A stretch of 64,000 nt of DNA, from the NCBI GenBank assembly GCA_018063165.1, contig JAGOQU010000005.1:1674-65673 (forward strand), in the 5' to 3' direction. The notes beneath the pieces were generated by a model. That model made no database searches and was not told where the DNA came from. It was given only the letters and a program-made list of their open reading frames with translations. The translations under genes and the position numbers were made by a program. Positions 1 through 64,000 of this stretch are shown here, one piece after another. Source of the DNA: Minisyncoccota bacterium (lineage in GTDB: Bacteria; Patescibacteriota; Minisyncoccia; Phycocordibacterales; UBA5272). Position 1 is the first letter of the stretch; the number at the start of each line of letters is the position of its first letter.

Positions 1-60
1 GCACGTCGTTGCCAACCAAGGATTTTAAGTCCTTTATGTCTACCATTCCATCACCCGGGC
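1..60 (-). tRNA. tRNA-Leu(TAA), 5' portion only (gene runs off the window start)
   Basis: Reverse complement of 1-60 reads GCCCGGGTGATGGAATGGTAGACATAAAGGACTTAAAATCCTTGG...: acceptor, D-arm, anticodon stem AAGGA/TCCTT, loop CTTAAAA (anticodon TAA), start of a long variable arm. Confidence 0.6.
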
Positions 61-125
61 ATATTTTTTTAATAAACAAAATAACAAAACATATATTGTT
101 TTATTATTTTCAGCTACCATGTAAC

Positions 126-201
126 TGGAGACGCGGGTGGGATTTGAACCCACGAATGGCGGTTTTGCAAACCGCAGCGTTGAACCCCTTCGCCACCGCG
201 T
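126..201 (-). tRNA. tRNA-Cys(GCA)
   Basis: Reverse complement gives acceptor GACGCGG/CCGCGTC, anticodon loop TTGCAAA (GCA), T-arm GGTTCAAATCC, terminal CCA encoded. Confidence 0.8.
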
Positions 202-298
202 CTTATGTATATATGAACAGTATATATTCTATCATAAAAAAACAGAAGACTCTAGAAAAAAAATATATAATATGGTATAGTATACAAGTTATGTCAAT

Positions 299-371
299 GC
301 CCCTATAGCTCAGCTGGTAGAGCATCGGACTCTTAATCCGCAGGTCGTAGGTTCGATCCCTACTGGGGGCA
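299..371 (+). tRNA. tRNA-Lys(CTT)
   Basis: GCCCCTATAGCTCAGCTGGTAGAGCATCGGACTCTTAATCCGCAGGTCGTAGGTTCGATCCCTACTGGGGGCA: acceptor GCCCCTA/TGGGGGC, anticodon loop CTCTTAA, T-loop TTCGATC. Confidence 0.8.
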
Positions 372-380
372 CATACATTA

Positions 381-411
381 AAAAATACAGGTTCTTCCTG
401 TATTTTTTAAT
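381..411 (+). terminator. hairpin + T-run after tRNA-Lys
   Basis: aaaaatacagg-ttcttc-cctgtattttttaa inverted repeat followed by Ts. Confidence 0.6.
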
Positions 412-427
412 GTACAGTGACAACAGA

Positions 428-527
428 GAAAGTGACCTGCGTCACTTTCGTTAGGGATCGAATAGGGTTCGCGAACCTGCTTCGAGCAAAGCGAGGCAGG
501 TTTGTGAACGATCCCTACTGGGGGCAC
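428..527 (+). repeat. tRNA-linked structured element, copy 1
   Basis: Hairpin gaaagtgaCCTGCGtcactttc, core ttagggatcgaatagggttcgcgaacctgcttcgagcaaagcgaggcaggtttgtgaacg, then a copy of the tRNA-Lys 3' end gatccctactgggggca. Followed by its own terminator-like hairpin at 535-568. Confidence 0.6.
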
Positions 528-577
528 TATAATAAAAACATCTCTCATGTATTCGTGAGAGATGTTTTTATTATTAG

Positions 578-687
578 TAACAACAGAACACGACACCTGC
601 GTGTCGTGTGTTAGGGATCGAATAGGGTTCGCGAACATGCTTCGAGCAAAGCAAGGCAGGTTTGTGAACGATCCCTACTGGGAGCAC
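578..687 (+). repeat. tRNA-linked structured element, copy 2 (tandem)
   Basis: Hairpin acacgacaCCTGCGtgtcgtgt: same loop, fully compensatory stem change versus copy 1. Same core with 3 substitutions. Ends gatccctactgggagca. Terminator-like hairpin at 699-735. Confidence 0.6.
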
Positions 688-838
688 AGAAGTAAAGTAA
701 AAATCCACTTGGATTACCGAGTGGATTTATACTTTACATGTAAACCATTTTACTTTTGCACTGTTGTACGTGACGCAGAATAGTACGATAAATTTTTATC
801 TATAAACACTAATCACATATTTCTGATATAATTCTTAC

Positions 839-1540
839 ATGAAACTATTACTTACCTCAAACGGTATTACAAGTCCTGAAATTGAACAGGCATTTGAAAA
901 ATTAATAAATGATCGTACTAATTTAAAAGTTGCTATTATACCCACTGCAAGTGATCCAATTGAGTGGATTTTAGAAAAAGAAGGTGATGTCGCTCCATAT
1001 GATAGCGTTGCAAAATTAACAAAAGTGCGAGATGGTTTTGAAAATTGGCCACTTTATCTCTATTATAAAAATAAAGGTTTTGATGTCATCTTTGTTGATT
1101 TAAAGGAAGATCCACAAAGTATTAAAGAAAAACTACTTACTGTAGATATTATAGACATACCTGGTGGAGATGGAAATTGGTTACTCGATTGGGCAAAGAA
1201 ATCTGGTATTAGAGAATATTTAAAAGATCTTCTTGATAATGGTGTTATCTACATAGCCTCAAGTGCTGGAAATGGACTACTTATGCCTGATATTGGTCTT
1301 ACATGGTGGAACAAGAGATGGAAATTAGATCGTATTGGATTCGGAATAATTAACTTTGCTTTAGCTGTTCATCAAAATGAAAATGATTTAGTAAAAAATA
1401 AAAATAATCTTATTGAACTAAAAAAGAATTATCAAGCAGAATTTCCATGGAAAATATTTTTAGTGCAAGATGGTCAAGCAATTCTGGTTGATGGAGATAC
1501 AGTAGAACATATAGGTCCTGGAACAAAGGAATCAATCTAA
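839..1540 (+). CDS. peptidase E-like (S51 family) protein
   Basis: N-terminus MKLLLTSNGI... and overall layout typical of dipeptidase E / S51 family. 233 aa. Confidence 0.5.
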   Translation: MKLLLTSNGITSPEIEQAFEKLINDRTNLKVAIIPTASDPIEWILEKEGDVAPYDSVAKLTKVRDGFENWPLYLYYKNKGFDVIFVDLKEDPQSIKEKLLTVDIIDIPGGDGNWLLDWAKKSGIREYLKDLLDNGVIYIASSAGNGLLMPDIGLTWWNKRWKLDRIGFGIINFALAVHQNENDLVKNKNNLIELKKNYQAEFPWKIFLVQDGQAILVDGDTVEHIGPGTKESI

Positions 1541-1716
1541 ACATGAGAGTTGGTCGAGAACTGATCCCCTAAATATCAACTAACATACATTGAACGATAA
1601 AGGTATTAAAAGGTTGTGCCACATTTCAATACATAATAAAAAAAACTCGCAATACTGTATTGCGAGTTTTTGTAGTTATGTATACAAAAATGTTTATTTG
1701 TATTCTAACAACATTA

Positions 1717-2088
1717 TCAGGAAAAAATCTGAACTTTCATGTCGTTATATGCCTCACTTTGAGTAAGACACATAACAGCAGTTGCGCTGAGCGCCTTTTG
1801 AAATTTCGACATATCAGTCAAATCTTTTCCCATACTATATGATATAGGATCACCTATAGCTTTATGCCATTGATTACACACATGAGGTTTTTCACCATGA
1901 GGATTCTCGATTCGATGATCATCAAAAATAACAAAACGAACATGACCATCAGGAAGAGTACACTTTACTGTCACACACCTAACACTCTCTTTAATAGAAA
2001 ATGTAAATCCTTCAAGAAGACATAGTTCTAGGATACGCTGTTTGTTTTCATTAAGAAAATCACTGAAAGATTTCTTAACAGTCTGCAT
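1717..2088 (-). CDS. hypothetical protein
   Basis: ORF with a plausible start at MQTVKK. No family recognised. Confidence 0.3.
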   Translation of the reverse strand: MQTVKKSFSDFLNENKQRILELCLLEGFTFSIKESVRCVTVKCTLPDGHVRFVIFDDHRIENPHGEKPHVCNQWHKAIGDPISYSMGKDLTDMSKFQKALSATAVMCLTQSEAYNDMKVQIFS

Positions 2089-2425
2089 AGTTAAGTACTC
2101 CGTTTTGTGTTTGAAACTGAAAAAGAACAGCATTAAAACCGACAGGAGGATCAACAATTACATCACAACAATTTGCAAAAATTATTTTTTTACCATCAAA
2201 TAATTTTTCTTCAAGAACTTGTCTCATGCCGTCAGCGACCACACGTTTAATTTGTGCAGCGCATGCAGTTTTTGGATCTTCTTTGTAATGAATACCGACA
2301 GACAGATCTTTAAACCATTTATATGCAAGAGGAAGATCTGTTTTAATAGCTTCGAAAAGCGTATCTTTTAGTTGTTCTTCACTCATACAAGTGGTATCAA
2401 CATGGGCAATTGATGGGAGCGACAT
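2075..2425 (-). CDS. hypothetical protein
   Basis: ORF with a plausible start at MSLPSIAHV. Overlaps the downstream gene by ~14 nt. Confidence 0.3.
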   Translation of the reverse strand: MSLPSIAHVDTTCMSEEQLKDTLFEAIKTDLPLAYKWFKDLSVGIHYKEDPKTACAAQIKRVVADGMRQVLEEKLFDGKKIIFANCCDVIVDPPVGFNAVLFQFQTQNGVLNYADC

Positions 2426-2509
2426 ATACACACCTCTTTCTATTTGGTTACGTAAAAGGAACACTCAAACACTACAACTTTATTATATAAAGATGTAGTG
2501 TAAAGAATA

Positions 2510-3346
2510 TTACTTTGCTGTTTTCATTTCTTGAAAAGATTTAATAGAAGCTAAATTACCTCTTTTTCTCAATTGTTTAACCTTTTCAAGAATCAGAGAC
2601 ATGGCTTCTTTTGTTTCTTTCTTTACACTATCATATTCATAATTCATTATATTTTCATCAAAAGGAATTCTTCCTAATATCAAATTGCTATTATTGGCAA
2701 CAAAATTTTTATAGAAATCATTATCTACAGGTTTATTAATAACAGCAAAACATGGAATAAGAGACTTGCGACAAATATCTTGAATTTGTTCAAATACTTT
2801 AATGCTATTACGATGAGGCTCTACTACACCAATCACCGCATCAATACCAGCATACAAACCATAATTGAGCATATCAGCACCAGCAACACTATCTATAACA
2901 ACAAAATCATCTTTCTCATCAAGAAGACCCAAATAATACTTCAGTGGCCCAGAAAGTCCATGAGCACATTTACCAGAAAACATAACTTCAGGAGACCCAA
3001 GACCAATATTAATTAATGAAATAGTATCACTTACGTTTGCAGAAATACTAGCTGTATATGTATCTTGTGGTCGCATAGTAAAAGAAGGTAGTGATGTAGC
3101 ATCTTTAGTAAGAACGCTACTTACTTTTCCTTCTTCCAAAACACCGACATGTTCCATAAACTCTCTTTCAGTTTTATGCATCAAAGGAGTATTCTCAGGA
3201 TTAAGACCAAGATTACTTGTCAGATCCATATTATGATCAGCATCAACAGCAAGCACAAAAGAACCATTATCTTCTAATGTTCTTACTGCGAGCCATGACA
3301 CAGAGCTTTTTCCACTCCCCCCTTTTCCTACAAATGCTATTTTCAT
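2510..3346 (-). CDS. MinD/ParA/CooC-family P-loop ATPase
   Basis: N-terminal Walker A KIAFVGKGGSGKSS (deviant Walker A with the second Lys). 278 aa. Confidence 0.6.
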   Translation of the reverse strand: MKIAFVGKGGSGKSSVSWLAVRTLEDNGSFVLAVDADHNMDLTSNLGLNPENTPLMHKTEREFMEHVGVLEEGKVSSVLTKDATSLPSFTMRPQDTYTASISANVSDTISLINIGLGSPEVMFSGKCAHGLSGPLKYYLGLLDEKDDFVVIDSVAGADMLNYGLYAGIDAVIGVVEPHRNSIKVFEQIQDICRKSLIPCFAVINKPVDNDFYKNFVANNSNLILGRIPFDENIMNYEYDSVKKETKEAMSLILEKVKQLRKRGNLASIKSFQEMKTAK

Positions 3347-3380
3347 ATACTATATATACTACAATATATATCTATATATT

Positions 3381-3393
3381 GCAACTAAGTTGC
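3381..3393. promoter_or_regulatory. palindrome GCAACTAAGTTGC in the divergent promoter region upstream of the fur-family gene
   Basis: Perfect 6-1-6 inverted repeat between divergently transcribed genes. Candidate operator. Confidence 0.3.
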
Positions 3394-3416
3394 GTTAGTG
3401 ATAGAATACTTTCATC

Positions 3417-3845
3417 ATGAAATCGAAAGATACACTTATATCTGAAGCAATTTTGAAAGACAATGGATATCGTGTCACATCAGGAAGAATTGCTTTACTT
3501 ACTTTTTTAAGAAACATAAAAAAACCTGTAACCGTAAAAGATGTTCAAGAAGAACTTACTTATAGCATAGATAAAGTTACTCTATATAGAGCGCTTGAGG
3601 ATTTTACACAATCAAAAATAGTAATAAAAATAAATTTACAAAGCCCTGTTACGTATTATGAATTCCTATATAAGGATCACCATCACCATCATATTATTTG
3701 TGAAAAATGTGGAAAAATAGAAGATATAACAACATGTAATCAACATTCATTGCAAAAAGAAATGCTTACAAAATCACATAATTTTAAAAGTATTACATCT
3801 CATTCTCTTGAATTTTTTGGTATATGTAAAACATGTACACAGTAA
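3417..3845 (+). CDS. Fur-family metalloregulator (Fur/Zur/PerR)
   Basis: RVTSGRIALLTFL...VTLYRALEDF winged helix, then HHHHHIICEKCGKIED metal-binding segment and a C-terminal CxxC. Confidence 0.8.
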   Translation: MKSKDTLISEAILKDNGYRVTSGRIALLTFLRNIKKPVTVKDVQEELTYSIDKVTLYRALEDFTQSKIVIKINLQSPVTYYEFLYKDHHHHHIICEKCGKIEDITTCNQHSLQKEMLTKSHNFKSITSHSLEFFGICKTCTQ

Positions 3846-3863
3846 ACGTGTATACTTATACAT

Positions 3864-4991
3864 ATGAACTACAAAACAATACTTTTTTTACTATTCTGTA
3901 CTATATTCCTTGTGCCACACACAAGTTACGCAGAAGCTACACTTGTTATTGATAAAGAGGTATTTCAAAAAGCAAAAGTACTTGAAATAAAAAATCAAGC
4001 CACTAGCACTATTCCTGGAACTGATATTCTTTCTCATACCCAAGTAATTAAAATGAAAGTTTTAGATGGCGAGAACCTTGGAAAAGAAGTAACGTTTCAA
4101 AATGATTACACACAATTACATGAAGGTGATATTTTTTATGTTAGACATCAAACTAATCACCTCGATAATTCTGAATACTGGTCAGTGTCTGACCCCTACA
4201 GACTAGATAGCCTTCTACTGCTTACATTTATTTTTATAGCTCTTATATTTATTTTTGGAGGAATGCAAGGTGTTAGAGGGTTGGCAAGTTTAATAGGAAG
4301 TTTTGTTCTTATTTTTTATTTACTAATTCCTGGAATTTATGGAGGATATAACGCAATACTTATAAGTATAGGAGTTGCGTCTCTAATTATTATAGTTGGT
4401 TCTTATATTACACATGGTTTTAACAGGACCACATCTTCTGCAGTACTTGGTATGATTATTACAGTTATTATTACTGGTATAGGTGCTTACTATATAGTAC
4501 ACAAAACTCATTTAAGTGGTTACAGTTCTGAAGAAAGCACTTTCCTTACTCTTAATACTCGTGGTGCAATCGATATGATAGGGCTTCTTTTTAGTGGTAT
4601 CATGATTGGTCTTCTTGGTGTTCTTTATGATATTGCAATTGGACAAGCTATTGCTATCGAAGAATTATTTCGTGCAGGTAAACATCTTACACGTTTACAG
4701 GTATACAAAAGAGGTATACGAATTGGGAGAGAACACATAGGGGCACTTGTGAACACACTAGCAATTGCATATGTTGGAGCATCTCTACCTCTTTTATTAC
4801 TTATACAAAACTCAACAACTGATATTCTTTTTATTCTAAACAGTGAAGTCTTTTCAACTGAAATAATACGTATTCTTGTGGGAAGCATAGGGCTTGTTCT
4901 TGCTGTTCCTATTACAACACTTATAGCATCATATATGCTTCACGGAAGAAATTTAGAAAACACCGAAAGTCATCACGATCACACACACTAA
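3864..4991 (+). CDS. YibE/F-like polytopic membrane protein
   Basis: Signal/TM N-terminus, soluble N-domain, then ~7 hydrophobic helices and a His-rich C-terminus (HHDHTH). Located directly downstream of the Fur-family gene. Confidence 0.4.
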   Translation: MNYKTILFLLFCTIFLVPHTSYAEATLVIDKEVFQKAKVLEIKNQATSTIPGTDILSHTQVIKMKVLDGENLGKEVTFQNDYTQLHEGDIFYVRHQTNHLDNSEYWSVSDPYRLDSLLLLTFIFIALIFIFGGMQGVRGLASLIGSFVLIFYLLIPGIYGGYNAILISIGVASLIIIVGSYITHGFNRTTSSAVLGMIITVIITGIGAYYIVHKTHLSGYSSEESTFLTLNTRGAIDMIGLLFSGIMIGLLGVLYDIAIGQAIAIEELFRAGKHLTRLQVYKRGIRIGREHIGALVNTLAIAYVGASLPLLLLIQNSTTDILFILNSEVFSTEIIRILVGSIGLVLAVPITTLIASYMLHGRNLENTESHHDHTH

Positions 4992-5011
4992 AAATACATT
5001 GTATGTATATT

Positions 5012-5704
5012 TTATAAAATAAATATATCATCAAAAGGAACAGAAAAATCAAACACATCTCCTCTGTATACAAAAGAAAGTTTTTCAGCATGAAGCATAA
5101 TTCTTTTCGATGAAACAGAACTACCGTAAGCTATATCTCCAAGTATAGGATGACCAATAGAAGACATATGCGCTCTAAGTTGATGTGTTCTTCCGGTTTT
5201 TGGCATAAGTCTTACATGAGTAGTAGACACGTCTCGTAATATGACTTCAACATCAGTAATAGCACTTCTCGCCTCGCCTCGTATACGATGCAATTCCGTT
5301 GTTTGTTTGTAATCTTTTTTACCACGTCCAAGAGGAGCCTCTATTGTAAATGAATCTTCTTCTATTACCCCCTCAACACGCGCTATATATGTTTTCTGTG
5401 TACTATGATTTCTAAATTGTAAACGTAATTCATTAAAAGAATCTATGTGTTTAGCTATCACCATAACGCCAGAAGTATCTCTATCTAATTTATGTACAAT
5501 ACCACCAAGAGAAATATCTCTTCCATCTTGAAGAGTTACTGAATTATCAATAAGAAAAATATTAGGATATTTTTCTTTTAAAAAATCCATGAGTGTATAC
5601 TCTGTAGAATAATCAAAAGGATGTACAACAAGGCCAGACGGTTTATCTATGATTATAAAATCTTCATTTTCAAAAATAAGTAGAGGTATATGAGTATTTT
5701 CCAT
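5012..5704 (-). CDS. RluA-family pseudouridine synthase
   Basis: HKLDRDTSG catalytic Asp motif and KTGRTHQLRAH motif. Start inferred at MENTHIP. Confidence 0.85.
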   Translation of the reverse strand: MENTHIPLLIFENEDFIIIDKPSGLVVHPFDYSTEYTLMDFLKEKYPNIFLIDNSVTLQDGRDISLGGIVHKLDRDTSGVMVIAKHIDSFNELRLQFRNHSTQKTYIARVEGVIEEDSFTIEAPLGRGKKDYKQTTELHRIRGEARSAITDVEVILRDVSTTHVRLMPKTGRTHQLRAHMSSIGHPILGDIAYGSSVSSKRIMLHAEKLSFVYRGDVFDFSVPFDDIFIL

Positions 5705-5772
5705 GTACACTCGCACTATATCATAATTTCGTGTATAATCTCTAGACACACGTAATTATGTGTTAAAAAATA

Positions 5773-5854
5773 AGCCCGGGTGGCGAAATTGGTAGACGCA
5801 CTTGCCTTAGGAGCAAGCGCCGCAAGGCATGAAGGTTCAAGTCCTTTCCCGGGC
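5773..5854 (+). tRNA. tRNA-Leu(TAG)
   Basis: GCCCGGGTGGCGAAATTGGTAGACGCACTTGCCTTAGGAGCAAG + long variable arm CGCCGCAAGGCATG + GGTTCAAGTCCTTTCCCGGGCA. Confidence 0.8.
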
Positions 5855-5867
5855 ACAAAAAATAATG

Positions 5868-5900
5868 AACGCAACGTAACACGTTGCGTGATTTATTTTT
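5868..5900 (+). terminator. hairpin + T-run after tRNA-Leu(TAG)
   Basis: gaacgcaacgt-aaca-cgttgcgtga followed by tttatttttt. Confidence 0.6.
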
Positions 5901-6065
5901 TACCCGGGAAAGGACTTGAACTGAGACACTAGCGAAGCCAGTTTTTGAATCAGCAGATTCACGGCTTGGCCGTAAAAACTGTTGTGTCGAAGTCGGGGTC
6001 GCGAAACAATACTTTTACAAATGTATTCATTGTGTAAAAGTATATGTTTGGTGACCAAGTCCTGT
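5901..6065 (+). repeat. divergent tRNA-linked structured element (antisense copy of the tRNA-Leu 3' end plus family core)
   Basis: acccgggaaaggacttgaac is the exact reverse complement of the last 20 nt of tRNA-Leu(TAG). Downstream are ggggtcgcgaaac, a hairpin, then tttggtgaccaagtcct resembling the tRNA T-arm. Confidence 0.45.
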
Positions 6066-6118
6066 GACCTGCTGATTACTATTTGTGGACCACAAATAAT
6101 GCTAGTATATATGGATAA

Positions 6119-7003
6119 ATGAGAGAATATGTTAAAAAGTTAATTCTCAATATAGAGAGTGATAAAAGAGTTGCTTTTACTAAAAAGTACCCTTTTTTAC
6201 TTTTCCCGGTAATAGAAATGAAGAGGTTCTATAAAAAAGTAAACTATACATATCCTAATTCTTATAATTTAAAGCATACGAAAGTCTCAGTAGACCAAAA
6301 GTGGTTTCATATCACCGATCATTCCTCACCTTTATATAGAAAATATAACAAACGAGAATTAGATGATGGTAAAATTAAAAATATAAAAATTGCTATACAG
6401 AAAATTGATGGTCTTATATTAGAACCAAATCAAATATTTTCTTTTTGGAAACATGTAGGCAGAACGAGTAAAAATAGAGGCTTCTTAAAAGGTATAGTAT
6501 TATCTGATGGTAATTTAAAAGAAGATTTTGGTGGAGGTCTTTGTCAGTTATCTAATTTAATTGCATACATGTTCGCTTGTAGTGAGTGTACTTTTATAGA
6601 AAGAAAACATCACTCGAGAGATGTTTTTCCTGATAGCGGTAGAAATATTCCGTTTGCTAGTGGTGCAACTGTTTTTTATAATTTAATAGATTTAAAAATA
6701 AAAAATACATATAATTTCCCAATACGAATTAACATAAGAACTACTGATACACAATTAAGAGGTTCTTTATCTTCACCAAAACAACTTGATTATGAAGTAA
6801 AATTAGAAGAAAAAAATACAGGGTTTTTTAGATCATCAAGAACTAATCTGGTATACAGGTATAATCAATTATTGAGAGTATTTTATAAAAAAGGTAATTC
6901 AAAATTAGAAAAAGAAAAAATAAAAGAAGTCTTACTTTGGGAGAATATAGCAAAAGTTATATATAAAAGTAGTGAAATAAAAAAGAACATAGAAATAATT
7001 TAA
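6119..7003 (+). CDS. VanW-like protein
   Basis: GGGLCQLSN motif and length typical of VanW domain proteins. Confidence 0.55.
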   Translation: MREYVKKLILNIESDKRVAFTKKYPFLLFPVIEMKRFYKKVNYTYPNSYNLKHTKVSVDQKWFHITDHSSPLYRKYNKRELDDGKIKNIKIAIQKIDGLILEPNQIFSFWKHVGRTSKNRGFLKGIVLSDGNLKEDFGGGLCQLSNLIAYMFACSECTFIERKHHSRDVFPDSGRNIPFASGATVFYNLIDLKIKNTYNFPIRINIRTTDTQLRGSLSSPKQLDYEVKLEEKNTGFFRSSRTNLVYRYNQLLRVFYKKGNSKLEKEKIKEVLLWENIAKVIYKSSEIKKNIEII

Positions 7004-7058
7004 ACAATACAAAAAAATAAAAACGCAATCATATAATTGCGTTTTTATAACTTTAGTA

Positions 7059-7904
7059 TTAATTAGAGTTAGTATCCCTTCCAAAAATCATAGCATTGTT
7101 ACCGTTACCATGTACTACATATGACATCACTGTTGGGTTAACACCAACCATAGAAGCATACATAGAATACAATTCTACATCTGACATATTAGGAAAACTT
7201 ATTCTTAATGAACTCATTACAGTTTCCATATCTTTATTTCTTGCAAGCATGTCAAACTGTTCCATTGTTTTTTGGTTTACTTCAACAACTTTTGTAGAAA
7301 ACACTTGTATTTCTAAACCGTAAAAATCACTTTCACCAAACACATCTTCCACGGTTTCGGTAATATCCCAATTCGGATAATTAAGAAGAACTTCTCGAGT
7401 GTTACTATGTATATATCTTGCTATGGCTGTCATACAAAAACCAAGAGTCTGTTCCTGAACTCCTTCTTGTGACATTTTTGAAAGAAGTTGTACATTAACA
7501 GGTTTAGCTCTTCCTGTAGCAAATACCATCATTGAATGCCCTTCCATACTTCTATTTTGTGAAGAAACAGTAAAAGAAAAATGCTGTATTGATACTCTCT
7601 TCCATATACTCCAAAATGGCCGTGGTAAGAAAAGAAAATTACCTTCATTCCACACAACACCATTTTGAGCACCAAAAAATAATTGTATACCTTGTTCGTT
7701 TGGAAGTATTGGTAACTCATAACACCACCTTCCATAAAAACCAAACACTATAACACCTAGTGTCTTTGCCAACATATTTTTATTAATATCAAAAAAAAGA
7801 AATGAATACACCCCTTCTCCAGACATATATACATATGTAATAAAACCAAGAAGCAAACCAAAAATTATAACTAATATATGTGCATCTTGTTTAGAAAGTT
7901 TCAT
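7059..7904 (-). CDS. SPFH/band-7-like membrane protein
   Basis: N-terminal TM helix then a domain with a band-7-like pattern (GEGVYSF..F...LAKTLGV...). Weak call. Confidence 0.4.
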   Translation of the reverse strand: MKLSKQDAHILVIIFGLLLGFITYVYMSGEGVYSFLFFDINKNMLAKTLGVIVFGFYGRWCYELPILPNEQGIQLFFGAQNGVVWNEGNFLFLPRPFWSIWKRVSIQHFSFTVSSQNRSMEGHSMMVFATGRAKPVNVQLLSKMSQEGVQEQTLGFCMTAIARYIHSNTREVLLNYPNWDITETVEDVFGESDFYGLEIQVFSTKVVEVNQKTMEQFDMLARNKDMETVMSSLRISFPNMSDVELYSMYASMVGVNPTVMSYVVHGNGNNAMIFGRDTNSN

Positions 7905-8031
7905 ATATATCTCCTTATATGAAAAGAACAATTAACCACTTGAAATACTACTACAAAAGAAACACACTAACAAGTAGTGTGTCAAGAATATGATTGCTTT
8001 TATGCTATTTTATCTGTAGTATACAAAAAGT

Positions 8032-8799
8032 TTGCACATTGTAGACCAAAAGGAGATAGCTATGAGTTTCTTTAAAAATCTAGGAGATGAGCTTGGCACA
8101 GGTTTAGGTAAAGGAATTAATTCTTTTTTTTCATGGATATGTAGATGGGAAAAAGTTGAAGGAGAACATCAACTTCGTACAAATTCATTTAGAATTGCTG
8201 TTATATCATTTATACTTTCTGTTACATTTGTTCCAGGTCTTGTAACTTGCTCTTTCAAACCAAAAGAAACATTAGGTGCATATATTTCTTCTAATAATGA
8301 AAAAAAATATATTACTATAACAGTTCAACTAGGAAATAACGAGGGGTATATATTTCCAAGTGCCGACAGATTCATTCCAAAAGGTGATCATGAAACAATA
8401 TTATATTACTTCTACGAAGACCGTCCTATAGATATTCCTTATTTTTATTATCAAAAAAGAAATGACGCTAAAATTCCATTACTATATGTAAAAAATAATC
8501 TTTGTTCACTTGTACCATATGGGAAAGAAATACTACTAAAAACAGAAATGGTTCCAACATATGTTGCTAACATGAAAAATACTGTTCTCTATGTAAAAAA
8601 GAAAGAAACATTAACATGGTTCGAAAAAATAGAAATGTTTACAAGAGGTCAAGATATTTTTTTAAAAGAAGTCACATGGACTACATTAATAAATACATGG
8701 AGTAATGTAGATGCTAAAAAATACTCAATATTAGCACAAGCACTTGATGTGCATGAACTGGTAGAGAAAAAAGCAGGTGGAGGACTTGTTTGTTTTTAA
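8032..8799 (+). CDS. hypothetical membrane-anchored protein
   Basis: One TM helix (IAVISFILSVTFVPGLV). No family recognised. Confidence 0.4.
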   Translation: MHIVDQKEIAMSFFKNLGDELGTGLGKGINSFFSWICRWEKVEGEHQLRTNSFRIAVISFILSVTFVPGLVTCSFKPKETLGAYISSNNEKKYITITVQLGNNEGYIFPSADRFIPKGDHETILYYFYEDRPIDIPYFYYQKRNDAKIPLLYVKNNLCSLVPYGKEILLKTEMVPTYVANMKNTVLYVKKKETLTWFEKIEMFTRGQDIFLKEVTWTTLINTWSNVDAKKYSILAQALDVHELVEKKAGGGLVCF

Positions 8800-8876
8800 A
8801 TACACAACTCTTTTAAAATGACTATGAATATACATAGTCATTTTATTTTTTTACCTGTTATACTTTTATATAGAAC

Positions 8877-9773
8877 ATGGAAAAAACTATACAATGTATA
8901 CCACGTGAAGATTTCGCTACACACCCTCTTCTTGCCAGGCTTCTTGAACTTCACGATGTACCAAAAAAACTCTATATCATTGGAAATATTCCAGACGTTA
9001 CCATTGATCAGTATGGAAGATCAACACCAAGAATTCTCACCGTAGTCGGTTCGCGTAAAAACACACAATACGGTAAACATGTTTTAGAAAAATTACTCTC
9101 ATCTCTTAAAGGTTCCAATACCATAATTCTTTCTGGATTAGCGCTTGGTATTGATGGACTTGCTCATACTACTGCACTTAAACATACAATAACGACGCTC
9201 GCCATTCCAGGTAGCGGTCTTTCAAAAAAAGTATTATACCCCAGCACACATCTTCATCTCGCAGAAGATATTGTTGAATGTGGTGGTGCTCTTATATCAG
9301 AACTAGAACCAAATACATCAGCTGCACCATGGACTTTTCCTGCACGTAATCGTATTATGGCTGCATTATCTGATGCTATCCTTGTTGTAGAAGCAGAAGA
9401 AAAATCAGGTACATTAATTACAGCAAGACAAGCACTAGAACTTGGACGTGACATAGGAGCTATTCCAGGAGAAGTATTTTCTCCAACTTCCGCAGGAACA
9501 AATATGCTTATTCGAGAAGGTGCATACAGTATTACAAATGAAAAAGATCTTTATGAACTTCTACATTTATCTATAGATAAAAAAGATAAAGAAACTCTAA
9601 ATTTAACAGAAGATGAAGAAACAATCATGAATATTCTTTCTGAAACAACAGAAAAAGATACACTTCTTCTATTAAGTGAAATGCCTCTTGAATTATTTTT
9701 AACAACACTTAGTTCTCTTGAAATTAAAGGTTATATAGAAGAAATGTTTGGCGAAGTTAGACGTTTGGTGTAG
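8877..9773 (+). CDS. dprA: DNA processing protein DprA (Smf)
   Basis: VVGSRKNTQYG...LSGLALGIDGLAHTTAL...FPARNRIMAALSDAILVVEAEEKSGTLITARQALELGRDIGAIPG: Rossmann-like DprA core. Confidence 0.9.
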   Translation: MEKTIQCIPREDFATHPLLARLLELHDVPKKLYIIGNIPDVTIDQYGRSTPRILTVVGSRKNTQYGKHVLEKLLSSLKGSNTIILSGLALGIDGLAHTTALKHTITTLAIPGSGLSKKVLYPSTHLHLAEDIVECGGALISELEPNTSAAPWTFPARNRIMAALSDAILVVEAEEKSGTLITARQALELGRDIGAIPGEVFSPTSAGTNMLIREGAYSITNEKDLYELLHLSIDKKDKETLNLTEDEETIMNILSETTEKDTLLLLSEMPLELFLTTLSSLEIKGYIEEMFGEVRRLV

Positions 9774-9891
9774 AGTGTTGTAGACAAGCATAGTATCTAT
9801 ATATACAGATGTGTATGTAAAAAGATACATTAAGTATATTTTTATGCTAAGCTAGAAGCTACTACTATGTAGCTAAAAACTACAGCACACC

Positions 9892-12099
9892 ATGAAACTC
9901 TTAATTGTAGAAAGTCCTTCAAAGGCAAAAACAATAGCAAAATATCTAGGCGGATCATATGAGGTCCGTGCTTCTGTTGGTCATGTACGAGACTTACCAA
10001 AAAACAATAAAAAAGCTGTCGATATAGAGCATGGTTTTACTCCACACTATGAAGTGAGTGCTGGTAAAGAAAAAGTTATATCTGATATTAAAGCGCTTGC
10101 AAAAAAATCAAATGAGGTACTTCTCGCAACTGACCCCGACCGTGAAGGTGAAGCTATTGCATGGCATATACAAGAAGCGTGTCACCTTAAAGGAGCTAAG
10201 CGCGTTGCTTTTCATGAAATAACAGAGGAAGCAATAAAAGAAGCGTTAAAGCATCCAAGAGAAATAGACATGAATCTAAAAGAAGCTCAAGAAGCAAGAC
10301 GTGTTCTTGATCGTTTAGTTGGATATGATCTCTCTGGTGTTATATGGAAAAAAGTACGTTATGGGCTTTCAGCTGGACGTGTTCAATCTCCAGCTCTTCG
10401 TATCATCATGGAAAGAGAAAGAGAAATACGTGCTTTTATTCCTGTTACTTATTATGTAATAGTAGGAGAGTTTCAGACCATAGGACGCATGCAAGAAAGT
10501 AAAACATATCCACTTATCCTTGAATGCGAAACGCAACCAAATAGTAAAATAGAAGCAGACAGAATTGTTAAGGAAGGAAAAAACTCTTCTTGGGAAATAG
10601 TCTCTATAGAAAGTACAGAAGTATCTCGTTCACCAAAAGCACCTTTCACAACATCTACATTACAACAATCTGCTTCATCTCGTCTTGGGTATGCACCATC
10701 TCGCACTATGGGTATCGCTCAAAAACTATATGAAAAAGGTCTCATTACGTACATGCGTACAGATAGTACTAATCTTGGTGAACAAGCGATAGCAGAAATT
10801 AGTTCTGTGATAGAAAAAAATTATGGCAAAGAAAATATTGAAGTTCGCAGATATAAAACAAAATCAAAAAATGCTCAAGAAGCACATGAGGCAATAAGAC
10901 CAACTCATGCATCTCAAAGAAGTGGTGGAGTAACCGATGATGAAAAAAGACTGTACTCACTTATATGGGAAAGAACTGTTGCAAGCCAAATGAAAGATGC
11001 AAAAATGAAACGTAGTAAAGTAACAGCAAATATCCCTCTTAAAAGTATTCCTAATTTTTCTATTACAGGATCAGTATTACTTTCCCCAGGATGGCTAGCT
11101 GTTGATAAAGACGCTCGTGGGGATGATGTTATTTTACCTGACCTTAAAATGGGAGATGAACTCAATCTAAAGACACTTCAATCAACAGAGAAACAAACAG
11201 AGCCACCTCACAGATACAGTGAAGCAGGACTTATTAAAGAATTAGAGAAACGTGGCATTGGACGCCCTTCAACATATGCATCAACACTCTCAACCATAGA
11301 AGCTCGTGGTTATATAGAGAAAATAAATAAAACACTTCATCCAACAGACACTGGAGAAGTTGTAATTTCTTTTCTTGAAGAACATTTTGCGCATTACATT
11401 GGAGACACTTTTACTGCTGAAATGGAAGACAAATTAGACTTGATAGCAGATGGAAAAGCTACTTACTTAAAAACTCTTAAAGATTTTTATAAACCGTTCA
11501 TTGCAGATGTTAAAGCAAAAGATACTTTAGAAAAAGCTACAAGCATGGGAGATGCACCCGAAGGAATGCAATGCCCTCTTTGTGATGCAAATATGGTAAT
11601 CAAATTAGCAAAAAATGGGAAATTCTATTCTTGTGTTAGATACCCAGAATGTATGGGTGCTAGAAAGATAGACGGTGAAATAATGGAAGGTCCAAAAAAA
11701 TTAGGTAAAGCATGTCCAAAATGTGGAAAAGGAGAACTTATGGAGCGTGAAGGAAAATATGGTAGATTCATTGCGTGTGATAATTATCCAAAATGTAAAT
11801 ATATAGAACAAGACGAAGAATTAAGAAAAGCTAATTCAACAGGTGTTCACTGTAATAAATGTAAGGACGGTTACATGGAAGAAAGAAAAGGACGTTTTGG
11901 TATTTTTTATTCATGTTCAAATTACCCAGAATGTAAACATATTATAAAAACAAAACCAACAGGTAATAGATGCATCTTTAAAAAAACAGATGGTACAGAA
12001 TGTGGTGAACTCATGATGACAGGAACCAAGACAATACCAGAAAGATGTAGTGATAAAACCTGTCCAAACCACAACCCTCACAAGCTTGAGAAAAAATAA
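9892..12099 (+). CDS. topA: DNA topoisomerase I
   Basis: MKLLIVESPSKAKTIAKYLGG...VGHVRDLP Toprim N-terminus. 735 aa with several C-terminal CxxC...CxxC zinc ribbons. Confidence 0.95.
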   Translation: MKLLIVESPSKAKTIAKYLGGSYEVRASVGHVRDLPKNNKKAVDIEHGFTPHYEVSAGKEKVISDIKALAKKSNEVLLATDPDREGEAIAWHIQEACHLKGAKRVAFHEITEEAIKEALKHPREIDMNLKEAQEARRVLDRLVGYDLSGVIWKKVRYGLSAGRVQSPALRIIMEREREIRAFIPVTYYVIVGEFQTIGRMQESKTYPLILECETQPNSKIEADRIVKEGKNSSWEIVSIESTEVSRSPKAPFTTSTLQQSASSRLGYAPSRTMGIAQKLYEKGLITYMRTDSTNLGEQAIAEISSVIEKNYGKENIEVRRYKTKSKNAQEAHEAIRPTHASQRSGGVTDDEKRLYSLIWERTVASQMKDAKMKRSKVTANIPLKSIPNFSITGSVLLSPGWLAVDKDARGDDVILPDLKMGDELNLKTLQSTEKQTEPPHRYSEAGLIKELEKRGIGRPSTYASTLSTIEARGYIEKINKTLHPTDTGEVVISFLEEHFAHYIGDTFTAEMEDKLDLIADGKATYLKTLKDFYKPFIADVKAKDTLEKATSMGDAPEGMQCPLCDANMVIKLAKNGKFYSCVRYPECMGARKIDGEIMEGPKKLGKACPKCGKGELMEREGKYGRFIACDNYPKCKYIEQDEELRKANSTGVHCNKCKDGYMEERKGRFGIFYSCSNYPECKHIIKTKPTGNRCIFKKTDGTECGELMMTGTKTIPERCSDKTCPNHNPHKLEKK

Positions 12100-12160
12100 A
12101 ATATAAAAAGTACTATACAGCATTCTTCACAATTCTAAAAATATCTGGTATTGTAAGGTA

Positions 12161-13645
12161 ATGGCTTCTCAAAATTTTAATGATACTAATCCAGCTCGAA
12201 TATTTGCTCTTCTTCCTGATTTAAAAGATCACGATAAAGAACTCATTCTTAGAGCGTGTCACTTTGCAGAACAAGCACACAAAGGACAACTAAGAAAATC
12301 AGGAGAACCCTACTACAACCATGTATTTGCTACTGGTTTTAATCTTGCAACATTAAAAATGGACGCTGAAACAATTTCAGCCGGTATTATGCATGATGTT
12401 CTTGAAGATACAACAGTTACTCACGAAGAAATGGAAAAAGAATTCGGTGAACACATCACAAAACTAGTAGAAGGTGTTACAAAACTTGGAAAACTAAGAT
12501 ACTCAGGTGCAGAAAGACACGTAGAATCACTTCGCAAATTTTTCGTAGCAATGGCAGATGATATACGTGTCGTTGTTATTAAGCTGTGTGATAGATTACA
12601 TAATATTCAGACATTGCAATATGTTTCTCCAGAAAAACAAAAACGTATTGCTCTTGAAACATTAGAAATACACGCAAGACTTGCTGACCGTTTAGGTATG
12701 GGGCGTCTTAAAGCACAATTAGAAGACGCAGCATTTCCTTATGTATATCCAGATGATTATAAAAAAACTTTAGAGCTTTTTGAAAGTATCCGCCCTATCT
12801 CTGACGAACAATTAGAAAAAGTTGTAGCTACTCTTGAAGAAGAGCTTGTGACTTTTGATGTTGAGATAGAACGTATAGATCACAGAGTAAAACATCTCTA
12901 TTCTCTTTGTCAAAAATTAAAACGTTATAAAATGGACGCATCAAAAGTTCATGATATAGTTGCACTTCGTATCATCGTCCCTACTGTAGGAGATTGCTAT
13001 CAAGCACTTGGTGTTATCCATGGACTCTACCGTCCTTTCCCTGGACGTTTTAAAGATTACATAGCTGTACCAAAACCAAATGGTTACAAATCACTACACA
13101 CGACAATTTTTTCTGGTGACGGAAATACTCTAGAAATACAAATTAGAACAAAAGAAATGCATAGAGAAGCAGAATACGGTATTGCATCACATCTTTCATA
13201 TAAAGAGCTTGGTAAAAACATAGATAAAGAAGAAATACGTAAAAAAACAGGATGGACAAAAGAATTACTTGAATGGCAAGAAAATACTGAAAAAAATCAA
13301 GATTTTCTAAAACACTTAAAAGATGATTTTTTTCAATACAGAGTATTTATTCTTACACCTAAAGGTGATGTTATAGATCTTCCGGAAGGTTCTACACCAA
13401 TTGATTTTGCATACGCTGTTCATTCTGATATTGGAAACCATACAGCAGGAGCAAAAGTAAACGGAAAACTTGTCCCTTTGGATACAGTTTTAAAAAATCG
13501 TGACGTTGTAGATATTGATGTGAAAGAAAGCGCTTGCCCAAAACGTAAATGGATAGATATGTCAAAAACAACATTAGCAAAACGTAAAGTACGTAACTAT
13601 ATCAATGAACATGGAGGAGCAATAGATAAATTTTTGACACGATAA
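12161..13645 (+). CDS. rel: bifunctional (p)ppGpp synthetase/hydrolase, Rel/SpoT homolog
   Basis: HD domain (HDVLEDT), RelA_SpoT synthetase region (VHDIVALRIIV), TGS domain (RVFILTPKGDVIDLPEGSTPIDFAYAVHSDIG). Confidence 0.9.
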   Translation: MASQNFNDTNPARIFALLPDLKDHDKELILRACHFAEQAHKGQLRKSGEPYYNHVFATGFNLATLKMDAETISAGIMHDVLEDTTVTHEEMEKEFGEHITKLVEGVTKLGKLRYSGAERHVESLRKFFVAMADDIRVVVIKLCDRLHNIQTLQYVSPEKQKRIALETLEIHARLADRLGMGRLKAQLEDAAFPYVYPDDYKKTLELFESIRPISDEQLEKVVATLEEELVTFDVEIERIDHRVKHLYSLCQKLKRYKMDASKVHDIVALRIIVPTVGDCYQALGVIHGLYRPFPGRFKDYIAVPKPNGYKSLHTTIFSGDGNTLEIQIRTKEMHREAEYGIASHLSYKELGKNIDKEEIRKKTGWTKELLEWQENTEKNQDFLKHLKDDFFQYRVFILTPKGDVIDLPEGSTPIDFAYAVHSDIGNHTAGAKVNGKLVPLDTVLKNRDVVDIDVKESACPKRKWIDMSKTTLAKRKVRNYINEHGGAIDKFLTR

Positions 13646-13646
13646 A

Positions 13647-13676
13647 AAAGCGCGAGCCTTCGGCTCGCGCTTTCGC
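13647..13676. terminator. bidirectional rho-independent terminator
   Basis: aaaagcgcgagcc-ttcg-gctcgcgcttt. Confidence 0.7.
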
Positions 13677-13689
13677 ATGATACTACATA

Positions 13690-14046
13690 TCACATTTCTA
13701 CAGTACAAAGCTCAAATTTTTCAAAAAAATTACGAGCATCCATTATAAATGTTTTCTCTTTATAACTTCCACTTTTTGCTGTAATAACAAAAGATGGATG
13801 AGCAAGACCTGATGGTATATCAGAATAACCTACTTCATTTTGTCTTCCTTCTTTCCAATATTCTATACATGGATAGACGGCTTCAACTTTTACAAACACA
13901 TTTTTATCACTAATACTTTCAAATGTCTTACCTACAGCATTAGAGCAATGCTCATGAGGGCTATCATAATGAAACCATTGATGTAAATACGGTTTGCGTT
14001 GTGATTTCTTACTTTCTGTTGAGAGACCGTTATTTTCTAAATCCAT
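13690..14046 (-). CDS. hypothetical protein
   Basis: 118-aa ORF, no family recognised. Confidence 0.35.
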   Translation of the reverse strand: MDLENNGLSTESKKSQRKPYLHQWFHYDSPHEHCSNAVGKTFESISDKNVFVKVEAVYPCIEYWKEGRQNEVGYSDIPSGLAHPSFVITAKSGSYKEKTFIMDARNFFEKFELCTVEM

Positions 14047-14136
14047 ACCATACTCCTTTCACATTACATTCTAAAAGGAGTCTATCAGTTACACATATAG
14101 TTGTCTACGCAGATCTTTCACACATCATCATTTATT

Positions 14137-15300
14137 CTACAAAGAAAACTTAGTAAGATTGTACAAATCATCATTCTGCTCCTCTTCTTTTATTTCTTGT
14201 ATAGAGCGATCATCAAGTGATATATGTTCTTCATGTGTGTCAGTATCTACATATACATCTTGCTCCACTGCTTCACTTGAAGTCTGTGTCTCTTCTATAG
14301 GATTTACTTCTATATGTGTTACCTCTTTTACCAACTGAACCTCAGGAATGTTATCTTCACGAAGATGGGTAAATTCTGTAATTGGTTTTATATATCTTTC
14401 AGTGTCAGGAACAGCTTGTAATGTTTCCATGTCTTCTTCTTTAAGAGTATCAAACATTCCTTTGTGTGTTTTTTCTTCTCCGGCTTTACGAATAGCAATA
14501 GAAAGCGCAAGTAATTCTTCATGAGAAAAATAATCAATCCAAATACGACCACCACGTTCACGAGGTTCGATCTGTACACGTGTTCCAAGAGTCTCCGCAA
14601 GACTCTCTTCCATATCAACAACTTCAGGCGTCATAAATAGATCCTTCTTACGAACTTTTTCAAATGCGATACGACGAGCAATCTGTTCTGCTTCACGTAC
14701 AGTCATTTTACGAACCATCATTTCTTTAAAAAGTGTCATTTGTTCTGCTGGTCTATCTATAAGCATAAGAAGGGGCCGTGTATGACCTTCACTTATCTGT
14801 CTCTTAGAAAGAGCGTCTAATATATCTTGTGGAAGCATGAGTATACGTACTGTATTTGATACATATTCACGACTTTTTCCCATTTTACGACCAACATCTG
14901 CCCATGTTAACTTAAACTCATCTGCAAGACGTTGAAAAGATTGTGCACGCTCAACAGAATTAAGATCCTCTCTTTGAAGATTTTCTATAATCGCAAGCTC
15001 CAGCTTAGCTCTACTATCATCACCCGTACGCACAACAACAGGCACCTGAGTCAATTTTGCCAGCTTAGAAGCTCTTAAACGACGTTCCCCTGCTATTAGT
15101 TCATATTCTACTTTTACTCCTCCATTTTCTAGCATTGTTTCTTGTCTAGAAACAACAAGTGGTTGAAGTACCCCATACTGACGAATACTATCAGAAAGTT
15201 CTTTTAACCTATCCTCGTCAAATTCTCTTCTTGGTTGATACGGATTAGGTACTATTTTTTCTATTTCTATCCAAAAAATTGAGTTTTCTATGTTTCCCAT
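14137..15300 (-). CDS. parB: ParB/Spo0J-family partition protein with acidic C-terminal extension
   Basis: IEIEKIVPNPYQPRREFDEDRLKELSDSIRQYGVLQPLVV...YELIAGERRLRASKLA ParB box. Start inferred at MGNIENS. Confidence 0.85.
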   Translation of the reverse strand: MGNIENSIFWIEIEKIVPNPYQPRREFDEDRLKELSDSIRQYGVLQPLVVSRQETMLENGGVKVEYELIAGERRLRASKLAKLTQVPVVVRTGDDSRAKLELAIIENLQREDLNSVERAQSFQRLADEFKLTWADVGRKMGKSREYVSNTVRILMLPQDILDALSKRQISEGHTRPLLMLIDRPAEQMTLFKEMMVRKMTVREAEQIARRIAFEKVRKKDLFMTPEVVDMEESLAETLGTRVQIEPRERGGRIWIDYFSHEELLALSIAIRKAGEEKTHKGMFDTLKEEDMETLQAVPDTERYIKPITEFTHLREDNIPEVQLVKEVTHIEVNPIEETQTSSEAVEQDVYVDTDTHEEHISLDDRSIQEIKEEEQNDDLYNLTKFSL

Positions 15301-15457
15301 ATACATTAATACGTATAAGTATAGCACGCAAAATAATTTTAGTTGTGTACTACCAATTATACACATATGTGTATAATTGTATTATTCTATAAAGACACAT
15401 AACACTGTATACTGTATATACTTTATAAATCATTTTTAAATACACACTTTTTTACTT

Positions 15458-16036
15458 ATGGAATCAACAACATCTAAAACAACAGCTAATATACTTATTG
15501 TTCTTGCTATAGTTCTTATTGGTGGAAGCATAGCAACAACACTTAACAAAAAGGAAGAACCACTTCCCGTGGTAACAAATACTCCGGTTGTTACAAAAAA
15601 TGAAACACAAACACCTCCAGCACAAGAAAATACACCCACAGATGCTTCAAACACACCTTCTGTTTCATTACCAGTGAACATGCTATCTGCTGATTTTATT
15701 TCAAATATACTATCCAAAAAATGGACATGGGAAAAAAATATAGCTACCGATGGAACAGTAACTGTTACACCAAAAAAAATTGACGCCTTTAGTTTTACAT
15801 TAAAAGAAGATTCTTCTTTAAGTGGAACAACAGATTGCAATAGTTTCTTTGGTAGTTTTACAACAAATGCAGACAACCTTTCTTTTGGTCAATTAGGATC
15901 TACAATGATGTACTGTGAAGATGCCCAGGAAAGTACTTTTATGCAAGCATTACAAAATGTTACAAAATATACATTTAGTACTACAACAAAGAGCATGATA
16001 CTAATGACAGCTTCCGGAACAATGTATTTTAAATAA
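15458..16036 (+). CDS. META/HslJ-like (DUF306) membrane-anchored protein
   Basis: N-terminal TM, Thr/Pro-rich linker, then W.W.....G.....T.....CNSFFGSF...L.FG.L..T.M.C pattern of META domains. Confidence 0.5.
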   Translation: MESTTSKTTANILIVLAIVLIGGSIATTLNKKEEPLPVVTNTPVVTKNETQTPPAQENTPTDASNTPSVSLPVNMLSADFISNILSKKWTWEKNIATDGTVTVTPKKIDAFSFTLKEDSSLSGTTDCNSFFGSFTTNADNLSFGQLGSTMMYCEDAQESTFMQALQNVTKYTFSTTTKSMILMTASGTMYFK

Positions 16037-16037
16037 A

Positions 16038-16070
16038 ACAAAACCCACACAAAAGTGTGGGTTTTTATAT
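16038..16070 (+). terminator. rho-independent terminator
   Basis: aacaaaacccacac-aaaa-gtgtgggtttttata. Confidence 0.7.
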
Positions 16071-16092
16071 TCATTTTTTTATGCAAAAAGAA

Positions 16093-16428
16093 TTAAAAAG
16101 CGTTCTTGGTTTTTTTTGGTAAAATTTTTTCGATAATACCTTCTTGTACAAAATTAAGAAACGTTTCCATTTTTAATAATTCGTTAATATTACAAAACGT
16201 AAGTGCGACTACTCCATGGGTATATCCCCAGATTTGATTCTGAAGAACTGCCGAAACTAACATATCACTTCGGAAACAGAGCAACCCTTTTTCTGCACAT
16301 TCTTTCAAATATGCAAGAAATTTAATACCCTCTTTATCTTCCGCGATGTACAGAACACAAGGAGACCGAAGGACATCTTTAACACCTTCAATATCCTCAA
16401 CTGTCATTGTTTTTTCTGGGGATTGATT
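16093..16428 (-). CDS. hypothetical protein
   Basis: ORF with start inferred at MNQSPEK. Confidence 0.35.
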   Translation of the reverse strand, partial: NQSPEKTMTVEDIEGVKDVLRSPCVLYIAEDKEGIKFLAYLKECAEKGLLCFRSDMLVSAVLQNQIWGYTHGVVALTFCNINELLKMETFLNFVQEGIIEKILPKKTKNAF

Positions 16429-16602
16429 CATGCTCACCTCTTTCATTAGAAAAATAACAAAACACCAAACATAATTATAACCTACAATATTATAAAAGTC
16501 AATACTACTTTCTTTAAAAGCTATATATAATAAAGTTATAAAAAAATAAAAAACCATACGAAGTACATGTACTAATATGGTTTTTAAATATAGTGGACCA
16601 TC

Positions 16603-17019
16603 TTAAAATAAAGACAAAATGAAAATAGATTGATAACAAAATGTTATAAAAAATAAAACGAGGGTTATTTTTGAAAGCGTCGTATATTTTTTTACATCAT
16701 GCACACATGTCCATATAAATCTCAAAAGAAAAACAACACCAGAAAAACATAGTGACAGAAAAACATAAATAAAAAACAACAAAGACTCTTTTACAAAAAA
16801 TCCTTCTTGATAATATATGTATATCGTAAGACAGATAGAAATAAAAAAGATTTTTAAAAAAGAATCGGTATATTTTTTATGATGTCTAATAAAAGATATT
16901 CTCTGTTTTAAAACTTGCTCACCAAAATATAGGGATTTAAATAAATACAAAACTAGTACAACATTTAAGAAACAAACACTTACAAGTAATATAAACATAA
17001 AAATACTCATATAGTTCAC
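16603..17019 (-). CDS. hypothetical small membrane protein
   Basis: Very AT-rich, Phe/Leu/Ile-rich ORF with 3-4 hydrophobic segments. Could be non-coding. Confidence 0.25.
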   Translation of the reverse strand: MNYMSIFMFILLVSVCFLNVVLVLYLFKSLYFGEQVLKQRISFIRHHKKYTDSFLKIFFISICLTIYIYYQEGFFVKESLLFFIYVFLSLCFSGVVFLLRFIWTCVHDVKKYTTLSKITLVLFFITFCYQSIFILSLF

Positions 17020-17100
17020 CTTTTTATATAAAGAACAAGATAAAATACATACTACAACAAAAAAGAAAGAAAGACGAATCTATACAGAATTATAATAATT

Positions 17101-17230
17101 CAATCTTTATACCAATAACACCATATTTATCCTGATCTTCTACAGGATAAAATTTACAAATTTCATTAAGAAGAAACTCCTTTGAGTCTCCACCAAAATA
17201 ATTTGAAGGAAAATCAGAAAATAACTTTTC
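17101..17230 (-). pseudogene. 3' fragment of an ASCH-domain gene (degraded duplicate of the 3' end of 19095-19433)
   Basis: ~130 nt near-identical to 19098-19230 (caatctttataccaataacaccatatttatc...aaggaaaatcagaaaa) with no N-terminal part. Confidence 0.7.
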
Positions 17231-17289
17231 AAAAGAGAATAGGTTACAAAAGCACTAGCTTCGTTCAAGAAGCTTTCGAGACCCCAGTT

Positions 17290-17400
17290 CGTGTCGGTCA
17301 CGTACGAGACGCAGATTTGAGACTCGGTCACAAAACTACCTCGCTTCGCTCGAAGTAGTTTCGCGACCCCTATTCTCGTCTCACGTACATGACGCAGGTC
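17290..17400 (-). repeat. tRNA-linked structured element family member (degenerate 3' end)
   Basis: Minus-strand read: hairpin gtacatgaCCTGCGtcatgtac, then gagacgagaataggggtcgcgaaactacttcgagcgaagcgaggtagttttgtgaccgagtctc. Confidence 0.5.
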
Positions 17401-17706
17401 ATGTACTTCATACCCATCATGTGTGAAATAAAAGACCTCACTAAATCGTGAGGTCTTTTATTTCACACATGTGCACAAGATGGGTGGCTATCCGAACTTT
17501 TAAAGTGTGCTCTCTCAATCAAAACTTCTATAAAATCATTGGAAAATTCTCTAAATTTACCAAATACCAAACATTGACTACCTATTGTGTTAATGTTATT
17601 ATGTAGAAACTTCTCGAATAATCTTGAAGTATCCGCAGCTCTTTGCAAAACCCTTGAGTTACACAACTTGTTTTAACAAGCCAGTACTCATCACAGGAGA
17701 AATACC

Positions 17707-19047
17707 ATGACGAAAGTAAGCACTTTGATTCGCCCCGCAGAAATTAATGATTTCGAATGGGTGGCAGATCTTATGCACACCTCACTTGAACCATACTATG
17801 GTGGAGACCATAGAGCGCACGCGAAACGTATACTTGACGCCCATATTGATGGTGGCCATGATCGCGTTGGCTTCTTTTCATTTGAACAAAAAATGTTCAT
17901 TCTGGAAGTAGAAAACAAGAGCGCAGGAATTCTCCATCTAGTTGGCAAGAGACAGTCAACATATAAAATCAGTCCTCTAATCCTCGCCCAGGAATTCCAG
18001 GGTATAGGAGGGCTTGGTACAATGCTACTTGATTACGCAGAAAACCACGCACGCGAACATCAAGCACGACAACTCTACTGTACGGTAGCAGAAAAAAATA
18101 ATCTTGCGATGCAATTCTTTTTACGAAAGGGATTCATTCGTGCAGGAAGTTCTGATAGTCATTACAAAAATGATATTACGGAGACAATGCTTTACAAACC
18201 TCTACACGGAGAAAGTAAAATCCTGTCTCTTGACAAGATACATGTTTCTGTTTTACCACTTGAAAAAGTTGATTCGAAGGCAAAAGAAGAAGTTGCAAAG
18301 TTGTTGCTCGAAAAACTGCCAAACTCTTTTGAAGGTATAACCGACGAATGGGTGACAGCACTTTTTAATGGGTATGAGCGCCGAAACACTTCTGATATCA
18401 ACCTTAAATACAAATTAATTTTTGTTGCACTTGATAGTGATGGTTGTGTGATTGGTGTAGCAGGAGCAACACCTAAAAAAGGAAGCCCGATTAAAATCAT
18501 GCCTTTTATTGCAACTAATACTGTTGCTTTTGAAGCACTTTTAATTGATATTCCACATCAGTTAGTGCCATATGGCCATAAACTCTACACCCACATCAAC
18601 CCAACTCCAGAAGAAGTGGTTTCTCTTCAAAGGCTTGGGTGGAAACTTGATGCTGCACTACCGAATGCTTATTACTTGGGTGTTACTACCCAGCAATGGA
18701 GCATAAACATAAAGGAAACTCTTATGAGAACACTACGAATTAAACAAAGGTTTTTTAATCTGATTAAGTCAGGAAAGAAAACTCTCGAGGTTCGTGTTGG
18801 GTATGACACTATTAACCACATTCAAAGTGGTGAACAGATCAACCTAGTAACCCATACTAGCCAACTCAGTGTTCGAGTTAGTGCTATTCGTCGGTATAGC
18901 AACTTCAAAGAAATGCTTTTGAGTGAAAAGTTTTCAAGCATAGCTCCTGATGTTTCATCTTCAGAAGAATTGTTAACATTACTCAGAAACATCTATTCAC
19001 CTCACAAAGAACAGCTTGGTGTTGTGGTATTTGAGATCAAAAAATAA
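17707..19047 (+). CDS. GNAT-GNAT-ASCH fusion protein (tandem acetyltransferase-like domains + C-terminal ASCH domain)
   Basis: First GNAT block QEFQGIGGLGTMLLDYAENHAREHQARQLYCTVAEKNNLAMQFFLRKGF, second GNAT-like region, then C-terminal RIKQRFFNLIKSGKKTLEVRVGYD ASCH beta-barrel signature. Visibly higher G+C than flanking genes. Confidence 0.6.
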   Translation: MTKVSTLIRPAEINDFEWVADLMHTSLEPYYGGDHRAHAKRILDAHIDGGHDRVGFFSFEQKMFILEVENKSAGILHLVGKRQSTYKISPLILAQEFQGIGGLGTMLLDYAENHAREHQARQLYCTVAEKNNLAMQFFLRKGFIRAGSSDSHYKNDITETMLYKPLHGESKILSLDKIHVSVLPLEKVDSKAKEEVAKLLLEKLPNSFEGITDEWVTALFNGYERRNTSDINLKYKLIFVALDSDGCVIGVAGATPKKGSPIKIMPFIATNTVAFEALLIDIPHQLVPYGHKLYTHINPTPEEVVSLQRLGWKLDAALPNAYYLGVTTQQWSINIKETLMRTLRIKQRFFNLIKSGKKTLEVRVGYDTINHIQSGEQINLVTHTSQLSVRVSAIRRYSNFKEMLLSEKFSSIAPDVSSSEELLTLLRNIYSPHKEQLGVVVFEIKK

Positions 19048-19094
19048 GCTGTAATCAAAAACCCCTAGACAATATACTTGCCTAGGGGTTATTT

Positions 19095-19433
19095 TTATTC
19101 TAGCTCAATCTTTATACCAATAACACCATATTTATCTTGTTCTTCTTTGGGGTAAAATTTACAAATTTCATCAAGAAGAAACTCCTTTGAGTCTCCACCA
19201 AAATAATCTGAAGGAAAATCAGAAAACATCTTTTCAAATGATGGGTAACGATATAGTGCCGTCACTTTTGTTTTTACCATATTGTCAGGATTTTCATTTT
19301 GAGAGAAAATAACATCGTCGCCAATATTAATTATTGAACGTTTTTCGTCGAAAAGTCGTGACTCAATAATTTTTCTTCCGTTCACAATTTTTTCATAAGG
19401 CTCTTGAGTAAGCTTCATTTGATGTACAGACAT
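19095..19433 (-). CDS. ASCH-domain protein (YqfB-like size)
   Basis: 112 aa. MKLTQEPYEKIVNGRKIIESRLFDEKRSIINIGDDV ASCH signature. Confidence 0.6.
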   Translation of the reverse strand: MSVHQMKLTQEPYEKIVNGRKIIESRLFDEKRSIINIGDDVIFSQNENPDNMVKTKVTALYRYPSFEKMFSDFPSDYFGGDSKEFLLDEICKFYPKEEQDKYGVIGIKIELE

Positions 19434-19498
19434 ATTATATTAGAATTTATTATTATAAATATAAGAATACCATAAATATTTATAATTATTAAGAGCTG

Positions 19499-19601
19499 TG
19501 CTGGAGGAGAGACTTGGTCACAGTTTCTATTCCTCGCAAGCTCGTCATAATAGAAACCGCGACCCCTATTCTCGTCTCCGCAAGCAAAGCAGTTTGCTTG
19601 C
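19499..19601 (-). repeat. tRNA-linked structured element downstream of tRNA-Leu(CAA)
   Basis: Minus-strand read: hairpin gcaagcaaaCTGCtttgcttgc, then ggagacgagaataggggtcgcg, hairpin gtttctatt...aatagaaac, then tgtgaccaagtctctcctccagca mimicking the tRNA-Leu(CAA) 3' end. Confidence 0.55.
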
Positions 19602-19620
19602 TTCCTCATGAAACACAGTG

Positions 19621-19662
19621 ACCACAAAAACACCCAAGTAGCTACTTGGGTGTTTTTGTGGT
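19621..19662. terminator. long hairpin terminator 3' of tRNA-Leu(CAA)
   Basis: accacaaaaacacccaagtagctacttgggtgtttttgtggt perfect inverted repeat. Confidence 0.7.
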
Positions 19663-19666
19663 CATG

Positions 19667-19748
19667 TGCCGGAGGAGAGACTCGAACTCTCACACCTTGC
19701 GATACACGATTTTGAGTCGTGCGCGTCTACCATTCCGCCACTCCGGCA
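19667..19748 (-). tRNA. tRNA-Leu(CAA)
   Basis: Reverse complement GCCGGAGTGGCGGAATGGTAGACGCGCACGACTCAAAATCGTG + variable arm TATCGCAAGGTGTG + AGAGTTCGAGTCTCTCCTCCGGCA. Confidence 0.8.
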
Positions 19749-20026
19749 TATATTTAATTTTTAACCTTCATTACTTATAGAATATCAAATAAGTAATTTA
19801 TCTTTTCTCGGAATGGTAACCATTCTTTGGTCGTACGTCTGCTGACTTCCGACATCTTCGAGACCAAGTCTCTCGACCACTCCGGCATATATTTAATTTT
19901 TAACCTTCATTACTTATAGAATATCAAATAAGTAATTTATCTTTTCTCGGAATGGTAACCATTCTTTGGTCGTACGTCTGCTGACTTCCGACATCTTCGA
20001 GACCAAGTCTCTCGACCACTCCGGCA
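19749..20026. repeat. two perfect 139-bp tandem repeats, each ending in a copy of the first 11 nt of tRNA-Leu(CAA)
   Basis: Unit tatatttaatttttaacc...ggaatggtaaccattc...atcttcgagaccaagtctctcgaccactccggca at 19749-19887 and 19888-20026. A third partial start follows at 20027. Confidence 0.8.
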
Positions 20027-20136
20027 TATATTTAATTTTAATAAACAGTATGATTATACCACGTCATACCGTTTGTGTAATCTGTCTATTTTTTGTAGAA
20101 TACATTCCAGAAATACTTAGAAAAGGAGTTCTTTAT

Positions 20137-20550
20137 ATGACTACTGAAGTACTATCCCCAAAAGAACTTTATGAACTGCAAGAAAATGCAGAATACGGTG
20201 AATTAGATCATAGCACAGCTTCAAAAAGACACGCAAGAATACTCATGAGTCTTCATTTTGTATTAAGCACTAATGAAGAAATATGCAGTGTTCCTTATGC
20301 TAATATTGAGACAATACAAAAGTTAATCGAAAGATTTTTTGGAAAAAAATATAACATAGATACTTTAAAATACTGGATAGAAGATTTATTAAAAAGAGGT
20401 TACCTGTCAGAATATCATGATGAAATAGATCTAGAAAAAAATTTCTTCTCACTTACAGAATACGGTATAGCACTTTTCATAATTCTTTATGAAAGTCGTG
20501 AAGCACTGTTTGAATCAAATTCAAAAAATAGTATAGCTTTTCTTCATTAA
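20137..20550 (+). CDS. hypothetical protein
   Basis: Start at MTTEVLSP preceded by aaaggag RBS. The upstream part of the listed ORF lies in the tandem repeats. Confidence 0.45.
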   Translation: MTTEVLSPKELYELQENAEYGELDHSTASKRHARILMSLHFVLSTNEEICSVPYANIETIQKLIERFFGKKYNIDTLKYWIEDLLKRGYLSEYHDEIDLEKNFFSLTEYGIALFIILYESREALFESNSKNSIAFLH

Positions 20551-20645
20551 AAATGATCTATTTACATAAAGTACTATATGTAGTATTATAGAATACTGAC
20601 TTTCTAATTGGTTTAGAGAGCAGACTACTGAGGAGTTCTTTAATA

Positions 20646-20900
20646 ATGTCGAATAAAAAAATTGACTTTAAAATTGATGATCATGTTATTGTTCATCCAG
20701 GAATTATGTCTGATCCAGACAAAGCAAAAAAAATAACAAACAGAACAGGCCTTACAGGAGAAGAACTGTCTGAACCTATGCGAGTTATACATACGACAGA
20801 AGATCAACAAATTCATATCAAACACAAAAAACTCAAAAGAACATTGATCGTCCATTCAAAATTCATGACACACGCATCTCCGGTGTCTACGATGTCCTAA
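20646..20900 (+). CDS. hypothetical small protein
   Basis: 84 aa ORF with gaggag RBS. Followed by a terminator hairpin at 20915-20950. Confidence 0.4.
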   Translation: MSNKKIDFKIDDHVIVHPGIMSDPDKAKKITNRTGLTGEELSEPMRVIHTTEDQQIHIKHKKLKRTLIVHSKFMTHASPVSTMS

Positions 20901-20958
20901 CGTGCAACAACAAACCCGCTATATCACATATAATTATATAGCGGGTTTTTTTTATTTT

Positions 20959-21189
20959 TTAAAAAGCGTATTCACTAATATAATCTATAATATCATCTGA
21001 TTCACCCATTGAAATATTCGCTGTTGTATCTATTAGAAATGGCATAGACTTAATATTTTTTGTTTGCGCTTCAGCTAAAAATTCATCATTTTCGATATTT
21101 CTTTCTTCGTAAACTATACCCTTTTCAAGAAAAGCATTTTTTACTTTCTCACAATACATGCATTTATTTTTTGTATATAAAATTAACAT
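20959..21189 (-). CDS. glutaredoxin/NrdH-like thiol-disulfide protein
   Basis: MLILYTKNKCMYCEKVKNAFLEKGIVYEERNI: CxxC in glutaredoxin context. Confidence 0.65.
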   Translation of the reverse strand: MLILYTKNKCMYCEKVKNAFLEKGIVYEERNIENDEFLAEAQTKNIKSMPFLIDTTANISMGESDDIIDYISEYAF

Positions 21190-21231
21190 ACTATAGATAT
21201 TATAATAATACATGTTAGTATACTTTATACT

Positions 21232-22092
21232 ATGAACAAACTCCAATCGATATTTATAGTCACAGGACCAACAGCAAGTGGTAAAAGTGACTTCGCTGTA
21301 GAGTTAGCCTTAAAACATGACGGTGAAATTATCTCTGCAGACTCAAGACAGCTATACAAAGGATTAGATATTGGAACAGGTAAAATAACAAAAGAAGAGA
21401 TGAAAGGTGTTAAACATCACATGCTTGATGTATGTGAACTTAACGATGATTTTTCTGTAGCAACATATAAAAAAATGTCACAAAAAATACTTCACGATAT
21501 AATTAATAGAAATAAAACCCCTATTATTTGTGGAGGAACAGGACAATATATAGATACTTTTATAGTTAATCAAACTATTCCTGAAGTTGCTCCTAATAAA
21601 AAACTACGAGACTATTTAGAAACAAAAACAACCGAGGAATTATACCAAGAACTTTTACTAAAAGATGAAAATCGAGCAAAAAAAATAGATAAGCATAATA
21701 AGGTTCGCATCGTTCGAGCTCTTGAAATAATAGATACGTTAGGTTACGTACCTCAACAAGAAATCATAAAAAATAATAACCATATAACTCTTTATCTTAT
21801 GGACATAAAAAGAGAATTGTTGCGAAAAAAAATAACCAATCGGCTAGAAAAAAGATTGAAACAAGGTATGATTGAAGAAGTTAAAGAAGTTCTTAACAAA
21901 GGATATAACGTTACGGAGTGTAAAAAATTTGGCATTGAATACGTAGCAATAGCAAAATTATTACGTAACGAAATAACAGAAGAAGACATGAAAAATGAAA
22001 TTATTACACACTCTATGCAATATGCCAAAAGACAACAAACGTGGAATAAAAAATATAAAGAAAAAGCAATTCTAATAGAGGTGTTGCAATAA
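21232..22092 (+). CDS. miaA: tRNA dimethylallyltransferase
   Basis: IFIVTGPTASGKSDFAVELA...ISADSRQLYKGLDIGTGKIT P-loop and MiaA signature. Confidence 0.9.
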   Translation: MNKLQSIFIVTGPTASGKSDFAVELALKHDGEIISADSRQLYKGLDIGTGKITKEEMKGVKHHMLDVCELNDDFSVATYKKMSQKILHDIINRNKTPIICGGTGQYIDTFIVNQTIPEVAPNKKLRDYLETKTTEELYQELLLKDENRAKKIDKHNKVRIVRALEIIDTLGYVPQQEIIKNNNHITLYLMDIKRELLRKKITNRLEKRLKQGMIEEVKEVLNKGYNVTECKKFGIEYVAIAKLLRNEITEEDMKNEIITHSMQYAKRQQTWNKKYKEKAILIEVLQ

Positions 22093-22131
22093 AAAAACAA
22101 GGTTATATATAACCTTGTTTCATAGACCAAT

Positions 22132-22896
22132 CTACACTGTTTTCACAAACTGATTATTATTAGTTAAATGATTAACAAGTTGTTTTTCTTTTTCAAAACG
22201 ATCAAGTATCTTTTTCTCTTCATCGTAATGTTTAGTTATATGAAAAAAACGTAAACAAAGATCAAGTGTTTCTCTGTTATCAGATTTCGCATTATGCATT
22301 GCATAAAGCCATAAACGATCAGAAATATCTGGTGAATTTTTTAAGTCAATAATTTCATCTTTATATAATTCATACAACAAACTTTCAAAAACAAGAAGAG
22401 TAAGATTATGATCACCAAGATCTTTTAAACTAACATGAAGCATACCTTCTTTATTTTCTTTGTTTGCGTACATTTTTACCATATCAAAATCATCTTCTAA
22501 CATAGTAACTAACGTCTCTTTATATGAATTAAAAAAACGTAATAAAAACGTTTTCTTTAAAAAGAGAAGAATTTTAGCATACACCTTCACAAAAATAATA
22601 ATCTGCTCTGATGTATATTCTTTATGCCAAAAAGTCATCTCTTTTCGTATTTCAGACGTCCACATATACATACGATAACAAAGATACGGTATTCTCATTT
22701 TTTGTAAAAAATTACCTTTTTCCGAAAACTCGACAGACGCATAAAGAATCTTTACATACTCTATTGCAAGAAGTGTATCTCCCTCTTTCATATTACTTTC
22801 AGCTATGTAACCATATCTTTTTTCAAAGGTAGCAATTGCACCCTGCTCAGTAAAAAAACAGTTACGAGAAACCAAACAATGTATTACATTATCCAT
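22132..22896 (-). CDS. hypothetical protein
   Basis: ~255 aa ORF, no family recognised. Confidence 0.35.
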   Translation of the reverse strand: MDNVIHCLVSRNCFFTEQGAIATFEKRYGYIAESNMKEGDTLLAIEYVKILYASVEFSEKGNFLQKMRIPYLCYRMYMWTSEIRKEMTFWHKEYTSEQIIIFVKVYAKILLFLKKTFLLRFFNSYKETLVTMLEDDFDMVKMYANKENKEGMLHVSLKDLGDHNLTLLVFESLLYELYKDEIIDLKNSPDISDRLWLYAMHNAKSDNRETLDLCLRFFHITKHYDEEKKILDRFEKEKQLVNHLTNNNQFVKTV

Positions 22897-23025
22897 ACAA
22901 AGAACTACCTTTCTTACGACACACAACAAAAACTATTTTCTATTATACAATATAATACACATAAGTCAATTAATATATACTATTCTTTATATCTCTTTAA
23001 AAGAAAAGATCAAAATGGTATACTT

Positions 23026-24447
23026 ATGAACATGTCATCACCATACATCATAACAATAGGGCTCGAAATTCATGCAGAACTACACACATATAGTAAAATG
23101 TGGTGCGGTTGTAAAAATGACCCACAAGCAGAAAAACCTAATATCAACATATGTGAAATATGTATGGCACACCCAGGAACACTTCCTGTACCAAATAAAG
23201 AAGCTATAAAAAAAGTGATACAAGTTGGTCTTGCTACACATTCAACTATTGCTGATTTTACAGAATTTGATCGTAAGAATTATTTTTATCCAGATATTCC
23301 AAAAGGATACCAATTAACTCAATATAAATACCCTATTGTTTCAGGTGGTCAAATAAACGGGACAGAACTCACTCGTATACATTTGGAAGAAGATACTGCG
23401 AAATCATCTCATGAAAATGGTATTACTCTTGTGGACTATAATCGAGCAGGAGTTCCTCTTATGGAGCTTGTAACAGAACCTGTTATTCATTCTGCTGAGC
23501 AAGCTGTGGCTTTTGCAAAATCTCTCCAGCAAATACTTCGCTACACTGGAGCGTCTGAAGCAAATATGGAAATGGGTCAAATGCGTATCGAAGCAAACAT
23601 TTCTGTATCAAAAGATCCTAAGAAATTTGGAACTAAATGTGAAGTAAAAAATATTAATTCATTTGCTTCTGTAGAAGGTGCTATACGTTACGAAGTGGAA
23701 AGACATATTGCAACTCTCGAAGAAGGAGGCGTTATTATTCAAGAAACACGTGGCTGGGATGAAGTAAAATTAGAAACCTTTAGTCAAAGAAAAAAAGAAA
23801 ATGCACATGATTATAGATATTTTCCTGATCCAGACCTTCCAAAATTATACCTTTCAAAACTTTTTGATATAGAAGCATTACGTTTAGAAATACCAGAATT
23901 ACCTGAGGCAAGAAAAAAGAGAATGCTTGAAGCTGGTTTAAAAGAAGATGTTGTCGAAATTATTCTTAGTGATAAGAGTATAGCTGTGTATTTTGATGAA
24001 GTAACTAATGGACACGATACAACATATCAAACACTTGCAGCAAATTATCTTGTAGCAGATATATTCGGTATCCTCAAAAAAGAGAGTAAAACTATTACTG
24101 CAAACAACTTTCCTTCTTCTGTTTCGTTTAAAACTCTTTTAGAAATGATACAAAAAGGAGAACTTTCTTCACGTGGCGCAAAAGACCTTCTTCCGCTTAT
24201 GATCATAGATAAAACTATAGATGTAAAAAAAGTTGCAGAAGAAAAAGGAATGATACAAAAAAATGATCCAGAACTTCTTAAAACTATCGTACATGAAGTT
24301 ATAATAGAAAACCCTAATCAAGTAGCTGAATACAAAAATGGAAAAGAAAGTATGTTTATGTTTTTTGTTGGTCAGTGTATGAAGAAATCAAAAGGTGCAG
24401 GTAACCCGGGAGTATTTCAAGAACTCTTAAAGGAAATTCTTATCTAA
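23026..24447 (+). CDS. gatB: Asp-tRNA(Asn)/Glu-tRNA(Gln) amidotransferase subunit B
   Basis: IGLEIHAELHTYSKMWCGC...ICEICMAHPGTLPVPNKEAI GatB N-terminus. C-terminal GatB/YqeY domain. Confidence 0.9.
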   Translation: MNMSSPYIITIGLEIHAELHTYSKMWCGCKNDPQAEKPNINICEICMAHPGTLPVPNKEAIKKVIQVGLATHSTIADFTEFDRKNYFYPDIPKGYQLTQYKYPIVSGGQINGTELTRIHLEEDTAKSSHENGITLVDYNRAGVPLMELVTEPVIHSAEQAVAFAKSLQQILRYTGASEANMEMGQMRIEANISVSKDPKKFGTKCEVKNINSFASVEGAIRYEVERHIATLEEGGVIIQETRGWDEVKLETFSQRKKENAHDYRYFPDPDLPKLYLSKLFDIEALRLEIPELPEARKKRMLEAGLKEDVVEIILSDKSIAVYFDEVTNGHDTTYQTLAANYLVADIFGILKKESKTITANNFPSSVSFKTLLEMIQKGELSSRGAKDLLPLMIIDKTIDVKKVAEEKGMIQKNDPELLKTIVHEVIIENPNQVAEYKNGKESMFMFFVGQCMKKSKGAGNPGVFQELLKEILI

Positions 24448-24469
24448 TGATTATCTACGTATAGCTACA

Positions 24470-24503
24470 GAAAAATGCGGAACCGTACGGTTCCGCATTT
24501 ATT
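24470..24503. terminator. terminator hairpin
   Basis: aaaatgcggaaccgtacggttccgcatttatttt. Confidence 0.7.
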
Positions 24504-24525
24504 TTAAATATGTACACAGCATCTG

Positions 24526-25083
24526 CTATGATGGATTACCTGTACAACCATTTTCTTTCATAACATTAATTTGCTTTTTTTGTTGTATCTTTTGTCCTGG
24601 TTTAGTAATTTTCGATACATCCTTTTCATACCCCACATGAAAATCAGGATAATGATGAGTTCGAGTACTACTATTTTCTAAATCAGGAACAAAATCAATA
24701 TTAAAAGATAGTACATAATCACCACGATCTGATGTAATGGTTACAGGCACTCGAACAGTATCAGAAAAAATTAAAATACTATCTGGAATACAAGAAACAT
24801 CTAACACACCTTTAGACTCTTTAAGTATTCTTTCTGAAACAGGGATATCTCCTATTTTAAAAGAGTCAACAATCATTCTTGAAATAAGAGCTTTAGGAAT
24901 TGATTTTTCTCTTTCCATTTCGAGTGACTTTTTAAGTTCTTCAAGTTGTGATTCGAGGCGTTTCTTATCTTCTTCTAAATTTGAAATAGCGTAATCAAGC
25001 TCAACAACTCTTGTTGCATAACAGGCTACTACTTCAATCATCTTGAAGTGTTTTACGTCATTAGCATTAGAATTCGTGGACAT
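24526..25083 (-). CDS. hypothetical coiled-coil protein (paralog A)
   Basis: N-terminal coiled coil then a beta-rich domain KIGDIPVSERILKESKGVLDVSCIPDSILIFSDTVRVPVTITSD. Related to the 25289-25696 product. Confidence 0.45.
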   Translation of the reverse strand: MSTNSNANDVKHFKMIEVVACYATRVVELDYAISNLEEDKKRLESQLEELKKSLEMEREKSIPKALISRMIVDSFKIGDIPVSERILKESKGVLDVSCIPDSILIFSDTVRVPVTITSDRGDYVLSFNIDFVPDLENSSTRTHHYPDFHVGYEKDVSKITKPGQKIQQKKQINVMKENGCTGNPS

Positions 25084-25231
25084 ATTTTTTCCTTATGTAT
25101 AGAACAATATATCTATACAATATAGATATACCTCTAAAAAGAACACTATCACACTAAACTACAAAAATCAAAAAGATTAGAGAGTCAGATAGTATTTCAT
25201 GAATTACTTAAAATAGAACTTGCTTAATTCT

Positions 25232-25270
25232 ATATATAAAAAAACGGAAATCGTACGATTTCCGTTTTTT
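25232..25270. terminator. terminator hairpin (paralogous to 24470-24503)
   Basis: aaaaaaacggaaatcgtacgatttccgttttttaaa. Confidence 0.7.
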
Positions 25271-25288
25271 AAACGCTTTTCCACTTTT

Positions 25289-25696
25289 TTATACTTTTTC
25301 TTTGATCGAAAAAAAATATGTATGAGTAGAAGAATCATGTCTTCCTAAAGAAAAAGTAACATCTGCTGTCACAACCCCTTTTTCTCCAAAAAGAATATTT
25401 TCAGGTCCGCAATGAAGTGTTACAGAAAGAGCACTGTCAACGACATCTAACGGATAAGGAATTTTACCTAAGGCAAACTGTTCTTTAACAAATTCTGATA
25501 AATACCTTACAGGGATAGTTTTTGACAATTCATCTTTACTATCTTGAAATTCCTTTTCTAGAATTTTTATTTTTTCGAGAGACTCTAAATATGCTTTTCT
25601 GTATTTAAAACTTTCAAGCGTTAAATGAGTAATTATCTCTTTTGGATCAAAATCAGAAAGAGGTATATCTGGCATAAAATAACTCCTCAATGACAA
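25289..25696 (-). CDS. hypothetical coiled-coil protein (paralog B)
   Basis: LGKIPYPLDVVDSALSVTLHCGPENILFGEKGVVTADVTFSLGR aligns with paralog A. Same domain order. Confidence 0.45.
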   Translation of the reverse strand: MSLRSYFMPDIPLSDFDPKEIITHLTLESFKYRKAYLESLEKIKILEKEFQDSKDELSKTIPVRYLSEFVKEQFALGKIPYPLDVVDSALSVTLHCGPENILFGEKGVVTADVTFSLGRHDSSTHTYFFSIKEKV

Positions 25697-25771
25697 ATAG
25701 AATGCTGTACCACGTATGGTTCCAATATTAAGAATACCATACTTTTTTAAAAAGTCAAAGAAGCGAACAAA

Positions 25772-26740
25772 CTACTTAGTAAGAGTTTGTATCAACATAT
25801 CTCCAAAATTTTTAATAGTAGCATCTTCGTACAAAGAAAGTGTTACTATAGATTTTGATTTTGAAACTTTTTCCAATGCTTTTATTTTTTCTTTACAAGT
25901 TTTTTCATCAACAGTGTCTACTTTTGACAATACAATAACTTCTTCGCGATCAAGAAGCTTTTTATCATACTTTCCTAATTCTTCTCGTATTGTTGTATAC
26001 ACTTTTGCAACATCTTCATTTTCTGAAGAAATAAGATGCACCAGTGTATGTGTACGAGTTATATGACGAAGAAATTTATGACCAAGACCTTTTCCATCAC
26101 TAGCACCTTCGATAAGACCAGGAATATCCGCAAGTACATACGAAAAATATACACCAAGGTTAGGTTCAAGTGTAGTAAAAGGATAATCTCCAATCTTCGC
26201 ACCAGCACGAGTAAGTGCATTTAAAAGTGATGATTTACCTGCGTTAGGTAAACCAATTAGCCCCACATCAGCGATTAATTTAAGTTCTATATCAAATGTT
26301 GCAAACTCCCCTTTTTCACCTTTAGTAAATTCTTCTGGTGTACGATTAGTTGATGTCTTGAAGTTCTCATTACCAAGTCCACCTTTTCCACCACGAAGAA
26401 TGAGAATGTCACCTTCCTCGAGACATTCATATGTTTTGTCGTATTCACGATTATATATCACAGCACCAAGTGGAACTTGAAGAAAAAGATCTTTTGCATT
26501 ACTGCCATGCATACTACGTTTTTGTCCTGCTTCACCTATGTCTGCTGACCATTCTTTTTTGTGCTTATACACCGAAAGAGCTTGTATATCTCTAATAACA
26601 CGAAAATATACATCTCCACCTTTACCACCATCACCACCTGCAGGACCACCAAAAGGTATACCTTTTTCACGTCGCCATCTGACAACACCGTCACCACCTT
26701 TTCCTGCTTCTATTTTGAGTGTTACATGATCGATTAACAT
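25772..26740 (-). CDS. obg: GTPase Obg (minimal form)
   Basis: MLIDHVTLKIEAGKGGDGVVRWRREKGIPFGGPAGGDGGKGGDVYF Obg fold glycine-rich N-domain, then G-domain ADVGLIGLPNAGKSSLL. 322 aa. Confidence 0.9.
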   Translation of the reverse strand: MLIDHVTLKIEAGKGGDGVVRWRREKGIPFGGPAGGDGGKGGDVYFRVIRDIQALSVYKHKKEWSADIGEAGQKRSMHGSNAKDLFLQVPLGAVIYNREYDKTYECLEEGDILILRGGKGGLGNENFKTSTNRTPEEFTKGEKGEFATFDIELKLIADVGLIGLPNAGKSSLLNALTRAGAKIGDYPFTTLEPNLGVYFSYVLADIPGLIEGASDGKGLGHKFLRHITRTHTLVHLISSENEDVAKVYTTIREELGKYDKKLLDREEVIVLSKVDTVDEKTCKEKIKALEKVSKSKSIVTLSLYEDATIKNFGDMLIQTLTK

Positions 26741-26858
26741 CTACATATAATACCATATTTTAAAGACTTTTGCAAGTTTTTTAGATTCTTTTATATAACA
26801 ATTTTTGTTATTTTGTCAATTCTTGACGCTCAGATAAAGAAGTATACAATGAGTACAT

Positions 26859-27272
26859 ATGAAAACAATACAAAATATTCTTGTTGTTTCTGCAGTTTAT
26901 ATAGCTGGGACATTTTTTGCATCTGCTCAATATTATTATCAAAATCAATATCCTACGTATCAGTATCAAAATTACACTCAAGAAGTAAAACAACTTGGTA
27001 ATTGTTATTATACAAACACAAATCCTGCTGTGTATTATGGTAATTGTGTAGGAATAGCACCTTCATATTCATATACAAACACATACCAAGCACAATACCC
27101 TACATATCAAAACTATTATCAACCAACATCATATACACAATACTCACCATATTATACATATGGATATCAAGAAGGTAGATGGCATAGAGGATACACACAT
27201 AGTACTCTTGGTGATTTTTTTACTGGAGGAAGTAGATGTTACCAGCAAAACGGCTATACTGCTTGCTACTAA
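26859..27272 (+). CDS. secreted Tyr/Gln/Asn-rich low-complexity protein
   Basis: Signal peptide MKTIQNILVVSAVYIAGTFFASA, then a repetitive YQ/YT/NQ-rich sequence with 6 Cys. 137 aa. Confidence 0.5.
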   Translation: MKTIQNILVVSAVYIAGTFFASAQYYYQNQYPTYQYQNYTQEVKQLGNCYYTNTNPAVYYGNCVGIAPSYSYTNTYQAQYPTYQNYYQPTSYTQYSPYYTYGYQEGRWHRGYTHSTLGDFFTGGSRCYQQNGYTACY

Positions 27273-27280
27273 TATAACTA

Positions 27281-27318
27281 CTTAAAAAAATACTAGCTAC
27301 ATGCTAGTATTTTTTATT
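27281..27318. terminator. bidirectional terminator
   Basis: aaaaaaatactagctacatgctagtattttttatt. Confidence 0.7.
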
Positions 27319-27329
27319 GAGCACAAATA

Positions 27330-30064
<2,735 letters not shown>

Positions 30065-30067
30065 ATA

Positions 30068-30817
30068 TTATGCTCTAGGATGCAAGATATCACTAAACTT
30101 CATTGTTCTAATAACACCATTAGAACGTCTAAAGGAAACAGTTGCAGTTATTTCTAAATCATCTTGATATAATTCAAGATTTACAGGAGCAATAGGTACA
30201 ATATTCTCGTCGATTGTCGGTATTGATGTAATAAATATTTTTCGGGTATAGCTCGTCCTTCTTATATCTCTTGGTGTATCATTAAGTCGAATATCGTCAC
30301 TTTCTACACCACTACAAATATAATAATTCCTAACATCGTCATCATCTGCACCTAAAAAACCACGAAATATAGAAATATAAGGACATTCTGTACCAGTTGG
30401 CTCATATTTTGTAATAGAAGAAGGATTTATCATATCAAGAAAATCATATGAACAACCTTCATTATCAAAACAAGAAGGACCTGACGAAACATCACTTAAT
30501 CTTTCTTTTAATATTCTCCATGCTTTGTTTCCAGGAGATTCCCCAATCTCTGTAGCGATATCGCTACAAGGAGCAACATCATTAATACACGCTATATAAA
30601 GAGAATCATATTGAAAATGTATCAACTCAAAAGACTCTTGTGTTAAATACATAGTTGTAATAATATCTTTTGTTTGACGTGCAACAGCTGAAGCGTTAAC
30701 AGAAAATGTAAGCGGTCCCAAAATAACCAAAGTAACAATAGAAAAAGAAGTAAGAACTTCAAGAAGAGTGAAGGCTTGTATTTTTTTGTATGTTCGTTGT
30801 AGAAAAAATAAATGCAT
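30068..30817 (-). CDS. minor pilin / pseudopilin
   Basis: AFTLLEVLTSFSIVTLVIL prepilin-type N-terminal motif. Confidence 0.55.
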   Translation of the reverse strand: MHLFFLQRTYKKIQAFTLLEVLTSFSIVTLVILGPLTFSVNASAVARQTKDIITTMYLTQESFELIHFQYDSLYIACINDVAPCSDIATEIGESPGNKAWRILKERLSDVSSGPSCFDNEGCSYDFLDMINPSSITKYEPTGTECPYISIFRGFLGADDDDVRNYYICSGVESDDIRLNDTPRDIRRTSYTRKIFITSIPTIDENIVPIAPVNLELYQDDLEITATVSFRRSNGVIRTMKFSDILHPRA

Positions 30818-30823
30818 ATAGTT

Positions 30824-31525
30824 TTAATTATCAAGAAAACGAGATGATATACTTGTTTGCACTATAAATGGAGTCGTTGTTGATCCATCACTTAAAGGAA
30901 TTGTTTCTCCTGAAATAATCAACGATATAAGTGGTTGTATGTAATCGTTACTTCCTGGTATATCAATATTTAATAAAGTATCTTTTGTCAAAACAGTACT
31001 ACTAGCACCTGAAACATAAAACACAAGTGAGCTAATTTTTACGTCATTTGCAGTAACTTGATAAATACTTCTAACACCATTAGTATATTCTTCTTTTAAA
31101 ATAACATTACCAGCTGAAGTTGTTGATGCATAGTAAGCAACCCTGTCATTAACATTAACAGCGTCAACAGCTTTAAAAATAAGAACCTTTCCTCCATGAT
31201 TCATTCCTTCAGTTCCATAACTACAATTTCTTCTGTTTTGTACATATAAAACATAGTCGGCCCAAATACTTCTATTTAATGGTAGTGTGTCTAAACAATA
31301 AAATTTTGAACCATAACGAATATCTCTCGTAATTGTTTCTAAAGAAACACTCACATTATTAAGTACTGATTGAGATTCTTGCATTTTTACGTTAATTGCC
31401 TGCGTAGAATAAAGCACTCCAGTAGAAAGTGTCATAATAAAAGAAAAAAGCCCAAGAACTACAAGCATTTCAACAAGAGTGAATCCTTTTTTTATTTCAA
31501 CCTGTATATGCTTATAGTGTGTCAT
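30824..31525 (-). CDS. minor pilin / pseudopilin
   Basis: KKGFTLVEMLVVLGLFSFIM prepilin cleavage/methylation motif. Confidence 0.6.
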   Translation of the reverse strand: MTHYKHIQVEIKKGFTLVEMLVVLGLFSFIMTLSTGVLYSTQAINVKMQESQSVLNNVSVSLETITRDIRYGSKFYCLDTLPLNRSIWADYVLYVQNRRNCSYGTEGMNHGGKVLIFKAVDAVNVNDRVAYYASTTSAGNVILKEEYTNGVRSIYQVTANDVKISSLVFYVSGASSTVLTKDTLLNIDIPGSNDYIQPLISLIISGETIPLSDGSTTTPFIVQTSISSRFLDN

Positions 31526-31530
31526 ATTTT

Positions 31531-33285
31531 TTAATTACAAGGTTTTGTTGTTGTTGTTACAACACCAGAATGAAATACATGAACTGAACGAATATGGCCA
31601 AATGTTGGCGCCTTAAAAGAATTAAGCTCTATACAAGCATTTGAATATTCTTTAACTGTATCATTATTTATATAAATGTGAGCTGTTTGACTTGGTCGTA
31701 TAAAAGAAATAGTTAAAGTCTCAATAGGAATATTAGGAACACCGTCAACAAAACCACACATAAGACTTCCACCATTATCAGCTACACATAATTTTTTGAA
31801 AGTAAAACCATCTTTTAAAGTGATTACATCTTTTTCTTCATCCCCAGTTAATTGATTTGAGGTAAAAAGTCCATCCCCGATAGAAAAACCAGCACTGTTC
31901 TTAATCTCGCTACTACTAGTCTCATCATTTGCTGTTGCTCCTTTATCTACATATACAGAGCCAAGAGGAATTGTTACAATAGAAGGTCCGTTAATTGTAA
32001 TAGTAGGAGCTACAGTATCTTCTATATAATTATTGTAAACAGGAATCACTTTAATAATTCTTTGTTTAGTTTCTAAAGCACTATTACCCGCTTTGTCTGT
32101 TGCACCATACGTGATAACATATGTACCTACAGTATTGGTATCGACAAAACCAGTAGATGTTGCTACAAAAGCACCATCAACATCATCATTAGCGGTAGAT
32201 CCTTGCTCAATATAATCTTTACCAAGAGGGATTGTTCTTGAAGGAGAACCATTAACAGTAATAGTTGGGCCTACAGTATCAGGCAATATAGGAATAGGAG
32301 TATTAACAACAGTGACCGTTCTTTTTATGCCATTATTGCTAGCAGGATTATCAGCCATATCACTTCCAGAATAAGCAACTTCATATACGCCAACTACAGA
32401 CGTATTAACCGTAGAGACACCGTCAATTTGTTTTGCGCCATCAACATCATCATTAAGTGTTGCTCTCTTATCTGTGTATGTACTATTTTTATAAATAGTA
32501 AGCGAAGATGATCCGTTGACAGAAATAACAGGACTAACTACATCATTGCCTGTTACCCCTTCAAGCACATCTACTACATAGACTTTTCTTTCTACATCAT
32601 TAGCGTCGTGGCCAGCTACATCTTTTGCTGAATATACGATAGTGTATGTTCCTGTTGCATTTATATTTACACTGCCACTTATTGTTCCACTTTCCGATAC
32701 TAAACTAGGTGCATCAACATCATCTGAGACCATGGCATCTTGTTCTGTGTATACACTACCAATTACAATAGATTGTGATGCTGGACCTATTAATCTAATA
32801 ACAGGTTTAACTAAATCTACTTCTGCCGGTGGTGCCACCATATTAGGATCAACAATAACCGTTCTTGTCATTGTTCCTGAAACATTACCAGATGCATCCC
32901 TTGCTTGATATACAACATAATGAGGACCTTCGATACTGGTATCAATTATGTCCGAATTTAAAAGCACTTCTGCAGGAAAAGATGACTGTATTACATTGTC
33001 ACTACTATCACTAAAAAGAGTTACTATATTACTATCATGGGAAAAAGTTACTCCGTAACCTCCGATAGAACCATTATCTGATGCCACAGCACTTCCTTTC
33101 ATTTGAGCTTCACGGATAAGTAACGCAACATCATGTGTATTATTTAATAAATTTAGTCTTATTGTAGAATCTGGATAGTTAGCAAGAAGAAGTCCAGTAG
33201 ATACAGACATGATGAAAAGCGCTACCATGAGCTCTATAAGAGTAAAACCTCTAAAAGATTTTTTATGTAACAAAGATATTCTCAT
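31531..33285 (-). CDS. large pseudopilin with tandem repeat domains (adhesin-like)
   Basis: RGFTLIELMVALFIMSVSTG prepilin motif, then ~550 aa with recurring ...ANDDVDGAF / LNDDVDGAKQ / VSDDVDAPSL beta-rich repeats. Confidence 0.55.
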   Translation of the reverse strand: MRISLLHKKSFRGFTLIELMVALFIMSVSTGLLLANYPDSTIRLNLLNNTHDVALLIREAQMKGSAVASDNGSIGGYGVTFSHDSNIVTLFSDSSDNVIQSSFPAEVLLNSDIIDTSIEGPHYVVYQARDASGNVSGTMTRTVIVDPNMVAPPAEVDLVKPVIRLIGPASQSIVIGSVYTEQDAMVSDDVDAPSLVSESGTISGSVNINATGTYTIVYSAKDVAGHDANDVERKVYVVDVLEGVTGNDVVSPVISVNGSSSLTIYKNSTYTDKRATLNDDVDGAKQIDGVSTVNTSVVGVYEVAYSGSDMADNPASNNGIKRTVTVVNTPIPILPDTVGPTITVNGSPSRTIPLGKDYIEQGSTANDDVDGAFVATSTGFVDTNTVGTYVITYGATDKAGNSALETKQRIIKVIPVYNNYIEDTVAPTITINGPSIVTIPLGSVYVDKGATANDETSSSEIKNSAGFSIGDGLFTSNQLTGDEEKDVITLKDGFTFKKLCVADNGGSLMCGFVDGVPNIPIETLTISFIRPSQTAHIYINNDTVKEYSNACIELNSFKAPTFGHIRSVHVFHSGVVTTTTKPCN

Positions 33286-33372
33286 TACTATAATAATACC
33301 ATGCAATAGACCTCTATCCTTCACAAAATATATTATAAGTGTGAACAGTGAACATCTATTACCCGAAACTAT

Positions 33373-34152
33373 TTATCTAGCAAAAACAGACACAATAGAA
33401 AACAAATCTATATCAAAAAATAATACAAATAAAAACGCAAACACGATAAACGGCACAAAAGGAATAGCAATACCTACTTTTCCTTTTTGAGATGATATAT
33501 ATTTGATATATAAACCAAATAATGCACCTGACCAGATAGAGATAAGTAGTACAGCAATACCTTGACTTACTCCAAAAAACGCACCAACACCTAAGAATAA
33601 AAGCACATCACCAAAACCAAGTCCTTTTCCTTTAGTAATAAGCCAAATAATTAGAAAAGGTAAAGCCACAAGTAACGGAGCGAGTAAAAAGATAAGAATC
33701 GGTTCTCCGTTATATCTAACAAAAAACATAACAAGAGTCAGTAATGCATATACATACAAGAAAGACATGGGTATATATGTGTGCGCTTTATCATAGAGAG
33801 CTATAACACCCAGTGTACCAAATAATAATGTGTAATACAGAAGATACAAAAAAGAAAATAAAAGTGTCGACTGTCCAGCTAATACAAAGTGATACAGCGC
33901 AACAAACACAAAACCAAAAATACTTTCTACAACAAGAGATGAGTACCCGAAAGTAGACTTACAATAACGACACCTTCCTTTCAAAGTAAGACAGGAAACT
34001 ACCGGAATAAGATCAGAAATGCGAAGTGCCTCTCCGCAGGAGAGGCACTTACTTCTCCCCTTCATAATAGGTGCAACATGAAGCCTCGTAGCAATTACTT
34101 GTACAAAACTCCCTATTGAAGCACCAAAAATGAAAGAAAGAATTGAGAACAC
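33373..34152 (-). CDS. pilD: prepilin peptidase (A24 family)
   Basis: N-terminal CLSCGEALRISDLIPVVSCL...RCRYCKS zinc-binding tetracysteine. Polytopic membrane protein. Confidence 0.8.
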   Translation of the reverse strand: MFSILSFIFGASIGSFVQVIATRLHVAPIMKGRSKCLSCGEALRISDLIPVVSCLTLKGRCRYCKSTFGYSSLVVESIFGFVFVALYHFVLAGQSTLLFSFLYLLYYTLLFGTLGVIALYDKAHTYIPMSFLYVYALLTLVMFFVRYNGEPILIFLLAPLLVALPFLIIWLITKGKGLGFGDVLLFLGVGAFFGVSQGIAVLLISIWSGALFGLYIKYISSQKGKVGIAIPFVPFIVFAFLFVLFFDIDLFSIVSVFAR

Positions 34153-34169
34153 ATTAACAATATTTTAGA

Positions 34170-34889
34170 TTACTTAGGGTTAACATCAAAAATACATGTA
34201 ATCAGAGAAGATGAACAAACTCCAGCAAGACCTTCTTGTGTACCAGCTCCTCCAAAATCAGAACTTGAAGCAGTAATCGCTGCCTGATTTCCAGCACTAG
34301 CAGTTCCCCAGTTAGAAAATGCCAAGAAACCACCGGATATGGAACCACAAGCAGGACCAGCGATATTAGCCGGAGGATTAGCTCCTGTACCAGCTTCAAG
34401 TACAGCAAGCGGTGCAGTAGTATCTATCTCTGCCCATGCCGTTGTTGAATCAACCTTACCTATAACAGTAGCAGCTCCACCACTTCTTACACCACAGTCA
34501 GAATCTCCTTGCAGAGAAGCGTTCTGATTCTCAAGAGCAACTCCCAAGTGATAATTTACTATATTTCCTTGAGCATCAGCAAAAGTAACATACATAAATC
34601 TATCTCGAGTAGCACTTGTTGAAAGCATTTTTGCATCTGTCTTCATATAAGTTGGATCAAGATAATTTAAATAACTAGGATATTCTCCATTATTATCACC
34701 AGCAAATTGAATAAGAGCACCTTGAACCTGTGATAAATCAGAAATCTTACGTGTATCACGTCCTTTCTTGAGACCTGTTTGTACTGGCCCCATAATAGCA
34801 GTAGAAAGAAGACCGATAATAGCAATAACCACGAGAAGCTCGATAAGGGTAAAACCTCGTAAACTTGTTTTTGTAAATGTATTTGACAT
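34170..34889 (-). CDS. pilA: type IV major pilin
   Basis: LRGFTLIELLVVIAIIGLLSTAIMGPV class III signal/N-methylation motif. 239 aa with a Gly/Ala-rich C-terminal region. Confidence 0.8.
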   Translation of the reverse strand: MSNTFTKTSLRGFTLIELLVVIAIIGLLSTAIMGPVQTGLKKGRDTRKISDLSQVQGALIQFAGDNNGEYPSYLNYLDPTYMKTDAKMLSTSATRDRFMYVTFADAQGNIVNYHLGVALENQNASLQGDSDCGVRSGGAATVIGKVDSTTAWAEIDTTAPLAVLEAGTGANPPANIAGPACGSISGGFLAFSNWGTASAGNQAAITASSSDFGGAGTQEGLAGVCSSSLITCIFDVNPK

Positions 34890-35082
34890 AAATTATTTTC
34901 TATCTTTTGTAGATTATTTTAGTATATACCTTTTGAATTTAAAAAAGCAACTTTTATTAAAAAAAGTGTGGATAACCTACATATTTCATCTAGTCTTTGT
35001 TTATGCATACTTTTACATATAGAATAAATGATATACACATTTATTACTATTTGTACAAAGAGCTAGTGTTATACTCTGTAAT

Positions 35083-35580
35083 ATGTATAAATATCTTATT
35101 GTTCTTATCGCTCTTATGTTTATTGTTTCTGGTGGGTATTATATGAATCTAGCTGGTGGAGGTATGCTTGGTAATATTTTTACAGGAAATATCACCACAC
35201 AAGACACACTTGTGCCACTTGTCGTAGAAGATATTCCTGGAGTGTATACATGTAATTCTATTTCGACATGCAAAAATCTATACACTCTTATCTTAAGAGA
35301 AGATAATACTACAGAGCTACAAATAACACAAAAAGATAGCCTTAATGATAGTGATACTCCTGAAGAAATACAAATTTTCTCTGTTACAGAAAAAGGTGTA
35401 TGGCATATTGACGTAAAAAATATACTTGTTATCACTCTCACAGAAAAGGAAAGCGAGAACTATGACGTTCCTCAAAAAATAGTTATAAGCAATGTAAGAA
35501 AAAAGATTCTTTCAAAAATATCATATACAAAAAGTAATTACACAGATGTTTCTACTATGATTTTTATTAAGCAAGAATAA
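35083..35580 (+). CDS. hypothetical secreted/membrane-anchored protein
   Basis: N-terminal hydrophobic helix. 165 aa. Confidence 0.4.
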   Translation: MYKYLIVLIALMFIVSGGYYMNLAGGGMLGNIFTGNITTQDTLVPLVVEDIPGVYTCNSISTCKNLYTLILREDNTTELQITQKDSLNDSDTPEEIQIFSVTEKGVWHIDVKNILVITLTEKESENYDVPQKIVISNVRKKILSKISYTKSNYTDVSTMIFIKQE

Positions 35581-35644
35581 TTATATACAAAAAAATAAAC
35601 CTTACTTTTTGTAAGGTTAATTTTTTAAAATGTCTCCCATTCTC

Positions 35645-36862
35645 CTACCCTATTTGTGACGACATAGAATACATAGGAAGTAACACTGCAGATACAAGTA
35701 CGCCTACACCAAGACCTAGGGATACAATCATGGCTGGCTCGATAAGACCAATCATGGTATCTATTGTTGTCTCAAGTTCTCGACGATAGAATTCTGCCAA
35801 ATTCTTTAAAATATACCCTAATTCTCCTGTTTCTTCTCCGATATGTACCATTTGAACTAGAATATTTGGCACAAGAGGTTCCTCATAAAGAGATTTTGAC
35901 AGTGACTTACCTACCTGAACTTTTTGAGACACTCTTTGAGCTACTTGTTTATATACTCTATTTTCAATAATTGAAGCTGTAATATCGAGGGCTTTTACAA
36001 TAGGTACACCATTTGAAAGCATAGTGTTCATGTTGTCAGCAAAACGTTGCAAAAAAATTCTCTGCTGCAACGTTTTAAGAACAGGAACTTTTGTACTAAA
36101 ATCGTCAAGTGTTGTGGCACCATCTTCTGTTTTTGACCATTTATAGAAAATAAAAGCAAGCACAGCAATAGTCGGAAAAGAAACAGCCCAATATTTTACG
36201 AAAAGATTAGAAATAAACACAACAACAACTGTTACCGTAGGAAGCTTTGCTTCTGATTCGGCAAAAAGTGCTGTCATCTTAGGAATAACAAATGTAAGCA
36301 TACCTATCATAATCACAAAGAAAGTACCAATAACGAATGCTGGATATGTAAGTGCTTTCTTTATTTTTTGACTCATTTCATACTCTCTATCAAGATAATC
36401 AGCCAAGAAAAGGAACACTTCATTTAGTTTTCCACTTTCCTCACCAGCTTTAACCATGTTAACGTAAAAATTAGAGAAGAGTTCAGGACGTCTTGAAAGA
36501 GCTTCTGAAAGAGAGACACCTCCTTCTATATCATCAGAAACACCAATCAACTGTTCCTGTAATGTTTCGTTTTCATTTTCTTGAGCAAGTAATCTAAAAG
36601 CTTTAAGCGCAGACACTCCAGCCTGAAACAACGTAGCAACCTGACGAGAAAAAACAACAATATCTTTTGTGGTTATTTTTTTCTTAAATAATTTTATATT
36701 TCCAAAAATATCATCATTCTCCTCATTATTTTTTTCTACTATACTTACTACGGTAATACCTTTTTTTTGTAATAGTGAAATAGCATTATCAAGAGACATT
36801 CCTTCAATGTCACCTTCTATTGTTTTTCCATCTTGTGCTAACGAGGTGTAATGATAAAGCAT
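35645..36862 (-). CDS. pilC: type IV pilus platform protein (GspF/PilC family)
   Basis: Two T2SF repeats, three TM helices. 405 aa. Confidence 0.85.
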   Translation of the reverse strand: MLYHYTSLAQDGKTIEGDIEGMSLDNAISLLQKKGITVVSIVEKNNEENDDIFGNIKLFKKKITTKDIVVFSRQVATLFQAGVSALKAFRLLAQENENETLQEQLIGVSDDIEGGVSLSEALSRRPELFSNFYVNMVKAGEESGKLNEVFLFLADYLDREYEMSQKIKKALTYPAFVIGTFFVIMIGMLTFVIPKMTALFAESEAKLPTVTVVVVFISNLFVKYWAVSFPTIAVLAFIFYKWSKTEDGATTLDDFSTKVPVLKTLQQRIFLQRFADNMNTMLSNGVPIVKALDITASIIENRVYKQVAQRVSQKVQVGKSLSKSLYEEPLVPNILVQMVHIGEETGELGYILKNLAEFYRRELETTIDTMIGLIEPAMIVSLGLGVGVLVSAVLLPMYSMSSQIG

Positions 36863-36879
36863 ATATACTATAGCTATTT

Positions 36880-37938
36880 TTAAATAAGTCTTTCAAACAA
36901 ACCTTTTCTACGTGCAAAAGAATATGCAATATCACGAGCAACTTGACCAGACCTTACAAGCTCTGCTAAATATCTATCTAAATCTATCATCCCCTCCTGT
37001 GATCCTGTTTCTATAAGTACATCAATTTCATGTGTTCTTCTTTCTCGTATTAAATTGGAAACAGCATTAGTATTAAGAAGAAGTTCAAACGCAGGAACAA
37101 GACCACCTGATATAGAAGGTATAAGTCGTTGTGATAAAACACCTAGCAATGATGAAGCAAGTTGAAGGCGTATCTGATCTTGCTGATCACCTGGGAATGT
37201 ATCTATAATACGATCAATTGTCTGTGCTGCTGAGTTAGTGTGAAGTGTAGAGAGTACAAGATGACCAGTTTCTGCTGCGGTAACAGCTGCAGAAATAGTC
37301 TCTCTCCCTCTCATTTCTCCTATCATAATAACATCTGCGTCTTGGCGGAATATATGAATAAGAGCTGTATTAAAATCTGCAGTATCAACACCTACTTCTC
37401 GTTGTTCTATAAGAGATTTTCCATTATCAAATCTAAATTCTATAGGGTCTTCAATTGTTACCACATGACGTTTTGATTCTGTGTTAATCATTTCTATCAT
37501 TGCAGCTAACGTTGTTGATTTTCCTTGACCTACAGGCCCAACAACCAAAAAGAAACCCTGTCTTTCTCGTGATATCTGTGCTATTTGTTCAGGCAACTTC
37601 AAATCTGCCATACTTTTTACTTTTGGAATAAGACGAAGTGCTATAGTAATAACTCCACGCTGAAAAGAAGCATTGCCTCGAAGGCGATATTCTCTTCGGT
37701 GCTGATACGAAAAATCAAGTTCTTGTGTCACAACAAAATTAGTAAGTGTTTTTTCTCCAACCATTTGACGCAAAAAACCGAGTGTATCTTCTGCGGTGAG
37801 TTCTTTTTTTCTTGTAAGAGGTATCAAATCACGATTAATACGCACCGTTGGAAATGATCCAACGTTAAGATGAAGATCTGAACCCGCTTCTTTTACGAGT
37901 GTCATAATTAAGTCATCAAGTTCTACTTCATAATTCAT
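36880..37938 (-). CDS. pilT: twitching motility ATPase PilT
   Basis: Walker A GPVGQGKSTT, Asp box, Walker B and His box of PilT/GspE ATPases. ~352 aa. Confidence 0.85.
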   Translation of the reverse strand: MNYEVELDDLIMTLVKEAGSDLHLNVGSFPTVRINRDLIPLTRKKELTAEDTLGFLRQMVGEKTLTNFVVTQELDFSYQHRREYRLRGNASFQRGVITIALRLIPKVKSMADLKLPEQIAQISRERQGFFLVVGPVGQGKSTTLAAMIEMINTESKRHVVTIEDPIEFRFDNGKSLIEQREVGVDTADFNTALIHIFRQDADVIMIGEMRGRETISAAVTAAETGHLVLSTLHTNSAAQTIDRIIDTFPGDQQDQIRLQLASSLLGVLSQRLIPSISGGLVPAFELLLNTNAVSNLIRERRTHEIDVLIETGSQEGMIDLDRYLAELVRSGQVARDIAYSFARRKGLFERLI

Positions 37939-37997
37939 ATATGTAAGTATAGCAAGCAATTAGATAAGAGCAATTGTATAAGGTGGATAGAATGTGT

Positions 37998-39752
37998 TTA
38001 TAATTCAGCTAATTCAATAAATGGTATCTTACCAGCAAAACATTTCATCATAGCATCTTCTTTTATCGTAACCATACCATCCTTACGTGCTATTTTCCAT
38101 ATCTCTTCCTCACCTTTACTACGAAGTATTGCTTCTTCTATATCATCAGTTATATTAAGAACTTCAAACACAGGAAGACGCCCCTTCATACCTGACGGGA
38201 ATTGAGCATTTCCTTTTGCTTCATACAACGGTCTTGTTAAATCCATTTTTACTCTAAATTCTTCTGGCATATCTTCAAATTGTCTTGTTACAAGCTCTTT
38301 AAGTGCAGGAGTCATTTCCATAGGAACGCCACATCCTTCTGCTATTTGTCTTGAAAGTCTTTGACCAAGAGCTGCAATAAGCACCGGTGCAATAAGATAA
38401 TGTTCTACACCCATATCAAGAAGACGTGTAACAACCCCCACTGATGTGTTGGTGTGTATTGTAGAAAACACTAGATGTCCAGTAAGAGCAGCTTGAATAG
38501 CAAGTCCAGCCGTCTCGCCATCACGAATTTCTCCCACCATGATAATATCAGGATCTTGACGAAGTATAGAACGAAGGCCAGATGCGAATGTATATCCGAT
38601 ATCTGGAAACACCTGAGACTGATTCATACCACCTATATTGTACTCTACTGGATCTTCAAGAGACACAACATTCTTATGATCTCTATCTAGTTCATTTAAC
38701 ATAGAATAAAGTGTTGTGGTCTTTCCTGATCCAGTAGGACCAGAAATAAGTACCATTCCATATGGTGCACCTAATGCATTTCGCACATGTTTCATTTGAA
38801 GTTCAGAAAAACCAAGATCATCTAATTTTCTAACACCTCGTATACTATCTAGAATACGAATCACGATCTTTTCTCCATAATACCCAGGAAATGATGACAC
38901 ACGGTAATCAATCTTTCTATCTCCAAACTTAGTACTAAAACGACCATCTTGAGGTTTTCGTTTTTCGTCTAATTTCATTGCACATAAAATCTTAACACGA
39001 GCAATAACCATGGGGTGCATTTTGTTTGGTAATGCTGCAATCTCTTCTAGACGCCCATCCATACGCACACGTATACGTACATTAAGACCAACATGTTCTA
39101 TATGTATATCACTGGCATTATTATCAATAGCGTAACGAAGTATCACACTAAATATTTCAGGTATTGGCAACTTTGCAAGATTTTTATCAAGTGTAGCTGT
39201 AGTATTATCAAGGTCAAGATCTTCATCAGAAATTTCATCACTTTCTTTGTCGACATCTTCTTTTGCTATATACGAAATATCCGCCTGATCAACTTGAGTA
39301 GTAACACTTACTTCTTTTTCTGCTATAGCTTCACCATCTTTTATACCAAAATGACGCTTGTATGCTTCGTAGGTAATAAGATACACCTTATATGCCTGAT
39401 GGGTAGATCCAAATAAAAATTGAAGACTATCTAAAACATTTGCACGTTCAGGATCAACCACCCCAATAAAAAGAACACCGTCTTTCATCTCAAGAGGAAC
39501 CACAAGAAGCTGTTTTGATTGAACTATACTAATAAATGACGTTAATTCTTTATTTTCCACAACCTCCTTTGTATAAATAGGTATACCGTGTAAGATACTT
39601 CTCACCTCTGTAACCTCATCATTGGTAATGTGTTTCTTCAATAGAAAATCATCTACAAGAAATTCATCATGTAGAGAAGCATCAGCATCGATTTCTTTTG
39701 CTTCAATGTCAGTTAGTTTATTTTGACTAACAAATAAGTCTAGGAGAAGCAT
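37998..39752 (-). CDS. pilB: type IV pilus assembly ATPase PilB (GspE family)
   Basis: N-terminal GSPII domains then Walker A GPTGSGKTTT and the rest of the secretion ATPase core. 584 aa. Confidence 0.9.
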   Translation of the reverse strand: MLLLDLFVSQNKLTDIEAKEIDADASLHDEFLVDDFLLKKHITNDEVTEVRSILHGIPIYTKEVVENKELTSFISIVQSKQLLVVPLEMKDGVLFIGVVDPERANVLDSLQFLFGSTHQAYKVYLITYEAYKRHFGIKDGEAIAEKEVSVTTQVDQADISYIAKEDVDKESDEISDEDLDLDNTTATLDKNLAKLPIPEIFSVILRYAIDNNASDIHIEHVGLNVRIRVRMDGRLEEIAALPNKMHPMVIARVKILCAMKLDEKRKPQDGRFSTKFGDRKIDYRVSSFPGYYGEKIVIRILDSIRGVRKLDDLGFSELQMKHVRNALGAPYGMVLISGPTGSGKTTTLYSMLNELDRDHKNVVSLEDPVEYNIGGMNQSQVFPDIGYTFASGLRSILRQDPDIIMVGEIRDGETAGLAIQAALTGHLVFSTIHTNTSVGVVTRLLDMGVEHYLIAPVLIAALGQRLSRQIAEGCGVPMEMTPALKELVTRQFEDMPEEFRVKMDLTRPLYEAKGNAQFPSGMKGRLPVFEVLNITDDIEEAILRSKGEEEIWKIARKDGMVTIKEDAMMKCFAGKIPFIELAEL

Positions 39753-39767
39753 ACGAAGATAGAAAAG

Positions 39768-40085
39768 TTATGGCATCCAAAAAGGATTAGGTCTACCAGT
39801 TGGGTCTATTGTTGGTATTTCTACTGTATGATCCACAAGCTCTTCATAAAAATGCTTTTTCAAAAAAGCTGTATCTTTTTCTTGTATTTTAATTTTATCT
39901 TTCATGCCATAAAACTCTTTTAAGTCTTTATTGGTTAAAAGACTAACATTGATACCGGCAGTTTTATCAACAGAATCTAACTCTTTTTTTAAATTATAAA
40001 AGGCATATCCACCAAACACCATAAGTGAAAGAATAAGAACTACAATAATAATACTATTTTTTTGTGATAATAATTTTTCTTGCAT
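39768..40085 (-). CDS. small TM protein (PilP-like position)
   Basis: Single TM helix. 105 aa, between pilO-like gene and pilB. Confidence 0.35.
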   Translation of the reverse strand: MQEKLLSQKNSIIIVVLILSLMVFGGYAFYNLKKELDSVDKTAGINVSLLTNKDLKEFYGMKDKIKIQEKDTAFLKKHFYEELVDHTVEIPTIDPTGRPNPFWMP

Positions 40086-40088
40086 ACA

Positions 40089-40628
40089 TTATTTCATATA
40101 ATAGGTATTAAGTGATACATTAAACTTAACCTCTTCTTCCTCTGTTTTACCAGGAGAAAAACTAACGGAATCTATTGTAAAAAGACGCATGCTCTTTTCC
40201 CAGACATTCATAATTTTTTTAAAATTAGTATATGTAGTGTTTACACTAAATGAAACAATGTACACACCTTTTTCTTTGTCTTTTATACCCATATTATCTA
40301 TTGGAACACCAGATTCAACACCTATATTTGTAAGTTCACTCATAAGTTTTATATTATCAACTGATGTAGGAACCATAACAAGTATATTCTTTCTATCATT
40401 TTCAGAAATATCACCATATTGTTTTTCTGCCACCTCTGCTTGTTTAATTACTTTTGGTATTTCTTGTAAAATTTTGTCATAATCATTTCGTTTCTTTATA
40501 AGCTCTTTAAATCCTTGGCCTTCTTTAAAAATAAAAGAACTTTTTCCTGAATAAAGTGGATCAACTACGTACATATATAAAAAAACAGACAACGCTATTA
40601 ATAAAATGTTTAAATTTTTTGGTGTCAT
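40089..40628 (-). CDS. pilO: PilO-like pilus assembly protein
   Basis: N-terminal TM, coiled coil, ferredoxin-like C-domain. Position in the pilMNO operon. Confidence 0.5.
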   Translation of the reverse strand: MTPKNLNILLIALSVFLYMYVVDPLYSGKSSFIFKEGQGFKELIKKRNDYDKILQEIPKVIKQAEVAEKQYGDISENDRKNILVMVPTSVDNIKLMSELTNIGVESGVPIDNMGIKDKEKGVYIVSFSVNTTYTNFKKIMNVWEKSMRLFTIDSVSFSPGKTEEEEVKFNVSLNTYYMK

Positions 40629-40641
40629 AATTTTAATATAA

Positions 40642-41442
40642 TTATTGAATCACATCCACAATCGAAGTTGTAGTTGACGATGCTGTTACAGGATCGCTTG
40701 AAGATGCAACTTCTAGAGTGCTTGATGCTTTCAAACTTGCTATAGCAGAAAACCCTGCAGGATCTATACTGCCGATAGCAATACTAGCATTAACCTTAAA
40801 ACTAGTAACACCTTTTTTATCAAGAGGACCTATACCAGTTATCTCAAGTTTTGGTAAATAATTTTTAAACCATTTACTGTTAATCACTTCTATTTGTTGA
40901 TAGAGAGCTTTATAGCTATTAGTTTGACCAGAGAATGCAAGATCATAATTTTTATCTTTTTTACTCTTTGAAAGAGAAAACTTATCATACACAACAGGAC
41001 TATTAATACTCTCTTCTAGAATAGTAAACGCTGTATTTACTGATACACGCTCGTCAATTATTTTATTTATTAACGCAAGTCTAGCAGATAATTTTCGTAT
41101 CTCTTCTAAATCTTTTGGTTTTTTAAAAGTTTCTTCTAAGGCAGTTAACTCATCCTTTCTATTATCAATTTGTACCTTAATAGAACTTTGATACACAAAG
41201 AGAATGACACTAGCAATCACTAAACTTAGAAATACAAAAAAAATAGCACCTTGTACATAGACACCAAATTTTGATTTATTTCTATTTTTATATGCAAACG
41301 GAGAAATAACCTCTGCGACAGGCGTAAGGGTTATAACTGGCGCAGGCACAACAAGAGCAGGAACACCATTACTGTTTGTTTGTGTTACTTGTTGAGCTGG
41401 AGCACTTGCTTGTTCTTGATTAGGGTTAAATGAAAATGCCAT
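40642..41442 (-). CDS. pilN: PilN-like pilus assembly protein
   Basis: Short cytoplasmic N-terminus, TM helix (GAIFFVFLSLVIASVILF), periplasmic domain. Immediately downstream of pilM. Confidence 0.5.
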   Translation of the reverse strand: MAFSFNPNQEQASAPAQQVTQTNSNGVPALVVPAPVITLTPVAEVISPFAYKNRNKSKFGVYVQGAIFFVFLSLVIASVILFVYQSSIKVQIDNRKDELTALEETFKKPKDLEEIRKLSARLALINKIIDERVSVNTAFTILEESINSPVVYDKFSLSKSKKDKNYDLAFSGQTNSYKALYQQIEVINSKWFKNYLPKLEITGIGPLDKKGVTSFKVNASIAIGSIDPAGFSAIASLKASSTLEVASSSDPVTASSTTTSIVDVIQ

Positions 41443-41451
41443 GTATATATT

Positions 41452-42519
41452 TTAGGTAACTAATTTTTTGAGCGCACATCCAAGCGCTATTGCATATGAC
41501 GGACCTATTCTTTCTATCATTTCTGAAAGAAATTCTGGAACCTTCACACGCTCAAAAGGTGTAGCAATTCTTCCTGCGATATGTACCGTCTGACTATATA
41601 CGTCAAGAACACCCATAACGCGAGCACCACCTCCTGATAAAATTATTCCCTCTATATGTTGATTATACTTTCTTTCGTACATTAGGGATAGTCTTGCAAC
41701 CTCACCAAACAGTGGATAACTAGAAAGTTGCATAATATCTTTTAGATAAGGATTAGAAAAATCACCTTTATATCCAAACGTGCGTTTTGTTTCTTCTGCT
41801 GTATCTATTGGTACAGACAACGCTTTTGACAATTGAACAGTTCCCTCTTGTGATCCATGACTAATTACATGCATATCAAGTACTATACCTTGAAAAACTA
41901 GTGATAGTGTCGTTATTTGTGCACCGATATCGACATACAAAACCATCTTATGAGTGTGGGGGGAAGAACTTCTAACCAAACTATATCCATGAATCTCATA
42001 CTCTACATTAGTTAAATTCATTTTCTTTACTAATCTATCGTACATACCAAGAGTTTCATTATTAACAGCAGCGAGCACTATATTAACCAGTTCGTCATTT
42101 GCTCCAATATTAATAGTGGTGGGAATATGCCACCAATCCATTTGAACTTCCGTAAGAGGTATCGGTATATATTTACGTGCTTCTATTGGTATCATTGTTC
42201 GCAACTGATCATCGTCAACTTTTGGTACTTTAATAAGAGAAACATACGTTGACGAAGGGTCTATAGCAACCACTGTATTTGTAGCAGTTACTTTTGCTTC
42301 TTTAAAAAGGTCTTGTACTGCTTCGAGTAACTTCTCTTCACCTAGGTGTATAGCTTGACCTACAAACGCACCACCATAAGGCCCCATAGGAACCTCTCCA
42401 TATGTATCTAAAATAATAATATCCTTTTCACGTCTAAGTTGAACCACTTTAATTGATGACGTACCAATATCAAGACCAATAGCTTGACCAACTTCTTCTT
42501 TTTTGAAAAGCTCAAACAT
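41452..42519 (-). CDS. pilM: type IV pilus assembly protein PilM (actin-like ATPase)
   Basis: IGLDIGTSSIKVVQL phosphate-1 motif, and the ASKHSP/FtsA-like fold pattern. Confidence 0.8.
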   Translation of the reverse strand: MFELFKKEEVGQAIGLDIGTSSIKVVQLRREKDIIILDTYGEVPMGPYGGAFVGQAIHLGEEKLLEAVQDLFKEAKVTATNTVVAIDPSSTYVSLIKVPKVDDDQLRTMIPIEARKYIPIPLTEVQMDWWHIPTTINIGANDELVNIVLAAVNNETLGMYDRLVKKMNLTNVEYEIHGYSLVRSSSPHTHKMVLYVDIGAQITTLSLVFQGIVLDMHVISHGSQEGTVQLSKALSVPIDTAEETKRTFGYKGDFSNPYLKDIMQLSSYPLFGEVARLSLMYERKYNQHIEGIILSGGGARVMGVLDVYSQTVHIAGRIATPFERVKVPEFLSEMIERIGPSYAIALGCALKKLVT

Positions 42520-42557
42520 ATATCTTATAGTATACACCCATACACAGACTGTTTTAT

Positions 42558-43205
42558 GTGTATACTCACATTATGAGTATTCTCTTTTCTTTCTATCATT
42601 CTTTACTTCAGCTACTTTTTCCAGAATCATGTTTTTTGTGTAAAAAATCTGGAACACCTTTATGTAAAAAATGTATACACACTTTTAAAAAAAACATAGA
42701 CACTCCTCTAACGTACGCACACAGCACATATTCTTTTCATGACATTCGAGTTAAAAAAATAATTCACGCTATTAAATATTTCCATAGAAAAGATTTAATT
42801 ATGCCCCTTGTTGCATCCATGGAAAATGACATCAATTATTTTAAAAATAATCACCAGACATATACACTTATTCCTATTCCAATGCCAAAAATAAGAAAAT
42901 TGATACGAGGGTATAATCAAGCAGAATGGATAGCAAGCCATGTATCTGAAAAAACTTCTAATACAATAGTAGATTTTTCTATACTCAAACGATCAAGAAC
43001 ACCTGAACGCCAAGCAACAACAAAAACAAGATCAGAACGCCTAAAAAACCAACATAACAGCTTTTATGTATCAAAAGATGTCTCAGGGCTACATATCATA
43101 CTTATCGATGATGTGATGACCACAGGAGCAACACTCTCAGAAGCAAGAAATATATTACTAAAACATGGTGCAAAAGAGGTATATGCGCTTACAATAGCAC
43201 ATTAA
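42558..43205 (+). CDS. comFC: competence protein ComFC (phosphoribosyltransferase family)
   Basis: N-terminal CxxC...CxxC zinc finger then PRTase motif ILIDDVMTTGATLSEA. Confidence 0.8.
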   Translation: MYTHIMSILFSFYHSLLQLLFPESCFLCKKSGTPLCKKCIHTFKKNIDTPLTYAHSTYSFHDIRVKKIIHAIKYFHRKDLIMPLVASMENDINYFKNNHQTYTLIPIPMPKIRKLIRGYNQAEWIASHVSEKTSNTIVDFSILKRSRTPERQATTKTRSERLKNQHNSFYVSKDVSGLHIILIDDVMTTGATLSEARNILLKHGAKEVYALTIAH

Positions 43206-43263
43206 TATGTTTATACTTTTTGAATATTGTTCGCATCTTCTATATTTGATATAGTATACGCAT

Positions 43264-43992
43264 ATGTCAGAAATAACTATTTCAAATGTATCAAAATGGT
43301 ACGGAACAAAAACAAAAGGTAAGTATTCTGTAAAAAACCTAAACCTCTCAATTAAAAAAGGTAGTGTTTTTGGTTTTCTTGGGCCAAACGGCGCAGGGAA
43401 AACAACAACCATAAAAATGCTTGTTGGCCTTGCTAAACCCACAGAAGGTACAATAACTATCGGAACAGGAAAACCAGACGATATGCATGTAAAGCAAAAG
43501 ATAGGTTTTATGCCAGAGTCCCCTTCTTTTTATCTCTATTTAACAGGGAGAGAATTTTTAACGTTTATTGCAGAGATTTTTGCATTACAACAATATAAAG
43601 GAAAAATAAATGAATTACTTGAATCAGTTGAACTTCTTGATGCAGCAGATAGACAAATAAGAACGTATTCAAAAGGAATGCTTCAACGTCTTGGACTTGC
43701 CCAAGCACTTATCAATGATCCAGATATACTCTTTCTTGACGAACCGTTAGATGGACTCGACCCTTTAGGTAGAGCAGAGATAAAAAAAATAATCCTTCAA
43801 CTTAAAGGGAAAAATAAGACGATATTCCTTAATTCACACATACTTTCAGACGTGGCAGAATTATGTGACCAAGTAGGAATTATAGACAAAGGAGAATTAC
43901 TTATTGTTGATTCACCAAAAAATATCACAGCTAATCACAAGGACTTAGAAGAAGCTTTCGTGTCACTTATTACCACAAGAAGAACTAAATAA
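43264..43992 (+). CDS. ABC transporter ATP-binding protein
   Basis: Walker A GPNGAGKTT, signature YSKGMLQRLGLAQAL, Walker B ILFLDEP. Confidence 0.9.
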   Translation: MSEITISNVSKWYGTKTKGKYSVKNLNLSIKKGSVFGFLGPNGAGKTTTIKMLVGLAKPTEGTITIGTGKPDDMHVKQKIGFMPESPSFYLYLTGREFLTFIAEIFALQQYKGKINELLESVELLDAADRQIRTYSKGMLQRLGLAQALINDPDILFLDEPLDGLDPLGRAEIKKIILQLKGKNKTIFLNSHILSDVAELCDQVGIIDKGELLIVDSPKNITANHKDLEEAFVSLITTRRTK

Positions 43993-44002
43993 ATACACAA
44001 TC

Positions 44003-44773
44003 ATGATGCATCATATTTTCACTATCGCAAAAAATACATTCAGGGAGACAATGCGTGATCGTATTGTACTTGCGGCATGCGCCCTTGTATTCCTCATGAT
44101 AGGCTTTTCTCTCTTTATAGGTACTATTTCTATAGATCAAGATATTAGGGTTATTATTAATTTTTCACTAACCTCAATATACATACTTCAGATGTTTATT
44201 GCTATTTTTATTGGTTCAATGCTTATCTATAAAGAAGTTGAGAGAAAATCATTTTTTCTCATCCTTCCAAAACCAATAAAAACAGAAGCTATTATCATTG
44301 GTAAATGTTTAGGACTCACTGCAACAACCACCGTTGTTACTGTTATATCTACTATAGCTTTATATATAATTCTATTTTTTAAAGGTGGAAATATATTCTT
44401 TGTTCCGATATTACTCTCTATGTTATTCAGCATACTCGAATCTAGTATTATCATATTACTTTCTATACTATTTTCAGGAATGACATCTCCTATACTTTCA
44501 GCTGTTTATACAGTAGGATTCTTTTTAATTGGACATTCCACAGAAATATATCGTTCTTTTATGTTTCAAATGGCTCCATCATTAAAATTATATATTTTAC
44601 AATCTGCGTATTATCTACTTCCAAATTTAGAAAAATTCAATATCCGTAATGACGTTGTGTATGAAAAGATACCAACACTCTATTCTATTTTCTTAACACT
44701 AGTATATGCACTATGTGTTGCGATTGTTATATTTATGTTAGCTAAAATAAATTTTAAAAAGAAAGAATTTTAA
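44003..44773 (+). CDS. ABC-2 family permease
   Basis: Six hydrophobic helices. Directly follows the ABC ATPase. Confidence 0.7.
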   Translation: MMHHIFTIAKNTFRETMRDRIVLAACALVFLMIGFSLFIGTISIDQDIRVIINFSLTSIYILQMFIAIFIGSMLIYKEVERKSFFLILPKPIKTEAIIIGKCLGLTATTTVVTVISTIALYIILFFKGGNIFFVPILLSMLFSILESSIIILLSILFSGMTSPILSAVYTVGFFLIGHSTEIYRSFMFQMAPSLKLYILQSAYYLLPNLEKFNIRNDVVYEKIPTLYSIFLTLVYALCVAIVIFMLAKINFKKKEF

Positions 44774-44785
44774 GGAAGGAGTATT

Positions 44786-45646
44786 ATGAATCCATTGCAA
44801 AAAAACATATATACGTTGACAAGAAATTTTCTTATACTGAGTCTTTTTGTCTGTATCGTATTAATACAACGTACCTATGACAAAATTGAACACCCTCATA
44901 TACTTTTTACAACAGAGACACGGTATATCCTTCCTGCTTCTGTAGTAAAAAACCTATCTTTTGGTTTTAAAAATAGCATAGCAGATCTTTATTGGGTAAA
45001 AGCTATACAAGATTTTTCTATATGGGATGGAAGAGATCCTTTTTATGTAAAAGAATATGAAAACATTGCAACTCTTGATCCAAAATTTTCATACCCTTAT
45101 CTTCTCGCTATATTAACCTTCACATCAACAGCAGTAAATAACAAAAACGCAGATCCTCACATTTTAGAAACAATTGAACCTCTCATACAAAAAGGAATGA
45201 AAAATCTTCCAGATAACTGGGAAATACCTTTCTATTTAGGTACAGGTTTTCAATTAACAAAAAATACAGAAAAAGCACTATATTATCTAAGTATTGCTTC
45301 ATCCAACAAGGATGCACCTGAGATTATTCATAAAGTGTACGCCACACATCTCAAAAACACCATTTCAGGAAAATCTGCATCAGGTAAAGACCTTGTAAAA
45401 GCAATCTACGACACCACAACAAGTGAAACAACAAAAAAGATGCTAGAAGAAGGTATAAAAATAGATATCTTAAAGGAAACACTCGAAACAATAAGCCGTG
45501 ATTTCAAGAAAAAATATGGGGTATACCCATCTTCTCTTAACGATCTTACATCTCGTAAAATACTTCAAGTTGGCCAAGACTTTAAAAATGAATTTGATAT
45601 TACCTTCAATAGATACACCGGTGAAGTTACGGTAAAAGCAAAATAA
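44786..45646 (+). CDS. hypothetical membrane-anchored protein (co-operonic with the ABC transporter)
   Basis: N-terminal TM helix. 286 aa. Confidence 0.4.
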   Translation: MNPLQKNIYTLTRNFLILSLFVCIVLIQRTYDKIEHPHILFTTETRYILPASVVKNLSFGFKNSIADLYWVKAIQDFSIWDGRDPFYVKEYENIATLDPKFSYPYLLAILTFTSTAVNNKNADPHILETIEPLIQKGMKNLPDNWEIPFYLGTGFQLTKNTEKALYYLSIASSNKDAPEIIHKVYATHLKNTISGKSASGKDLVKAIYDTTTSETTKKMLEEGIKIDILKETLETISRDFKKKYGVYPSSLNDLTSRKILQVGQDFKNEFDITFNRYTGEVTVKAK

Positions 45647-45810
45647 AGGATAAATAAAAAAAATCACAAGATAATCTTGTAATTGTTTTTTCTGCGGTGA
45701 ATATGGGTTAAGTACCCACACTCTCAAGTGTTATAAGGGTATTTTAGCACACTTTTGGTATGTAAAACTAGGATAGTGGGTCGGGGTGTAAATGCCAACA
45801 AATGCCAATT

Positions 45811-46413
45811 TTAACTAGAGCTATCTTTTTTATAATGTATGGCAAATAGATAAAGAATACTCGATACTGTAATTATTATTGATAGTATTATATTTAAAAT
45901 AGATAGACCAAAATAACTAGAACTATATGTTTTTATTTCTAATACTGTTTTAGTTATTACGATTAATATTAATCCTAAAGGAAATACCCATGTATAAAGT
46001 ATCCATGTCCAGTTTGAGAATTTTGGATATCTATCTAAGTATCCGGCACCCTCTCTTTTAAAAATATCACCACCAATTTCTTTATCTATTAATGGCTCTA
46101 AGGAATGTATATAGCTATATTGGCGTTCAATTTGGATACAAATCTGAAAATACCTTATACTAATAATAGTAAGTAGACCCCATGTCAAACTAAGAAATCC
46201 AGAAAAGCTTATATTAAAACTAGATCCAAATTTATATTCTATCGCTTTACTGATGGCATTAATAGCTTGATCTGGAGAATAAAACTGTATACTAAATAGT
46301 GTTAAAATTAGAAGTATATAAATTATAAGTTTCTCTCTTTTATTTTCTAAATCCTTATTATTTAAACAAGTCTCCTTGTAATGATCGTAAAGTATTTCTA
46401 TTTCTTTTTTCAT
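45811..46413 (-). CDS. 4-TM membrane protein (candidate effector of the TIR operon)
   Basis: ~27-aa cytoplasmic N-terminus then four hydrophobic helices. Start codon 2 nt after the stop of the TIR-like gene. Confidence 0.5.
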   Translation of the reverse strand: MKKEIEILYDHYKETCLNNKDLENKREKLIIYILLILTLFSIQFYSPDQAINAISKAIEYKFGSSFNISFSGFLSLTWGLLTIISIRYFQICIQIERQYSYIHSLEPLIDKEIGGDIFKREGAGYLDRYPKFSNWTWILYTWVFPLGLILIVITKTVLEIKTYSSSYFGLSILNIILSIIITVSSILYLFAIHYKKDSSS

Positions 46414-46415
46414 GT

Positions 46416-46850
46416 TTAAAAAATAAAAGGCGCTTGATTTATTGCATTAATTATATTCTGATGGGTAAAGGAATTAGCTGTAGAGTATTTTGCACCAACA
46501 AGCGTTGTGGGTATTTGTGATAAAAAATTTATTTTAATTACCGCAATCCTCTTTTTATAAGACACAGCTTGATATGATTCAAAGTTAATCCAATTAACAT
46601 GACCTATTAAACTTCTATTTCTGTGCGGAGTGTTTGTATGCCCACCTGAAATAACTAGGACATGAGTAGACTCTTTTATCTTATTAGTTAGTGCTGCTTT
46701 TATTCTTCCTATATTGTTAGAATTTATTTCCTCTGAGGAGTAATCGTCAAATACTAAATCAAATTCCTTATTAGCATTCCAAGCTTCTAATAAAAACTTA
46801 TAATGCTTATCATGTTCGTAGTCAAAACTTACAAATATCTTTGGCTTCAT
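46416..46850 (-). CDS. TIR-like domain protein (ThsB/DUF1863-like)
   Basis: KIFVSFDYEHDKHYKFLLEAW...HVLVISGGHT...RSLIGHVNWINFESYQAVSYKKRIAVIKI parallels the ThsB pattern (FxSFxYxD...W...vLIg....R.WV.yEi.....IIgI.I). Confidence 0.55.
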   Translation of the reverse strand: MKPKIFVSFDYEHDKHYKFLLEAWNANKEFDLVFDDYSSEEINSNNIGRIKAALTNKIKESTHVLVISGGHTNTPHRNRSLIGHVNWINFESYQAVSYKKRIAVIKINFLSQIPTTLVGAKYSTANSFTHQNIINAINQAPFIF

Positions 46851-46853
46851 ATA

Positions 46854-47480
46854 TTACTTTAAATTAGGTTTTTTAATAACATCTACAACCTTTCCATTTA
46901 TGAGAAATTGATCATCCTCATGAATATAAATAGGGCTGTAAAATTTTGTAGACTCTGGCATTAAAAGTATTTGGTTATTATTTTTTCTGTCATCTACATA
47001 TTTTTTTATTGTCCCTCCTCCGTTTATAACAGCGAGAACAATTTCTCCATCTTTTGGATTAACTTGAGTTTTATCTACAAGTACAAAATCTCCATCTTCT
47101 ATTTTTTTATCAGTACCATACACAACTGCTTTGTTCATAGAATCTCCTTCAGCTCTTACTGCAAAAATATTTTTTACATTTTTTATTTTATGTAAAAAGC
47201 TTTTTGATACAACAACAAAACCTTCGTAATTTTGTTCTGCAAAAACAGAAGCATCTCCGCAATCAGCAGTACCAACTAATGGTATTTGGACAAACAGATC
47301 AGAAGGCTTACTTTTTTTATATACATCAAACCCTTTTTTCACTAATTGCTCTATATGGTGCTTAATTTTCTGTGGTGAGCTATTTTTTTCTCCTATTTTT
47401 TCAGCAATCTCCCTTAAGGTTAGTTTACTAAGGTCTGCAGACTTAGAAAGAGTTAAAATATCGTTTTGTATTTTGTGCAT
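46854..47480 (-). CDS. LexA/CI-like repressor (HTH + S24 peptidase)
   Basis: N-terminal wHTH (LTLREIAEKIG), C-terminal S24 with catalytic Ser in GDSM and Lys in TIKKY. 208 aa. Confidence 0.75.
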   Translation of the reverse strand: MHKIQNDILTLSKSADLSKLTLREIAEKIGEKNSSPQKIKHHIEQLVKKGFDVYKKSKPSDLFVQIPLVGTADCGDASVFAEQNYEGFVVVSKSFLHKIKNVKNIFAVRAEGDSMNKAVVYGTDKKIEDGDFVLVDKTQVNPKDGEIVLAVINGGGTIKKYVDDRKNNNQILLMPESTKFYSPIYIHEDDQFLINGKVVDVIKKPNLK

Positions 47481-47762
47481 ATGTGTAGATTATAGCAAAA
47501 ATATTATATTTTTGTCAATCTATTTTAGGTATTATATCTTAACAAAACTTAATTCTTGACAATGAAAATTCATTTTGTTAAAATAGAAGTAATGTACAGA
47601 AACTATTCTTACAGATTATTAAATAAACAAGCTTAAACTTATGGCAAAACAACGTGACTGGAAAAAAGAGCAACCTCATAAAGCAAATAATGGACAAATA
47701 GCTTCTAGAGAATATGCTAAAAAACATCCAGAAAAAGTTACTTGGGTTAAAGTAGACTAAAT

Positions 47763-48179
47763 ATGAAAACAGTAAATATCGCAATGGCTCATAAAGTAAT
47801 TCACCCACCTAAACATGGGGATATTATTTTACAAGTAACAGATATTCAAGCTCATACTAGTTTATTTAGAACATCCGACTTTGCAAAAACTGTTGAAAAA
47901 TCAACAAAAAAGAAAGAAGGAGGTAGGCTATTCTCTACTTTTAGTAGAGAAACTAATCAGATAATATCTGTTTTTGAAGATGGTGTTATAAAAAGCACAC
48001 TACCTTATTTAGATCAAACTCAACTGACTTCTCTAGTTAAAAAATACGAACAAGAAGGAAAAAGAGTTTATCTATCAATTCCTAATGGGTTAACTCTAAC
48101 ACCAGGAAAAGATGCTGTTGAATTCATGAACAGTAAAAATGGAAAAAGACTCGTAAGAGGGATGAATAAAAACAATTAA
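47763..48179 (+). CDS. hypothetical protein
   Basis: 138 aa. First of a co-directional series of small genes. Confidence 0.4.
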   Translation: MKTVNIAMAHKVIHPPKHGDIILQVTDIQAHTSLFRTSDFAKTVEKSTKKKEGGRLFSTFSRETNQIISVFEDGVIKSTLPYLDQTQLTSLVKKYEQEGKRVYLSIPNGLTLTPGKDAVEFMNSKNGKRLVRGMNKNN

Positions 48180-48333
48180 ATACTAATTACTCTGCGTAGT
48201 AAAAAGTAGAATAGTGTATCGCCTAAGAAACCATGCCTATTCCGCGCAAGAAACAGAAGGAACTTCGAATTCTCTTGTTTCGTGTGTGGAATAGGCTTTT
48301 TCTTATTCCACATATTAATTAAACAAAATTAAT

Positions 48334-49638
48334 ATGGCTAAAAAAATACAACAAAAACTAACATGGTCACTCACTACACGCAAAGTAAATGACCTCACAA
48401 AAAACGGATACAATCCGAGAAAGATAAGCGAGAATGAAAAAAGAGATTTAGAAAACTCTGTTAAAGAGTTTGGTACGGTTGTACCTGTAATTCTAAACAT
48501 CGGTAAAAGAAATAACATTATTATTGGTGGTGAGCAAAGAGTTAAAGTCTATGCTGACCTCGGTATAGAAAGTATTGAGTGCATGACTCCTTCTCGGGAA
48601 CTTACTCTTACAGAAGAAAAGGAATTAAATCTAAGGCTCAATAAAAATACTGGATCTTGGGATGAAAACCTCTTGAAAGATTTTGATATAGACATGCTTT
48701 TAGATGTTGGTTTTGGAGATGAGGAATTACAAAGCATGTTTGATGATGTAAACATGATCGAAGATGATTATGATATAGAAAAAGCAGTAAAAGAAACTAT
48801 TACTCCCAAAGTAAAACTTGGCGAGATTTGGGAACTTGGAAAACATAGGCTACTCGTGGGAGATTCAACTGATCTTGCTTCTGTACAAAAACTAATGGAT
48901 GGGAATTTAGCAGATATCATTTACTGTGACCCGCCATATAATATTGGACTCGACTACTCTAAGGGTGTGGGAAATACAGAAAAGTATGGAGGGTCATATT
49001 CTGCAAAAGATGATTCAAAGACCAAAAAAGAATATGAAGCTTTCATAGATACAAGTATGGAAGTAGCCAAGTCTATTGCTAAAAAAGATAGCCACTTTTT
49101 CTATTGGGGAGATTCTTCATTTATTGGAATGCTCCAATCTCTCTACCTAAAACATAAAGTAGATAGTAAAAGGGTTTGCATGTGGATTAAGAATAATCAA
49201 AACCCAACTCATAAAATTGCATTCAACAAAGTCTATGAGCCTTGTGTATATGGCACTCTTGGTAAACCCTATCTTAATTCTTCGATGAATAACACCAATG
49301 AAATACTTAATCAAGAAGTAACTACCGGCAATCAAGTTCATGATGAAATACTCGACATGATAGATATATGGATTGAAAAAAGAGACAGTGCTCAAACTTA
49401 TCAACATCCGACACAGAAGCCAGTTACTCTAAACGAAAAGCCATTCAAGAGATGCAGTGCTCCACTTCATGTTATTTATAGTGGTTTTGGTGGTAGTGGT
49501 TCTGATCTCATTGCCTGCGAGCAACTAAATAGAGTTTGGCGTGGGGTCGAAAAAGATTTGGTATTTGCTACCGTGATTATAGATAGATGGGAAAAGTTTA
49601 CAGGACTTAAAGCAATGAGAATATATGAAAGTAAATAA
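48334..49638 (+). CDS. ParB-like nuclease domain fused to DNA methyltransferase (N6-adenine/N4-cytosine, DPPY type)
   Basis: N-terminal ParBc-like segment (KISENEKRDLENSVKEFGTVVPVILNIG...IIGGEQRV), then IIYCDPPYNIGLDY and C-terminal SGFGGSGSDLIACEQLNR AdoMet motif. Confidence 0.8.
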   Translation: MAKKIQQKLTWSLTTRKVNDLTKNGYNPRKISENEKRDLENSVKEFGTVVPVILNIGKRNNIIIGGEQRVKVYADLGIESIECMTPSRELTLTEEKELNLRLNKNTGSWDENLLKDFDIDMLLDVGFGDEELQSMFDDVNMIEDDYDIEKAVKETITPKVKLGEIWELGKHRLLVGDSTDLASVQKLMDGNLADIIYCDPPYNIGLDYSKGVGNTEKYGGSYSAKDDSKTKKEYEAFIDTSMEVAKSIAKKDSHFFYWGDSSFIGMLQSLYLKHKVDSKRVCMWIKNNQNPTHKIAFNKVYEPCVYGTLGKPYLNSSMNNTNEILNQEVTTGNQVHDEILDMIDIWIEKRDSAQTYQHPTQKPVTLNEKPFKRCSAPLHVIYSGFGGSGSDLIACEQLNRVWRGVEKDLVFATVIIDRWEKFTGLKAMRIYESK

Positions 49639-50377
49639 AGGAGATATATTCACAATTGGTAATCACACTGTGGGGTGTGGCGACTCTACGGATAGAGAGT
49701 TTGTCAGTAAAGTTATTGGGAAAAATAAGATACGAGCAATAGTTACAGACCCTCCATATGGTGTTGCGTATGTAGAAAATAAAAAAGACTTTTTAAAACT
49801 TGGAGTGAAAGATGAAAAGAAAATTGCAGGAGATCATATACAATCGGACTCTGAATATACTGACTTTACTCAAAAGTATTTAGGAGCAGTGGTTCCGTAT
49901 CTAGAGGATTATAATGCTTGCTATATATTCAATGCTGACCTCATGTATCCGTCACTTAGAGTTGGTATGACTAACAGGGGATTCTATTATAGTCAGATGC
50001 TCATTTGGGTTAAAAATCAACCAGTCATGAGTCGTAAAGATTATTTATCTCAATATGAACTCATTGCATATGGATGGTTTGGAAAGCATAAAACAGAAAG
50101 GTCTAAGTCAAAGAACGTCATATACCACCCAAGACCAAATAAATCTAAACTGCATCCAACTCAAAAACCGATAGGTTTACTTCGTAGACTTATCCCAGAC
50201 AATACTGTTATTGGTGACATGGTCTATGATCCATTTCTAGGAAGTGGTTCAACCGCTATTGCTTGTGAACACTTAGGTCGAAAATGTATTGGTATAGAGC
50301 TCGACGTTAAGTATGTAGAAATAATACTACAAAGACTTGAAAAGCTTACTGGCGAAAAAGCCATAAAGAGTAATTAA
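49625..50377 (+). CDS. DNA methyltransferase (orphan, DPPY type)
   Basis: IVTDPPYGVAYV, HPTQKPIGLLRRLI, DPFLGSGSTAIACEHLGRKCIGIELD. Confidence 0.8.
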   Translation: MKVNKGDIFTIGNHTVGCGDSTDREFVSKVIGKNKIRAIVTDPPYGVAYVENKKDFLKLGVKDEKKIAGDHIQSDSEYTDFTQKYLGAVVPYLEDYNACYIFNADLMYPSLRVGMTNRGFYYSQMLIWVKNQPVMSRKDYLSQYELIAYGWFGKHKTERSKSKNVIYHPRPNKSKLHPTQKPIGLLRRLIPDNTVIGDMVYDPFLGSGSTAIACEHLGRKCIGIELDVKYVEIILQRLEKLTGEKAIKSN

Positions 50378-50381
50378 AAAT

Positions 50382-50756
50382 ATGAAGGAAGAAGAATTCA
50401 TAAAAGATCCATACAAGAAACAAACATATGAAAGCTATGCTCTTTGGAAGTCCCTTCCTTCATTTTTAAAGGGTCAACCAAGAGTAAGTCTTGAAAAGTT
50501 TGGTATCAACGAAGAAATAATCTTTGATTTACTTGCAATCAAAACTCAAGCTGAGTTTTCTAAAACATACAGCATTGATGTTGGTACGCTCACGGACTGG
50601 AATAAGAGGTTGGAAAAGGATGGGCTCAGTAAAGACATCAATGCGTGGGCAAGAAAGCTAACTCCTAATGTCATTTTTGCACTGTACAAAAACATTACTA
50701 AAAATGGTCGTGCTCACGAGGTGCGAGCTTGGTATGAATTAATTGAAAACAACTAA
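50382..50756 (+). CDS. hypothetical protein
   Basis: 124 aa. Confidence 0.4.
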   Translation: MKEEEFIKDPYKKQTYESYALWKSLPSFLKGQPRVSLEKFGINEEIIFDLLAIKTQAEFSKTYSIDVGTLTDWNKRLEKDGLSKDINAWARKLTPNVIFALYKNITKNGRAHEVRAWYELIENN

Positions 50757-50952
50757 TATGAAAGATATTAACTTAGAAGAAATAAATACAATACTATCTG
50801 ACACGTTAAGAAAAGTAGTAGATAGAGATATCTCACATAAGCAAGCGACGATGATTGCAAAACTAGCCTCTACACTTTCTAAAAATATAGTGAGTGTAGA
50901 ACTAAAAGACAGAGTCGAATTACTAGAACAAACTCTCAAAAGAAGAAAATAA
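50743..50952 (+). CDS. hypothetical small protein
   Basis: 69 aa, overlaps the neighbour by 14 nt. Confidence 0.3.
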   Translation: MKTTNMKDINLEEINTILSDTLRKVVDRDISHKQATMIAKLASTLSKNIVSVELKDRVELLEQTLKRRK

Positions 50953-50955
50953 TAT

Positions 50956-51948
50956 ATGCAAAAATTATCAAACATTTTAGGGTCTGGAAACATGACCCCA
51001 AAAGAAAGAATACTGGCTCAAGTCAAGCATTATCTACACCTTGAAAGAACAGGAGCAGAAATACTCTCTGAGTCTGATATTTATGCTTTGAGTCAAGGAT
51101 GGAAGCCAAAAACTCAAGCTGAGGTTAATGAATACAATAAATATCTAGATGGCATGAAGACGGAAAATTTAATGAAGGTAGATATACAGTTTGAGTATCT
51201 ACAAGCTCAGTTAAAGTTAGCCAGAGTATCACGCGTCCTTGATTATGCTATGTTTAGTGGGTATAAAAACATCAAAGCTCATGATATTTTATTGTCCGAC
51301 GGTTTGGTTTCAGAAGAAGAGATAACAGACTTTTTGCTAGAAAATAGTGGTTTCAACTATGACAGTATTGTAGTAGAATACCCTAAATTTAAAAGCGAAC
51401 TAGATACTCTTATAAAACAAAATAAACTCATCATCTACACTTTTGAAGACCAAATCCTAGACATGAAGCGAACGGTAAGTTTAATTACTGGAGAAAGTAT
51501 AATGTCTCTACCTCACACACACATTCTTAAGACTGAGTACAAGAAACAGTTGGAATACTATAAATATTTTGCTAATGTTTTTCTGTTTATACAAAAGTCG
51601 CAGTTATTTAAAATTTATGGCGAGATACTAGCACTGCAAGATATATATAAAGTTCTGCTTGAACTTTATGACGCAGATATAGGCTATTATCTATCTGACT
51701 TATTGAGTGAATTAGATGAATCAATACACCAGCTAAATATGGAAGTGGTGTATTTCTTATCTAGAATGGAGGATGAGCTTTATGATAAACATAAGCCCAA
51801 ATTCTTTTTAGATATTCAGATAAGAAAAGTCCTATTTGAAAAACCAATCAGAGAATATACTGGAAATATTTATAGAAAATACATTGAGCAATTTAGAGAG
51901 CTTTTTGATTATGAGTTTAGAGAAAAAAGCAATACTTTATTGCATTAG
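50956..51948 (+). CDS. hypothetical protein
   Basis: 330 aa, no family recognised. Confidence 0.4.
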   Translation: MQKLSNILGSGNMTPKERILAQVKHYLHLERTGAEILSESDIYALSQGWKPKTQAEVNEYNKYLDGMKTENLMKVDIQFEYLQAQLKLARVSRVLDYAMFSGYKNIKAHDILLSDGLVSEEEITDFLLENSGFNYDSIVVEYPKFKSELDTLIKQNKLIIYTFEDQILDMKRTVSLITGESIMSLPHTHILKTEYKKQLEYYKYFANVFLFIQKSQLFKIYGEILALQDIYKVLLELYDADIGYYLSDLLSELDESIHQLNMEVVYFLSRMEDELYDKHKPKFFLDIQIRKVLFEKPIREYTGNIYRKYIEQFRELFDYEFREKSNTLLH

Positions 51949-52067
51949 AAGGACTAATGTAGCCCCCAAAGTATTGACTTAATATACAAAGTATGCTATG
52001 ATGTATTAAGCTGTAAACTACAGCTACTGACCAAGCAGATTCTTGGTGTTCTTTTAAAAAGGAAAAG

Positions 52068-52925
52068 ATGATGACTGAAAAGATCACGTCGAATCAACGT
52101 AAACAAATCGTTCGATTCGTGGAGGATGGCATTGATGCCGTGAACCTTCAAAAAGACGGCGCACAGCGCCTTATCGAAAACGGAGGAGAATTCCAAAGCG
52201 AGCTGAAAAAGCTTGTTGAACGTTTCTCCATTACCAACCAGTACGCGGACGAAGAAGTGAAATCCAGCTACGGCTACCTGTCGGGCTACACGCCCAAGGG
52301 TATCACCGAGCAGACCAACTTACTCCGCGCCCTGTTCCCTGGTATCGGCTACGCCAACGAAAAGCTTGCCGAAGCTGGTCTGCCCGAAAACGCCGAAGGA
52401 TGGTTCGCCATTCCGCGGTGGGAAAAGGTTGCCCCGACTTATGGCGAAGCGGTGCAGAAGGTGCTCGATCTGATCAAGCAAACCAGAAACGGTGCGTTCT
52501 ACAACTACCGTGAAGGTCAACTTGGTCCGAACCAGCTCCGTCAGTCCGCGAAAGCAAAGTCAATGTTCCAAATGCTCGGTGGCGAGCAAAAAGATCAGGA
52601 CATTCTGGTGGTACCTGCCCAATTCGGTATCCGTCATCGCGGTCGCTCGGTTCGCCGTGCCCGCGCGCTAATGAACGCAAACGAATGCGGTCTGGGTGCA
52701 TTTGCCATCGGCATCATGCTCCTGACTCATCCTGAGCGTCTTCAGCACTTTGATGATCTCTGGATTGACTCCGCTGGTGACGAGTTTGCTCCGCATGCCG
52801 ATGGTGACTTCTCGAGGTCTCCGTACTTCAGGTTCTTTGACGACGAGGTCGAGTTCGACACCAACGATGTTTTCATTGCTTACGCCTACTATGGTTCGGC
52901 TTCGGTGTGTCTTCCGCAAGGTTGA
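52068..52925 (+). CDS. DGR target protein (variable region at C-terminus)
   Basis: 285-aa ORF, markedly GC-rich versus flanks. Last ~45 codons form the VR matching the downstream TR with adenine-specific mismatches. Confidence 0.7.
   Translation: MMTEKITSNQRKQIVRFVEDGIDAVNLQKDGAQRLIENGGEFQSELKKLVERFSITNQYADEEVKSSYGYLSGYTPKGITEQTNLLRALFPGIGYANEKLAEAGLPENAEGWFAIPRWEKVAPTYGEAVQKVLDLIKQTRNGAFYNYREGQLGPNQLRQSAKAKSMFQMLGGEQKDQDILVVPAQFGIRHRGRSVRRARALMNANECGLGAFAIGIMLLTHPERLQHFDDLWIDSAGDEFAPHADGDFSRSPYFRFFDDEVEFDTNDVFIAYAYYGSASVCLPQG
52784..52921 (+). repeat. DGR variable repeat (VR)
   Basis: Aligned by hand to 53289-53426 at a constant offset of 505 bp. Confidence 0.7.
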
Positions 52926-52984
52926 TACTTGTTCTTTGGGATCTTGAGTCTTTTGATTTTTTGATCCTTGAATCCTTGAGTGGG

Positions 52985-53012
52985 TTTGCGAAAGCAAACC
53001 CACTTTTTTTAT
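52985..53012 (+). terminator. terminator after DGR target gene
   Basis: gtgggtttgc-gaaa-gcaaacccac followed by tttttttatt. Confidence 0.7.
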
Positions 53013-53288
53013 TTGCCGAAGGCAATTTTTGTATTTTTATGGTAAAATAAGTTTGAGTCTAGGTTAGTGTATAGTAGTTTACGGATTACTATCACCGAAC
53101 TCTTTCTCCTATGAGAAATCACAATCAGCATCACAAAGACCAAGGTTTCTGTGACAGTGTTGTTGCTCTAGAGATACTGCTTACTATTTTCTAAGACAAA
53201 CAAGTAATTGTGTTGTTGGATTAAATACAGAATCGTGATTTATGTGCAATATCATACTTCGTGGTTTGTGGTCTGGATGGAAAATAGT

Positions 53289-53426
53289 AAAAGCTCCGAA
53301 TGCCGATGGTGACTTCTCGAAGTCTCCGTACTTCAAGTTCAATGACGACAAGGTCAAGTTCGACACCAACGATGTTGACAATGCTAACGACAACTATGGT
53401 TCGGCTTCGGTGTGTCTTCCGAAGTA
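53289..53426 (+). repeat. DGR template repeat (TR)
   Basis: Non-coding copy of the VR. 13 of 14 mismatches are A in this copy versus C/G/T in the VR. Followed by hairpin ggtatcc-atatcg-gatacc at 53440-53468. Confidence 0.7.
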
Positions 53427-53472
53427 TCAATTAAGCACAAAAGGTATCCATATCGGATACCTTTTGCTTTAT

Positions 53473-53817
53473 TTACTTTTGGAACTTTATCCACCCACCA
53501 AGCATACGACCAATTTCATCAATGATTCCTTGGAGAAGTGTGTACTTCTTTAGATCGAGACTTCTACTTTCTTTCATAAGACGAATAAAAAACCTTATGA
53601 TATTAAGTTTTACACTCGTCTTTTCTAGAAGAATTATTTTTCTTTCTTTTGAAACATAACTTGCTTCAAGAACTAATTCAAGGATATCTATAATTATATT
53701 TTCTGTACGCTCGTAAACAGAGAATCTGTCTTGTTTTGGAACCAGATTTCTGTACTCATGAAATGTTTTGTACAACTCATGAATCTTACGAAGTATTGGC
53801 ACATCATTATCATTCAT
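53473..53817 (-). CDS. avd: Avd-like accessory variability determinant (four-helix-bundle family)
   Basis: 114-aa helical ORF ending IDEIGRMLGGWIKFQK. Lies between TR and RT. Opposite strand to the RT is atypical. Confidence 0.5.
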   Translation of the reverse strand: MNDNDVPILRKIHELYKTFHEYRNLVPKQDRFSVYERTENIIIDILELVLEASYVSKERKIILLEKTSVKLNIIRFFIRLMKESRSLDLKKYTLLQGIIDEIGRMLGGWIKFQK

Positions 53818-54873
53818 ATGAGAATATATACTAATTTATTTAATAAACTTGTTACTCCAGAAAACCTATTTTCTGCATGGGAGGATTTTCGACGTGATAA
53901 AAAAAAGAAAGTAGATGTACTTATTTTTGAGAAAAATCTCGAGCAAGAAATATTCTCTATTCACAGAGAATTGACTTCTGACACTTACAAGCACAGTGGC
54001 TATACTTCTTTTTATCTTTCAGATCCGAAACGTCGACATATACACAAAGCCTTAGTTCGTGACCGAGTACTTCATCATGCGATTATGGGTATTTTGTATC
54101 CTTTGTACGACAAAACCTTTATTCATAATTCTTTTTCTTGTCGTGTTGGGAAAGGAACTCATAAAGGTGTTGATGCACTACGATCCATGCTTTACAAAGC
54201 AAGTAAAAATAATACAAGAAATGTGTATATTTTAAAGTGCGATATAGAGAAGTTTTTTGATTCTATTTCTCACGAGATCTTGCTTGACGCTCTTCACTCA
54301 CGAATCAAAGATCAAAAACTTATGGACTTACTCACTGAAGTAATCGGAAGCTTTTCGAGTTATAAGTCTAATCTTTTCGGATTGTGCGGTGTACCTATTG
54401 GTAATTTAACCTCTCAATTATTCGCTAATGTTTACATGGATATTTTTGATCAGTTCATGAAACATGAACTTAAAGTAAAATATTATGCACGGTATACCGA
54501 TGATTTTGTAATAGTTAGTGAGAATAAAGAATATCTAATAGACTTATTACCCAAAATACAATTGTTTTTAAATGAGAAGTTAAAGTTACAGACACATCCC
54601 AAGAAAATTATCCTAACAAAGTTCGCACTAGGCATTGATTATCTTGGATATGTTTTGTTCCCACACTTCACTTTAGTTCGTAAACTCACTCAAAAATGTG
54701 CTTTTAGAAAAATAAACGAAAAGATATCTTTGTGCAAGCAACAAGAGATTTCAAAAGATAAAGTACATGCAACCTTAATGTCTTATCTTGGTGTTTTATC
54801 TCATGCAGATACTTATAAAGTATCTAATAAATTAAAGAATGATTATTTCTTTAATATGAGTAACATTGACTAA
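53818..54873 (+). CDS. DGR reverse transcriptase
   Basis: Start inferred at MRIYTNLFNKLVTPENLFSAWEDF. RT motifs include GVPIGNLTSQLFANVYM (DGR-type [I/L]GxxxSQ) and YARYTDDFVIV (YxDD). No maturase/endonuclease domain. Confidence 0.8.
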   Translation: MRIYTNLFNKLVTPENLFSAWEDFRRDKKKKVDVLIFEKNLEQEIFSIHRELTSDTYKHSGYTSFYLSDPKRRHIHKALVRDRVLHHAIMGILYPLYDKTFIHNSFSCRVGKGTHKGVDALRSMLYKASKNNTRNVYILKCDIEKFFDSISHEILLDALHSRIKDQKLMDLLTEVIGSFSSYKSNLFGLCGVPIGNLTSQLFANVYMDIFDQFMKHELKVKYYARYTDDFVIVSENKEYLIDLLPKIQLFLNEKLKLQTHPKKIILTKFALGIDYLGYVLFPHFTLVRKLTQKCAFRKINEKISLCKQQEISKDKVHATLMSYLGVLSHADTYKVSNKLKNDYFFNMSNID

Positions 54874-54893
54874 AAAAGTTCGACCGGGCTTCT

Positions 54894-57239
54894 TTAGTCA
54901 TTCATGTTTTCAAGACTTTTCCCAAGCGATTCTAATTTCTCTATATCTTTTATTAGATGCCACTCACCAGTTTTAAATATAACAACTCCACCAAATAGTT
55001 TCTGTGCTTTTCGTGTTTTATTTTCTTTCTTTACATATTCTTGCAAGGCTTCATTTTTTGCTTTTGTATACGTATCTTTATCTCTGTCGTTCTCATCTTT
55101 TGTTTCAAAAATACCAATTCTTCCATCAGAAAGCTCAACAATATAGTCAGGATAGAAAGTGTGTACTTCTGATTGATATTCGTATCTGATACCAAAATAG
55201 TCCCTCCTCATTTCACCATTTTTATACCACCAATTTACAGCAATAAGTAATTCAAGATACTTTTCAAACTCTTGCTCTGGTTTAGATCTAGTTTTTGAAA
55301 GATAGCAAGGTTGTAAAACACATTTTGCATAGTTTTTTTCTTCGTCTACTTCTTTATTAAAGTAGTCTTTTTCTATTATTTCAAAACCTGTAATAACATG
55401 TTCGGTCTCTTCTTTTGCTTTCTTTGCACGAACCAAGGAGTATGTCTGTACTGCATCTAAAAAGATAGGTTTAATTTTATCTTTATTTAAAATGAGAAAT
55501 GCTTGAGAGCTAAGTGTTCCATTATTTATTATCTCATCACCAAAGAGTTCACGGCATACTAAAAACCAAGCAGTATTCATAGACGGTACCGAACGAGCGA
55601 TGTTAGTAAATGGAGCCATCATACTTTTAAAGAGACTGCGTGAAATAAATTCAATCTGGCGCTCATTTATTTTAAGAGACTGCACATCGCCGTCATCGTC
55701 TTCGAAAACATTTTTATAATTGTCTACCTCTGTAACATCAAGAGACAGATCCTTTATAACTGTATGTAGTATCTCTTCAGTACCAAATTGCCATCCTAAA
55801 TCAGATGTAGTTGTAGGTTTTACTTTTTTGAGTTTACTTATATTATTTTTATACTCACCCTGAACAAGACCAAGTTTAGTAGATATGGTTTCTAACAAAA
55901 CTTTCCGAAAGTCAGCTTTAATATCTTGGTAATCGGCACGTTCTCTATAAAAAGATGTTAAGTTTATCGGGTTATACGACGGCAGTCTCTTTGCAGGCTG
56001 ATCACCCAGTATCTTTGGGCTGTAACTTTCAATGTCAAAACTCGCACTACTTGTATTGGTGTATACATAAGCTTTATTAAGAGCTTCTACTTCATAGTGT
56101 TTTTGCTCAGGCATACGAAGTATTCTTCCTAATACTTGTATATTAAATACTTCACTTTCACTTTCTCTAAATTTAAGTAGTATCTGTGCACGAGGGCAAT
56201 CCCAGCCAGTATCAATTGCTTGTTTAAAAAGTAAGTATTCTTGTGGGGCGGTATTGTCGGATATTTTATCCAAATTCCTATCTATTTTATTTTCATCGTC
56301 TAACCATACTGACAACTTGTCATCACCCAAAGAGACACCTCTAGTATTTTTAAGTTGTTCTAAAACAACAGACTTTACCACTTCACCATTTGCGCTGTTG
56401 GGTAGCTGTATAAGAAGTAAAGGATTTACATCTATATTATTTTCTTTATACAGCCTAGCGAGTTCATCTCTTTTATTGATTGCAGTACGAAGTATCGCTT
56501 CGTCACTATCGTCTGTATCTTTAAAATCAAAATCAAAGTTAACGAGAATTTGATCTTTTATCATTTGTTCGTCAATAACATCTTGAGGTTTAATTTTTTC
56601 TATCCAACCATTACCTGCAATTACATCTTCTGCTGACAAAATCAATTTCGGAGTTGCTGATACCTCTATCGTGACAGTCGGATTTATGAGATGAATTATA
56701 TCTTCGGCAATCTTTGTCTTTGTATTGCTGTGAGCTTCGTCAATAATGAGAATTATTTTTCTATGAATACTGGTGGTGTTTAAAAGTATTTCCCTAAAGT
56801 TAGTTTGTTCACCATCTTTCATAATAATGTTTTTCCACTCCTGTGTCTTACCATCTTTCGAACGTATCTTTTCCCAGTTTACAACCATAACTGAGTCTTT
56901 TAAAAGTTCATATTGTGAAGTACCAAAAACACCATCTACACTTTGAACTATAGGGAATCCATCAAATACTCTTTCAAGACTTCTCCTGCTTTGATTGTGT
57001 AGATCTCCTTTACCGATAGAGAGCCATACAAAAGTAAAATCAAGAGAGCTTTCACTTTCTTTATTTTTGTTTATCAGTGACTCTATAAAACTTGCCACCA
57101 TAATAGTCTTACCTGATCCAGTAGGAGCTTGGAGAACAGCGGTCTTTTTGTGGTCATTATTACTGTCTAAAAAGAGTGACACTTTTTCAGTAAGCGTATC
57201 GACAGCTTTTTGTTGATAGTCTTTTAAAATTATTTTCAT
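54894..57239 (-). CDS. res: type III restriction enzyme Res subunit
   Basis: SF2 helicase motifs VLQAPTGSGKTIM (I) and LIIDEAHS (II). Follows a Mod gene. Start inferred at MKIILKDYQQ. Confidence 0.8.
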   Translation of the reverse strand: MKIILKDYQQKAVDTLTEKVSLFLDSNNDHKKTAVLQAPTGSGKTIMVASFIESLINKNKESESSLDFTFVWLSIGKGDLHNQSRRSLERVFDGFPIVQSVDGVFGTSQYELLKDSVMVVNWEKIRSKDGKTQEWKNIIMKDGEQTNFREILLNTTSIHRKIILIIDEAHSNTKTKIAEDIIHLINPTVTIEVSATPKLILSAEDVIAGNGWIEKIKPQDVIDEQMIKDQILVNFDFDFKDTDDSDEAILRTAINKRDELARLYKENNIDVNPLLLIQLPNSANGEVVKSVVLEQLKNTRGVSLGDDKLSVWLDDENKIDRNLDKISDNTAPQEYLLFKQAIDTGWDCPRAQILLKFRESESEVFNIQVLGRILRMPEQKHYEVEALNKAYVYTNTSSASFDIESYSPKILGDQPAKRLPSYNPINLTSFYRERADYQDIKADFRKVLLETISTKLGLVQGEYKNNISKLKKVKPTTTSDLGWQFGTEEILHTVIKDLSLDVTEVDNYKNVFEDDDGDVQSLKINERQIEFISRSLFKSMMAPFTNIARSVPSMNTAWFLVCRELFGDEIINNGTLSSQAFLILNKDKIKPIFLDAVQTYSLVRAKKAKEETEHVITGFEIIEKDYFNKEVDEEKNYAKCVLQPCYLSKTRSKPEQEFEKYLELLIAVNWWYKNGEMRRDYFGIRYEYQSEVHTFYPDYIVELSDGRIGIFETKDENDRDKDTYTKAKNEALQEYVKKENKTRKAQKLFGGVVIFKTGEWHLIKDIEKLESLGKSLENMND

Positions 57240-57249
57240 AGTGTTTTTG

Positions 57250-58986
57250 TTATCTGCGATTATTTCGCTTATAAATAGTTTCGTATATTTCAAGTATTTT
57301 TTCTGGTACTTCTTCGATATGTATTCCTTTCCATTTACGATAGTCATCTATAAAATCAGAGACACTTCGAAGAGAGAAAATATAGGCAGTCTTGTGTGAA
57401 TCTTCATATTGTTTTAACTCACTTCGCATATCTTCGAGATAACTATCATCAAGATCATAATACACACCCATATAATGTTTTACGGTAGTACTGTCGCCCT
57501 CTTGAGATATAACCTTTATTCCGCTATAAATACGATACATGAGAGTGTCGCCATCTTTTACTTCTTTTTCTAGATTAAAAGTATTCTCCTTAAGACAAAG
57601 CATTTCACTACAGGCTCGCATGAGTCTCATTTTCATATTGTCACTATGGCGAGTCTTGTCTATGTATTCGCATTTTAAATACTCCAAATTACCACCAAAA
57701 CCCTCGATGTTTTCTCCTTTTTTGTTTGTGTAGCCTTTAATCACTCTCTTGAGTCTTTCATAGGTTACTTCTTCACAAATATTATTCTCATTATTAGTAC
57801 AGAGAATATATTGGCGATTACCGCCATCCTCTTTATTTAATTCCATAACAGCATGGCCAGTTGTACCAGAGCCTGCCATGAAGTCTAAGACTACGGAGTT
57901 TTTATCTTGATGAAAATCTACTAAGTCTTTAATTAACAAGTATGGCTTTGAGTAATTAAAAACTTTTGATTTAAAAATATTTTCGAGTTGCTTGGTAGCC
58001 ATTGTACTGGAATAACTTGATATGACAGCTATTGGAGTTTTTGAACGTTCTATCAAATTTCCCTCATTATCACAGTTAAAATATTGCTTGGTATATACAT
58101 TACCATTCTTAAAAACTATAAAATCATTTTCTAATCCCCATAAAAATTTATTTTCAGACCACCTCCAACACCCCTTCTTCCCATCTTCTGAAGGCATTTT
58201 AGTTTCTCCATTTGGCAGAATGATTGGATAGTCAAGGCTTTTAGAATACTGAATACTAAAACTATTCAACTTAATCAACTTGTATCTTCCTCGTATTTCT
58301 AAATAGTTGTCTTCAAAAGTATAACCATTATCATTTTCTATTTTTAAATTTTTTATAACAACTAAATCTTTTTTCAAACCATAAACCAAAATGTATTCAT
58401 GTTTAATCTTGAAATGTGCACTATCAGATCCGCCACCTCCTTCTTTATTTTCCCATATTAAATTTGCTATAAAATTATGTTCCCCGAGTATTGAGTCACA
58501 CAAAAGTTTTAATTGTGCCTGCTCATTATCATCAATAGATATAAAAATTGCACCACTATCTTTTAGTAGGTCTTTTGCAAGTCTTAGTCTCTTCTCTATA
58601 AAAGACAACCACTTAGAATGTCTAAAGCTATCCTCTCTATCTACATAATCATCATTATATATAAAGTCTTTATTCCCAGTATTGTATGGCGGATCAATAT
58701 AGATGACATCAATCTTACCCTTATGGGTATAATTCAAAACAGAAAGAGCGTGATAATTGTCTCCCTCAATCAATAAGTTCGTTGGGCGAGTATTATCTGT
58801 AACGATTTTTCTATTTTTAATTTCTTTAAGCACTGGAATTTGCTTTTCACATTGAAGTACCACATCCTCTGGTTTATCTTCCCAGACGAGTCCATATTTT
58901 TTACGAGACTTGAGTTTTTTCATTTCTTCCTCAAGTTCTTTGATGCGAGCAAAAAGCTCTTGTTGTGAGTTTGTGTTTGATGACAT
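57250..58986 (-). CDS. mod: type III R-M Mod subunit (N6-adenine DNA methyltransferase)
   Basis: LIEGDNYHALSVL, IDVIYIDPPYNTG, C-terminal FMAGSGTTGHAV. Confidence 0.85.
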   Translation of the reverse strand: MSSNTNSQQELFARIKELEEEMKKLKSRKKYGLVWEDKPEDVVLQCEKQIPVLKEIKNRKIVTDNTRPTNLLIEGDNYHALSVLNYTHKGKIDVIYIDPPYNTGNKDFIYNDDYVDREDSFRHSKWLSFIEKRLRLAKDLLKDSGAIFISIDDNEQAQLKLLCDSILGEHNFIANLIWENKEGGGGSDSAHFKIKHEYILVYGLKKDLVVIKNLKIENDNGYTFEDNYLEIRGRYKLIKLNSFSIQYSKSLDYPIILPNGETKMPSEDGKKGCWRWSENKFLWGLENDFIVFKNGNVYTKQYFNCDNEGNLIERSKTPIAVISSYSSTMATKQLENIFKSKVFNYSKPYLLIKDLVDFHQDKNSVVLDFMAGSGTTGHAVMELNKEDGGNRQYILCTNNENNICEEVTYERLKRVIKGYTNKKGENIEGFGGNLEYLKCEYIDKTRHSDNMKMRLMRACSEMLCLKENTFNLEKEVKDGDTLMYRIYSGIKVISQEGDSTTVKHYMGVYYDLDDSYLEDMRSELKQYEDSHKTAYIFSLRSVSDFIDDYRKWKGIHIEEVPEKILEIYETIYKRNNRR

Positions 58987-59283
58987 AGGGTAGACGTCTA
59001 TGCCTCAGCTTAAAACCAAAAATGGGTAGCCGAGTGTCTACCCATAACTAGAGTCGCAAGGAGTCCAATCATGGAACTCAGCTACCCGTTTCTGTCCACG
59101 ATTGGATACAGAAAAACAGATAGCCTTGCGACTTTTTAAAAACTAATTATGGGTAGACTGTTACATAATAGCATAAAAACGGCTTTTTATGAAGGGTTTA
59201 GGGACTACTTATCAACTTATAAGGACAAAAGAACGCCTAGACTTCCTATGTGGTTTGCGTCATTAATGTGTATATAAAAACAT
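58987..59283. promoter_or_regulatory. cluster of inverted/direct repeats upstream of the serine recombinase gene (candidate recombination site)
   Basis: gggtagac / gtctaccc motifs at about 58989, 59024-59046, 59080, 59150. Inverted repeat gagtcgcaagg...ccttgcgactt at about 59050 and 59120. Confidence 0.35.
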
Positions 59284-60612
59284 ATGAAAATAGATGCACC
59301 AAAAGGATATGAAGTACCTATAACACTTCAAACAAAAGAAGTTAAAGCAAGATATTGTTTGTATGCAAGAAAATCAACAGAGTCAGAAGAAAGACAAGTA
59401 CTTTCAATTGATTCGCAAATTAAAGAAATGCTCGAGCTTGCAGAAAGAGAAGGTCTTGAAATAGTTGCTATGAAGCGAGAGTCCCACTCAGCAAAAGAAC
59501 AAGGACAGCGTCCTGTATTTAATGAAATAGTCGATGAAATCAAAGCTAAGAAATATAATGCAATACTCACATGGGCACCAGATCGTATTAGTAGAAATGC
59601 GGGAGATCTCGGAAAGATAGTAGACCTCATGGATGCGGGACTGCTTCATGAAATACGCACCTATGGGCAAAAGTTTTCAAACAACCCTAATGAGAAGTTC
59701 TTGCTGATGATACTGGGCTCACAAGCAAAGCTAGAAAATGATAACAGAGGTGTGAATGTGAAGCGTGGACTTCGCACAAGAGCTGAGATGGGACTATGGG
59801 CAGGTACAGCACCACTCGGATATTTAAATCAAAGACATATGGATAGAAAGTGCCAAGTAGTCATAGATCCTGATAGAGCTCCTGTAGTAAAGAAAATGTT
59901 TGAGAAAGTAGCATACGAAAAATGGTCGGGAAGAAAGGTGTACAATTGGCTTCGTTTTGAAGCCAATTTTTATACGAGAGGCAATAAGCCTCTTACACTA
60001 AGCGGTGTCTACAGAGTGCTCACTCACAGCTTTTATTATGGAGTTTTTGAAAGACCTAAAAATAGCGGCAACTGGTATCAAGGTAAACATGAGCCGATTA
60101 TAACAAAAGAGTTATTTGATCAAGTACAAGCACAACTGAAGCGAGATAATATACAGAGAGAAAATAAAGAATTTGCTTTCACTAAACTATTTACTTGTGG
60201 ATATTGTGGTAGCGGTATATCGGCAGAAGAAAAGTGGAAAGATTTAAAAGATGGTACACATGCAAAATACATATACTACTCCTGTAGTAGGGCGAGGGAT
60301 AGAAACTGTAAGAATAAATATATTAGAGAAGAAGAATTGATTGGGGAACTACTCAAAATGCTAGACAAGGTAGATATTAACGAGCTTGGCATGAGACAAA
60401 AGCTCGAGGAAGAAATAGCAAGATTTAATATATTCCAAAGATCAGTGTTACAAACGACAGTAAAGTCAGACAAAGATCATGTCACTGATATTCGTAACTA
60501 TGCGAAGTATATTCTTAAGGAAGGTACAGTGATGGAAAAGCGTGAGTTACTTGCTAATTTAAGGAGCAGGATTGTGTATAAGGATAAGGAGTTAAAATTA
60601 AACAATTGCTAA
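59284..60612 (+). CDS. large serine recombinase
   Basis: N-terminal resolvase domain with catalytic Ser in YARKSTESEERQVLSIDSQ, recombinase domain, C-terminal zinc ribbon CGYCGSGISAEE...YYSCS. 442 aa. Confidence 0.9.
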   Translation: MKIDAPKGYEVPITLQTKEVKARYCLYARKSTESEERQVLSIDSQIKEMLELAEREGLEIVAMKRESHSAKEQGQRPVFNEIVDEIKAKKYNAILTWAPDRISRNAGDLGKIVDLMDAGLLHEIRTYGQKFSNNPNEKFLLMILGSQAKLENDNRGVNVKRGLRTRAEMGLWAGTAPLGYLNQRHMDRKCQVVIDPDRAPVVKKMFEKVAYEKWSGRKVYNWLRFEANFYTRGNKPLTLSGVYRVLTHSFYYGVFERPKNSGNWYQGKHEPIITKELFDQVQAQLKRDNIQRENKEFAFTKLFTCGYCGSGISAEEKWKDLKDGTHAKYIYYSCSRARDRNCKNKYIREEELIGELLKMLDKVDINELGMRQKLEEEIARFNIFQRSVLQTTVKSDKDHVTDIRNYAKYILKEGTVMEKRELLANLRSRIVYKDKELKLNNC

Positions 60613-61418
60613 TCAAAAACTTTAGACAACATAGCGCTAAAATCAGGGTTTGTTTTTGGATTTGGTATAGCAACTATCCCATAACCAATAGAACTACCAT
60701 CTTTTTTACTTCTTCTAACTTTATTTCTTAGATATTGTGAGTAAATGTCTGTGGAGGTTTTATATTCTCTTAGTGTCCCACTTATTGCACCGATAATAAA
60801 ATCTGCAATCTGGATACCAATATTTAAATTTGAAAATTCAATAAAGAGGTTATCAACAATGAGATTGTAATCTTTTATAAAGGAATCACTGTTAATTATT
60901 TCTTTGTAAACTTCTTTTTTAATTTTATCATCCTTAGATGAATTTTCGTTTTCATGGACAAGAATTGTTACAAAATGATTTTCCTGCCCAGCGAACTGAC
61001 ACCTCTGCATAAGATTTTGGAGTTGCATTTTTACAAAAGAATCTTGTCTTTTAATTACTTTTATTAAATCGCTTTTTCTTGAGACATTAGTAACTATTTT
61101 TATATCAAAATCAGAAATAATTTTAAAAAATGAATCTAGATACTCATGCAATTCTTTAATGCTAAATTTATCAAGGTAAAGAATGTCCTCATTAAGAGCT
61201 TTATTTTTATTTTTTAAAAAAATTGCAGATGAAATATGAGACCACTTTATTTCTTTTGTTTCTTTAAGAAAATCAAGATTAAGTTTCTTTATTTTCTTAT
61301 TTAGTTTTAAATAGTCATGAATATCAATCATGTAACCTCCTCTCAGTAACCACTCGTGATCATTGTTAAGTGTTCCTTGTTCATCTATAAAGAAAAATTT
61401 GGTTGTGTTATTTATCAT
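60609..61418 (-). CDS. DUF3800-like protein
   Basis: N-terminal FFIDEQGTL (DUF3800 starts with a similar I/YxDESG). 269 aa. Confidence 0.45.
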   Translation of the reverse strand: MINNTTKFFFIDEQGTLNNDHEWLLRGGYMIDIHDYLKLNKKIKKLNLDFLKETKEIKWSHISSAIFLKNKNKALNEDILYLDKFSIKELHEYLDSFFKIISDFDIKIVTNVSRKSDLIKVIKRQDSFVKMQLQNLMQRCQFAGQENHFVTILVHENENSSKDDKIKKEVYKEIINSDSFIKDYNLIVDNLFIEFSNLNIGIQIADFIIGAISGTLREYKTSTDIYSQYLRNKVRRSKKDGSSIGYGIVAIPNPKTNPDFSAMLSKVFD

Positions 61419-61542
61419 AAAGACATTTTACTCTTTCTAAAACAAAACACACGAAGCGTCGTGTGTTTTGCGATAACTTATGTACTCGGATCGCTACCAT
61501 CTCGTGAGAATATGGGAACACTCCGATACTAAGTTGTCAAGG

Positions 61543-61630
61543 CGGAGACGATGAGATTCGAACTCATGAGGGTATTACTACCCTGCCTCGTTAGCAGTGA
61601 GGTGCCTTCGACCAGCTCAGCCACGTCTCC
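61543..61630 (-). tRNA. tRNA-Ser(GCT)
   Basis: Reverse complement GGAGACGTGGCTGAGCTGGTCGAAGGCACCTCACTGCTAACGAGG + long variable arm CAGGGTAGTAATACCCTCATG + AGTTCGAATCTCATCGTCTCC. Confidence 0.75.
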
Positions 61631-61699
61631 ATTCTGTTATTTTTTCTACCGACAATTATTCGTACACGTTTTTATAGTTGTGACGACCAGACTCGCATC

Positions 61700-61754
61700 C
61701 TAAAACTGCTGTTTTCGGATATCTTCGAAGCCAAGCTTCTCGAGCCACGTCTCC
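61700..61754 (-). repeat. partial copy of the tRNA-Ser 5' end linked to conserved motif
   Basis: Minus-strand read GGAGACGTGGCTCGAGAAGCTTGGCTTCGAAGATATCCGAAAACAGCAG. The first 13 nt equal the tRNA-Ser 5' end. The remainder parallels the 139-bp repeat units at 19749-20026. Confidence 0.5.
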
Positions 61755-61942
61755 CTATTTTTTGCATAAAAATCCCGTCAAAATTAGCAAATTTTGACGT
61801 AACTTACTAGCTCACTTCCACATTCTTAAACTTAACATTTCAATGTAACTCAATATACCTAACAAAAACATTCTATCATATTTAACTATAGCTTTCTATT
61901 GTTTTATTACGTATACTTATACTATACAAACTAAAAAATTTT

Positions 61943-62248
61943 ATGAAAGAATTTATTACATTTATACGTGAGAAAGGTGTACTTGGTCTTGCTGTTGGTA
62001 TTATCATGGGTGGCGCTGTTACAAAATTGGTTACGAGTATCGTAGACAATCTTATCAATCCACTCATAGGTGCAGTAACCGGTGCGGCAGGAAGCCTTAT
62101 AACATTAGAATACACCGTTCCTCTAACTACAATTAGCTTTAAGTATGGTGCTTTTATTTCAAGTTTAATTGATTTTATCGCTGTACTTGCTGTGGTATAT
62201 TTTGTTTTTGTTAAATCTCCTATTAATAAAATAGACAAAAAAGATTAG
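61943..62248 (+). CDS. mscL: large-conductance mechanosensitive channel
   Basis: FIREKGVLGLAVGIIMGGAVTKLVTSIVDNLINPLIG: MscL TM1 and signature. 101 aa. Terminator hairpin at 62262-62298. Confidence 0.85.
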   Translation: MKEFITFIREKGVLGLAVGIIMGGAVTKLVTSIVDNLINPLIGAVTGAAGSLITLEYTVPLTTISFKYGAFISSLIDFIAVLAVVYFVFVKSPINKIDKKD

Positions 62249-62332
62249 AAATACAAACCTATACCAAAAAGAACAGTACATTTGTACTGTTCTTTTTGTT
62301 TTACTCTGGTATTGAGTACGAGACGATACATT

Positions 62333-62869
62333 TTAATCTGTATCAGTCTCGATCATATTCATAATTGCGAAAACTTCATCAGGATAACTTGGAAGTACTG
62401 TACCATTATAATAATACAATTTTTGCATAGTAGTTTTTCCTGCATAATAACTAGCTGTACGAGGCGCAGCACCACCTAAATTCTTACCGAGAGATTCAAT
62501 AGCTTGTTCATAACTTACGAAATTATGTAACTTACATGACCCCCAACCAAATGGATTGTTTCCACAAGCTTGCTTACCACCAGAAGATTCACGAACAGAA
62601 ATGGCTGGAAGAAGTCTCCAATCAAGACCATATTTTTCGGCAACAAGTATAAACGTCATACCTGTTCCTTCAAGGGGCATATTACGACGCTTAAAAAAAG
62701 AATCTATTTTTTCAGCTTTCTCTTTACGTAAATCGTTCACAGAGATCTCAACCTTTGTTACTGGGTTGATATCAAGGGAACCAATATGTGAGGATAATGA
62801 GACACTTGGTATTGCCATAAATGGAACAAATGCAAGCATCCGAGTAACCTTATAAATATTTTTTATCAT
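62333..62869 (-). CDS. glucosaminidase-domain (FlgJ/mannosyl-glycoprotein endo-beta-N-acetylglucosaminidase-like) protein
   Basis: LLPAISVRESSGGKQACGNNPFGWGS matches the glucosaminidase catalytic region pattern. N-terminal signal/TM. Confidence 0.5.
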   Translation of the reverse strand: MIKNIYKVTRMLAFVPFMAIPSVSLSSHIGSLDINPVTKVEISVNDLRKEKAEKIDSFFKRRNMPLEGTGMTFILVAEKYGLDWRLLPAISVRESSGGKQACGNNPFGWGSCKLHNFVSYEQAIESLGKNLGGAAPRTASYYAGKTTMQKLYYYNGTVLPSYPDEVFAIMNMIETDTD

Positions 62870-63143
62870 AATTGCGGTGATTACGCTTCACCAACGATTC
62901 GAATCTGGAATTTTAGTAAAAAATAAAATACCTACTTGGTAATTTATTGACTTTTTACTTTAATATTGTGTAATGTAATTATAGCACCTTTAGAAGCAAA
63001 AGTCAAGCATTACACAATAAAATAACAGTAGATGTCAATAGTATTGACTAAAAAAAGCCTATTTTACAACACTTTCTTGCAAAAGGACAAAAAGTGTGTT
63101 ATTATTGATTTTGTATAATTTTAATAAATATACACTACTCTAT

Positions 63144-63215
63144 GGCCTCATCGTCTATCGGCTAGGACACAGGCTTCTCATGCCTGGAAGCGGAGTTCGA
63201 TTCTCCGTGAGGTCA
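63144..63215 (+). tRNA. tRNA-Glu(CTC)
   Basis: GGCCTCATCGTCTATCGGCTAGGACACAGGCTTCTCATGCCTGGAAGCGGAGTTCGATTCTCCGTGAGGTCA: anticodon stem CAGGC/GCCTG, loop TTCTCAT. Confidence 0.75.
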
Positions 63216-63225
63216 CACATCCACA

Positions 63226-63258
63226 AAAATACACAGATTCTTTCTGTGTATTTTTGTT
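63226..63258 (+). terminator. terminator after tRNA-Glu
   Basis: aaaaatacacaga-ttcttt-ctgtgtatttttg. Confidence 0.7.
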
Positions 63259-63276
63259 GACTGTAATCAAAAGAAG

Positions 63277-63378
63277 TAAGTGGCCTACGTCACTTACGGG
63301 AGAATCGAATACGATGTCGCGAAACCAACTCGAGGAGTTTATGACGAGGAGTTCCATATCCGTTCTCCGTAGGGTCAC
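63277..63378 (+). repeat. tRNA-linked structured element downstream of tRNA-Glu
   Basis: Hairpin gtaagtgGCCTACGtcacttac, then acgggagaatcgaatacgatgtcgcgaaaccaactcgaggagtttatgacgaggagtt, then ccatatccgttctccgtagggtcaca mimicking the tRNA-Glu 3' end gattctccgtgaggtcaca. Confidence 0.55.
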
Positions 63379-63523
63379 AAAACTTGACAAATATACAAAA
63401 AAGAGTAGTGTGAAAAATACCAAAAGTTGTTATTTTTTGTACCATTAAAATACACAAATACACTTCTTTGGACATGTTCTTTAACATAGAAAATAGTGCC
63501 TAAATGGCGTAGAAAGGTTTGTT

Positions 63524-64000
63524 ATGGCTAAGTTTTTAATGTTACCTGTCATTCTTTCAACATTACTTATAGCATGTGGTGGAGGAGGAAGTGAACAAGT
63601 AACCCCTGTTACACCGCCCGTTGTAACTCCAGAACCGTTACCAATAGTAACGATGATGGCTACACCTGATTCGTGTATTATTCCTGTTAATAAAGGATCT
63701 TGTTCTGTTTCTGTTACGTACAGTACAGTAAATAGTTCAAACGTTTCACTATTTTCGGAACAAGGCGCTGTGTTGTCTACTAATTTAAATGACACAATAC
63801 CTGTTGCAGTTATCAATGGAAATAACGTTTTTACGCTTAATACCAAAGGTAATAGTGGTTCTGTTGTTACATCTCTTACAGTGAAAGGCTCTTGTGAAGT
63901 ACCAAGTATTCTTGATACAGTAACTTCAGTATGCATAATACCTCCAAATATTTGCGATGAAGGTAAAACATGGAATACCGCTTTAAAAAGCTGTATCGCT
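63524..64000 (+). CDS. lipoprotein (partial, continues beyond the window)
   Basis: MAKFLMLPVILSTLLIACGGGG: signal peptide with lipobox L-I-A-C. Open reading frame to the window end. Preferred over the antisense ORF 63481-63936. Confidence 0.5.
   Translation, partial: MAKFLMLPVILSTLLIACGGGGSEQVTPVTPPVVTPEPLPIVTMMATPDSCIIPVNKGSCSVSVTYSTVNSSNVSLFSEQGAVLSTNLNDTIPVAVINGNNVFTLNTKGNSGSVVTSLTVKGSCEVPSILDTVTSVCIIPPNICDEGKTWNTALKSCIA

Follow-up and report, generated by a model that had tools for sequence, protein, structure and literature searches.

We found that positions 45691-61545 of the window (the whole 64,000-nucleotide stretch of Minisyncoccota DNA analysed) very probably form a 15.86-kb, cargo-bearing, site-specific integrative element, inserted by a serine recombinase at the 3' end of a tRNA-Ser gene. 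The element is one member of a large family of the CPR (ultra-small bacteria) that carries defence genes and a retroelement, and is in kind an integrative island like the SCC elements or the tycheposons; the family is apparently undescribed so far in CPR bacteria.

The island covers 15,855 bp and is flanked on both sides by an identical 4-bp core, GCGG. The left core (45687-45690, the attL crossover region) marks the start of identity among left ends, and alignment of right ends places the right core (61542-61545, the attR crossover region) within the 3' acceptor end of tRNA-Ser. In 12 left ends (metagenome contigs and the tail of GenBank contig JAGONQ010000013), conservation starts exactly after GCGG, and the DNA to the left of GCGG differs wholly from locus to locus. 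JAGONQ010000013, which holds the same DNA, matches the window at 100% identity as far as 61545 and departs from it there; past this point it has no tRNA but instead a sequence 84% identical to window positions 45694-45749. The initial annotation had put the bounds at 45700 and 61640, close to these ends but not on them, and had noted no exact direct repeat of tRNA-Ser at the left end; indeed, only GCGG is common to both. Integration by large serine recombinases leaves the two ends with no more than a very short sequence in common, so the absent tRNA repeat is no weakness.

Inside the cores, the stretch common to relatives is ~55 nt long on the left side and ~100 nt on the right. The conserved left end (P' arm, 45691-45749, plus strand, TGAATATGGGTTAAGTACCCAC...TAAGGGTATTTTAGCAC) recurs as blocks of 85-95% identity in L031, L033/34, L075, L073, L027, L024, L076, L061, L037, L028 and L137, and matches no Rfam family. 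The conserved right end (P arm, 61438-61541), with the motif GGGAACACTCCGATACTAAGTTGTCAA, is 76-94% identical in L019, L020, L022, L136 and L137; most aligned right ends read ...CCGATA(c/a)TAAgttgtcaa, then GGCGG, then tRNA-Ser, with the motif weaker in the most distant ones. The right end carries a minus-strand hairpin and T run (~61443-61470; fold -18 kcal/mol). On the chromosomal side of the left core, sequence and folding identify another hairpin followed by a T/A run (45657-45686, the B arm of attL; minus-strand fold -10.3 kcal/mol, then U8). A simple terminator scan called neither hairpin. Two sister species (L017 and L018) have a comparable hairpin directly 3' of the tRNA-Ser end, and the hairpin at 45657-45686 is presumed to be the original terminator common to a 286-aa gene and tRNA-Ser, now 15.9 kb from the tRNA.

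The target, tRNA-Ser(GCT) (tRNA call, 61541-61630, minus strand), is intact and is not part of the element. Its junction in the window is also present on L002, L010 and L011, three independent contigs that confirm it. Wherever a contig extends as far as a tRNA, recombinases at least 70% identical lie beside tRNA-Ser, with four anticodons: GCT (window, L022), TGA (L019, L029, L044, L102, L103, L108), GGA (L136, whose recombinase has 99% aa identity) and ACT (L110). More distant recombinases (44-64% identical) adjoin tRNA-Asp, Glu or Gln. The partial tRNA 5' copy reported at 61741-61754 is real, lies outside the element and is kept in a sister species.

The three closest species share an identical tRNA-Ser 41-mer and the synteny of the right flank (MscL, p178, tRNA-Glu), and their DNA 3' of tRNA-Ser is different. 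None of these three sister species has the island, in support of the earlier view that the block ending at tRNA-Ser is accessory and came by horizontal transfer. A search for a same-species empty site gave none; in other samples, the contigs either end within the tRNA or part from the window at 45646. Composition gave a divided answer: G+C does not differ (0.342 for the island vs 0.334), but tetranucleotide usage does, with distances of 0.17-0.21 for island windows and 0.10-0.13 for background 8-kb windows, a rough control, as the reference itself includes the background windows.

A backbone of ParB-methylase, second methylase, p124, p64 and a ~330-aa protein, together with the recombinase, is common to dozens of metagenome contigs, among which flanks and cargo vary. 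In L137, a right end runs via GGCGG straight into a left end inside one contig, and attP-type junctions are also present in L076, L033/34, L028 and the JAGONQ010000013 tail. A junction of this type comes either from a circle or from two elements lying head to tail; that of JAGONQ010000013 is more easily explained by a tandem or a recombinant than by a simple excised circle, because the joined left end is only 84% identical. On one IMG/VR contig, two recombinase genes (L109 and L110; 71% and 70% identical) enclose a left-end motif and a complete backbone, which reads as two elements in tandem. No terminal overlap indicating a free circle was found on the contigs examined. The backbone also occurs in L135 (87-90% DNA identity), in a different flank and without these element ends, and the L135 recombinase aligns at 72% DNA identity over the first ~690 bases and not beyond. 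Hence, backbone and recombinase can reshuffle. Where contigs with the recombinase are classed as viral, they encode Type I R-M and ATPases and lack structural genes.

The element's integrase is the large serine recombinase that had been noted at the tRNA-proximal end (59284-60612, plus strand). With three Pfam domains (Resolvase, Recombinase and Zn_ribbon_recom) and a YARKS motif, it looks intact. It has >8000 homologues, the best 120 of which are 81-100% identical, and among the matches listed its identity to phage integrases is about 25-28%. Its best NCBIfam match is CcrB, at 126 bits vs a cut-off of 900; hence, it is no Ccr protein.

All genes listed in the initial annotation are present (Pfam, PHROGs, PADLOC, NCBIfam). 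Exchangeable cargo occupies three slots: TIR and membrane protein on the left, DGR then Type III R-M in the middle, and DUF3800 on the right. Pfam and PADLOC identify Type III res (54894-57239) and mod (57250-58986), both on the minus strand, in the slot upstream of the recombinase, which in other family members holds Type I R-M or other genes. The slot downstream, with a DUF3800 protein here (Pfam, 60609-61418, minus strand), has HamA/HamB in L019, nothing in L022 and an FAD oxidoreductase in L137. Cargo in relatives includes restriction and candidate anti-phage systems. The inverted-repeat array reported at 58987-59283 is real; folding delimits a highly structured intergenic element of nested inverted repeats at 59036-59158 (folding z of -6.3 on the plus and -8.7 on the minus strand), which has no Rfam match and is nearly invariant in L019/L021, hence offering no variation for covariation. 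Capsid, terminase and tail genes are absent from the island, as had been stated, and so are portal, relaxase and replication genes; the ORFs tested against Pfam, PHROGs and NCBIfam gave no structural, conjugation or replication family, and neither a recombination directionality factor nor a replication gene or transfer function could be identified in the element.

The fixed backbone comprises five plus-strand genes: a ParB_N::N6_N4 methylase fusion (48334-49638) and a second N6_N4 methylase (49625-50377), both identified by Pfam and PHROGs, and the orphans p124 (124 aa, 50382-50756), p64 (64 aa, 50758-50952) and p330 (~330 aa, 50956-51948), whose order is the same in all backbone loci. In ~40 related loci, aa identity is 64-85% for the ParB-methylase and 59-83% for the second methylase. 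The two methylases may protect incoming element DNA against restriction. p124 has 246 homologues, every one unnamed and from CPR-labelled sources, and p330 has 15. Their AlphaFold2 models have pLDDT values of 71 (p124) and 86.6 (p330), and Foldseek at E <= 0.001 gave no match for either in PDB, nor for p330 in BFVD. Of the genes at 47763-51948, the methylases match PHROG and Pfam families, and p124 and a 138-aa ORF have no PHROG or Pfam match.

To the left of the backbone, an S24/LexA-CI-like repressor (46854-47480, minus strand) was identified by Pfam, PHROGs and NCBIfam (Peptidase_S24, 1.3e-19; phrog_4 'transcriptional repressor', 4e-24; lexA, 4e-20, under that model's cut-off). Its GDSM and downstream KK suggest that it is probably self-cleaving. 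Back-to-back divergent promoters with near-consensus motifs lie at 47489-47584: TTGACA-18-TATAAT on the minus strand (47518-47489, 12/12 with TG) and TTGACA-17-TAAAAT on the plus strand (47556-47584, 11/12 with TG), a possible lysogeny-type switch. Together, repressor and promoters would probably hold the rightward operon off until the DNA is damaged, and we infer SOS induction of the element. Gene calls start this operon with plus-strand ORFs of 39 aa (47641-47760) and 138 aa (47763-48179), which have no family match in Pfam, PHROGs or NCBIfam and are kept in L135 (42 and 138 aa) and L023 (90%). The repressor gene shares its operon with two minus-strand cargo genes. One encodes a ThsB-like TIR-domain protein of defence type (46416-46850; Pfam ThsB_TIR, 5.5e-09; PADLOC ThsB1, 2.8e-10; phrog_6988, 6e-26); this gene and the divergent promoter pair were both absent from the initial annotation. 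The last gene of the operon encodes a 200-aa membrane protein (45811-46413) with a C-terminal half that is hydrophobic by eye and no match in Pfam, PHROGs, PADLOC or NCBIfam; by eye only, it resembles the C-terminus of an ORF in the JAGONQ010000013 tail.

These features suggest how integration may have proceeded. The recombinase would have joined attP, the right end fused to the left end (...GATACTAAGttgtcaagGCGGtgaatatgggTTAAGTACC...), to the final bases of the acceptor stem of tRNA-Ser, at a host site that on the window plus strand would read GCGG followed directly by AGAC..., with the crossover placed within GCGG. By eye, the reconstructed attP has imperfect dyad symmetry. tRNA-Ser would be left intact, the element would bring it a new hairpin and T run ~70 nt downstream, and the chromosomal terminator would be displaced to the far end of the element.

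The initial annotation called the region phage-like, and of its options 'satellite or defence island' comes nearest. The term suits single genes, with the repressor and ParB-methylase at ~30% identity to temperate-phage relatives, but not the whole: p124 is in no deposited phage or plasmid, and the recombinase reaches ~28% at most among the phage integrases listed. A phage satellite of the PICI type, packaged in helper-phage capsids with p124, p64 or p330 redirecting packaging, is unlikely, although several points favour it: an integrase and CI/LexA-like switch without structural genes, a typical satellite size of ~16 kb, relatives classed as viral in IMG/VR, and the ParB-methylase gene of temperate phage Javan100, the sole context examined, which sits shortly before terS, terL and portal and would put p124 in a terS-like position. 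However, p124 compared with the terminase small subunit gave an hhalign probability of 0.3% and Foldseek PDB E > 3, with neither a PHROG or Pfam match nor a deposited phage that contains it; no primase or replication gene, capsid-remodelling gene, cos or pac site was recognised in the element, and there is no known helper phage. A degraded prophage, a temperate-phage remnant with its structural genes lost or elsewhere, is very improbable. The repressor, ParB-methylase and DGR are gene types common among temperate phages, and the window has no capsid or terminase gene; yet both att ends are present with only 15.9 kb between them, and ~40 independent contigs keep the gene order, intact ORFs and 60-95% aa identity, with structural genes between the ends in none. 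Such conservation is unexpected of a decaying remnant, the attP-type junctions point to current activity, and the compact architecture without structural genes recurs intact and highly conserved in dozens of contexts, so this part of the earlier interpretation is not supported.

The 15.9 kb might also be composite, with a mobile module of R-M, recombinase and cargo beside a separate ParB-methylase backbone element. The L135 backbone (87-90% DNA identity) with another recombinase and flank fits this, as do L102, L106 and L108, which have recombinase and R-M with no backbone within 10 kb upstream. Nevertheless, the left end is always at the backbone side and the right end at the recombinase side, the ends are joined to each other in L137, L076 and L028 as expected of one element, and BLAST with both ends found no internal GCGG-flanked end motif at 50-59 kb of the window, which makes a composite quite improbable. 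That genes merely accreted at a tRNA hot spot as a static defence island, with the recombinase a passenger, is hardly credible: the 3' side of tRNA-Ser does vary in each of the four related genomes, and L018 has small remnants flanked by tRNA 3'-end repeats, but ends and recombinase are conserved together across different tRNA-Ser genes and flanks, and recombinase clades follow the type of tRNA.

A single integrative element, the reading we prefer, has its closest known counterparts in the SCC elements of staphylococci (SCCmec and others, with CcrA/B/C), large-serine-recombinase islands at the 3' end of a housekeeping gene that lack self-transfer and capsid genes, carry modular cargo including R-M and form tandem or composite arrays. 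Likeness lies in the serine-recombinase insertion at a gene 3' end, the R-M cargo, the lack of transfer and capsid genes, the tandems and CcrB as best NCBIfam match. In contrast, the target here is the tRNA-Ser acceptor end rather than rlmH, the backbone (ParB-methylase, p124, p64, p330) and CPR host group are unrelated, and the element has a repressor-based switch. Serine-integrase temperate phages (phiC31, Bxb1, A118, TP901-1) likewise have a large serine recombinase and short-core att sites, temperate phages and PICI/SaPI satellites a CI/LexA-like repressor with divergent promoters, and Streptococcus prophages a ParB-methylase; unlike these phages, the element has no morphogenesis or lysis genes between its ends, and unlike the satellites it lacks their terS, primase and capsid-redirecting gene. 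Tycheposons of Prochlorococcus and other marine bacteria are also small elements that integrate at tRNA genes, tRNA-Ser(TGA) among them, and show cargo modules, tandem junctions and subpopulation heterogeneity; they mostly use tyrosine recombinases, with a large serine recombinase in 27/937 (10.1101/2020.12.28.424599). They have no backbone gene in common with the element, many have a primase, helicase or polymerase, of which none was found in it, and their cargo is nutrient-uptake genes, whereas that of the element is defence systems and a DGR.

The DGR of the island is of a known CPR type with adenine-specific variation. It comprises a plus-strand target gene (52068-52925, 285 aa, no obvious signal peptide) with VR near the C-terminus (52788-52916, plus strand), TR (53293-53421, plus strand, from repeat comparison with VR), a reverse-strand avd (53473-53817, Pfam bAvd, 7.6e-17) and, by gene calls, the reverse transcriptase (53818-54873, plus strand, Pfam RVT_1, 1.3e-24). 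TR and VR differ at 13 positions, 12 of them TR adenines and all at codon positions 1 or 2. In L019, L030 and L121, TR is 97.7-98.4% conserved and the VRs differ at TR-A positions; the reverse-strand avd is kept in all related DGRs. The cassette would thus diversify the C-terminus of the 285-aa protein. It matches CPR architecture B3, TR-(avd)-RT (PMC5758913), in its TR, reverse-strand avd and then RT, and in its upstream target with C-terminal VR and adenine-specific changes at codon positions 1 and 2. Wu et al. 2018 (PMC5758913) had 'essentially no information' on a link between CPR DGRs and phages or mobile elements; the cassette itself is identical in kind, and the present analysis adds the genomic vehicle that carries it.

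The region at 45691-61545 (15.86 kb) lies between a 286-aa gene and tRNA-Ser(GCT) (61541-61630, minus strand), whose 3' end points towards it. It encodes a 442-aa large serine recombinase (LSR; 59284-60612, plus strand) with resolvase, recombinase and zinc-ribbon domains (PF00239, 4e-19; PF07508, 2e-14; PF13408, 7e-10) and the motif YARKS at residues 27-31. Hence, with a three-domain recombinase and an N-terminal catalytic serine, it is an LSR-type integrative element. Family searches of 45.8-61.4 kb also found an S24/LexA-like repressor, a ParB_N::N6_N4 methylase, a second methylase, a DGR (target, TR, avd and RT), Type III mod and res, and a DUF3800 protein. These searches bore out every gene type listed in the initial annotation, which had proposed a phage-like accessory island here, but it had overlooked a ThsB-like TIR gene (46416-46850) and two divergent promoters, both close to consensus, that separate the repressor from the rightward operon. 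The mod and res genes are adjacent and match the PADLOC models MTase_III (2.9e-104) and REase_III (1.5e-24), in agreement with Pfam; hence, an N6_N4 methylase beside a ResIII helicase-nuclease forms a Type III restriction-modification (R-M) system. Thoeris consists of ThsB (TIR) and ThsA (a SIR2 or Macro/TM effector with SLOG), so a TIR gene also needs a ThsA partner; p200, the 200-aa membrane protein encoded next to the TIR gene (45811-46413, minus strand), matches no ThsA model in PADLOC, and we rejected this assignment. The window has a G+C content of about 33%, with no difference between element and host as a sign of foreign origin, and its genes include type IV pilus genes, an ABC transporter and six tRNAs.

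The ends of the element were located with DNA identical to that of the window in GenBank assembly GCA_017992935.1. There, contig JAGONQ010000006 stops at window position 46322, and contig JAGONQ010000013 matches 46321-61545 at 100% and then continues into a 316-bp tail that is not tRNA. At 84% identity, the first 56 bp of this tail match 45694-45749, a stretch that comes shortly after the 286-aa gene. The core GCGG is present at both ends (45687-45690 and 61542-61545): the left junction reads ttttttctGCGG followed by TGAATATGGGTTAAGTACCCAC, and the right junction reads gttgtcaagGCGG followed by agacgatgag, where the core leads into the tRNA 3' end. The junction between island and tRNA was found in three independent contigs (L002, L010 and L011). 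Among 12 left ends (from metagenome contigs and the GenBank contig tail), about 55 nt are held in common, starting right after GCGG, and the DNA upstream of GCGG is unrelated; conservation stops at GCGG in all 12 and in most of the 11 right ends aligned. Hence, the ends are hybrid att sites with a very short core and no long direct repeats. This accounts for the failure of the initial annotation to find the tRNA-Ser sequence repeated exactly at the left end, as no such repeat exists and only GCGG is common.

The right ends carry a hairpin and then a T run, with the motif ...GGGAACACTCCGATA(c/a)TAAGTTGTCAA abutting the GGCGG of a tRNA-Ser gene. We reconstructed attP as GATACTAAG-N8-GCGG-N10-TTAAGTACC, in which the outer motifs, judged by eye and without statistics, are approximately reverse complements centred on the final GG. 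The left end was also considered as a displaced tRNA fragment and rejected, since it has only a weak, ungapped resemblance of about 60% to the 3' part of the tRNA, which we read as half-site similarity. About 70 nt downstream of the tRNA, the right-end hairpin and U run fold at -18 kcal/mol and are kept in most of the family. A simple terminator scan called neither this hairpin nor the other presumed terminator (45657-45686), and the terminator reading of both rests on folding and conservation. Rfam searches of both ends, the intergenic hairpin array and the whole window found tRNAs only.

More than 8000 homologues of the LSR were found, the best 120 of them at 81-100% identity, with source labels of Pacebacteria, Parcubacteria, Colwellbacteria and Nomurabacteria, although such MAG labels are unreliable as taxonomy. 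The tRNA-Ser partner has anticodon GCT in the window and L022, TGA in six loci (L019, L029, L044, L102, L103 and L108), GGA in L136, whose LSR protein is 99% identical, and ACT in L110. LSRs at 44-64% identity adjoin tRNA-Asp, tRNA-Glu or tRNA-Gln (among them the IMG/VR loci L112, L121, L126, L130 and L132, at 45-64%). Therefore, the LSR appears to read the common 3' end of tRNA-Ser genes, with a specificity that moves as the recombinase diverges, and this suggests a wider recombinase clade in which each subgroup has its own tRNA 3' end as target. In three unrelated CPR contigs (L017 1-88, L022 11613-11700 and L110 15923-16010), ARAGORN called, near tRNA-Ser(GCT), a tRNA-Ser whose anticodon, ACT, has A at position 34; this anticodon is unusual for bacteria and may be a genuine isoacceptor or a miscall.

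The initial annotation had called for a comparison with related genomes for presence or absence of the block. A scan with a tRNA-Ser 41-mer of one genome per species yielded three MAGs labelled Saccharibacteria, and the island is absent from all three. Each keeps the right flank (tRNA-Ser, MscL, p178 and tRNA-Glu), and the DNA on the 3' side of the tRNA-Ser differs in each. In L017 and L018, loci from such relatives, a terminator-like hairpin directly follows the tRNA-Ser; this is the layout predicted for the empty site of the window, where the corresponding hairpin is now at 45657-45686. Searches for exact matches to the proteins of the two flanking genes recovered no same-species empty site (attB contig): the contigs obtained end within the tRNA, include the island junction or diverge at 45646. 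The last of these, L006, is 99.9% identical across the 286-aa gene and diverges right after its stop codon. Its part at 1090-3203 comprises a gene for a 508-aa membrane protein directly after the 286-aa gene, then a hairpin and GCGG, and then a left-end-like sequence that is different and more distant. By its sequence, L006 carries a different element at the same site. In L018 (3630-3812), a terminator comes after the intact tRNA-Ser, and beyond about 143 bp of filler the final 19 nt of the tRNA occur a second time, accompanied by a homologue of the right-end motif of this element. The arrangement resembles a scar left by an earlier insertion at this site.

Right ends joined to left ends were also found. 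L137, whose LSR is 96% identical, joins a right end (89.9% identical to 61461-61548) to a left end (89.6% identical to 45694-45817) via GGCGG on one 10.8-kb contig, and from its sequence this junction has the layout of attP. In L076, L033/34, L028 and the GenBank contig tail, too, the left end is preceded by sequence like that of right ends. Another contig, from IMG/VR (L109/L110), encodes two recombinases (71% and 70% identical) that flank a left-end motif and a complete backbone, and we read it as a putative tandem of two elements. These right-to-left junctions may stem from free circles or from head-to-tail arrays; terminal overlap, the mark of a circular contig, was present in none of the contigs checked. 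The GenBank tail (12263-12578 of JAGONQ010000013) joins the right end of this element to a second, 84%-similar left end, and because that left end is diverged and the membrane ORF in the tail resembles p200 by eye only, a tandem or recombinant fits better than a simple circle. The two contigs of GCA_017992935.1 meet at 46321/46322, and the assembly graph at 46321 probably hides two element variants that have everything to the right of it in common.

Scanning metagenomes for the ParB-methylase gave 79 loci, on which the proteins of the window map in a fixed order: ParB-methylase, methylase, p124 (50382-50756), p64 (50758-50952) and p330-like proteins (p330, 50956-51948; all plus strand), the last with a conserved N-terminus. 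The LSR lies 5-9 kb downstream of this backbone on most contigs that are long enough. Between and beyond these genes the DNA is variable: the DGR is present or absent, the R-M system is Type III or Type I, and other cargo includes a 1355-aa protein, HamA/HamB, PemK and an FAD oxidoreductase. On IMG/VR contigs with related LSRs, the genes upstream of the LSR encode Type I R-M, AAA/SMC ATPases and helicases rather than virion proteins. AlphaFold2 models of p124 and p330 (pLDDT of 71 and 86.6) have no structural neighbours at E <= 0.001 in PDB, nor does p330 in BFVD, and p124 was found in no deposited phages or plasmids. The recombinase and the ParB-methylase, searched against deposited phages only, have distant relatives there. 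The literature searched holds no description of this element family, although its coverage was incomplete and an earlier description is possible.

In the DGR, TR (53293-53421) and VR (52788-52916) differ at 13 positions, 12 at TR adenines and all 13 at codon position 1 or 2. In three relatives, identity to the window is 97.7-98.4% for the TR and 77-88% for the VR, and 13 of 16 differences between the VRs of the window and L030 fall on TR adenines. Because the differences fall on TR adenines and the TRs are conserved while the VRs differ, diversification has been at work in this lineage. In all family members with a DGR, avd sits between TR and RT and is encoded on the other strand; together with the RT and adenine-specific TR/VR pair, this is architecture B3. 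An antisense avd is therefore no novelty, and the cassette is ordinary for CPR, since B3 is reported for 90% of CPR DGRs (PMC5758913). The 285-aa target has no Pfam or NCBIfam domain. In L019 (2850-3703), the target gene is in four reading-frame pieces by tblastn mapping, with a VR (3570-3697) one base shorter than that of the window, and it may have been damaged by DGR activity.

We weighed the element against known classes by Pfam scans of its called genes down to 64 aa, PHROGs searches of ten genes (p200 to the DGR target) and NCBIfam searches of the unannotated genes. A tailed prophage was rejected, as no terminase, portal, capsid, tail or lysis family was found between the ends by any of the three. 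A phage satellite (PICI/SaPI-like) would explain the integrase and the repressor, and p124 sits where the terminase small subunit would in Streptococcus phage Javan100; however, the same searches found no primase or replication-initiator family, and p124 is not terS-like in profile or fold (hhalign probability 0.3%, Foldseek E > 3). The Pfam scan found no relaxase, coupling protein (T4CP) or type IV secretion (T4SS) family, which argues against an integrative conjugative or mobilisable element.

SCC is likewise an LSR-driven island that is not self-transmissible, but the LSR scores 126 bits against the NCBIfam CcrB cut-off of 900 and targets tRNA-Ser rather than rlmH. Tycheposons are also tRNA-proximal, cargo-swapping and tandem-forming, a likeness by functional analogy only, and few of them use LSRs (10.1101/2020.12.28.424599). 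This element has no replication module, and its backbone is unrelated; it belongs to neither group. Read jointly, the results might point to a class of CPR mobile elements of its own, very abundant and neither viral nor conjugative, defined by a recombinase for tRNA-Ser 3' ends and an orphan core (p124, p64 and p330) without detectable homologues outside the family. In the same tentative reading, which we regard as doubtful when taken whole, these elements would be a main vehicle for DGRs and anti-phage systems among Patescibacteria, would spread via competence or a helper, and would gain a new maintenance or mobilisation function from the orphan core.

We infer all functional steps of the proposed mechanism. 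The LSR would exchange attP and attB within GCGG, the tRNA would stay intact, and the element would supply its own hairpin and U run downstream of it. The two methylases plausibly shield the element from restriction on entry. Because the S24 repressor has a GDSM motif with a lysine pair downstream and is accompanied by the divergent promoters, damage-inducible control is suggested. No recombination directionality factor was identified in the element, and p64 and p124 are candidates by position only. Transfer between cells might use natural competence, a helper phage or some other route. The type IV pilus genes have as a neighbour the gene for a ComF-like protein (42558-43205) with a double zinc ribbon and a phosphoribosyltransferase domain; this is consistent with a host apparatus for natural competence and bears on element entry.

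CPR/Patescibacteria account for a large part of bacterial diversity and, to our knowledge, very little is known of how their genes move. These results assign one lineage of CPR-type DGRs to a sharply bounded, widespread integrative element that also bears R-M, Hachiman-like, TIR and toxin-antitoxin genes; in a 2018 survey, nothing could be said on whether CPR DGRs ride phages or mobile elements (PMC5758913). They also provide a natural recombinase with a reconstructed attP and attB, and because every genome has tRNA-Ser genes, whose conserved end is this attB, the recombinase and its sites are a directly testable candidate tool for DNA insertion in CPR, which are hard to manipulate. The two end motifs, p124 and the recombinase form a marker set for locating defence islands in CPR genomes.

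Several structured repeats lie in or near the element. Between the starts of Type III mod and the recombinase, 59036-59158 holds about 125 nt of nested inverted repeats, whose minus-strand fold is -70 kcal/mol (z = -8.7). This sequence is nearly invariant in L019/L021, although identity in the adjacent recombinase DNA is only about 82%; the three sequences compared for covariation are nearly identical. Relatives that lack this R-M system lack the repeats too, and L135 has a hairpin-rich but unrelated sequence in this position. A tRNA-Ser-like pseudo-gene lies outside the island, just upstream of the true tRNA-Ser (window 61660-61754; L018 3443-3530), and 12 bases of its 5' end (AGCCACGTCTCC) repeat the tRNA 5' end; the partial copy noted initially at 61741-61754 is thus real and outside the island. 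Its first approximately 37 nt look conserved in L018 by eye, within a spanning 215-bp BLAST alignment that is 81% identical. Relative to L017, about 120 bp seem to be inserted in the window between two copies of the tRNA-Ser 5' end. Short GC-rich hairpin repeats (...TCGCGACC / GGTCGCAAG...) occur in an intergenic region of the window (17240-17410) and beside tRNA-Ser in sister species (L018 3705-3801 and L017 1590-1660) at 78% identity, and may constitute a small palindromic repeat family.

Follow-up and report, generated by a model that had tools for sequence, protein, structure and literature searches.

Two adjacent genes of a Candidatus Pacebacteria genome, one for a TIR protein and the other for a protein with four transmembrane helices (4TM), fairly probably form a two-gene, Thoeris-like anti-phage signalling module. 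On this reading the pair sits at one edge of an integrative element as exchangeable cargo and belongs to the putative Thoeris class listed as "4TM". The genes were examined within a 64-kb window, the whole stretch of DNA that was analysed, in which they stand on the minus strand behind a gene for an S24 repressor. The ORF list and the sequence agree with the original prediction for this DNA in the coordinates and lengths of the three genes and in the spacers that separate them, 3 nt between repressor and TIR and 2 nt between TIR and 4TM (Table 1). That prediction had first read all three as a candidate SOS-controlled defence system. The comparisons described below do not support this: the conserved functional unit is the TIR-to-4TM pair alone, and not the trio.

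Table 1. The gene trio, its promoter region and the landmarks of the surrounding element (positions are those of the window).
Feature	Position	Strand	Basis
LexA/CI-like S24 repressor, 208 aa; HTH and autopeptidase	46854..47480	-	Pfam, NCBIfam, PHROGs, LexA alignment
ThsB-type TIR protein, 144 aa; predicted phage sensor and signal synthase	46416..46850	-	Pfam, PADLOC, PHROGs, fold
Four-transmembrane protein, 200 aa; predicted signal-activated membrane effector	45811..46413	-	Conservation, model, hydropathy
Operon promoter, consensus sigma-70-type (predicted)	47489..47518	-	Promoter scan, 12/12 matches
Divergent promoter-like site	47556..47584	+	Promoter scan, 11/12 matches
Conserved stretch 3' of the cassette, at the left edge of the element	45694..45810		Comparison with locus L001
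Large serine recombinase (context; outside the TIR-4TM module)	59284..60612	+	Resolvase, Recombinase and Zn_ribbon_recom domains; phrog_95 integrase, 1.7e-63

The middle gene encodes a ThsB-like TIR domain, as had been proposed. Its product matches the Pfam family ThsB_TIR (PF08937) with 36.8 bits, against a gathering cut-off of 21.2, as well as PADLOC ThsB1 (2.8e-10) and, over its full length, phrog_6988 (6e-26). The AlphaFold2 model (pLDDT 86) matches the structures of a Bacillus cereus TIR (8fz9), of ThsB (9b7d, 8v6t and 8wcf) and of the SARM1 TIR domain. Within the stretch W87-I-N-F-E91, the candidate catalytic glutamate E91, which was matched to the WxxxE motif by sequence position alone, is invariant in 121 homologues and also in 42 aligned sequences. 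Searched against 50,697 phage records, the TIR protein matches only staphylococcal phages, all of them carrying a TIR together with a SLATT protein, and a tblastn search of these records with the 4TM protein gave no match.

The partner is indeed as bare as first described. It has no match in Pfam, NCBIfam, PADLOC or PHROGs, and is without known family or fold; SIR2, SLOG and Macro domains are all absent from it according to Pfam, NCBIfam and PADLOC. Hydropathy marks out four hydrophobic segments (27-47, 68-86, 135-161 and 163-194), and the AlphaFold2 model is all-helical (pLDDT 85), with four helices filling the whole protein. Its family comprises 924 cluster representatives at E<=1e-3, all of about 200 aa, in which the invariant polar residues are confined to the N-terminal helix and to the loop between TM2 and TM3. 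On what is predicted to be the cytoplasmic side lie the conserved polar motifs LYDHYK (8-13), R26 and RYFQ (87-90), followed by ERQYxYIxxLE (96-106) and REGxxYLxxYP (120-130). A divergent SLATT domain was considered and rejected: none of 60 family members matches SLATT, and hhalign against a DUF4231/SLATT_1 protein gives a probability of 0.5%. Weak matches to Pfam 8xMP in four of the 60 (best E 1.2e-4) were treated as noise, and a literature search on 8xMP brought up nothing relevant.

Some 22 distinct loci, in many phyla and in viral contigs, have TIR and 4TM genes side by side or overlapping. The 23-sequence alignment of the TM family holds no stretch conserved enough for locus searches; the TM-seeded searches used a 10-sequence subset alignment. 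In 20 of the 24 loci found in this way, the gene immediately upstream of the TM gene encodes a TIR, the two often overlap, and the pair is seen in the candidate phyla radiation (CPR), Bacteroidota, Clostridia, Spirochaetota, Armatimonadota and IMG/VR contigs. The same order is found in all four TIR-seeded loci. It recurs too often, therefore, for a chance adjacency. In loci that lack the usual TIR, the TM gene adjoins TIRs of other kinds, namely a TIR_2 (L017), a DUF4062-STAND protein (L008) or a divergent ThsB_TIR (L005).

The original prediction held that such a set of genes matched no known arrangement, a view that is now outdated. Table S1 of Yirmiya et al. (2025; bioRxiv 10.64898/2025.12.03.692087) contains 36 TIRs with a "4TM" effector (cluster 2727267812), listed as a putative Thoeris class and catalogued without discussion. 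The window TIR is 51% identical (E 2e-49) to one of these entries (2722333136), and the "4TM" TIRs of that table are 47-97% identical to the TIRs of the loci related to ours, the range being 60-97% for loci in which a gene of the present TM family comes next. One of them, ga0080702_100003420, shares 97% identity with the TIR of L025, whose next gene belongs to that family. The window pair thus appears to fall within the "4TM" class, by an indirect link that runs through near-identical TIRs and not through effector sequences. The two have the TIR family in common, and the effector of the class is described solely as having four TM helices; the S24 linkage, the CPR host and the position on a mobile element, in contrast, are absent from that description. 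The same cluster includes the type VII TIR of B. licheniformis, 31% identical to the window TIR (Bacillus type VII TIRs, 29-31%), whose system has been validated as defensive and which is reported to make cADPR (bioRxiv 10.64898/2025.12.03.692087). The window pair would be a compact example of this predicted Thoeris-type class, with an effector family of some 900 representatives that has neither a Pfam model nor a known fold.

Among characterised systems, type VII Thoeris (ThsB with the SLATT effector ThsH, and canonical cADPR as signal) is similarly built from two genes, a TIR and a small membrane effector, and Staphylococcus phage SN8 has a TIR with DUF4231/SLATT_1 pair of this sort within its lysogeny module. 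The window effector differs, however, in lacking SLATT/DUF4231 and in having four TM helices instead of two, and here the TIR gene comes first. Types II (ThsB with a TM-Macro effector, signalling by His-ADPR) and V (ThsB with a three-TM DUF2270 effector, signalling by 3'cADPR) resemble the proposed module in their ADPR-derived signal and membrane-disrupting effector, but the window effector has neither Macro nor DUF2270, and all 200 aa of it form one helical bundle, with no separate sensor domain. Type I is set apart by its SIR2-SLOG effector, neither domain of which occurs in the window protein.

From these comparisons we infer a defensive function, together with the signal chemistry and the effector mechanism that would go with it. 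The ThsB-type TIR would detect phage infection and, by means of Glu91, convert NAD+ into a second messenger derived from ADP-ribose, perhaps canonical cADPR, as is reported for the related type VII TIR. The 4TM protein would bind this messenger through its conserved Tyr/Arg/His/Lys-rich motifs at the cytoplasmic face, with no need of a separate sensor domain. Once bound to its ligand it would oligomerise or open, the membrane barrier would collapse, and phage replication would stop by abortive infection or growth arrest. The 4TM family appears to unite signal sensing and membrane attack within 200 residues.

Might the roles instead be reversed? The 4TM protein would then be a sensor or anchor, responding for example to the perturbation of the membrane by entering phage DNA, and the TIR would be an effector that depletes NAD+ without any diffusible signal. 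In CBASS, Pycsar, SPARTA and AVAST, TIRs have been described as effectors that deplete NAD+, the TM protein is without a known nucleotide-binding domain, and its family pairs with several unrelated TIR architectures, which is compatible with a TM adaptor that recruits TIRs. We nevertheless regard this reading as unlikely. The window TIR is of the small, stand-alone ThsB type and clusters with a signalling TIR that produces cADPR, and in types II, V, VII and X the membrane proteins that accompany TIRs of this type act as effectors. In the TM protein, moreover, the invariant residues are predicted to be cytoplasmic, with many Tyr, Arg, His and Lys among them, as one would expect of a nucleotide pocket.

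The first gene of the trio encodes an S24 repressor, with the GDSM motif that had been pointed out. Its product matches Pfam Peptidase_S24 (PF00717) at 1.3e-19, over the cut-off, and when it is aligned to Escherichia coli LexA, C74-G75 corresponds to the A84-G85 cleavage site, S114 (of GDSM) to S119 and K159 to K156. The sequence determinants of autocleavage are therefore present, and a weak N-terminal similarity to LexA_DNA_bind (15.4 bits against a Pfam cut-off of 23.7) adds to the likeness. The protein differs from LexA, however, in scoring 72.2 bits against the cut-off of 110.95 set for the NCBIfam lexA equivalog (TIGR00498), in lying on a mobile element and in its immunity-region layout, and its best PHROG match is phrog_4, a phage transcriptional repressor family. 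The possibility that it is the LexA of the host was ruled out because the gene travels with the element in L001, L003, L027 and L031. It is probably the immunity repressor of an integrative element, and does not belong to the conserved TIR-4TM system.

Among the loci, an S24 gene ahead of the pair is confined to a lineage of related CPR integrative elements. It stands directly before the pair in L001, and a DUF2188 gene is inserted between them in L003, L027 and L031; in all, at least five CPR loci have the order S24, with or without DUF2188, then TIR and TM, the S24 of L031 being very divergent (E 9.8e-8). Beside the pair it is absent from all non-CPR loci, and from some of the CPR loci, that were examined. 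The expectation that the trio would be syntenic in other genomes is thus borne out in L001 and, with the insert, in these three loci, and fails in most of the loci that carry the pair.

Repressor and pair also differ in their evolutionary history. In L001, the closest relative, the S24 protein is 98.6% identical to that of the window, the TIR 78.5% and the TM protein 58.5%. Nucleotide identity to this locus, about 95% up to the S24/TIR junction, drops there to 55-77% and recovers to 86% for some 100 nt past the TM stop codon. As the break falls exactly at the junction and identity recovers behind the pair, the TIR and TM genes are seen as an exchangeable cargo cassette within a mosaic.

The trio is headed by a promoter-like sequence (TTGACA, an 18-nt spacer with an extended TG, TATAAT) which, to judge by its match to the consensus, would serve the operon. 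The end of its -10 element is only 8 nt from the S24 ATG, and the mRNA is therefore probably leaderless; in three other, diverged loci (L003, L027 and L031) a -10 element likewise lies 6-8 nt before this codon. The TIR and 4TM genes are probably co-transcribed with the repressor from this promoter. The divergent site (TTGACA, 17 nt, TAAAAT) is directed at a 138-aa ORF and methyltransferase genes. Spanning both promoters, at 47510-47581, are inverted repeats and three copies of TTRACAAAA, which are candidate operators; this motif coincides in part with -35-like hexamers, and the window as a whole shows no enrichment of it (9 found against 6.9 expected).

It is at this point that the SOS scheme must be weighed, in which the S24 protein represses its own three-gene operon until autocleavage, stimulated by RecA after DNA damage, whether or not a phage has caused it, derepresses TIR and 4TM, and these kill the cell or halt its growth. 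The alignment of all the autocleavage determinants to LexA, the repeats overlapping the two divergent promoters and the recurrence of repressor and pair in the CPR loci, one of them with a very divergent S24, all speak for it. The scheme is improbable all the same, and the trio is not supported as a conserved system, because S24 is mostly absent, because other repressors occupy the slot (an HTH_3 protein in L024, a regulator with a metalloprotease in SN8), and because the 98.6% identity of the repressor, set against about 78% and 58% for its neighbours, points to separate histories. The score under the lexA equivalog cut-off and the immunity-region layout with its divergent promoter count against it too, and the characterised Thoeris TIRs respond to infection at the protein level, and not by transcription, according to published work.

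We favour instead a lysogeny-module arrangement. In phage lambda, rexAB lie behind cI, the transcript is leaderless, and the exclusion genes include a membrane partner of the RexB type. The operon in the window probably follows the same logic as lambda cI-rexA-rexB, or as the staphylococcal order of regulator to SLATT/TIR: an S24-type repressor is the first gene of an apparently leaderless transcript, a divergent promoter faces the lytic side, and behind the repressor come two tightly linked genes of the exclusion or abortive-infection kind, one of them for a four-TM protein. The likeness is one of operon logic only, since Pfam detects no relationship of the window pair to RexA or RexB, ThsB_TIR being the sole match of the TIR protein; the cytosolic partner is here a TIR enzyme, and the element has no recognised phage structural genes. 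With the pair directly behind the repressor and sharing its consensus promoter, the module would on this reading be expressed while the element is integrated and quiescent.

A bolder version of the proposal, which we think rather doubtful, would make the effector a minimal ligand-gated 4TM protein that reads a TIR-made nucleotide, perhaps cADPR, in a pocket formed by the N-terminal helix and the TM2-TM3 loop alone, and would perhaps also have the autocleavable S24 switch wired to the module in CPR mobile elements. DNA damage or induction of the element would in that case alter the level of an abortive-infection system, tying SOS and induction to TIR immunity.

The element itself spans about 45.7-61 kb (~15 kb). 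Its left edge is given by the end of homology to L001 near 45694, just past the hairpin, resembling a terminator, of the host gene whose end is at 45646. No att-like repeat of at least 11 nt is shared between 45600-45830 and 58900-62400, so that the right boundary is undefined, as is to be expected with serine recombinases. In L001 a distant homologue of the recombinase directly adjoins the TM gene, an order that a circular permutation would produce. The element has yielded no recognisable phage structural genes; "prophage" is accordingly an unproven label, and the element may be a non-phage integrative island. The alternative put forward in the original prediction, a prophage CI with an exclusion module, fits the evidence when it is read as a CI-type repressor of a mobile element followed by TIR-TM cargo for exclusion or defence. 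Near the pair the element also carries a Type III restriction-modification (R-M) system along with methyltransferases. A reverse transcriptase lies there too, around which a group II intron was suspected, but no Rfam family reaches its gathering score. Among the other loci, L001 has an R-M system nearby and L008 a STAND NTPase, and several have housekeeping neighbours.

Might the pair then serve the element alone, either as an addiction or stabilisation device of the toxin-antitoxin kind or as an entry-blocking superinfection-exclusion pair? In temperate phages, the sie-type exclusion genes encode a small membrane protein beside the repressor, and the pair does lie at the edge of an integrative element, right behind one. 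We take this to be very unlikely, given that many copies of the pair (as in L006, L007 and L029) stand at ordinary chromosomal sites, away from any mobile-element genes, and that the invariant Glu and the strict pairing with a TIR favour enzymatic signalling. The TIR cluster was, besides, picked in the preprint for its enrichment next to defence genes (bioRxiv 10.64898/2025.12.03.692087).

The anti-phage module that we prefer would place TIR signalling on a recurrent family of integrative elements in CPR bacteria (Pacebacteria/Parcubacteria). A literature search on DUF4231, TIR and prophages found no paper on repressor-linked TIR modules. The slot behind the repressor hosts TIR and membrane-effector cargo in unrelated elements, in CPR bacteria, in a Clostridia-like prophage and in staphylococcal phages. 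In L024 the TIR and TM genes come after an HTH_3 repressor, and a cro-like HTH gene is divergently oriented; phage SN8 has in succession a regulator, a metalloprotease, a hypothetical gene, DUF4231/SLATT_1, a TIR and then the integrase. A slot that recurs in this way suggests that the logic of lambda cI-rexAB is more general.

The three minus-strand genes lie exactly at the coordinates first assigned to them, with spacers of 3 and 2 nt (ORF list and sequence) that suggest co-transcription and translational coupling, and a scan found no intrinsic terminator between them. The first encodes an S24 peptidase-type repressor, as had been proposed, with matches to PF00717 (1.3e-19) and to the PHROGs "transcriptional repressor" family phrog_4 (4e-24). 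When it is aligned with E. coli LexA, the serine of its GDSM motif (S114) falls on S119, K159 on K156, and C74-G75 on the cleavage site A84-G85; its score stays below the NCBIfam cut-off for LexA equivalogs, at 72 bits vs. 111. The second protein is indeed a ThsB-like TIR: it scores above the gathering threshold for PF08937, matches PADLOC ThsB1 (2.8e-10) and, over its full length, phrog_6988 (6e-26), and its AlphaFold2 model (pLDDT 86) finds a B. cereus TIR, ThsB proteins, and the SARM1 TIR as best PDB matches. The candidate catalytic glutamate, Glu91 in the motif W-I-N-F-E, is invariant across 121 homologues.

The third protein has the four hydrophobic helices expected of it (hydropathy, AF2 model), no recognized domain in Pfam, NCBIfam, PADLOC, or PHROGs, and no informative structural neighbor in the PDB. 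It belongs to a sizeable, uncharacterized family of about 200 aa: a word-indexed search returned 23 relatives, and a search with a full HMMER profile yielded 924 cluster representatives at E<=1e-3, 386 of them reaching E<=1e-30. The invariant residues (D10, H11, Y12, K13, R26, R87, Y88, Q90, Y99, Y101, E106, R120, E121, Y125, Y129, and P130) all fall in two stretches predicted to face the cytoplasm, the N-terminal helix and the TM2-TM3 loop. One family member, in locus L014 (4998-6197), carries a fused C-terminal domain of ~200 aa that weakly resembles phosphoribosyltransferases (UPRTase, E 0.0088, short of the cut-off), and may from its sequence be an effector variant that has gained a nucleotide-handling domain. 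In another protein, P0146 (2229 aa), 42 separate stretches match positions ~82-110 of the family profile (the RYFQ...ERQYxYI region), reflecting either a repeat protein built from this motif or a compositional artefact.

What, then, is conserved? Among 31 loci fetched through the membrane and TIR proteins, a TIR of the same family directly precedes the membrane protein gene in 20 of the 24 found with the membrane protein and in all four found with the TIR, and the two genes often overlap. Hosts include Pacebacteria, Moraniibacteriota, Peribacteria, Bacteroidota, Clostridia, a spirochaete, and Armatimonadota, and the membrane protein gene is also present on four IMG/VR viral contigs. No other gene recurs among the compared neighborhoods. 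Across these loci, it is the TIR-4TM pair rather than the trio that is conserved as a functional unit. In loci that lack the usual TIR, the 4TM gene adjoins a divergent ThsB_TIR (L005), a TIR_2 protein and an EAD11-LRR-Roc-COR-TIR_2 protein (L017, 1733-6151), or a DUF4062-STAND NTPase (L008, 5670-8831), so that the effector seems common to different TIR sensor architectures (L017, L008); in L020, the upstream gene looks by sequence like a transposase. In L003 (6519-7474) and L031 (5055-5603), a second, different ThsB_TIR (182-183 aa) resembling the type II/X TIR cluster directly follows the pair, and in L003 a 140-aa hydrophobic protein comes next; these may be two tandem Thoeris-like pairs behind one repressor. 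On a 121-kb IMG/VR viral contig (L022), a 754-aa ORF matching cellular-type RNA-dependent RNA polymerase (PF05183, 2.5e-14; 10926-13190, minus strand) sits a few kb from the pair.

The S24 gene precedes the pair in just five of these contexts: the window, its closest relative L001, L003, L027, and L031, all from candidate-phyla-radiation (CPR) bacteria where the source names the organism. Conservation of the arrangement holds broadly for its TIR-4TM part, and for the S24 gene only within this subset. An SOS-induced suicide operon, in keeping with the LexA-like alignment, fits this distribution and the literature less well than a TIR signal acting on a 4TM effector. Genes for a ParB-methyltransferase, a methyltransferase, and a serine recombinase are common to the S24-bearing loci. 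A small DUF2188 gene (75-79 aa) lies between S24 and TIR in L003 (5215-5454), L027 (3747-3974), and L031 (3748-3981), and is missing from the window and L001.

The bare four-helix partner had been thought unlike any known arrangement, yet a "4TM" class (36 TIRs, cluster 2727267812) already figures in Table S1 of Yirmiya et al., among 29 putative Thoeris types (bioRxiv 10.64898/2025.12.03.692087). Types V to XI were validated there, several with membrane effectors (DUF2270, SLATT, ion channel), and the systems tested did not include the plain 4TM class. TIRs of this class share 51% identity with the window TIR and 47-97% with those preceding the membrane protein in the fetched loci. By TIR sequence, the window pair is probably a member of this catalogued putative class, with a predicted role in defense. 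The same cluster holds the validated type VII TIR of B. licheniformis, which is reported to make canonical cADPR (bioRxiv 10.64898/2025.12.03.692087) and is 31% identical to the window TIR. A family Pfam search and profile-profile comparison ruled out SLATT as the identity of the 4TM effector.

We infer that the TIR would sense infection and produce an ADP-ribose (ADPR)-derived signal, which would bind 4TM at its invariant residues on the cytoplasmic side; 4TM would then disrupt the membrane and stop phage replication. The reversed roles, with the membrane protein as sensor and the TIR as NADase effector, agree less well with the distribution and the literature than does this TIR-signal model. 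Characterizing the pair would describe a compact, unannotated effector family.

Features of the trio and of the surrounding putative element, with amino acid identity between the window and L001
Feature	Coordinates	Strand	Details	Identity to L001
S24 peptidase-type repressor	47480-46854	minus	208 aa	98.6%
ThsB-type TIR	46850-46416	minus	144 aa	78.5%
Four-helix membrane protein (4TM)	46413-45811	minus	200 aa	58.5%
138-aa ORF				90.6%
ParB_N-DNA methyltransferase fusion, then N6_N4 methyltransferase	48334-50377	plus	434 aa, 250 aa; 14-nt overlap	
Reverse transcriptase ORF	53731-54873	plus	RVT_1; phrog_1423 1e-109; PADLOC RT 6e-49, RT_UG17 2.7e-35	
Type III R-M pair	54894-58986	minus	Mod 578 aa, PADLOC MTase_III 2.9e-104; Res 817 aa, REase_III 1.5e-24	
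DUF3800 protein	60609-61630		269 aa; between serine recombinase and tRNA-Ser(GCT)	

The region between ~45.7 and 61 kb resembles an integrative element or defense island, and holds the trio, the 138-aa ORF, the two methyltransferase genes, three ORFs of unknown function, the reverse transcriptase, the Type III R-M system, a large serine recombinase, DUF3800, and tRNA-Ser. Both methyltransferase genes are conserved in L001, have relatives in L003, L027, and L031, and appear to be hallmarks of a CPR element family. The reverse transcriptase lies within a G+C-rich patch (52000-54000, GC 0.426 vs. ~0.33); Rfam gave no group II intron or retron RNA at gathering score in its region, and it may be of intron, defense-associated, or other type. 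The Mod and Res ORFs as listed overlap by ~100 nt (57250-57347). The right end could be at tRNA-Ser(GCT), but a search for att repeats found none. The membrane protein gene of L001 has a distantly related serine recombinase as its immediate neighbor, consistent with an element of the same kind in circularly permuted form. Because no phage structural genes were recognized in the element, "prophage" is not established. Of the original interpretation, the domain calls and the element-borne TIR-membrane protein cargo are retained, with the two-gene unit replacing the trio; the pair is cargo of a CPR integrative element, lying within its immunity region.

Comparison with L001 reveals a mosaic. Nucleotide identity is ~95% over the regulatory region and S24, drops to 55-77% across the pair exactly from the S24/TIR junction (46850), and is back to 86% over 100 nt past the 4TM stop (45811-45694), homology ending near 45694. 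This points to a cargo cassette swapped between conserved flanks, or to diversifying selection on a defense pair. Other mobile elements fill the repressor position with a different type of regulator. On the IMG/VR contig L024, a 130-aa HTH_3 repressor precedes TIR and 4TM, alongside a divergent cro-like HTH and a DnaB_2 replication gene; in Staphylococcus phage SN8, the order is regulator, metalloprotease, hypothetical gene, DUF4231/SLATT_1 protein, TIR, and integrase. The recurrent feature is the position behind the immunity repressor of a mobile element rather than S24 chemistry. A module for element addiction or entry exclusion matches distribution and literature more poorly than the TIR-signal/4TM-effector model, in which expression of the pair would be coupled to the repressor gene of the element, as with lambda cI-rexAB.

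A promoter with a 12/12 consensus match and extended TG (47489-47518) stops 8 nt short of the S24 ATG, and a divergent one (11/12) faces the opposite way. A -10 element also lies 6-8 nt before the ATG in L003 (~4520-4553), L027 (~3060-3093), and L031 (~2960-2997), and no Shine-Dalgarno sequence precedes it in these three lineages or the window (47480-47518), four diverged cases in all, which suggests a conserved leaderless repressor mRNA. In this it would resemble lambda cI, whose mRNA from the PRM promoter is leaderless. Three copies of TTRACAAAA, overlapping -35-like hexamers and showing no window-wide enrichment, span both promoters together with several inverted repeats, and are candidate operators.

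Follow-up and report, generated by a model that had tools for sequence, protein, structure and literature searches.

The window analysed here, a 64,000-nt stretch of DNA from a Candidatus Pacebacteria / Paceibacterota genome, contains a sequence that occurs once at the end of an open reading frame and again between that frame and a reverse transcriptase (RT) gene. The question raised by this locus is whether these elements form an intact diversity-generating retroelement (DGR) and, if so, of which type, whether it belongs to a phage or to the cell, and how the RNA carrying its template is organised. We regard the locus as an intact DGR of the CPR type ("B3", TR-(avd)-RT), with a probability of about 0.9. 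A preliminary description had already interpreted the locus as a DGR, and this is supported by the adenine-specific mismatches, the RT, the Avd protein, the lectin-like model of the target and the variation in relatives only at TR-adenine columns.

DGRs with an inverted avd gene have been catalogued in CPR bacteria since 2017, and CPR DGRs are reportedly also the subject of the 2017 paper of Paul et al. in Nat Microbiol. The B3 architecture, TR-(avd)-RT with avd inverted, makes up 90% of CPR DGRs (Wu et al. 2018, PMC5758913), and the CPR DGRs belong to the cellular "DGR clade 2" (Roux et al. 2021, PMC8144416). Since the gene layout of the locus corresponds to the published B3 architecture, the element belongs to an already known CPR DGR type. 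The avd gene does lie on the opposite strand, as the preliminary description had stated, and this is no oddity. Recognition of the DGR is a confirmation and not a discovery. What the comparison of loci adds is a covariation-supported secondary-structure model of the whole TR transcript for the commonest CPR DGR architecture. The features of the locus are listed in Table 1.

Table 1. Coordinates of the features of the DGR locus in the window
Feature	Position	Strand	Description and basis
Candidate promoter of target gene	51974-52002	+	sigma-70-like, TTGACT-17-TATGAT with TG; 10/12 match, consensus only
Target (variable protein) gene	52068-52925	+	ORF, 285 aa; 284 aa from second ATG at 52071
VR	52788-52916	+	last 43 codons but three of target; repeat alignment, A-mismatch statistics, relatives
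IMH-like VR end	52893-52919	+	adenine-free GC-rich 24-mer, identical in TR, then CAA (VR) vs AAG (TR)
Five YTTGA repeats	52943-52979	+	spacing 7-9 nt, directly past target stop codon; motif count
GC-rich hairpin	52978-53005	+	GAAA loop and T-run, 3' of target gene; fold of sequence
Second small hairpin	53013-53025	+	3' of the GC-rich hairpin
Candidate promoter of TR RNA	53040-53048	+	extended -10-like box TGGTAAAAT; sequence and relatives
Structured RNA leader	53055-53292	+	conserved, 5' of TR, helices P1-P5; covariation among relatives
Helix P1	53062-64/53094-96 plus 53072-79/53084-91	+	covariation model
Helix P2	53122-25/53159-62 plus 53131-40/53145-54	+	covariation model
Helix P3	53181-92/53279-90	+	encloses P4 and P5
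Helix P4	53196-202/53209-16	+	inside P3
Helix P5	53230-38/53258-66	+	inside P3
Leader strand of long-range duplex	53155-53179	+	invariant core GAGATACUGC; pairs with 53422-53440
TR	53293-53421	+	31 adenines in 21 codons; repeat alignment, relatives
TR 3' flank (IMH*-side), second duplex strand	53422-53440	+	duplex-energy test, relatives
Stem-loop between TR and avd stop codon	53438-53466	+	terminator-like both ways; all 7 pairs covary
avd (accessory variability determinant)	53473-53817	-	114 aa; Pfam and NCBIfam profiles
DGR RT	53818-54873	+	351 aa; RVT_1 E=2e-24; best PDB relative 8ub7

Template and variable repeats

The preliminary description had reported that approximately 130 bp of the target end recur 505 bp downstream. 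An ungapped comparison at this offset and a repeat search identified a direct repeat of 129 bp with 90% identity, composed of the variable repeat (VR) in the target gene and the template repeat (TR) outside it. In the repeat search the pair ranks as the strongest repeat within the surrounding 24 kb. The distance between the VR end and the target stop codon is 9 nt.

The two repeats differ at 13 positions, 12 of which fall on TR adenines (hypergeometric P=6e-8). Tabulation by TR base, which had been recommended as a check, shows that the mismatches are A-specific: 19 of the 31 TR adenines are the same in the VR, while six are replaced by T, four by G and two by C. All 31 occupy codon position 1 or 2. 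Canonical AAY-rich TRs avoid mutation to stop codons; four AAG codons of the present TR are mutable to TAG stops. The sole non-A mismatch in the repeat, TR G53377 / VR T52872, is the g-to-t difference noticed before. The preliminary count of 14 mismatches, 13 of them at A, also included the pair TR A53422 / VR C52917. This difference is real, but it is a boundary difference, with A vs C fixed in the related loci inspected. Its fixation among relatives indicates that it marks the end of homology and is an IMH/IMH*-type difference, not a result of random A-mutagenesis.

Both repeats end in the same GC-rich 24-mer (GGTTCGGCTTCGGTGTGTCTTCCG), as had been observed, and this sequence contains zero adenines. 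It is followed by CAA or CAG in the VR and by AAG in the TR, again without exception in the related loci inspected. By analogy with BPP-1, the model for assigning the IMH role (Wu et al. 2018, PMC5758913), the region of the 24-mer may act as the IMH.

Reverse transcriptase and Avd

The RT gene encodes a protein with the motifs GVPIGNLTSQLFANVYM and YTDD. In RTs of the DGR clade, motif 4 reads [I/L]GxxxSQ instead of QGxxxSP. The best solved relative is the RT of BPP-1 (bRT, 8ub7; E=1.6e-39, 139 bits, over residues 4-339), in which IGSLTSQLFANVY is aligned with IGNLTSQLFANVY of the present protein, so that IGNLTSQ stands opposite IGSLTSQ. The next PDB matches are group II and retron-type RTs at ~1e-17 (best group II 9e-18) with <=68 bits. 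The sequence thus points to an RT of the DGR type, in agreement with the earlier account of an RT of ~350 aa with YTDD and the DGR hallmark motif. The start codons of the RT and avd genes adjoin (CATATG), and the two genes are arranged head-to-head. The ORF that had been called Avd-like passed the cut-offs of both profiles in the HMM search that had been proposed, namely Pfam bAvd PF22296 (E=7.6e-17) and the NCBIfam equivalog NF033474 DivGenRetAVD (81.5 bits vs cut-off 80).

An ordinary partial gene duplication beside an unrelated RT, belonging to a retron, a group II intron or a defence system, would leave the A bias to chance. This reading could draw on sub-threshold NCBIfam matches of the RT to group II, Drt3a and retron models. 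However, no NCBIfam RT family was matched at its cut-off (group II 134.7 vs 300, retron 58 vs 235), the RT is far nearer to bRT, and an Avd equivalog is present. A search of Rfam over 52700-54100 at E<=1 returned no credible family, the five matches listed being all far below the gathering scores, and no match to the RT-10 motif or to group II intron and retron RNAs. The RT scores and the Rfam result led us to reject a retron or a group II intron. The A bias is moreover repeated in ~35 independent loci. Together with the RT similarity and the column match between VR and TR described below, this effectively refutes a chance duplication, to which we assign a negligible probability.

TR-to-VR copying in related loci

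The comparison drew on two sets of loci: ~35 from genomes, each with a complete cassette, and 45 from metagenomes, in which the leader is present. The metagenome loci were selected from a 16-mer scan of metagenomes, in which 75 of 120 contigs were chance matches and only the 45 with an nhmmer match to the leader were kept. In all complete related loci the TR and the RT are on the plus strand and avd is on the minus strand. In ~35 related Patescibacteria loci nearly all of the TR/VR mismatches are located at TR adenines. Pooling of ~40 related loci gave 677 mismatches at TR-A and 77 at other positions, most of the latter from paralog pairs. In many loci the mismatches are 100% at A (20/20, 23/23, 26/26).

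Six close relatives of the locus vary at 30 of the 31 A columns of the VR. Seven non-A columns of the VR are also variable, and these are exactly the columns at which the TRs differ, each VR matching its own TR. Since each VR carries the private non-A changes of its own TR, sequence has been copied from TR to VR in this lineage. Divergence among relatives is 3-5% in the TR vs 11-13% in the non-VR part of the gene. In one pair of loci (L007 and L009) the scaffold diverges by 1.8%, the TR by 0% and the VR by 16.3%, and a sister protein cluster has near-identical scaffolds that differ in the VR only. About half of the fetched target loci have no nearby DGR; the VR-equivalent of these loci is still A-depleted.

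Target gene and genomic neighbourhood

The product of the target gene is 100% identical to MBP9867089.1, annotated at NCBI as "hypothetical protein" of a Ca. Pacebacteria MAG. It consists of a conserved scaffold of ~240 aa and a C-terminal variable region. Homologs of this protein (2227, in 171 species-representative genomes) are variable only in the last ~45 aa. The comparison brings these proteins together as a single target family, very large and highly conserved, in tiny, host-dependent bacteria. The protein was described as having no recognisable signal peptide or known domain. In line with this, it has no match in Pfam, NCBIfam, PHROG or a profile search of PDB sequences, and neither a signal peptide nor a membrane segment was detected. 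The N-terminal 100 residues form a helical region without a match. Structure prediction, which had been suggested for the C-terminus, models residues 101-285 (the last 185) as a C-type-lectin-like / FGE-like fold. With modest confidence, the C-terminal part of the target may thus be C-type-lectin-like.

The GC3 of the target gene is 0.60 vs 0.22 +/- 0.07 in the other ORFs of the window. It was anomalously high in all 74 loci tested, with a family-wide excess of ~0.3. Adenine avoidance on the sense strand was rejected as the cause because A exceeds T in the non-VR part of the gene and because C3 and G3 are both raised. Amino-acid composition was rejected because GC3 itself differs (0.60 vs 0.22).

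Within the 64-kb window no other 60-nt stretch is as dense in the YTTGA motif as the repeat tract past the target stop codon (background 0.21 per 60 nt). Three or more copies are found in 59 of 79 related loci, loci without a nearby DGR included. A hairpin at the position of the GC-rich hairpin, often carrying TTATCCACA, is present in nearly all relatives. We interpret the hairpin of the window as a terminator; by analogy it is also a possible counterpart of the inverted repeat that follows the IMH in BPP-1. The YTTGA tract together with the hairpin, or the GC3 excess, may play a role in target recognition or in expression control.

The preliminary description placed the cassette inside a phage-like island, a view that is only partly supported. 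The neighbourhood does contain genes for a large serine recombinase, an S24 repressor-like protein, methyltransferases and defence functions, including a ParB-methyltransferase with strong PHROG matches, and a tRNA-Ser lies nearby. The same cassette, accompanied by the recombinase, is also present on two IMG/VR contigs. These observations would suit a phage-borne, BPP-1-like DGR that switches tropism, with the target as the receptor-binding protein of a prophage in the island. What the island lacks is phage structural genes among the neighbours compared: the target and eight neighbouring proteins matched no phage structural or other PHROG family, except for the methyltransferase and an ABC-type ATPase. 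Nothing convincing emerged when the surroundings of the island were searched for att-like direct repeats. The family has only two matches among 2.9 million viral contigs, vs 171 species genomes, and in other genomes the same cassette lies between housekeeping genes such as those for LeuRS and TsaD. The target is small (285 aa) and has no tail-fibre features, and the CPR DGRs fall in a cellular clade in published surveys (Roux et al. 2021, PMC8144416). A phage-borne element is therefore considered very unlikely, and we regard the DGR as cellular.

Structured RNA around the template

The template copy had been described as lying outside any credible gene. The spacer 5' of it (~53055-53292) is not featureless but encodes a conserved structured RNA of five helices. 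Covariation was counted over 56 pairs, 49 in the leader and seven in the stem-loop that follows the TR. Compensatory changes were found in 45 of the 56, and 95.9% of cells pair across them, vs 37-52% when the partners are slid. The MFE of the RNA corresponds to z=-4.4. An nhmmer profile of the leader matches all 35 complete DGR loci and gives a single match in the window (53057-53296, E=6e-40). Upstream of the leader, relatives carry TGATATAAT, TGCTATACT or TATAAT at equal distance 5' of a conserved GAGnnTAGG; the corresponding box of the window may serve as the promoter of the TR RNA.

The leader also pairs with the sequence immediately downstream of the TR. GATACT (53173-78) of the window is paired with AGTATC (53423-28), and the strands of this long-range duplex covary in relatives, for example TAGCGAGGAG/CTCCTCGCTA and TCTTGGGG/CCCCAAGA. 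Because purine/pyrimidine tracts pair in several registers, column-wise covariation of the duplex is ambiguous, and a permutation test of the energies was used instead. Cognate strands pair with a mean of -15.1 kcal/mol vs -13.1 for non-cognate ones (p=5e-5). The end of helix P3 lies 0-7 nt 5' of the TR in 27 of 27 loci. The hairpin noted previously after the template copy was recovered as the covarying stem-loop. Of 278 DGRs, 207 have their predicted Avd-binding element in a stem-loop immediately downstream of the TR (Handa et al. 2024), and the present stem-loop is by analogy a candidate Avd-binding site. No description of the structured leader, the YTTGA tract, the post-VR hairpin or the GC3 excess was found in the literature searched, outside of which lies the main 2017 CPR-DGR paper.

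The state of these elements bears on whether the DGR has recently been silenced or is decaying, in which case the TR/VR differences would be relics of earlier activity and the target would no longer be diversified. Such decay occurs in the family: locus L012 retains the leader and the TR, but neither avd nor an RT lies within 5 kb, and eight of its 26 mismatches are non-A. For the window itself, the one non-A mismatch and the identical VR in MBP6948753.1, the one further assembly in which this protein occurs, would agree with decay, although the two identical assemblies may represent the same population. On the other hand, none of the target, avd and RT ORFs is disrupted, and all three are under purifying selection (dN/dS 0.03-0.1). 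The leader helices, the TR, the IMH-like end and the stem-loop are likewise intact and fit the family consensus. No TR adenine has been lost, and the 19 that the VR shares with the TR are still unmutated there. Decay is thus unlikely, if less so than a phage origin, and an intact DGR remains the preferred reading.

Proposed mechanism

We propose that a non-coding RNA of ~415 nt is transcribed from the plus strand, from ~53055 to ~53470, comprising the structured leader, the 129-nt TR and the terminal stem-loop. The RT together with Avd would reverse-transcribe the TR and misincorporate opposite its 31 template adenines. The cDNA would then replace the homologous VR at the 3' end of the target gene. 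In this way 21 codons could be recoded, giving up to ~1e18 protein variants on the putative C-type-lectin-like C-terminal domain, while the 240-residue scaffold would stay constant.

The roles of the RNA elements are modelled on the structure of the Bordetella phage RNP. The duplex of the leader and the 3' flank may place the TR 3' end for cis-priming, helix P3 may halt cDNA synthesis at the 5' TR boundary, and the post-TR stem-loop may bind Avd. The leader would supply the RNA that envelops the RT, which in BPP-1 is located 3' of the TR (Sp). As a tentative generalisation, held at slightly less than even odds, the widespread CPR (B3) DGR lineage would use a topologically permuted RNA. In it a five-helix 5' domain of ~240 nt would provide RT/Avd binding, priming and stop, functions that the 3' Sp RNA supplies in the Bordetella phage, and the TR would be clamped between P3 and the covarying long-range duplex. 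Against the preferred explanation as a whole stand the single non-A mismatch, the identical VR of the second assembly, the AAG codons mutable to TAG and an RNA topology unlike that of BPP-1. The model offers DGR biochemists a concrete 415-nt RNA for reconstitution with RT and Avd, and the system is a natural test of the priming and stop logic seen in BPP-1 cryo-EM under a different RNA topology.

Comparison with known DGRs

The locus shares with the BPP-1 DGR (mtd-avd-TR-brt; PDB 8ub7; Handa et al. 2018, 2024) an Avd protein and an RT with the IGxLTSQLFANVY motif, as well as an adenine-specific transfer from TR to VR into a C-terminus of C-type-lectin fold, the fold of the present target being a putative one. 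Further similarities are the A-free GC-rich IMH-like end, a hairpin downstream of the target, a stem-loop directly 3' of the TR and the mutual pairing of the sequences that flank the TR up- and downstream. The two systems differ in gene order and in the strand of avd. The large structured RNA is located on the 5' side of the TR here (~240 nt) but on its 3' side in BPP-1 (the 140-nt Sp); in the window the avd stop codon lies only ~50 nt past the TR. The Rfam RT-10 motif, found between TR and brt in BPP-1, has no match here. The hairpin stands ~60 nt past the VR with the repeat tract between, compared to 4 nt in BPP-1, and the target is not a tail-fibre protein.

In comparison with the variable proteins of Treponema denticola (TvpA), Thermus (TaqVP) and the Legionella LdtA type, the target has no detectable sequence similarity and no lipoprotein or secretion signal, and its N-terminal 100 residues are helical and unmatched. 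The closest agreement is with the B3 DGRs of CPR bacteria. They share with the present element the host group, the inverted avd between TR and RT, and a cellular rather than phage location. In both, the VR is situated at the C-terminus of a small target without a recognisable domain, signal peptide or membrane segment, and the element does not differ in kind from these DGRs.

Repeat pair, reverse transcriptase and Avd

The region 51800-55200 was read and its ORFs were listed. An ungapped comparison at an offset of 505 showed that the homology between the variable repeat (VR) of the target gene and the template repeat (TR) runs from 52788/53293 to 52916/53421, over 129 bp. An independent repeat search returned the same pair as the top direct repeat of 40000-64000, with 90% identity. 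The two copies differ at 13 positions, and at 12 of these TR carries A, one of its 31 adenines (hypergeometric P=6e-8); in VR the changed adenines are replaced by T (6), G (4) or C (2). In the frame common to TR and the target gene, all 31 TR adenines occupy codon positions 1 or 2. The final 24 nt are identical in both copies and contain no adenine. The computational realignment thus bears out both the adenine-specific mismatches and the shared terminal 24-mer of the preliminary description. Its count of 14 mismatches stands for 13 of them; the fourteenth, A53422 on the TR side and C52917 on the gene side, shows the same A/C difference between template and gene across the related loci inspected and is therefore the fixed end of the homology, not a mutagenised site. 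The sole non-A difference, TR G53377 against VR T52872, shares its codon (GAC to TTC) with a mutated adenine next to it. Four TR codons (53320-53322, 53335-53337, 53350-53352 and 53356-53358) are AAG instead of the usual AAY, so that adenine mutagenesis is able to make in-frame TAG stops in VR. A search of the window for a second VR found none.

The opposite-strand ORF described as Avd-like is recognised by both the Pfam and the NCBIfam Avd models (table). The best solved relative of the RT is bRT, the RT of the Bordetella phage BPP-1 DGR, whereas the best group II and retron-type RTs reach only about 1e-17 in the same solved-structure search. The IGNLTSQ-type motif noticed earlier, IGNLTSQLFANVY, aligns on IGSLTSQLFANVY of bRT, and the protein falls below the cut-off of every NCBIfam RT family (group II, retron, Drt). 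The start codons of avd and RT abut head-to-head (CATATG, 53815-53820). This implies that each promoter lies inside the coding sequence of the other gene, or that RT is made from a TR transcript that reads through antisense to avd.

Features of the cassette and its surroundings (window positions)
Feature	Position	Strand	Remarks
ThsB-TIR-like gene	46416-46850	-	
S24 LexA/CI-like (repressor-like) gene	46854-47480	-	
ParB-N6/N4 methyltransferase	48334-49638		
Second methyltransferase	49625-50377		
Target gene	52068-52925	+	285 aa
VR	52788-52916		In target gene
Five YTTGA motifs	52943-52979		After stop codon; 7-9-nt spacing; the motif is nowhere denser in the 64-kb window
GC-rich hairpin and T-run	52978-53005		After YTTGA tract
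Putative extended -10-like box TGGTAAAAT	53040-53048	+	Precedes leader; comparable boxes in relatives
Leader, predicted helices P1-P5	about 53055-53292	+	Alignment structure mapped to the window
TR	53293-53421		
Covarying stem-loop	53438-53466		Between TR and avd stop codon
avd	53473-53817	-	Pfam bAvd, E=7.6e-17; NCBIfam DivGenRetAVD equivalog, 81.5 bits (cut-off 80)
RT	53818-54873	+	RVT_1 domain; best solved relative 8ub7 (Bordetella phage DGR RT), E=1.6e-39, residues 4-339
ResIII helicase	54894-57347	-	
Methyltransferase	57250-58986	-	With ResIII helicase
Large serine recombinase	59284-60612		
DUF3800 gene	60609-61418	-	
tRNA-Ser	61541-61630	-	

Mutagenic homing in related loci

A relative of the target is encoded in 171 species-representative genomes. 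Eighty loci were fetched from such genomes, together with several metagenome contigs. The TR(+)-avd(-)-RT(+) unit is intact in every RT-bearing locus, with the avd and RT starts about 0-20 bp apart, and the target is found on the leader side of the unit in either orientation. Of the TR/VR mismatches pooled over the loci, 677 fall at TR adenines and 77 at other bases. The latter come mainly from loci whose second copy is a paralogous target, and in many loci A-specificity reaches 100%. Two paralogous target genes are present in some genomes, in tandem or on separate contigs (Patescibacteria loci L034, L048, L055, L059 and L082; L074 and L084 of one MAG), and such paralogs differ at all four bases, not at A alone.

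Among six close relatives of the window cassette, VR varies at 30 of 31 adenine columns and at 7 of 98 non-A columns. These seven are exactly the columns at which the TRs differ, and each VR bears the base of its own TR there (e.g. GGT vs TCC). This match to private non-A bases is direct evidence of TR-to-VR copying after the lineages split. Between two relatives the difference is 1.8% for the scaffold, 0% for TR and 16.3% for VR; in a sister 90%-identity cluster the scaffolds are near-identical and the differences lie in VR alone. The one other assembly with the target protein of the window has the same VR. Locus L012 (JGI/TPA contig CAYJED010000004.1, 5998-6350) is probably a decaying cassette: leader and TR survive, neither avd nor RT lies within 5 kb, and non-A bases account for 8 of the 26 TR/VR mismatches.

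Adenine-specific TR/VR mismatches, an Avd equivalog, an RT nearest to bRT and homing seen across relatives support the identification of a DGR. We consider the element a real, intact CPR-type DGR that is or very recently was functional, with a probability of about 0.9.

In 37 of 85 loci (including L003, L024-L032, L037, L039 and L042-L047), leader, TR, avd and RT are all absent within 5 kb of the target. The adenine fraction of the VR-equivalent of these orphans is 0.124, as low as that of DGR-linked VRs (0.119), with 0.281 in TR and 0.23 in the rest of the gene. Orphan targets therefore appear to have been diversified, in trans or in the past, which suggests trans-acting or lost DGRs.

Structured RNA around the template repeat

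The preliminary description placed the downstream copy outside any credible gene. The spacer before TR is not empty, however. When 21-27 diverse loci are put in TR orientation and the 260 nt preceding TR are aligned, strongly conserved blocks emerge, and RNAalifold predicts 49 pairs, 38 with compensatory changes. Together with 7 pairs of the stem-loop after TR, a 56-pair structure was counted, on which 95.9% of the cells pair, compared with 37-52% when partners were slid by 1-3 columns. Sliding lowers the number of pairs with double changes from 45 to 17-23 and the covariation score from 0.63 to 0.15-0.19, and 0 of 500 shuffles reached the observed values. The 'spacer' is thus a structured RNA, supported by covariation. 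The hairpin reported after the template copy is also present, as a stem-loop that covaries in relatives. The window's own 425-nt stretch folds at z=-4.4.

An nhmmer profile of the leader matches 35 of 35 complete DGR loci and has a single match in the window (53057-53296, E=6e-40), and Rfam gave no credible family match to the leader region at E<=1. A metagenome search with a 16-mer from the most conserved leader block retrieved 45 further leader-bearing contigs. The same target family lies beside the leader in 37 of them, with identities down to 32%, the rest being mostly truncated, which shows that the leader, the target family and the RT/Avd lineage travel together.

Complementarity links an invariant block of the leader (consensus UUGAGGAGAUACUGC, 53155-53179) to the immediate 3' flank of TR (consensus AGUCUCUCCUCAA, 53422-53440), with covarying examples such as TAGCGAGGAG/CTCCTCGCTA and TCTTGGGG/CCCCAAGA. 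Since several duplex registers are possible, cognate and non-cognate leader/flank pairs were compared; the mean duplex energies are -15.1 and -13.1 kcal/mol, respectively (permutation p=5e-5). In each of 27 loci, the 12-bp P3 ends 0-7 nt (median 2) ahead of the start of TR/VR homology.

The target gene and its 3' region

A 'hypothetical protein' of a Candidatus Pacebacteria MAG matches the 285-aa product with 100% identity. The product has 2227 homologs, all from Patescibacteria-type sources and none of them named. Searches of Pfam, NCBIfam, PHROG and PDB sequences gave no match, in agreement with the earlier remark that the target has no known domain. Across the aligned homologs the scaffold of 240 residues is extremely conserved, HRGRSVRRAR and WIDCAGDEF being among its motifs, and variability falls mostly within the last ~45 residues.

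Nowhere else in the 64-kb window is there a GC-rich stretch like that of the target gene (about 55% vs 27-39% elsewhere). The gene has a GC of 0.53, and its GC3 is 0.60, compared with 0.22 +/- 0.07 for 44 other ORFs; avd and RT are host-like, at 0.27. The excess is sharp and confined to the target gene, the leader and all neighbours being host-like. All 74 related loci tested show it (mean GC3 0.74 vs 0.44; r=0.64 with the host), whether or not a DGR lies nearby, and almost no other ORF of ~750 kb of flanks does. Synonymous divergence of the scaffold is 0.45-0.54, compared with 0.64-0.78 for avd and 1.4-1.7 for RT, about 3-fold below RT. Possible explanations are selection on synonymous sites, high expression, and recombination or transfer of the target gene on its own.

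Of 79 related loci, 59 have at least three YTTGA copies after the target stop, and 23 carry TYATCCAC (TTATCCACA / TGTGGATAA; expected ~0.02 per 170 nt) in the stem of the post-gene hairpin. This DnaA-box-like word lies about 80-120 nt after the stop, for example in L004, L015, L030 and L042. The hairpin of the window lacks this word and has the stem GTGGGTTTGC-GAAA-GCAAACCCAC instead. These features also occur beside targets that lack TR, avd and RT within 5 kb. The tract and hairpin may be the counterpart of the BPP-1 post-IMH inverted repeat, or 3'-UTR elements.

Genomic setting

Within 45800-61700, a serine recombinase and an S24 repressor-like gene agree in part with the phage-like island proposed earlier; however, no phage structural family was matched among the neighbour proteins tested, and no att repeats were found around the island. 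The cassette occurs in only two IMG/VR contigs, both with the recombinase, and lies among housekeeping genes in other genomes. An integrative element is the probable nature of the island, which looks like an integrative defence island.

Comparison with known systems

In the BPP-1 RNP, Sp RNA located 3' of TR envelops the RT, Avd is bound by a stem-loop just after TR, and the stop element is a duplex of sequences up- and downstream of TR; other DGRs were examined in that study for 40 nt upstream of TR only (Handa et al. 2024). By analogy, the stem-loop after TR may bind Avd, the long-range duplex may position the TR 3' end for priming, and P3 would be a roadblock setting the 5' boundary. As avd begins ~50 nt after TR, the RT-binding RNA mass cannot be located 3' of TR, and the leader might provide it. 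BPP-1 differs from the cassette of the window in having its structured RNA 3' of TR, not 5'.

An avd inverted between TR and RT is the B3 architecture, TR-(avd)-RT, which makes up 90% of CPR DGRs, and most VRs and targets of CPR DGRs are unclassifiable (Wu et al. 2018, PMC5758913), and a CPR-restricted cellular DGR clade has targets without recognisable domains (Roux et al. 2021, PMC8144416). The fit with these published DGRs makes the element one of a known kind, in which an inverted Avd is expected. Its added interest lies in the covariation-supported RNA architecture around TR and in the unexplained properties of a very widespread target family.

Follow-up and report, generated by a model that had tools for sequence, protein, structure and literature searches.

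The tRNA-Glu(CUC) gene of the analysed window (the whole stretch of DNA studied, 64 kb in length) is followed by a degenerate member of a family of folded elements of about 100 bases, which is new to Rfam and trails about half of the tRNA genes in the loci examined. The elements carry an antisense arm that fits the T-arm of the tRNA encoded directly upstream. This tailoring rule, which the earlier note had drawn from the Lys, Leu and Glu loci of the window, is real, much broader than the window, and concerns the T-arm. Tentatively, we read the elements as non-autonomous structured insertion modules at tRNA 3' ends, which would amplify by exchange between the tRNA 3' end (S) and its downstream copy (S') and would fold as read-through RNA. 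This is the best of the explanations weighed here, though still not quite a probable one.

The unit behind tRNA-Glu comprises the following parts, given in window coordinates:

63144-63216, plus strand: tRNA-Glu(CUC) gene (ARAGORN; Rfam tRNA, 50.1 bits).
63225-63255, plus strand: terminator-like hairpin T1 between tRNA-Glu and the element, with an A-tract, a 12-bp stem, a 7-nt loop and a U-tract (sequence).
63276-63297, plus strand: hairpin A, GTAAGTGGC-CUAC-GUCACUUAC (sequence, fold, covariance model).
63298-63309, plus strand: antisense arm, the 5' strand of helix P1b (sequence; family rule).
63310-63326, plus strand: box UACGAUGUCGCGAAACC (sequence).
63310-63361, plus strand: degenerate core (covariance model, fold, comparison with alignment A2).
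63362-63379, plus strand: S', the direct repeat of the tRNA-Glu 3' end, GTTCTCCGTAGGGTCACA (sequence, fold, covariance model).

All parts that the earlier note had described behind tRNA-Glu are present at these positions, and the order of tRNA, terminator hairpin and element is found in nearly all family members. T1 was not called by a consensus terminator scan because of the few G-C pairs in its stem. The interval of ~145 bp between tRNA-Glu and the 3' copy is free of ORFs, and the source copied by the element arms is the tRNA-Glu stretch from the T-loop to the 3' end (63196-63218). Hairpin A had been read as a 7-bp stem with a 7-nt loop; comparison with the family gives a 9-bp stem, which in the Glu copy includes one G.U pair, and a tetraloop, CUAC here as opposed to CUGC in the family consensus. 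Within the arm, GGAGAATCGAA (63299-63309) is an exact 11-nt reverse complement of tRNA-Glu TTCGATTCTCC, which covers the T-loop and the T-stem 3' strand, and a search with the arm at up to one mismatch had tRNA-Glu itself as its sole match. The antisense relation proposed earlier is borne out by this 11-mer, but its figure of 13/14 positions is reached only with a 1-nt indel, the ungapped match being 11/14.

In the Glu S', UUCUCC (the 3' strand of P1b) pairs with GGAGAA of the arm and is followed by the acceptor 3' strand variant GUAGGGUC, by A73 and by CA. The claim that the 3' end of the element copies tRNA-Glu holds in that 15/19 positions are identical, in the blocks TTCTCCGT and GGTCACA with a GA>AG change in the acceptor strand (GUAGGGUC in the element versus GUGAGGUC in the tRNA), but the copy is not recovered by a search at up to three mismatches. 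By our own estimate, the chance of 15/19 identity within 200 nt of the tRNA is roughly 2e-4. The GUAGGGUCAC variant of the Glu S' acceptor also occurs in the elements of loci L160, L037 and L145. An antisense acceptor segment, which some other units have, is absent from the Glu unit.

The core of the Glu copy has UACGAUGUCGCGAAACC in place of the family (A)AUAGGGGUCGCGAAAC. This box is followed by a remnant of the hairpin B apex, CGAGGAG..GACGAGGAG, which resembles hairpin B subtype 'e', and the 3' closing strand UGUGACC has been lost, with CCAUAUCC in its place. The combination that defines a family core, (A)AUAGGGGUCGCG and a hairpin B closed by GGUCGCG/UGUGACC, is lacking from the Glu copy. 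What had been taken for a second hairpin (ctcgaggag...gacgaggag) consists of direct, not inverted, repeats, and the hairpin B region no longer closes. Nevertheless, the element matches the family covariance model at 63274-63370 with 29.8 bits (E 1.5e-5), via hairpin A and the two arms only and with 51 nt of the core treated as a local end, which supports the earlier placement of the Glu element in one family with the Lys and Leu copies. The intact copies of the window score 86-99 bits, and, whereas their folds reach z -4.6 to -7.6, the whole Glu element folds no better than shuffles (z -0.5). The Glu element is an old, partly decayed copy, in which the 3' strand of hairpin B is gone.

The other members in the window are as follows:

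426-528, plus strand: Lys1, behind tRNA-Lys(CUU), ending in a perfect copy of the tRNA 3' end (model 98.7 bits; fold z -7.6).
586-688, plus strand: Lys2, a tandem second unit with its own terminator hairpin (model 91.7 bits).
About 745-790, plus strand: a decayed third Lys unit (sequence).
5877-6080, plus strand: a variant member behind tRNA-Leu(UAG) (sequence, fold, weak model match to hairpin B only).
17237-17408, minus strand: an 'orphan' unit and a degenerate second unit (model 92.2 and 17.8 bits).
19497-19603, minus strand: the member behind tRNA-Leu(CAA) (model 86.2 bits).

The window contains the core GGKTCGCG 7 times, where 0.14 occurrences would be expected. [quoted passage not shown] The orphan at 17.3 kb is not adjacent to any tRNA; a BLAST comparison places it, together with its degenerate second unit, in a segmental duplicate of the Leu(CAA) locus, in which the tRNA copy has decayed and the 5' end of the ASCH gene is 92.5% identical to that at the Leu(CAA) site. 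Genes downstream of the window elements encode Peptidase_S51, VanW, ASCH and a lipoprotein. About 1% of the window DNA is made up of these units. The window is 100% identical to the NCBI genome bin GCA_017992935.1, and no informative strain-level variation was found among the public contigs that carry the neighbouring proteins, which are 97.7-100% identical to the window (most 100%) and short or uninformative.

A scan of 185,579 species genomes with the pattern GAATAGGGKTCGCG-N20-50-TGTGAMC yielded 106 stretches, nearly all of them in bins of Patescibacteria/CPR (Saccharibacteria, Paceibacterota/Parcubacteria, Nomurabacteria, Gracilibacteria); none of the 11 matches in other phyla exceeded 26 bits with the family model. 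Alignment A2, which contains 93 distinct copies, was the source of the covariance model R1 of the type-1 module. The A2 consensus has three helices with 27 pairs, and compensatory double changes are seen in 20 of them. Paired cells amount to 96%, versus 37-43% with the partners slid, and compensatory cells number 564, versus 177 in shuffles; 0/500 shuffles reach 564. Moreover, all nine pairs of hairpin A covary across the family. The three-helix fold is strongly supported. A search of 695 kb of CPR loci with R1 returned 167 matches in 97 loci from CPR/Patescibacteria genomes. In contrast, Rfam 15 at its gathering threshold returned only tRNAs for the window and 13 loci, and at E<=10 it gave only hairpin noise, besides tRNAs, on the Lys array. 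No description of tRNA-trailing elements was found in the searchable literature.

The consensus unit runs from S (T-loop to 3' end) through the terminator hairpin, hairpin A, the arm, AAUAG and hairpin B to S', with a core of ~95-100 nt in a unit of 130-250 bp. Hairpin A has 9 bp and a CUGC tetraloop, lies 12-14 nt upstream of the core and is flanked by RA (5') and GU (3'). The arm is complementary to the T-stem 3' strand and the T-loop of the upstream tRNA and ends in ..TCGAA. Hairpin B, closed by GGUCGCG/UGUGACC with two G.U pairs, occurs in about eight discrete apical subtypes and has the A-tract, stem and U-tract build of a terminator.

The linkage of these units to tRNA genes is close. 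The 77 pattern-defined elements that follow a same-strand tRNA (16 amino-acid types) do so at 29-130 nt, and a type-1 core lies within 260 nt downstream of 95/186 tRNA genes of 16 amino-acid types, that is, almost every type. It is not true, however, that each tRNA gene is followed by such an element, as had been proposed from the window: besides the tRNAs without a core in this set, the tRNA-Cys and tRNA-Ser(GCU) genes of the window itself have no element behind them. The tRNAs without a type-1 core often have other cores in the same frame (hairpin A, arm, core, S'), which makes type 1 a single branch within a wider group of modules. The doubt whether relatives carry a similar element behind tRNA-Glu is answered by the intact ones at L037, L064, L068, L153 and L160 (68-96 bits). 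Elements that appear as orphans are preceded by decayed tRNA-like 3' halves or lie within segmental duplicates.

The arm follows its own tRNA closely. Among 69 tRNA-linked elements, it matches the T-loop and T-stem 3' strand of that tRNA at 9/9 positions in 41 and at 8/9 in 18, and thus the tailoring noted earlier is upheld, but it is directed to the T-arm and not to the 3' end as such. Its match to the real tRNA is better than its match to S' in 22 elements and worse in 3.

The S' copy begins in the T-loop, immediately after UGUGACC. Its T-arm part is kept (8-9 of 9 positions matching in 44/69), while the acceptor and discriminator are intact in 23/69 and decayed or random in 46/69, so that the surviving portion is exactly the stretch that pairs with the arm. 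Where S' is intact, its identity continues for 0-8 nt in the trailer of the gene, and in ~21 cases it ends at the tRNA end plus 0-8 nt. After the discriminator, CA is present in 149/185 tRNA genes of the set and CCA in only 20. The identity into the trailer, the CA in place of CCA and the decay of the acceptor mark S' as the product of a DNA duplication, derived neither from mature tRNA nor through selection on the acceptor; the copied acceptor and discriminator are relics of that duplication rather than a selected substrate mimic.

This bears on the proposal that the 3' end of the element is a substrate-like mimic, which was to be recognized by conservation of the discriminator base and T-loop positions. 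In its full form, S' would pair with hairpin A and the antisense acceptor and T segments on either side of it to imitate the stacked acceptor and T-stem of the cognate tRNA, and the product would serve RNase P/Z, the CCA-adding enzyme, a synthetase or a toxin directed at tRNAs as substrate or decoy. Hairpin A does lie exactly at the T-stem/acceptor junction of the antisense strand, and units that combine an antisense acceptor segment with a full S' exist (e.g., L015, L051, L080, L105). However, the discriminator and acceptor are not conserved, as the counts above show, and an acceptor helix with both halves is available in only 6/69 units. The T-loop positions of the element are base-paired with the antisense arm and not presented, which makes mimicry of a T-loop impossible. 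Furthermore, the antisense acceptor segment of such units is part of the terminator palindrome and is present also at tRNAs without an element, the Glu copy lacks this segment and has an acceptor strand unlike that of the tRNA, and the extension of S' identity into the trailer speaks for duplication rather than selection. Such a minihelix is already largely refuted, and we consider it very improbable.

The drift of S' is informative in another respect. Its substitutions are often C>U or A>G, changes that preserve wobble pairing with the arm, and on the tRNA-sense strand G.U pairs are far commoner in A2 than A.C pairs. Both observations argue that helix P1b may form in RNA. At several tRNA-Cys loci no terminator separates the tRNA from the element, and therefore co-transcription is certain there. 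The main rival to an insertion module builds on such observations: the unit would be a companion RNA of the host, cis-encoded, structured and made by read-through, whose arm would pair with the T-loop and T-stem of its own tRNA transcript. S' would mask the arm until displaced by the 3' half of an unfolded, read-through or damaged tRNA, which would thereby be captured for RNase III-type cleavage, assisted folding or retention by a sponge of 3' fragments, with hairpin B as a back-up terminator. It would account for a strand-specific structure with conserved G.U pairs and loops, for an arm that is exact for the real tRNA in 41/69 and follows that tRNA more closely than it follows S', for S' changes that are compatible with wobble, and for the retention of S' only where it pairs with the arm. 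The fixed position and orientation behind about half or more of the tRNA genes across CPR lineages, the conservation of subtypes between these lineages, the tRNA-Cys loci without a terminator and the terminator-type build of hairpin B fit it as well. On the other hand, most units lie behind a canonical terminator, many tRNAs have no element, and the presence, number and type of elements differ among related genomes, which one would not expect of an essential partner. Degenerate copies, that at Glu among them, are tolerated, and the T-arm is hidden in a folded, modified tRNA. Moreover, we know of no bacterial pathway that uses per-tRNA antisense RNAs. We think a host RNA of this kind rather unlikely.

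The family shows signs of turnover. Tandem arrays are common and occur at the Lys locus of the window (three units) and at L023, L039, L095 and L160; a perfect duplication that repeats every 145 nt makes up L102, and in L160 the second unit is joined via a shared TGTGACC-GAAC junction. Model scores within tandem arrays had no consistent polarity of the kind 'proximal unit youngest'. In a filled/empty pair, L120 and L141 have the tRNA-Glu gene and 3.6 kb downstream of it in common at 95% identity, and only L120 has a module of ~190 nt between the tRNA end and a degenerate copy of the 3' end; for the type-1 core itself, the comparisons gave no clean pair of this sort. Orthologous Arg/Gly/Pro tRNA clusters of Saccharibacteria differ by 90-1100 bp and have different hairpin B subtypes at the same tRNA. 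Across 55 metagenome loci with an identical tRNA-Glu 3' end, the downstream position is empty, occupied by type 1 or occupied by another module type, depending on the lineage. Every combination of hairpin A and hairpin B subtypes is found, and one 50-nt core recurs without change behind the tRNA-Pro of a Saccharibacteria bin, behind the tRNA-Leu(UAG) of a Nomurabacteria bin and in the orphan of the window. As to origin, UGUGACC and the tRNA-Glu 3' end GGUCACA (acceptor GGUC, A73 and CA) are exact reverse complements of each other, and GGGGUC of the element matches the acceptor strand of tRNA-Glu(UUC). To judge by these letters, hairpin B looks like a fossil of a tRNA-Glu 3' end, its terminator and its complement. 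Such a Glu-derived palindrome is today located behind tRNAs of all kinds, and this implies a spread from locus to locus.

In the L117 and L123 groups, the breakpoints of recombination lie exactly at the tRNA end. Such breakpoints, the intact tRNA gene with a displaced 3' fragment, the tandem arrays and a unit length near that of attP would also be left by phages or islands that had integrated into tRNA genes and lost their interior, so that the units would be inert attL/attR scars of attP size with incidental hairpins. Decaying att arms, however, would not be expected to show compensatory covariation in three helices and conserved loops over hundreds of copies and many tRNA types, and one core behind 16 tRNA types would need as many integrase specificities. 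Neither are remnants of an integrase seen in the intervals between tRNA and copy. The family is nearly absent from viral contigs: 2.9 million of them contained two pattern matches, neither of which fits the family model. We regard inert scars as quite improbable.

The same intervals were inspected for an autonomous parent. The longer ones, of 0.7-3 kb between tRNA and copy (L012, L044, L066, L104) and of 3.3 kb between the L092 copies, share no recombinase; they hold a methyltransferase-like gene, Peptidase_S51, hydrolases or an unrelated zinc-finger transposase-like ORF (IS). No free or circular form of the module was seen. Several known identities were considered and rejected. A T-box riboswitch or tRNA-sensing leader, recognizable by a specifier that pairs with the anticodon, by a T-box sequence and by a gene related to the amino acid farther downstream, does not fit, as there is no Rfam match even at E<=10 and the downstream genes are unrelated to the amino acid. 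A retron ncRNA would share the flanking arms, but no RT gene lies beside the window copies, no msr-like stems were found between the arm and hairpin B, and there are dozens of copies per genome. The guides of an IS110 bridge RNA cover adjacent, non-complementary halves of the target, whereas the module arms are complementary to each other. Hammerhead, twister and K-turn readings of the cores gave no consensus matches, and a likeness to Ro/Y-RNA helices (GGUC..GACC) is too weak and has no Rfam match.

We return to an insertion module as the preferred reading. S and S' would represent the regenerated tRNA gene and the displaced 3' fragment left by a site-specific insertion at the T-loop/T-stem region. 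The inserted DNA, being about the size of an attP and without a recombinase, would be a non-autonomous module moved in trans by a helper enzyme. Resident units would then multiply in tandem through unequal exchange between S and S', swap their hairpin A and hairpin B subtypes by recombination, and decay from the outside inward. The tRNA-sense strand folds, most probably as a read-through transcript of the tRNA promoter, and selection, for the sake of the element or of the host, retains hairpin A, hairpin B and the arm helix P1b. The arrangement of S and S' matches what is described for tDNA islands: the signature of a displaced fragment, crossover subsites in the T-loop and at the T/acceptor junction, tandem arrays, and an attP of ~250 bp (PMC4383910).

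Some observations weigh against this insertion module, among them that no recombinase, transposase or autonomous parent was found, that free or circular forms were not seen, and that the elements occupy both strands within one GC-skew regime. The antisense arm must match each target, and a simple att-type insertion does not create such an arm. The better fit of the arm to the real tRNA than to S' would be explained equally well by a functional tie to the tRNA. A host function could instead explain why discrete hairpin subtypes are conserved from one CPR lineage to another and why so large a share of the tRNA genes is occupied in streamlined genomes, and the scarcity of the family in viral contigs does not favour mobility either. 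An arm that must match each target would either select that target or co-evolve with it. In a bolder version, the arm would be a programmable guide for self-insertion at the T-arm, acting as folded RNA or ssDNA with a host or helper enzyme, or else part of a per-tRNA antisense companion RNA for tRNA surveillance in CPR; we find this unlikely.

CPR/Patescibacteria genomes are tiny and streamlined, and yet they spend DNA on these units. If mobile, the units would be the smallest known elements with a signature of tRNA-gene integration, the first with arms rewritten for each target, and possibly a case of guide-directed insertion in nature. As RNAs of the host, they would disclose a layer of tRNA biogenesis or quality control not seen before, in a major branch of uncultured bacteria. 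Should either the guide or the companion RNA reading be true, nucleic-acid-guided systems would gain a new class, one built on tRNA genes. In practical terms, the modules explain many calls of 'partial tRNA' and palindromes beside tRNA genes in CPR assemblies, and model R1 is a sensitive marker for the CPR lineage.

Among known systems, the islands and prophages that use tRNA genes as tyrosine-integrase att sites resemble the modules in the intact tRNA gene followed by a displaced copy of its 3' end in the same orientation (Islander, PMC4383910). In both, this copy has its start in the T-loop/T-stem region and its end at the tRNA end or slightly beyond, tandem arrays are known, and the length of a module unit is about that of attP (~250 bp). 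Judged as an Islander island, the module has the tRNA gene and the downstream 3' fragment but no integrase between them and no cargo, and its 130-250 bp fall below the minimum of at least 2 kb (PMC4383910). Also unlike in islands, the DNA inserted in a module has a conserved fold of three helices and includes an arm antisense to its target, and one core serves behind 16 tRNA types.

REP/BIME, MITE, small bacterial palindromic repeats and fungal mitochondrial double-hairpin elements are, like the modules, short, non-coding, high-copy intergenic hairpins that lie after genes or terminators, with mosaic subtypes, strand-specific wobble pairs and frequent degenerate copies. These families have fixed ends and many kinds of insertion sites, and we know of none whose arms are rewritten to the neighbouring gene and none restricted to tRNA genes, both of which are true of the modules.

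A third resemblance is to folded single strands. In the attP hairpin of CTX-phi (XerCD), integron attC and the ends of IS200/IS605, as in the modules, antisense and sense segments of the folded strand rebuild a target-like duplex with bulged bases beside it, and the target is regenerated, so that tandem arrays can form. IS200/IS605 further has its guide 5' of a hairpin and the partner 3' of it, as the modules do. Its guides, however, are of 4-5 nt, while the paired segments of the modules are of 9-12 nt; hairpins A and B are unlike each other, in contrast to the similar subterminal hairpins of an IS200/IS605-type PATE, which would also have a TnpA or RAYT partner and a lagging-strand bias. For the modules, no Xer/IntI/TnpA partner was identified and no strand bias was seen, the window elements lying on both strands within a region of uniformly negative GC skew. 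Additionally, the wobble-compatible drift of the modules would point to RNA and not to DNA as the folded strand.

The 3' external transcribed spacer RNAs of tRNA genes (e.g., the 3'ETS-leuZ sponge) and other tRNA-linked small RNAs share with the modules a position directly behind the tRNA gene and, if the modules are made by read-through, dependence on the tRNA promoter. The spacer RNAs are located before the terminator, are not complementary to the tRNA and do not form a repeated family, whereas the modules are a repeated family, lie mostly past the terminator, and carry an arm complementary to the tRNA that they follow.

The closing strand of hairpin B, UGUGACC, which is invariant in all type-1 copies of the element (the folded module that follows CPR tRNA genes), turned out to be the exact complement of the 3′ end of tRNA-Glu, GGUCACA. 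An example lies in the window at:

467–509, hairpin B

The strand that faces UGUGACC in this hairpin is GGUCGCG, and therefore both of its changes from GGUCACA are A to G. It is from these two changes that the two conserved G·U pairs of hairpin B arise.

The 3′ end of tRNA-Glu was also encountered in a comparison of two groups of metagenome contigs. Contigs of the first group (L117, L124, L136 and L149) and of the second (L123, L152 and L164) are 99% identical upstream of tRNA-Glu and through it, but their identity stops 6 nt past the end of this gene, and beyond that point they are unrelated. The recombination breakpoint between the two groups is located exactly at the tRNA-Glu 3′ end.

Among the 185 tRNA genes of all CPR loci and the window, CA directly followed the discriminator base in 149, and CCA was encoded in only 20. 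Terminator palindromes often covered the trailer and the 3′ strand of the acceptor, also at tRNAs without an element. Behind one tRNA gene of the window no recognisable element was found, only a distant terminator; the gene immediately downstream is a DUF3800 gene:

61541–61630, tRNA-Ser(GCU)
60609–61418, minus strand, DUF3800 gene

One element of the window seemed to be an orphan, with no intact tRNA gene adjoining it. Its surroundings are a segmental duplicate of the tRNA-Leu(CAA) region (134 nt at 92.5% identity), which contains this tRNA, its element, and the 5′ end of an ASCH gene:

17100–17480, duplicate with the seemingly orphan element
19105–19750, matching tRNA-Leu(CAA) region
19738–19900 and 19877–20039, two copies of a 163-nt segment

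In the duplicate, tRNA-Leu(CAA) is decayed and reduced to a 'GTTC...GCACA' pseudo-3′ half. Thus, the element appears orphan because the region was duplicated and the tRNA copy decayed. The two copies of the 163-nt segment, 100% identical and with a period of 139 nt, lie directly upstream of tRNA-Leu(CAA) and overlap its first bases.

Two further loci were characterized by longer intervals. In L104, tRNA-Met is followed, at a distance of 1.2 kb, by a perfect copy of the 3′ end of this gene. The interval contains an ORF for a 320-aa transposase-like protein with an N-terminal zinc finger (about 190–1150 nt downstream of tRNA-Met); it probably belongs to an unrelated IS that entered the array. 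The 3.7-kb contig L092 carries two near-identical units 3.3 kb apart, one behind tRNA-Leu(UAA) and the other behind a decayed tRNA-like sequence, with three ordinary genes between them, one of which is unusually GC-rich.

At least four more core types, to none of which any Rfam family corresponds, share one layout with type 1: a terminator and hairpin A come first, then the antisense arm, the core, and a copy of the tRNA 3′ end. They were found at:

L001, L012, L014, L023, L062, L063, L067, L068, L078, L079, L090, L099–L101 and L106, CPR loci
5877–6080, window

Examples are GAAGGGCCGCAG..GAGGGGCGGGCUGCGAG and GAACGAAAAACCGGU..GUCGGUUUUUCCCGGGGUCG, and GCGAUUAGUAAAUCG boxes recur too.
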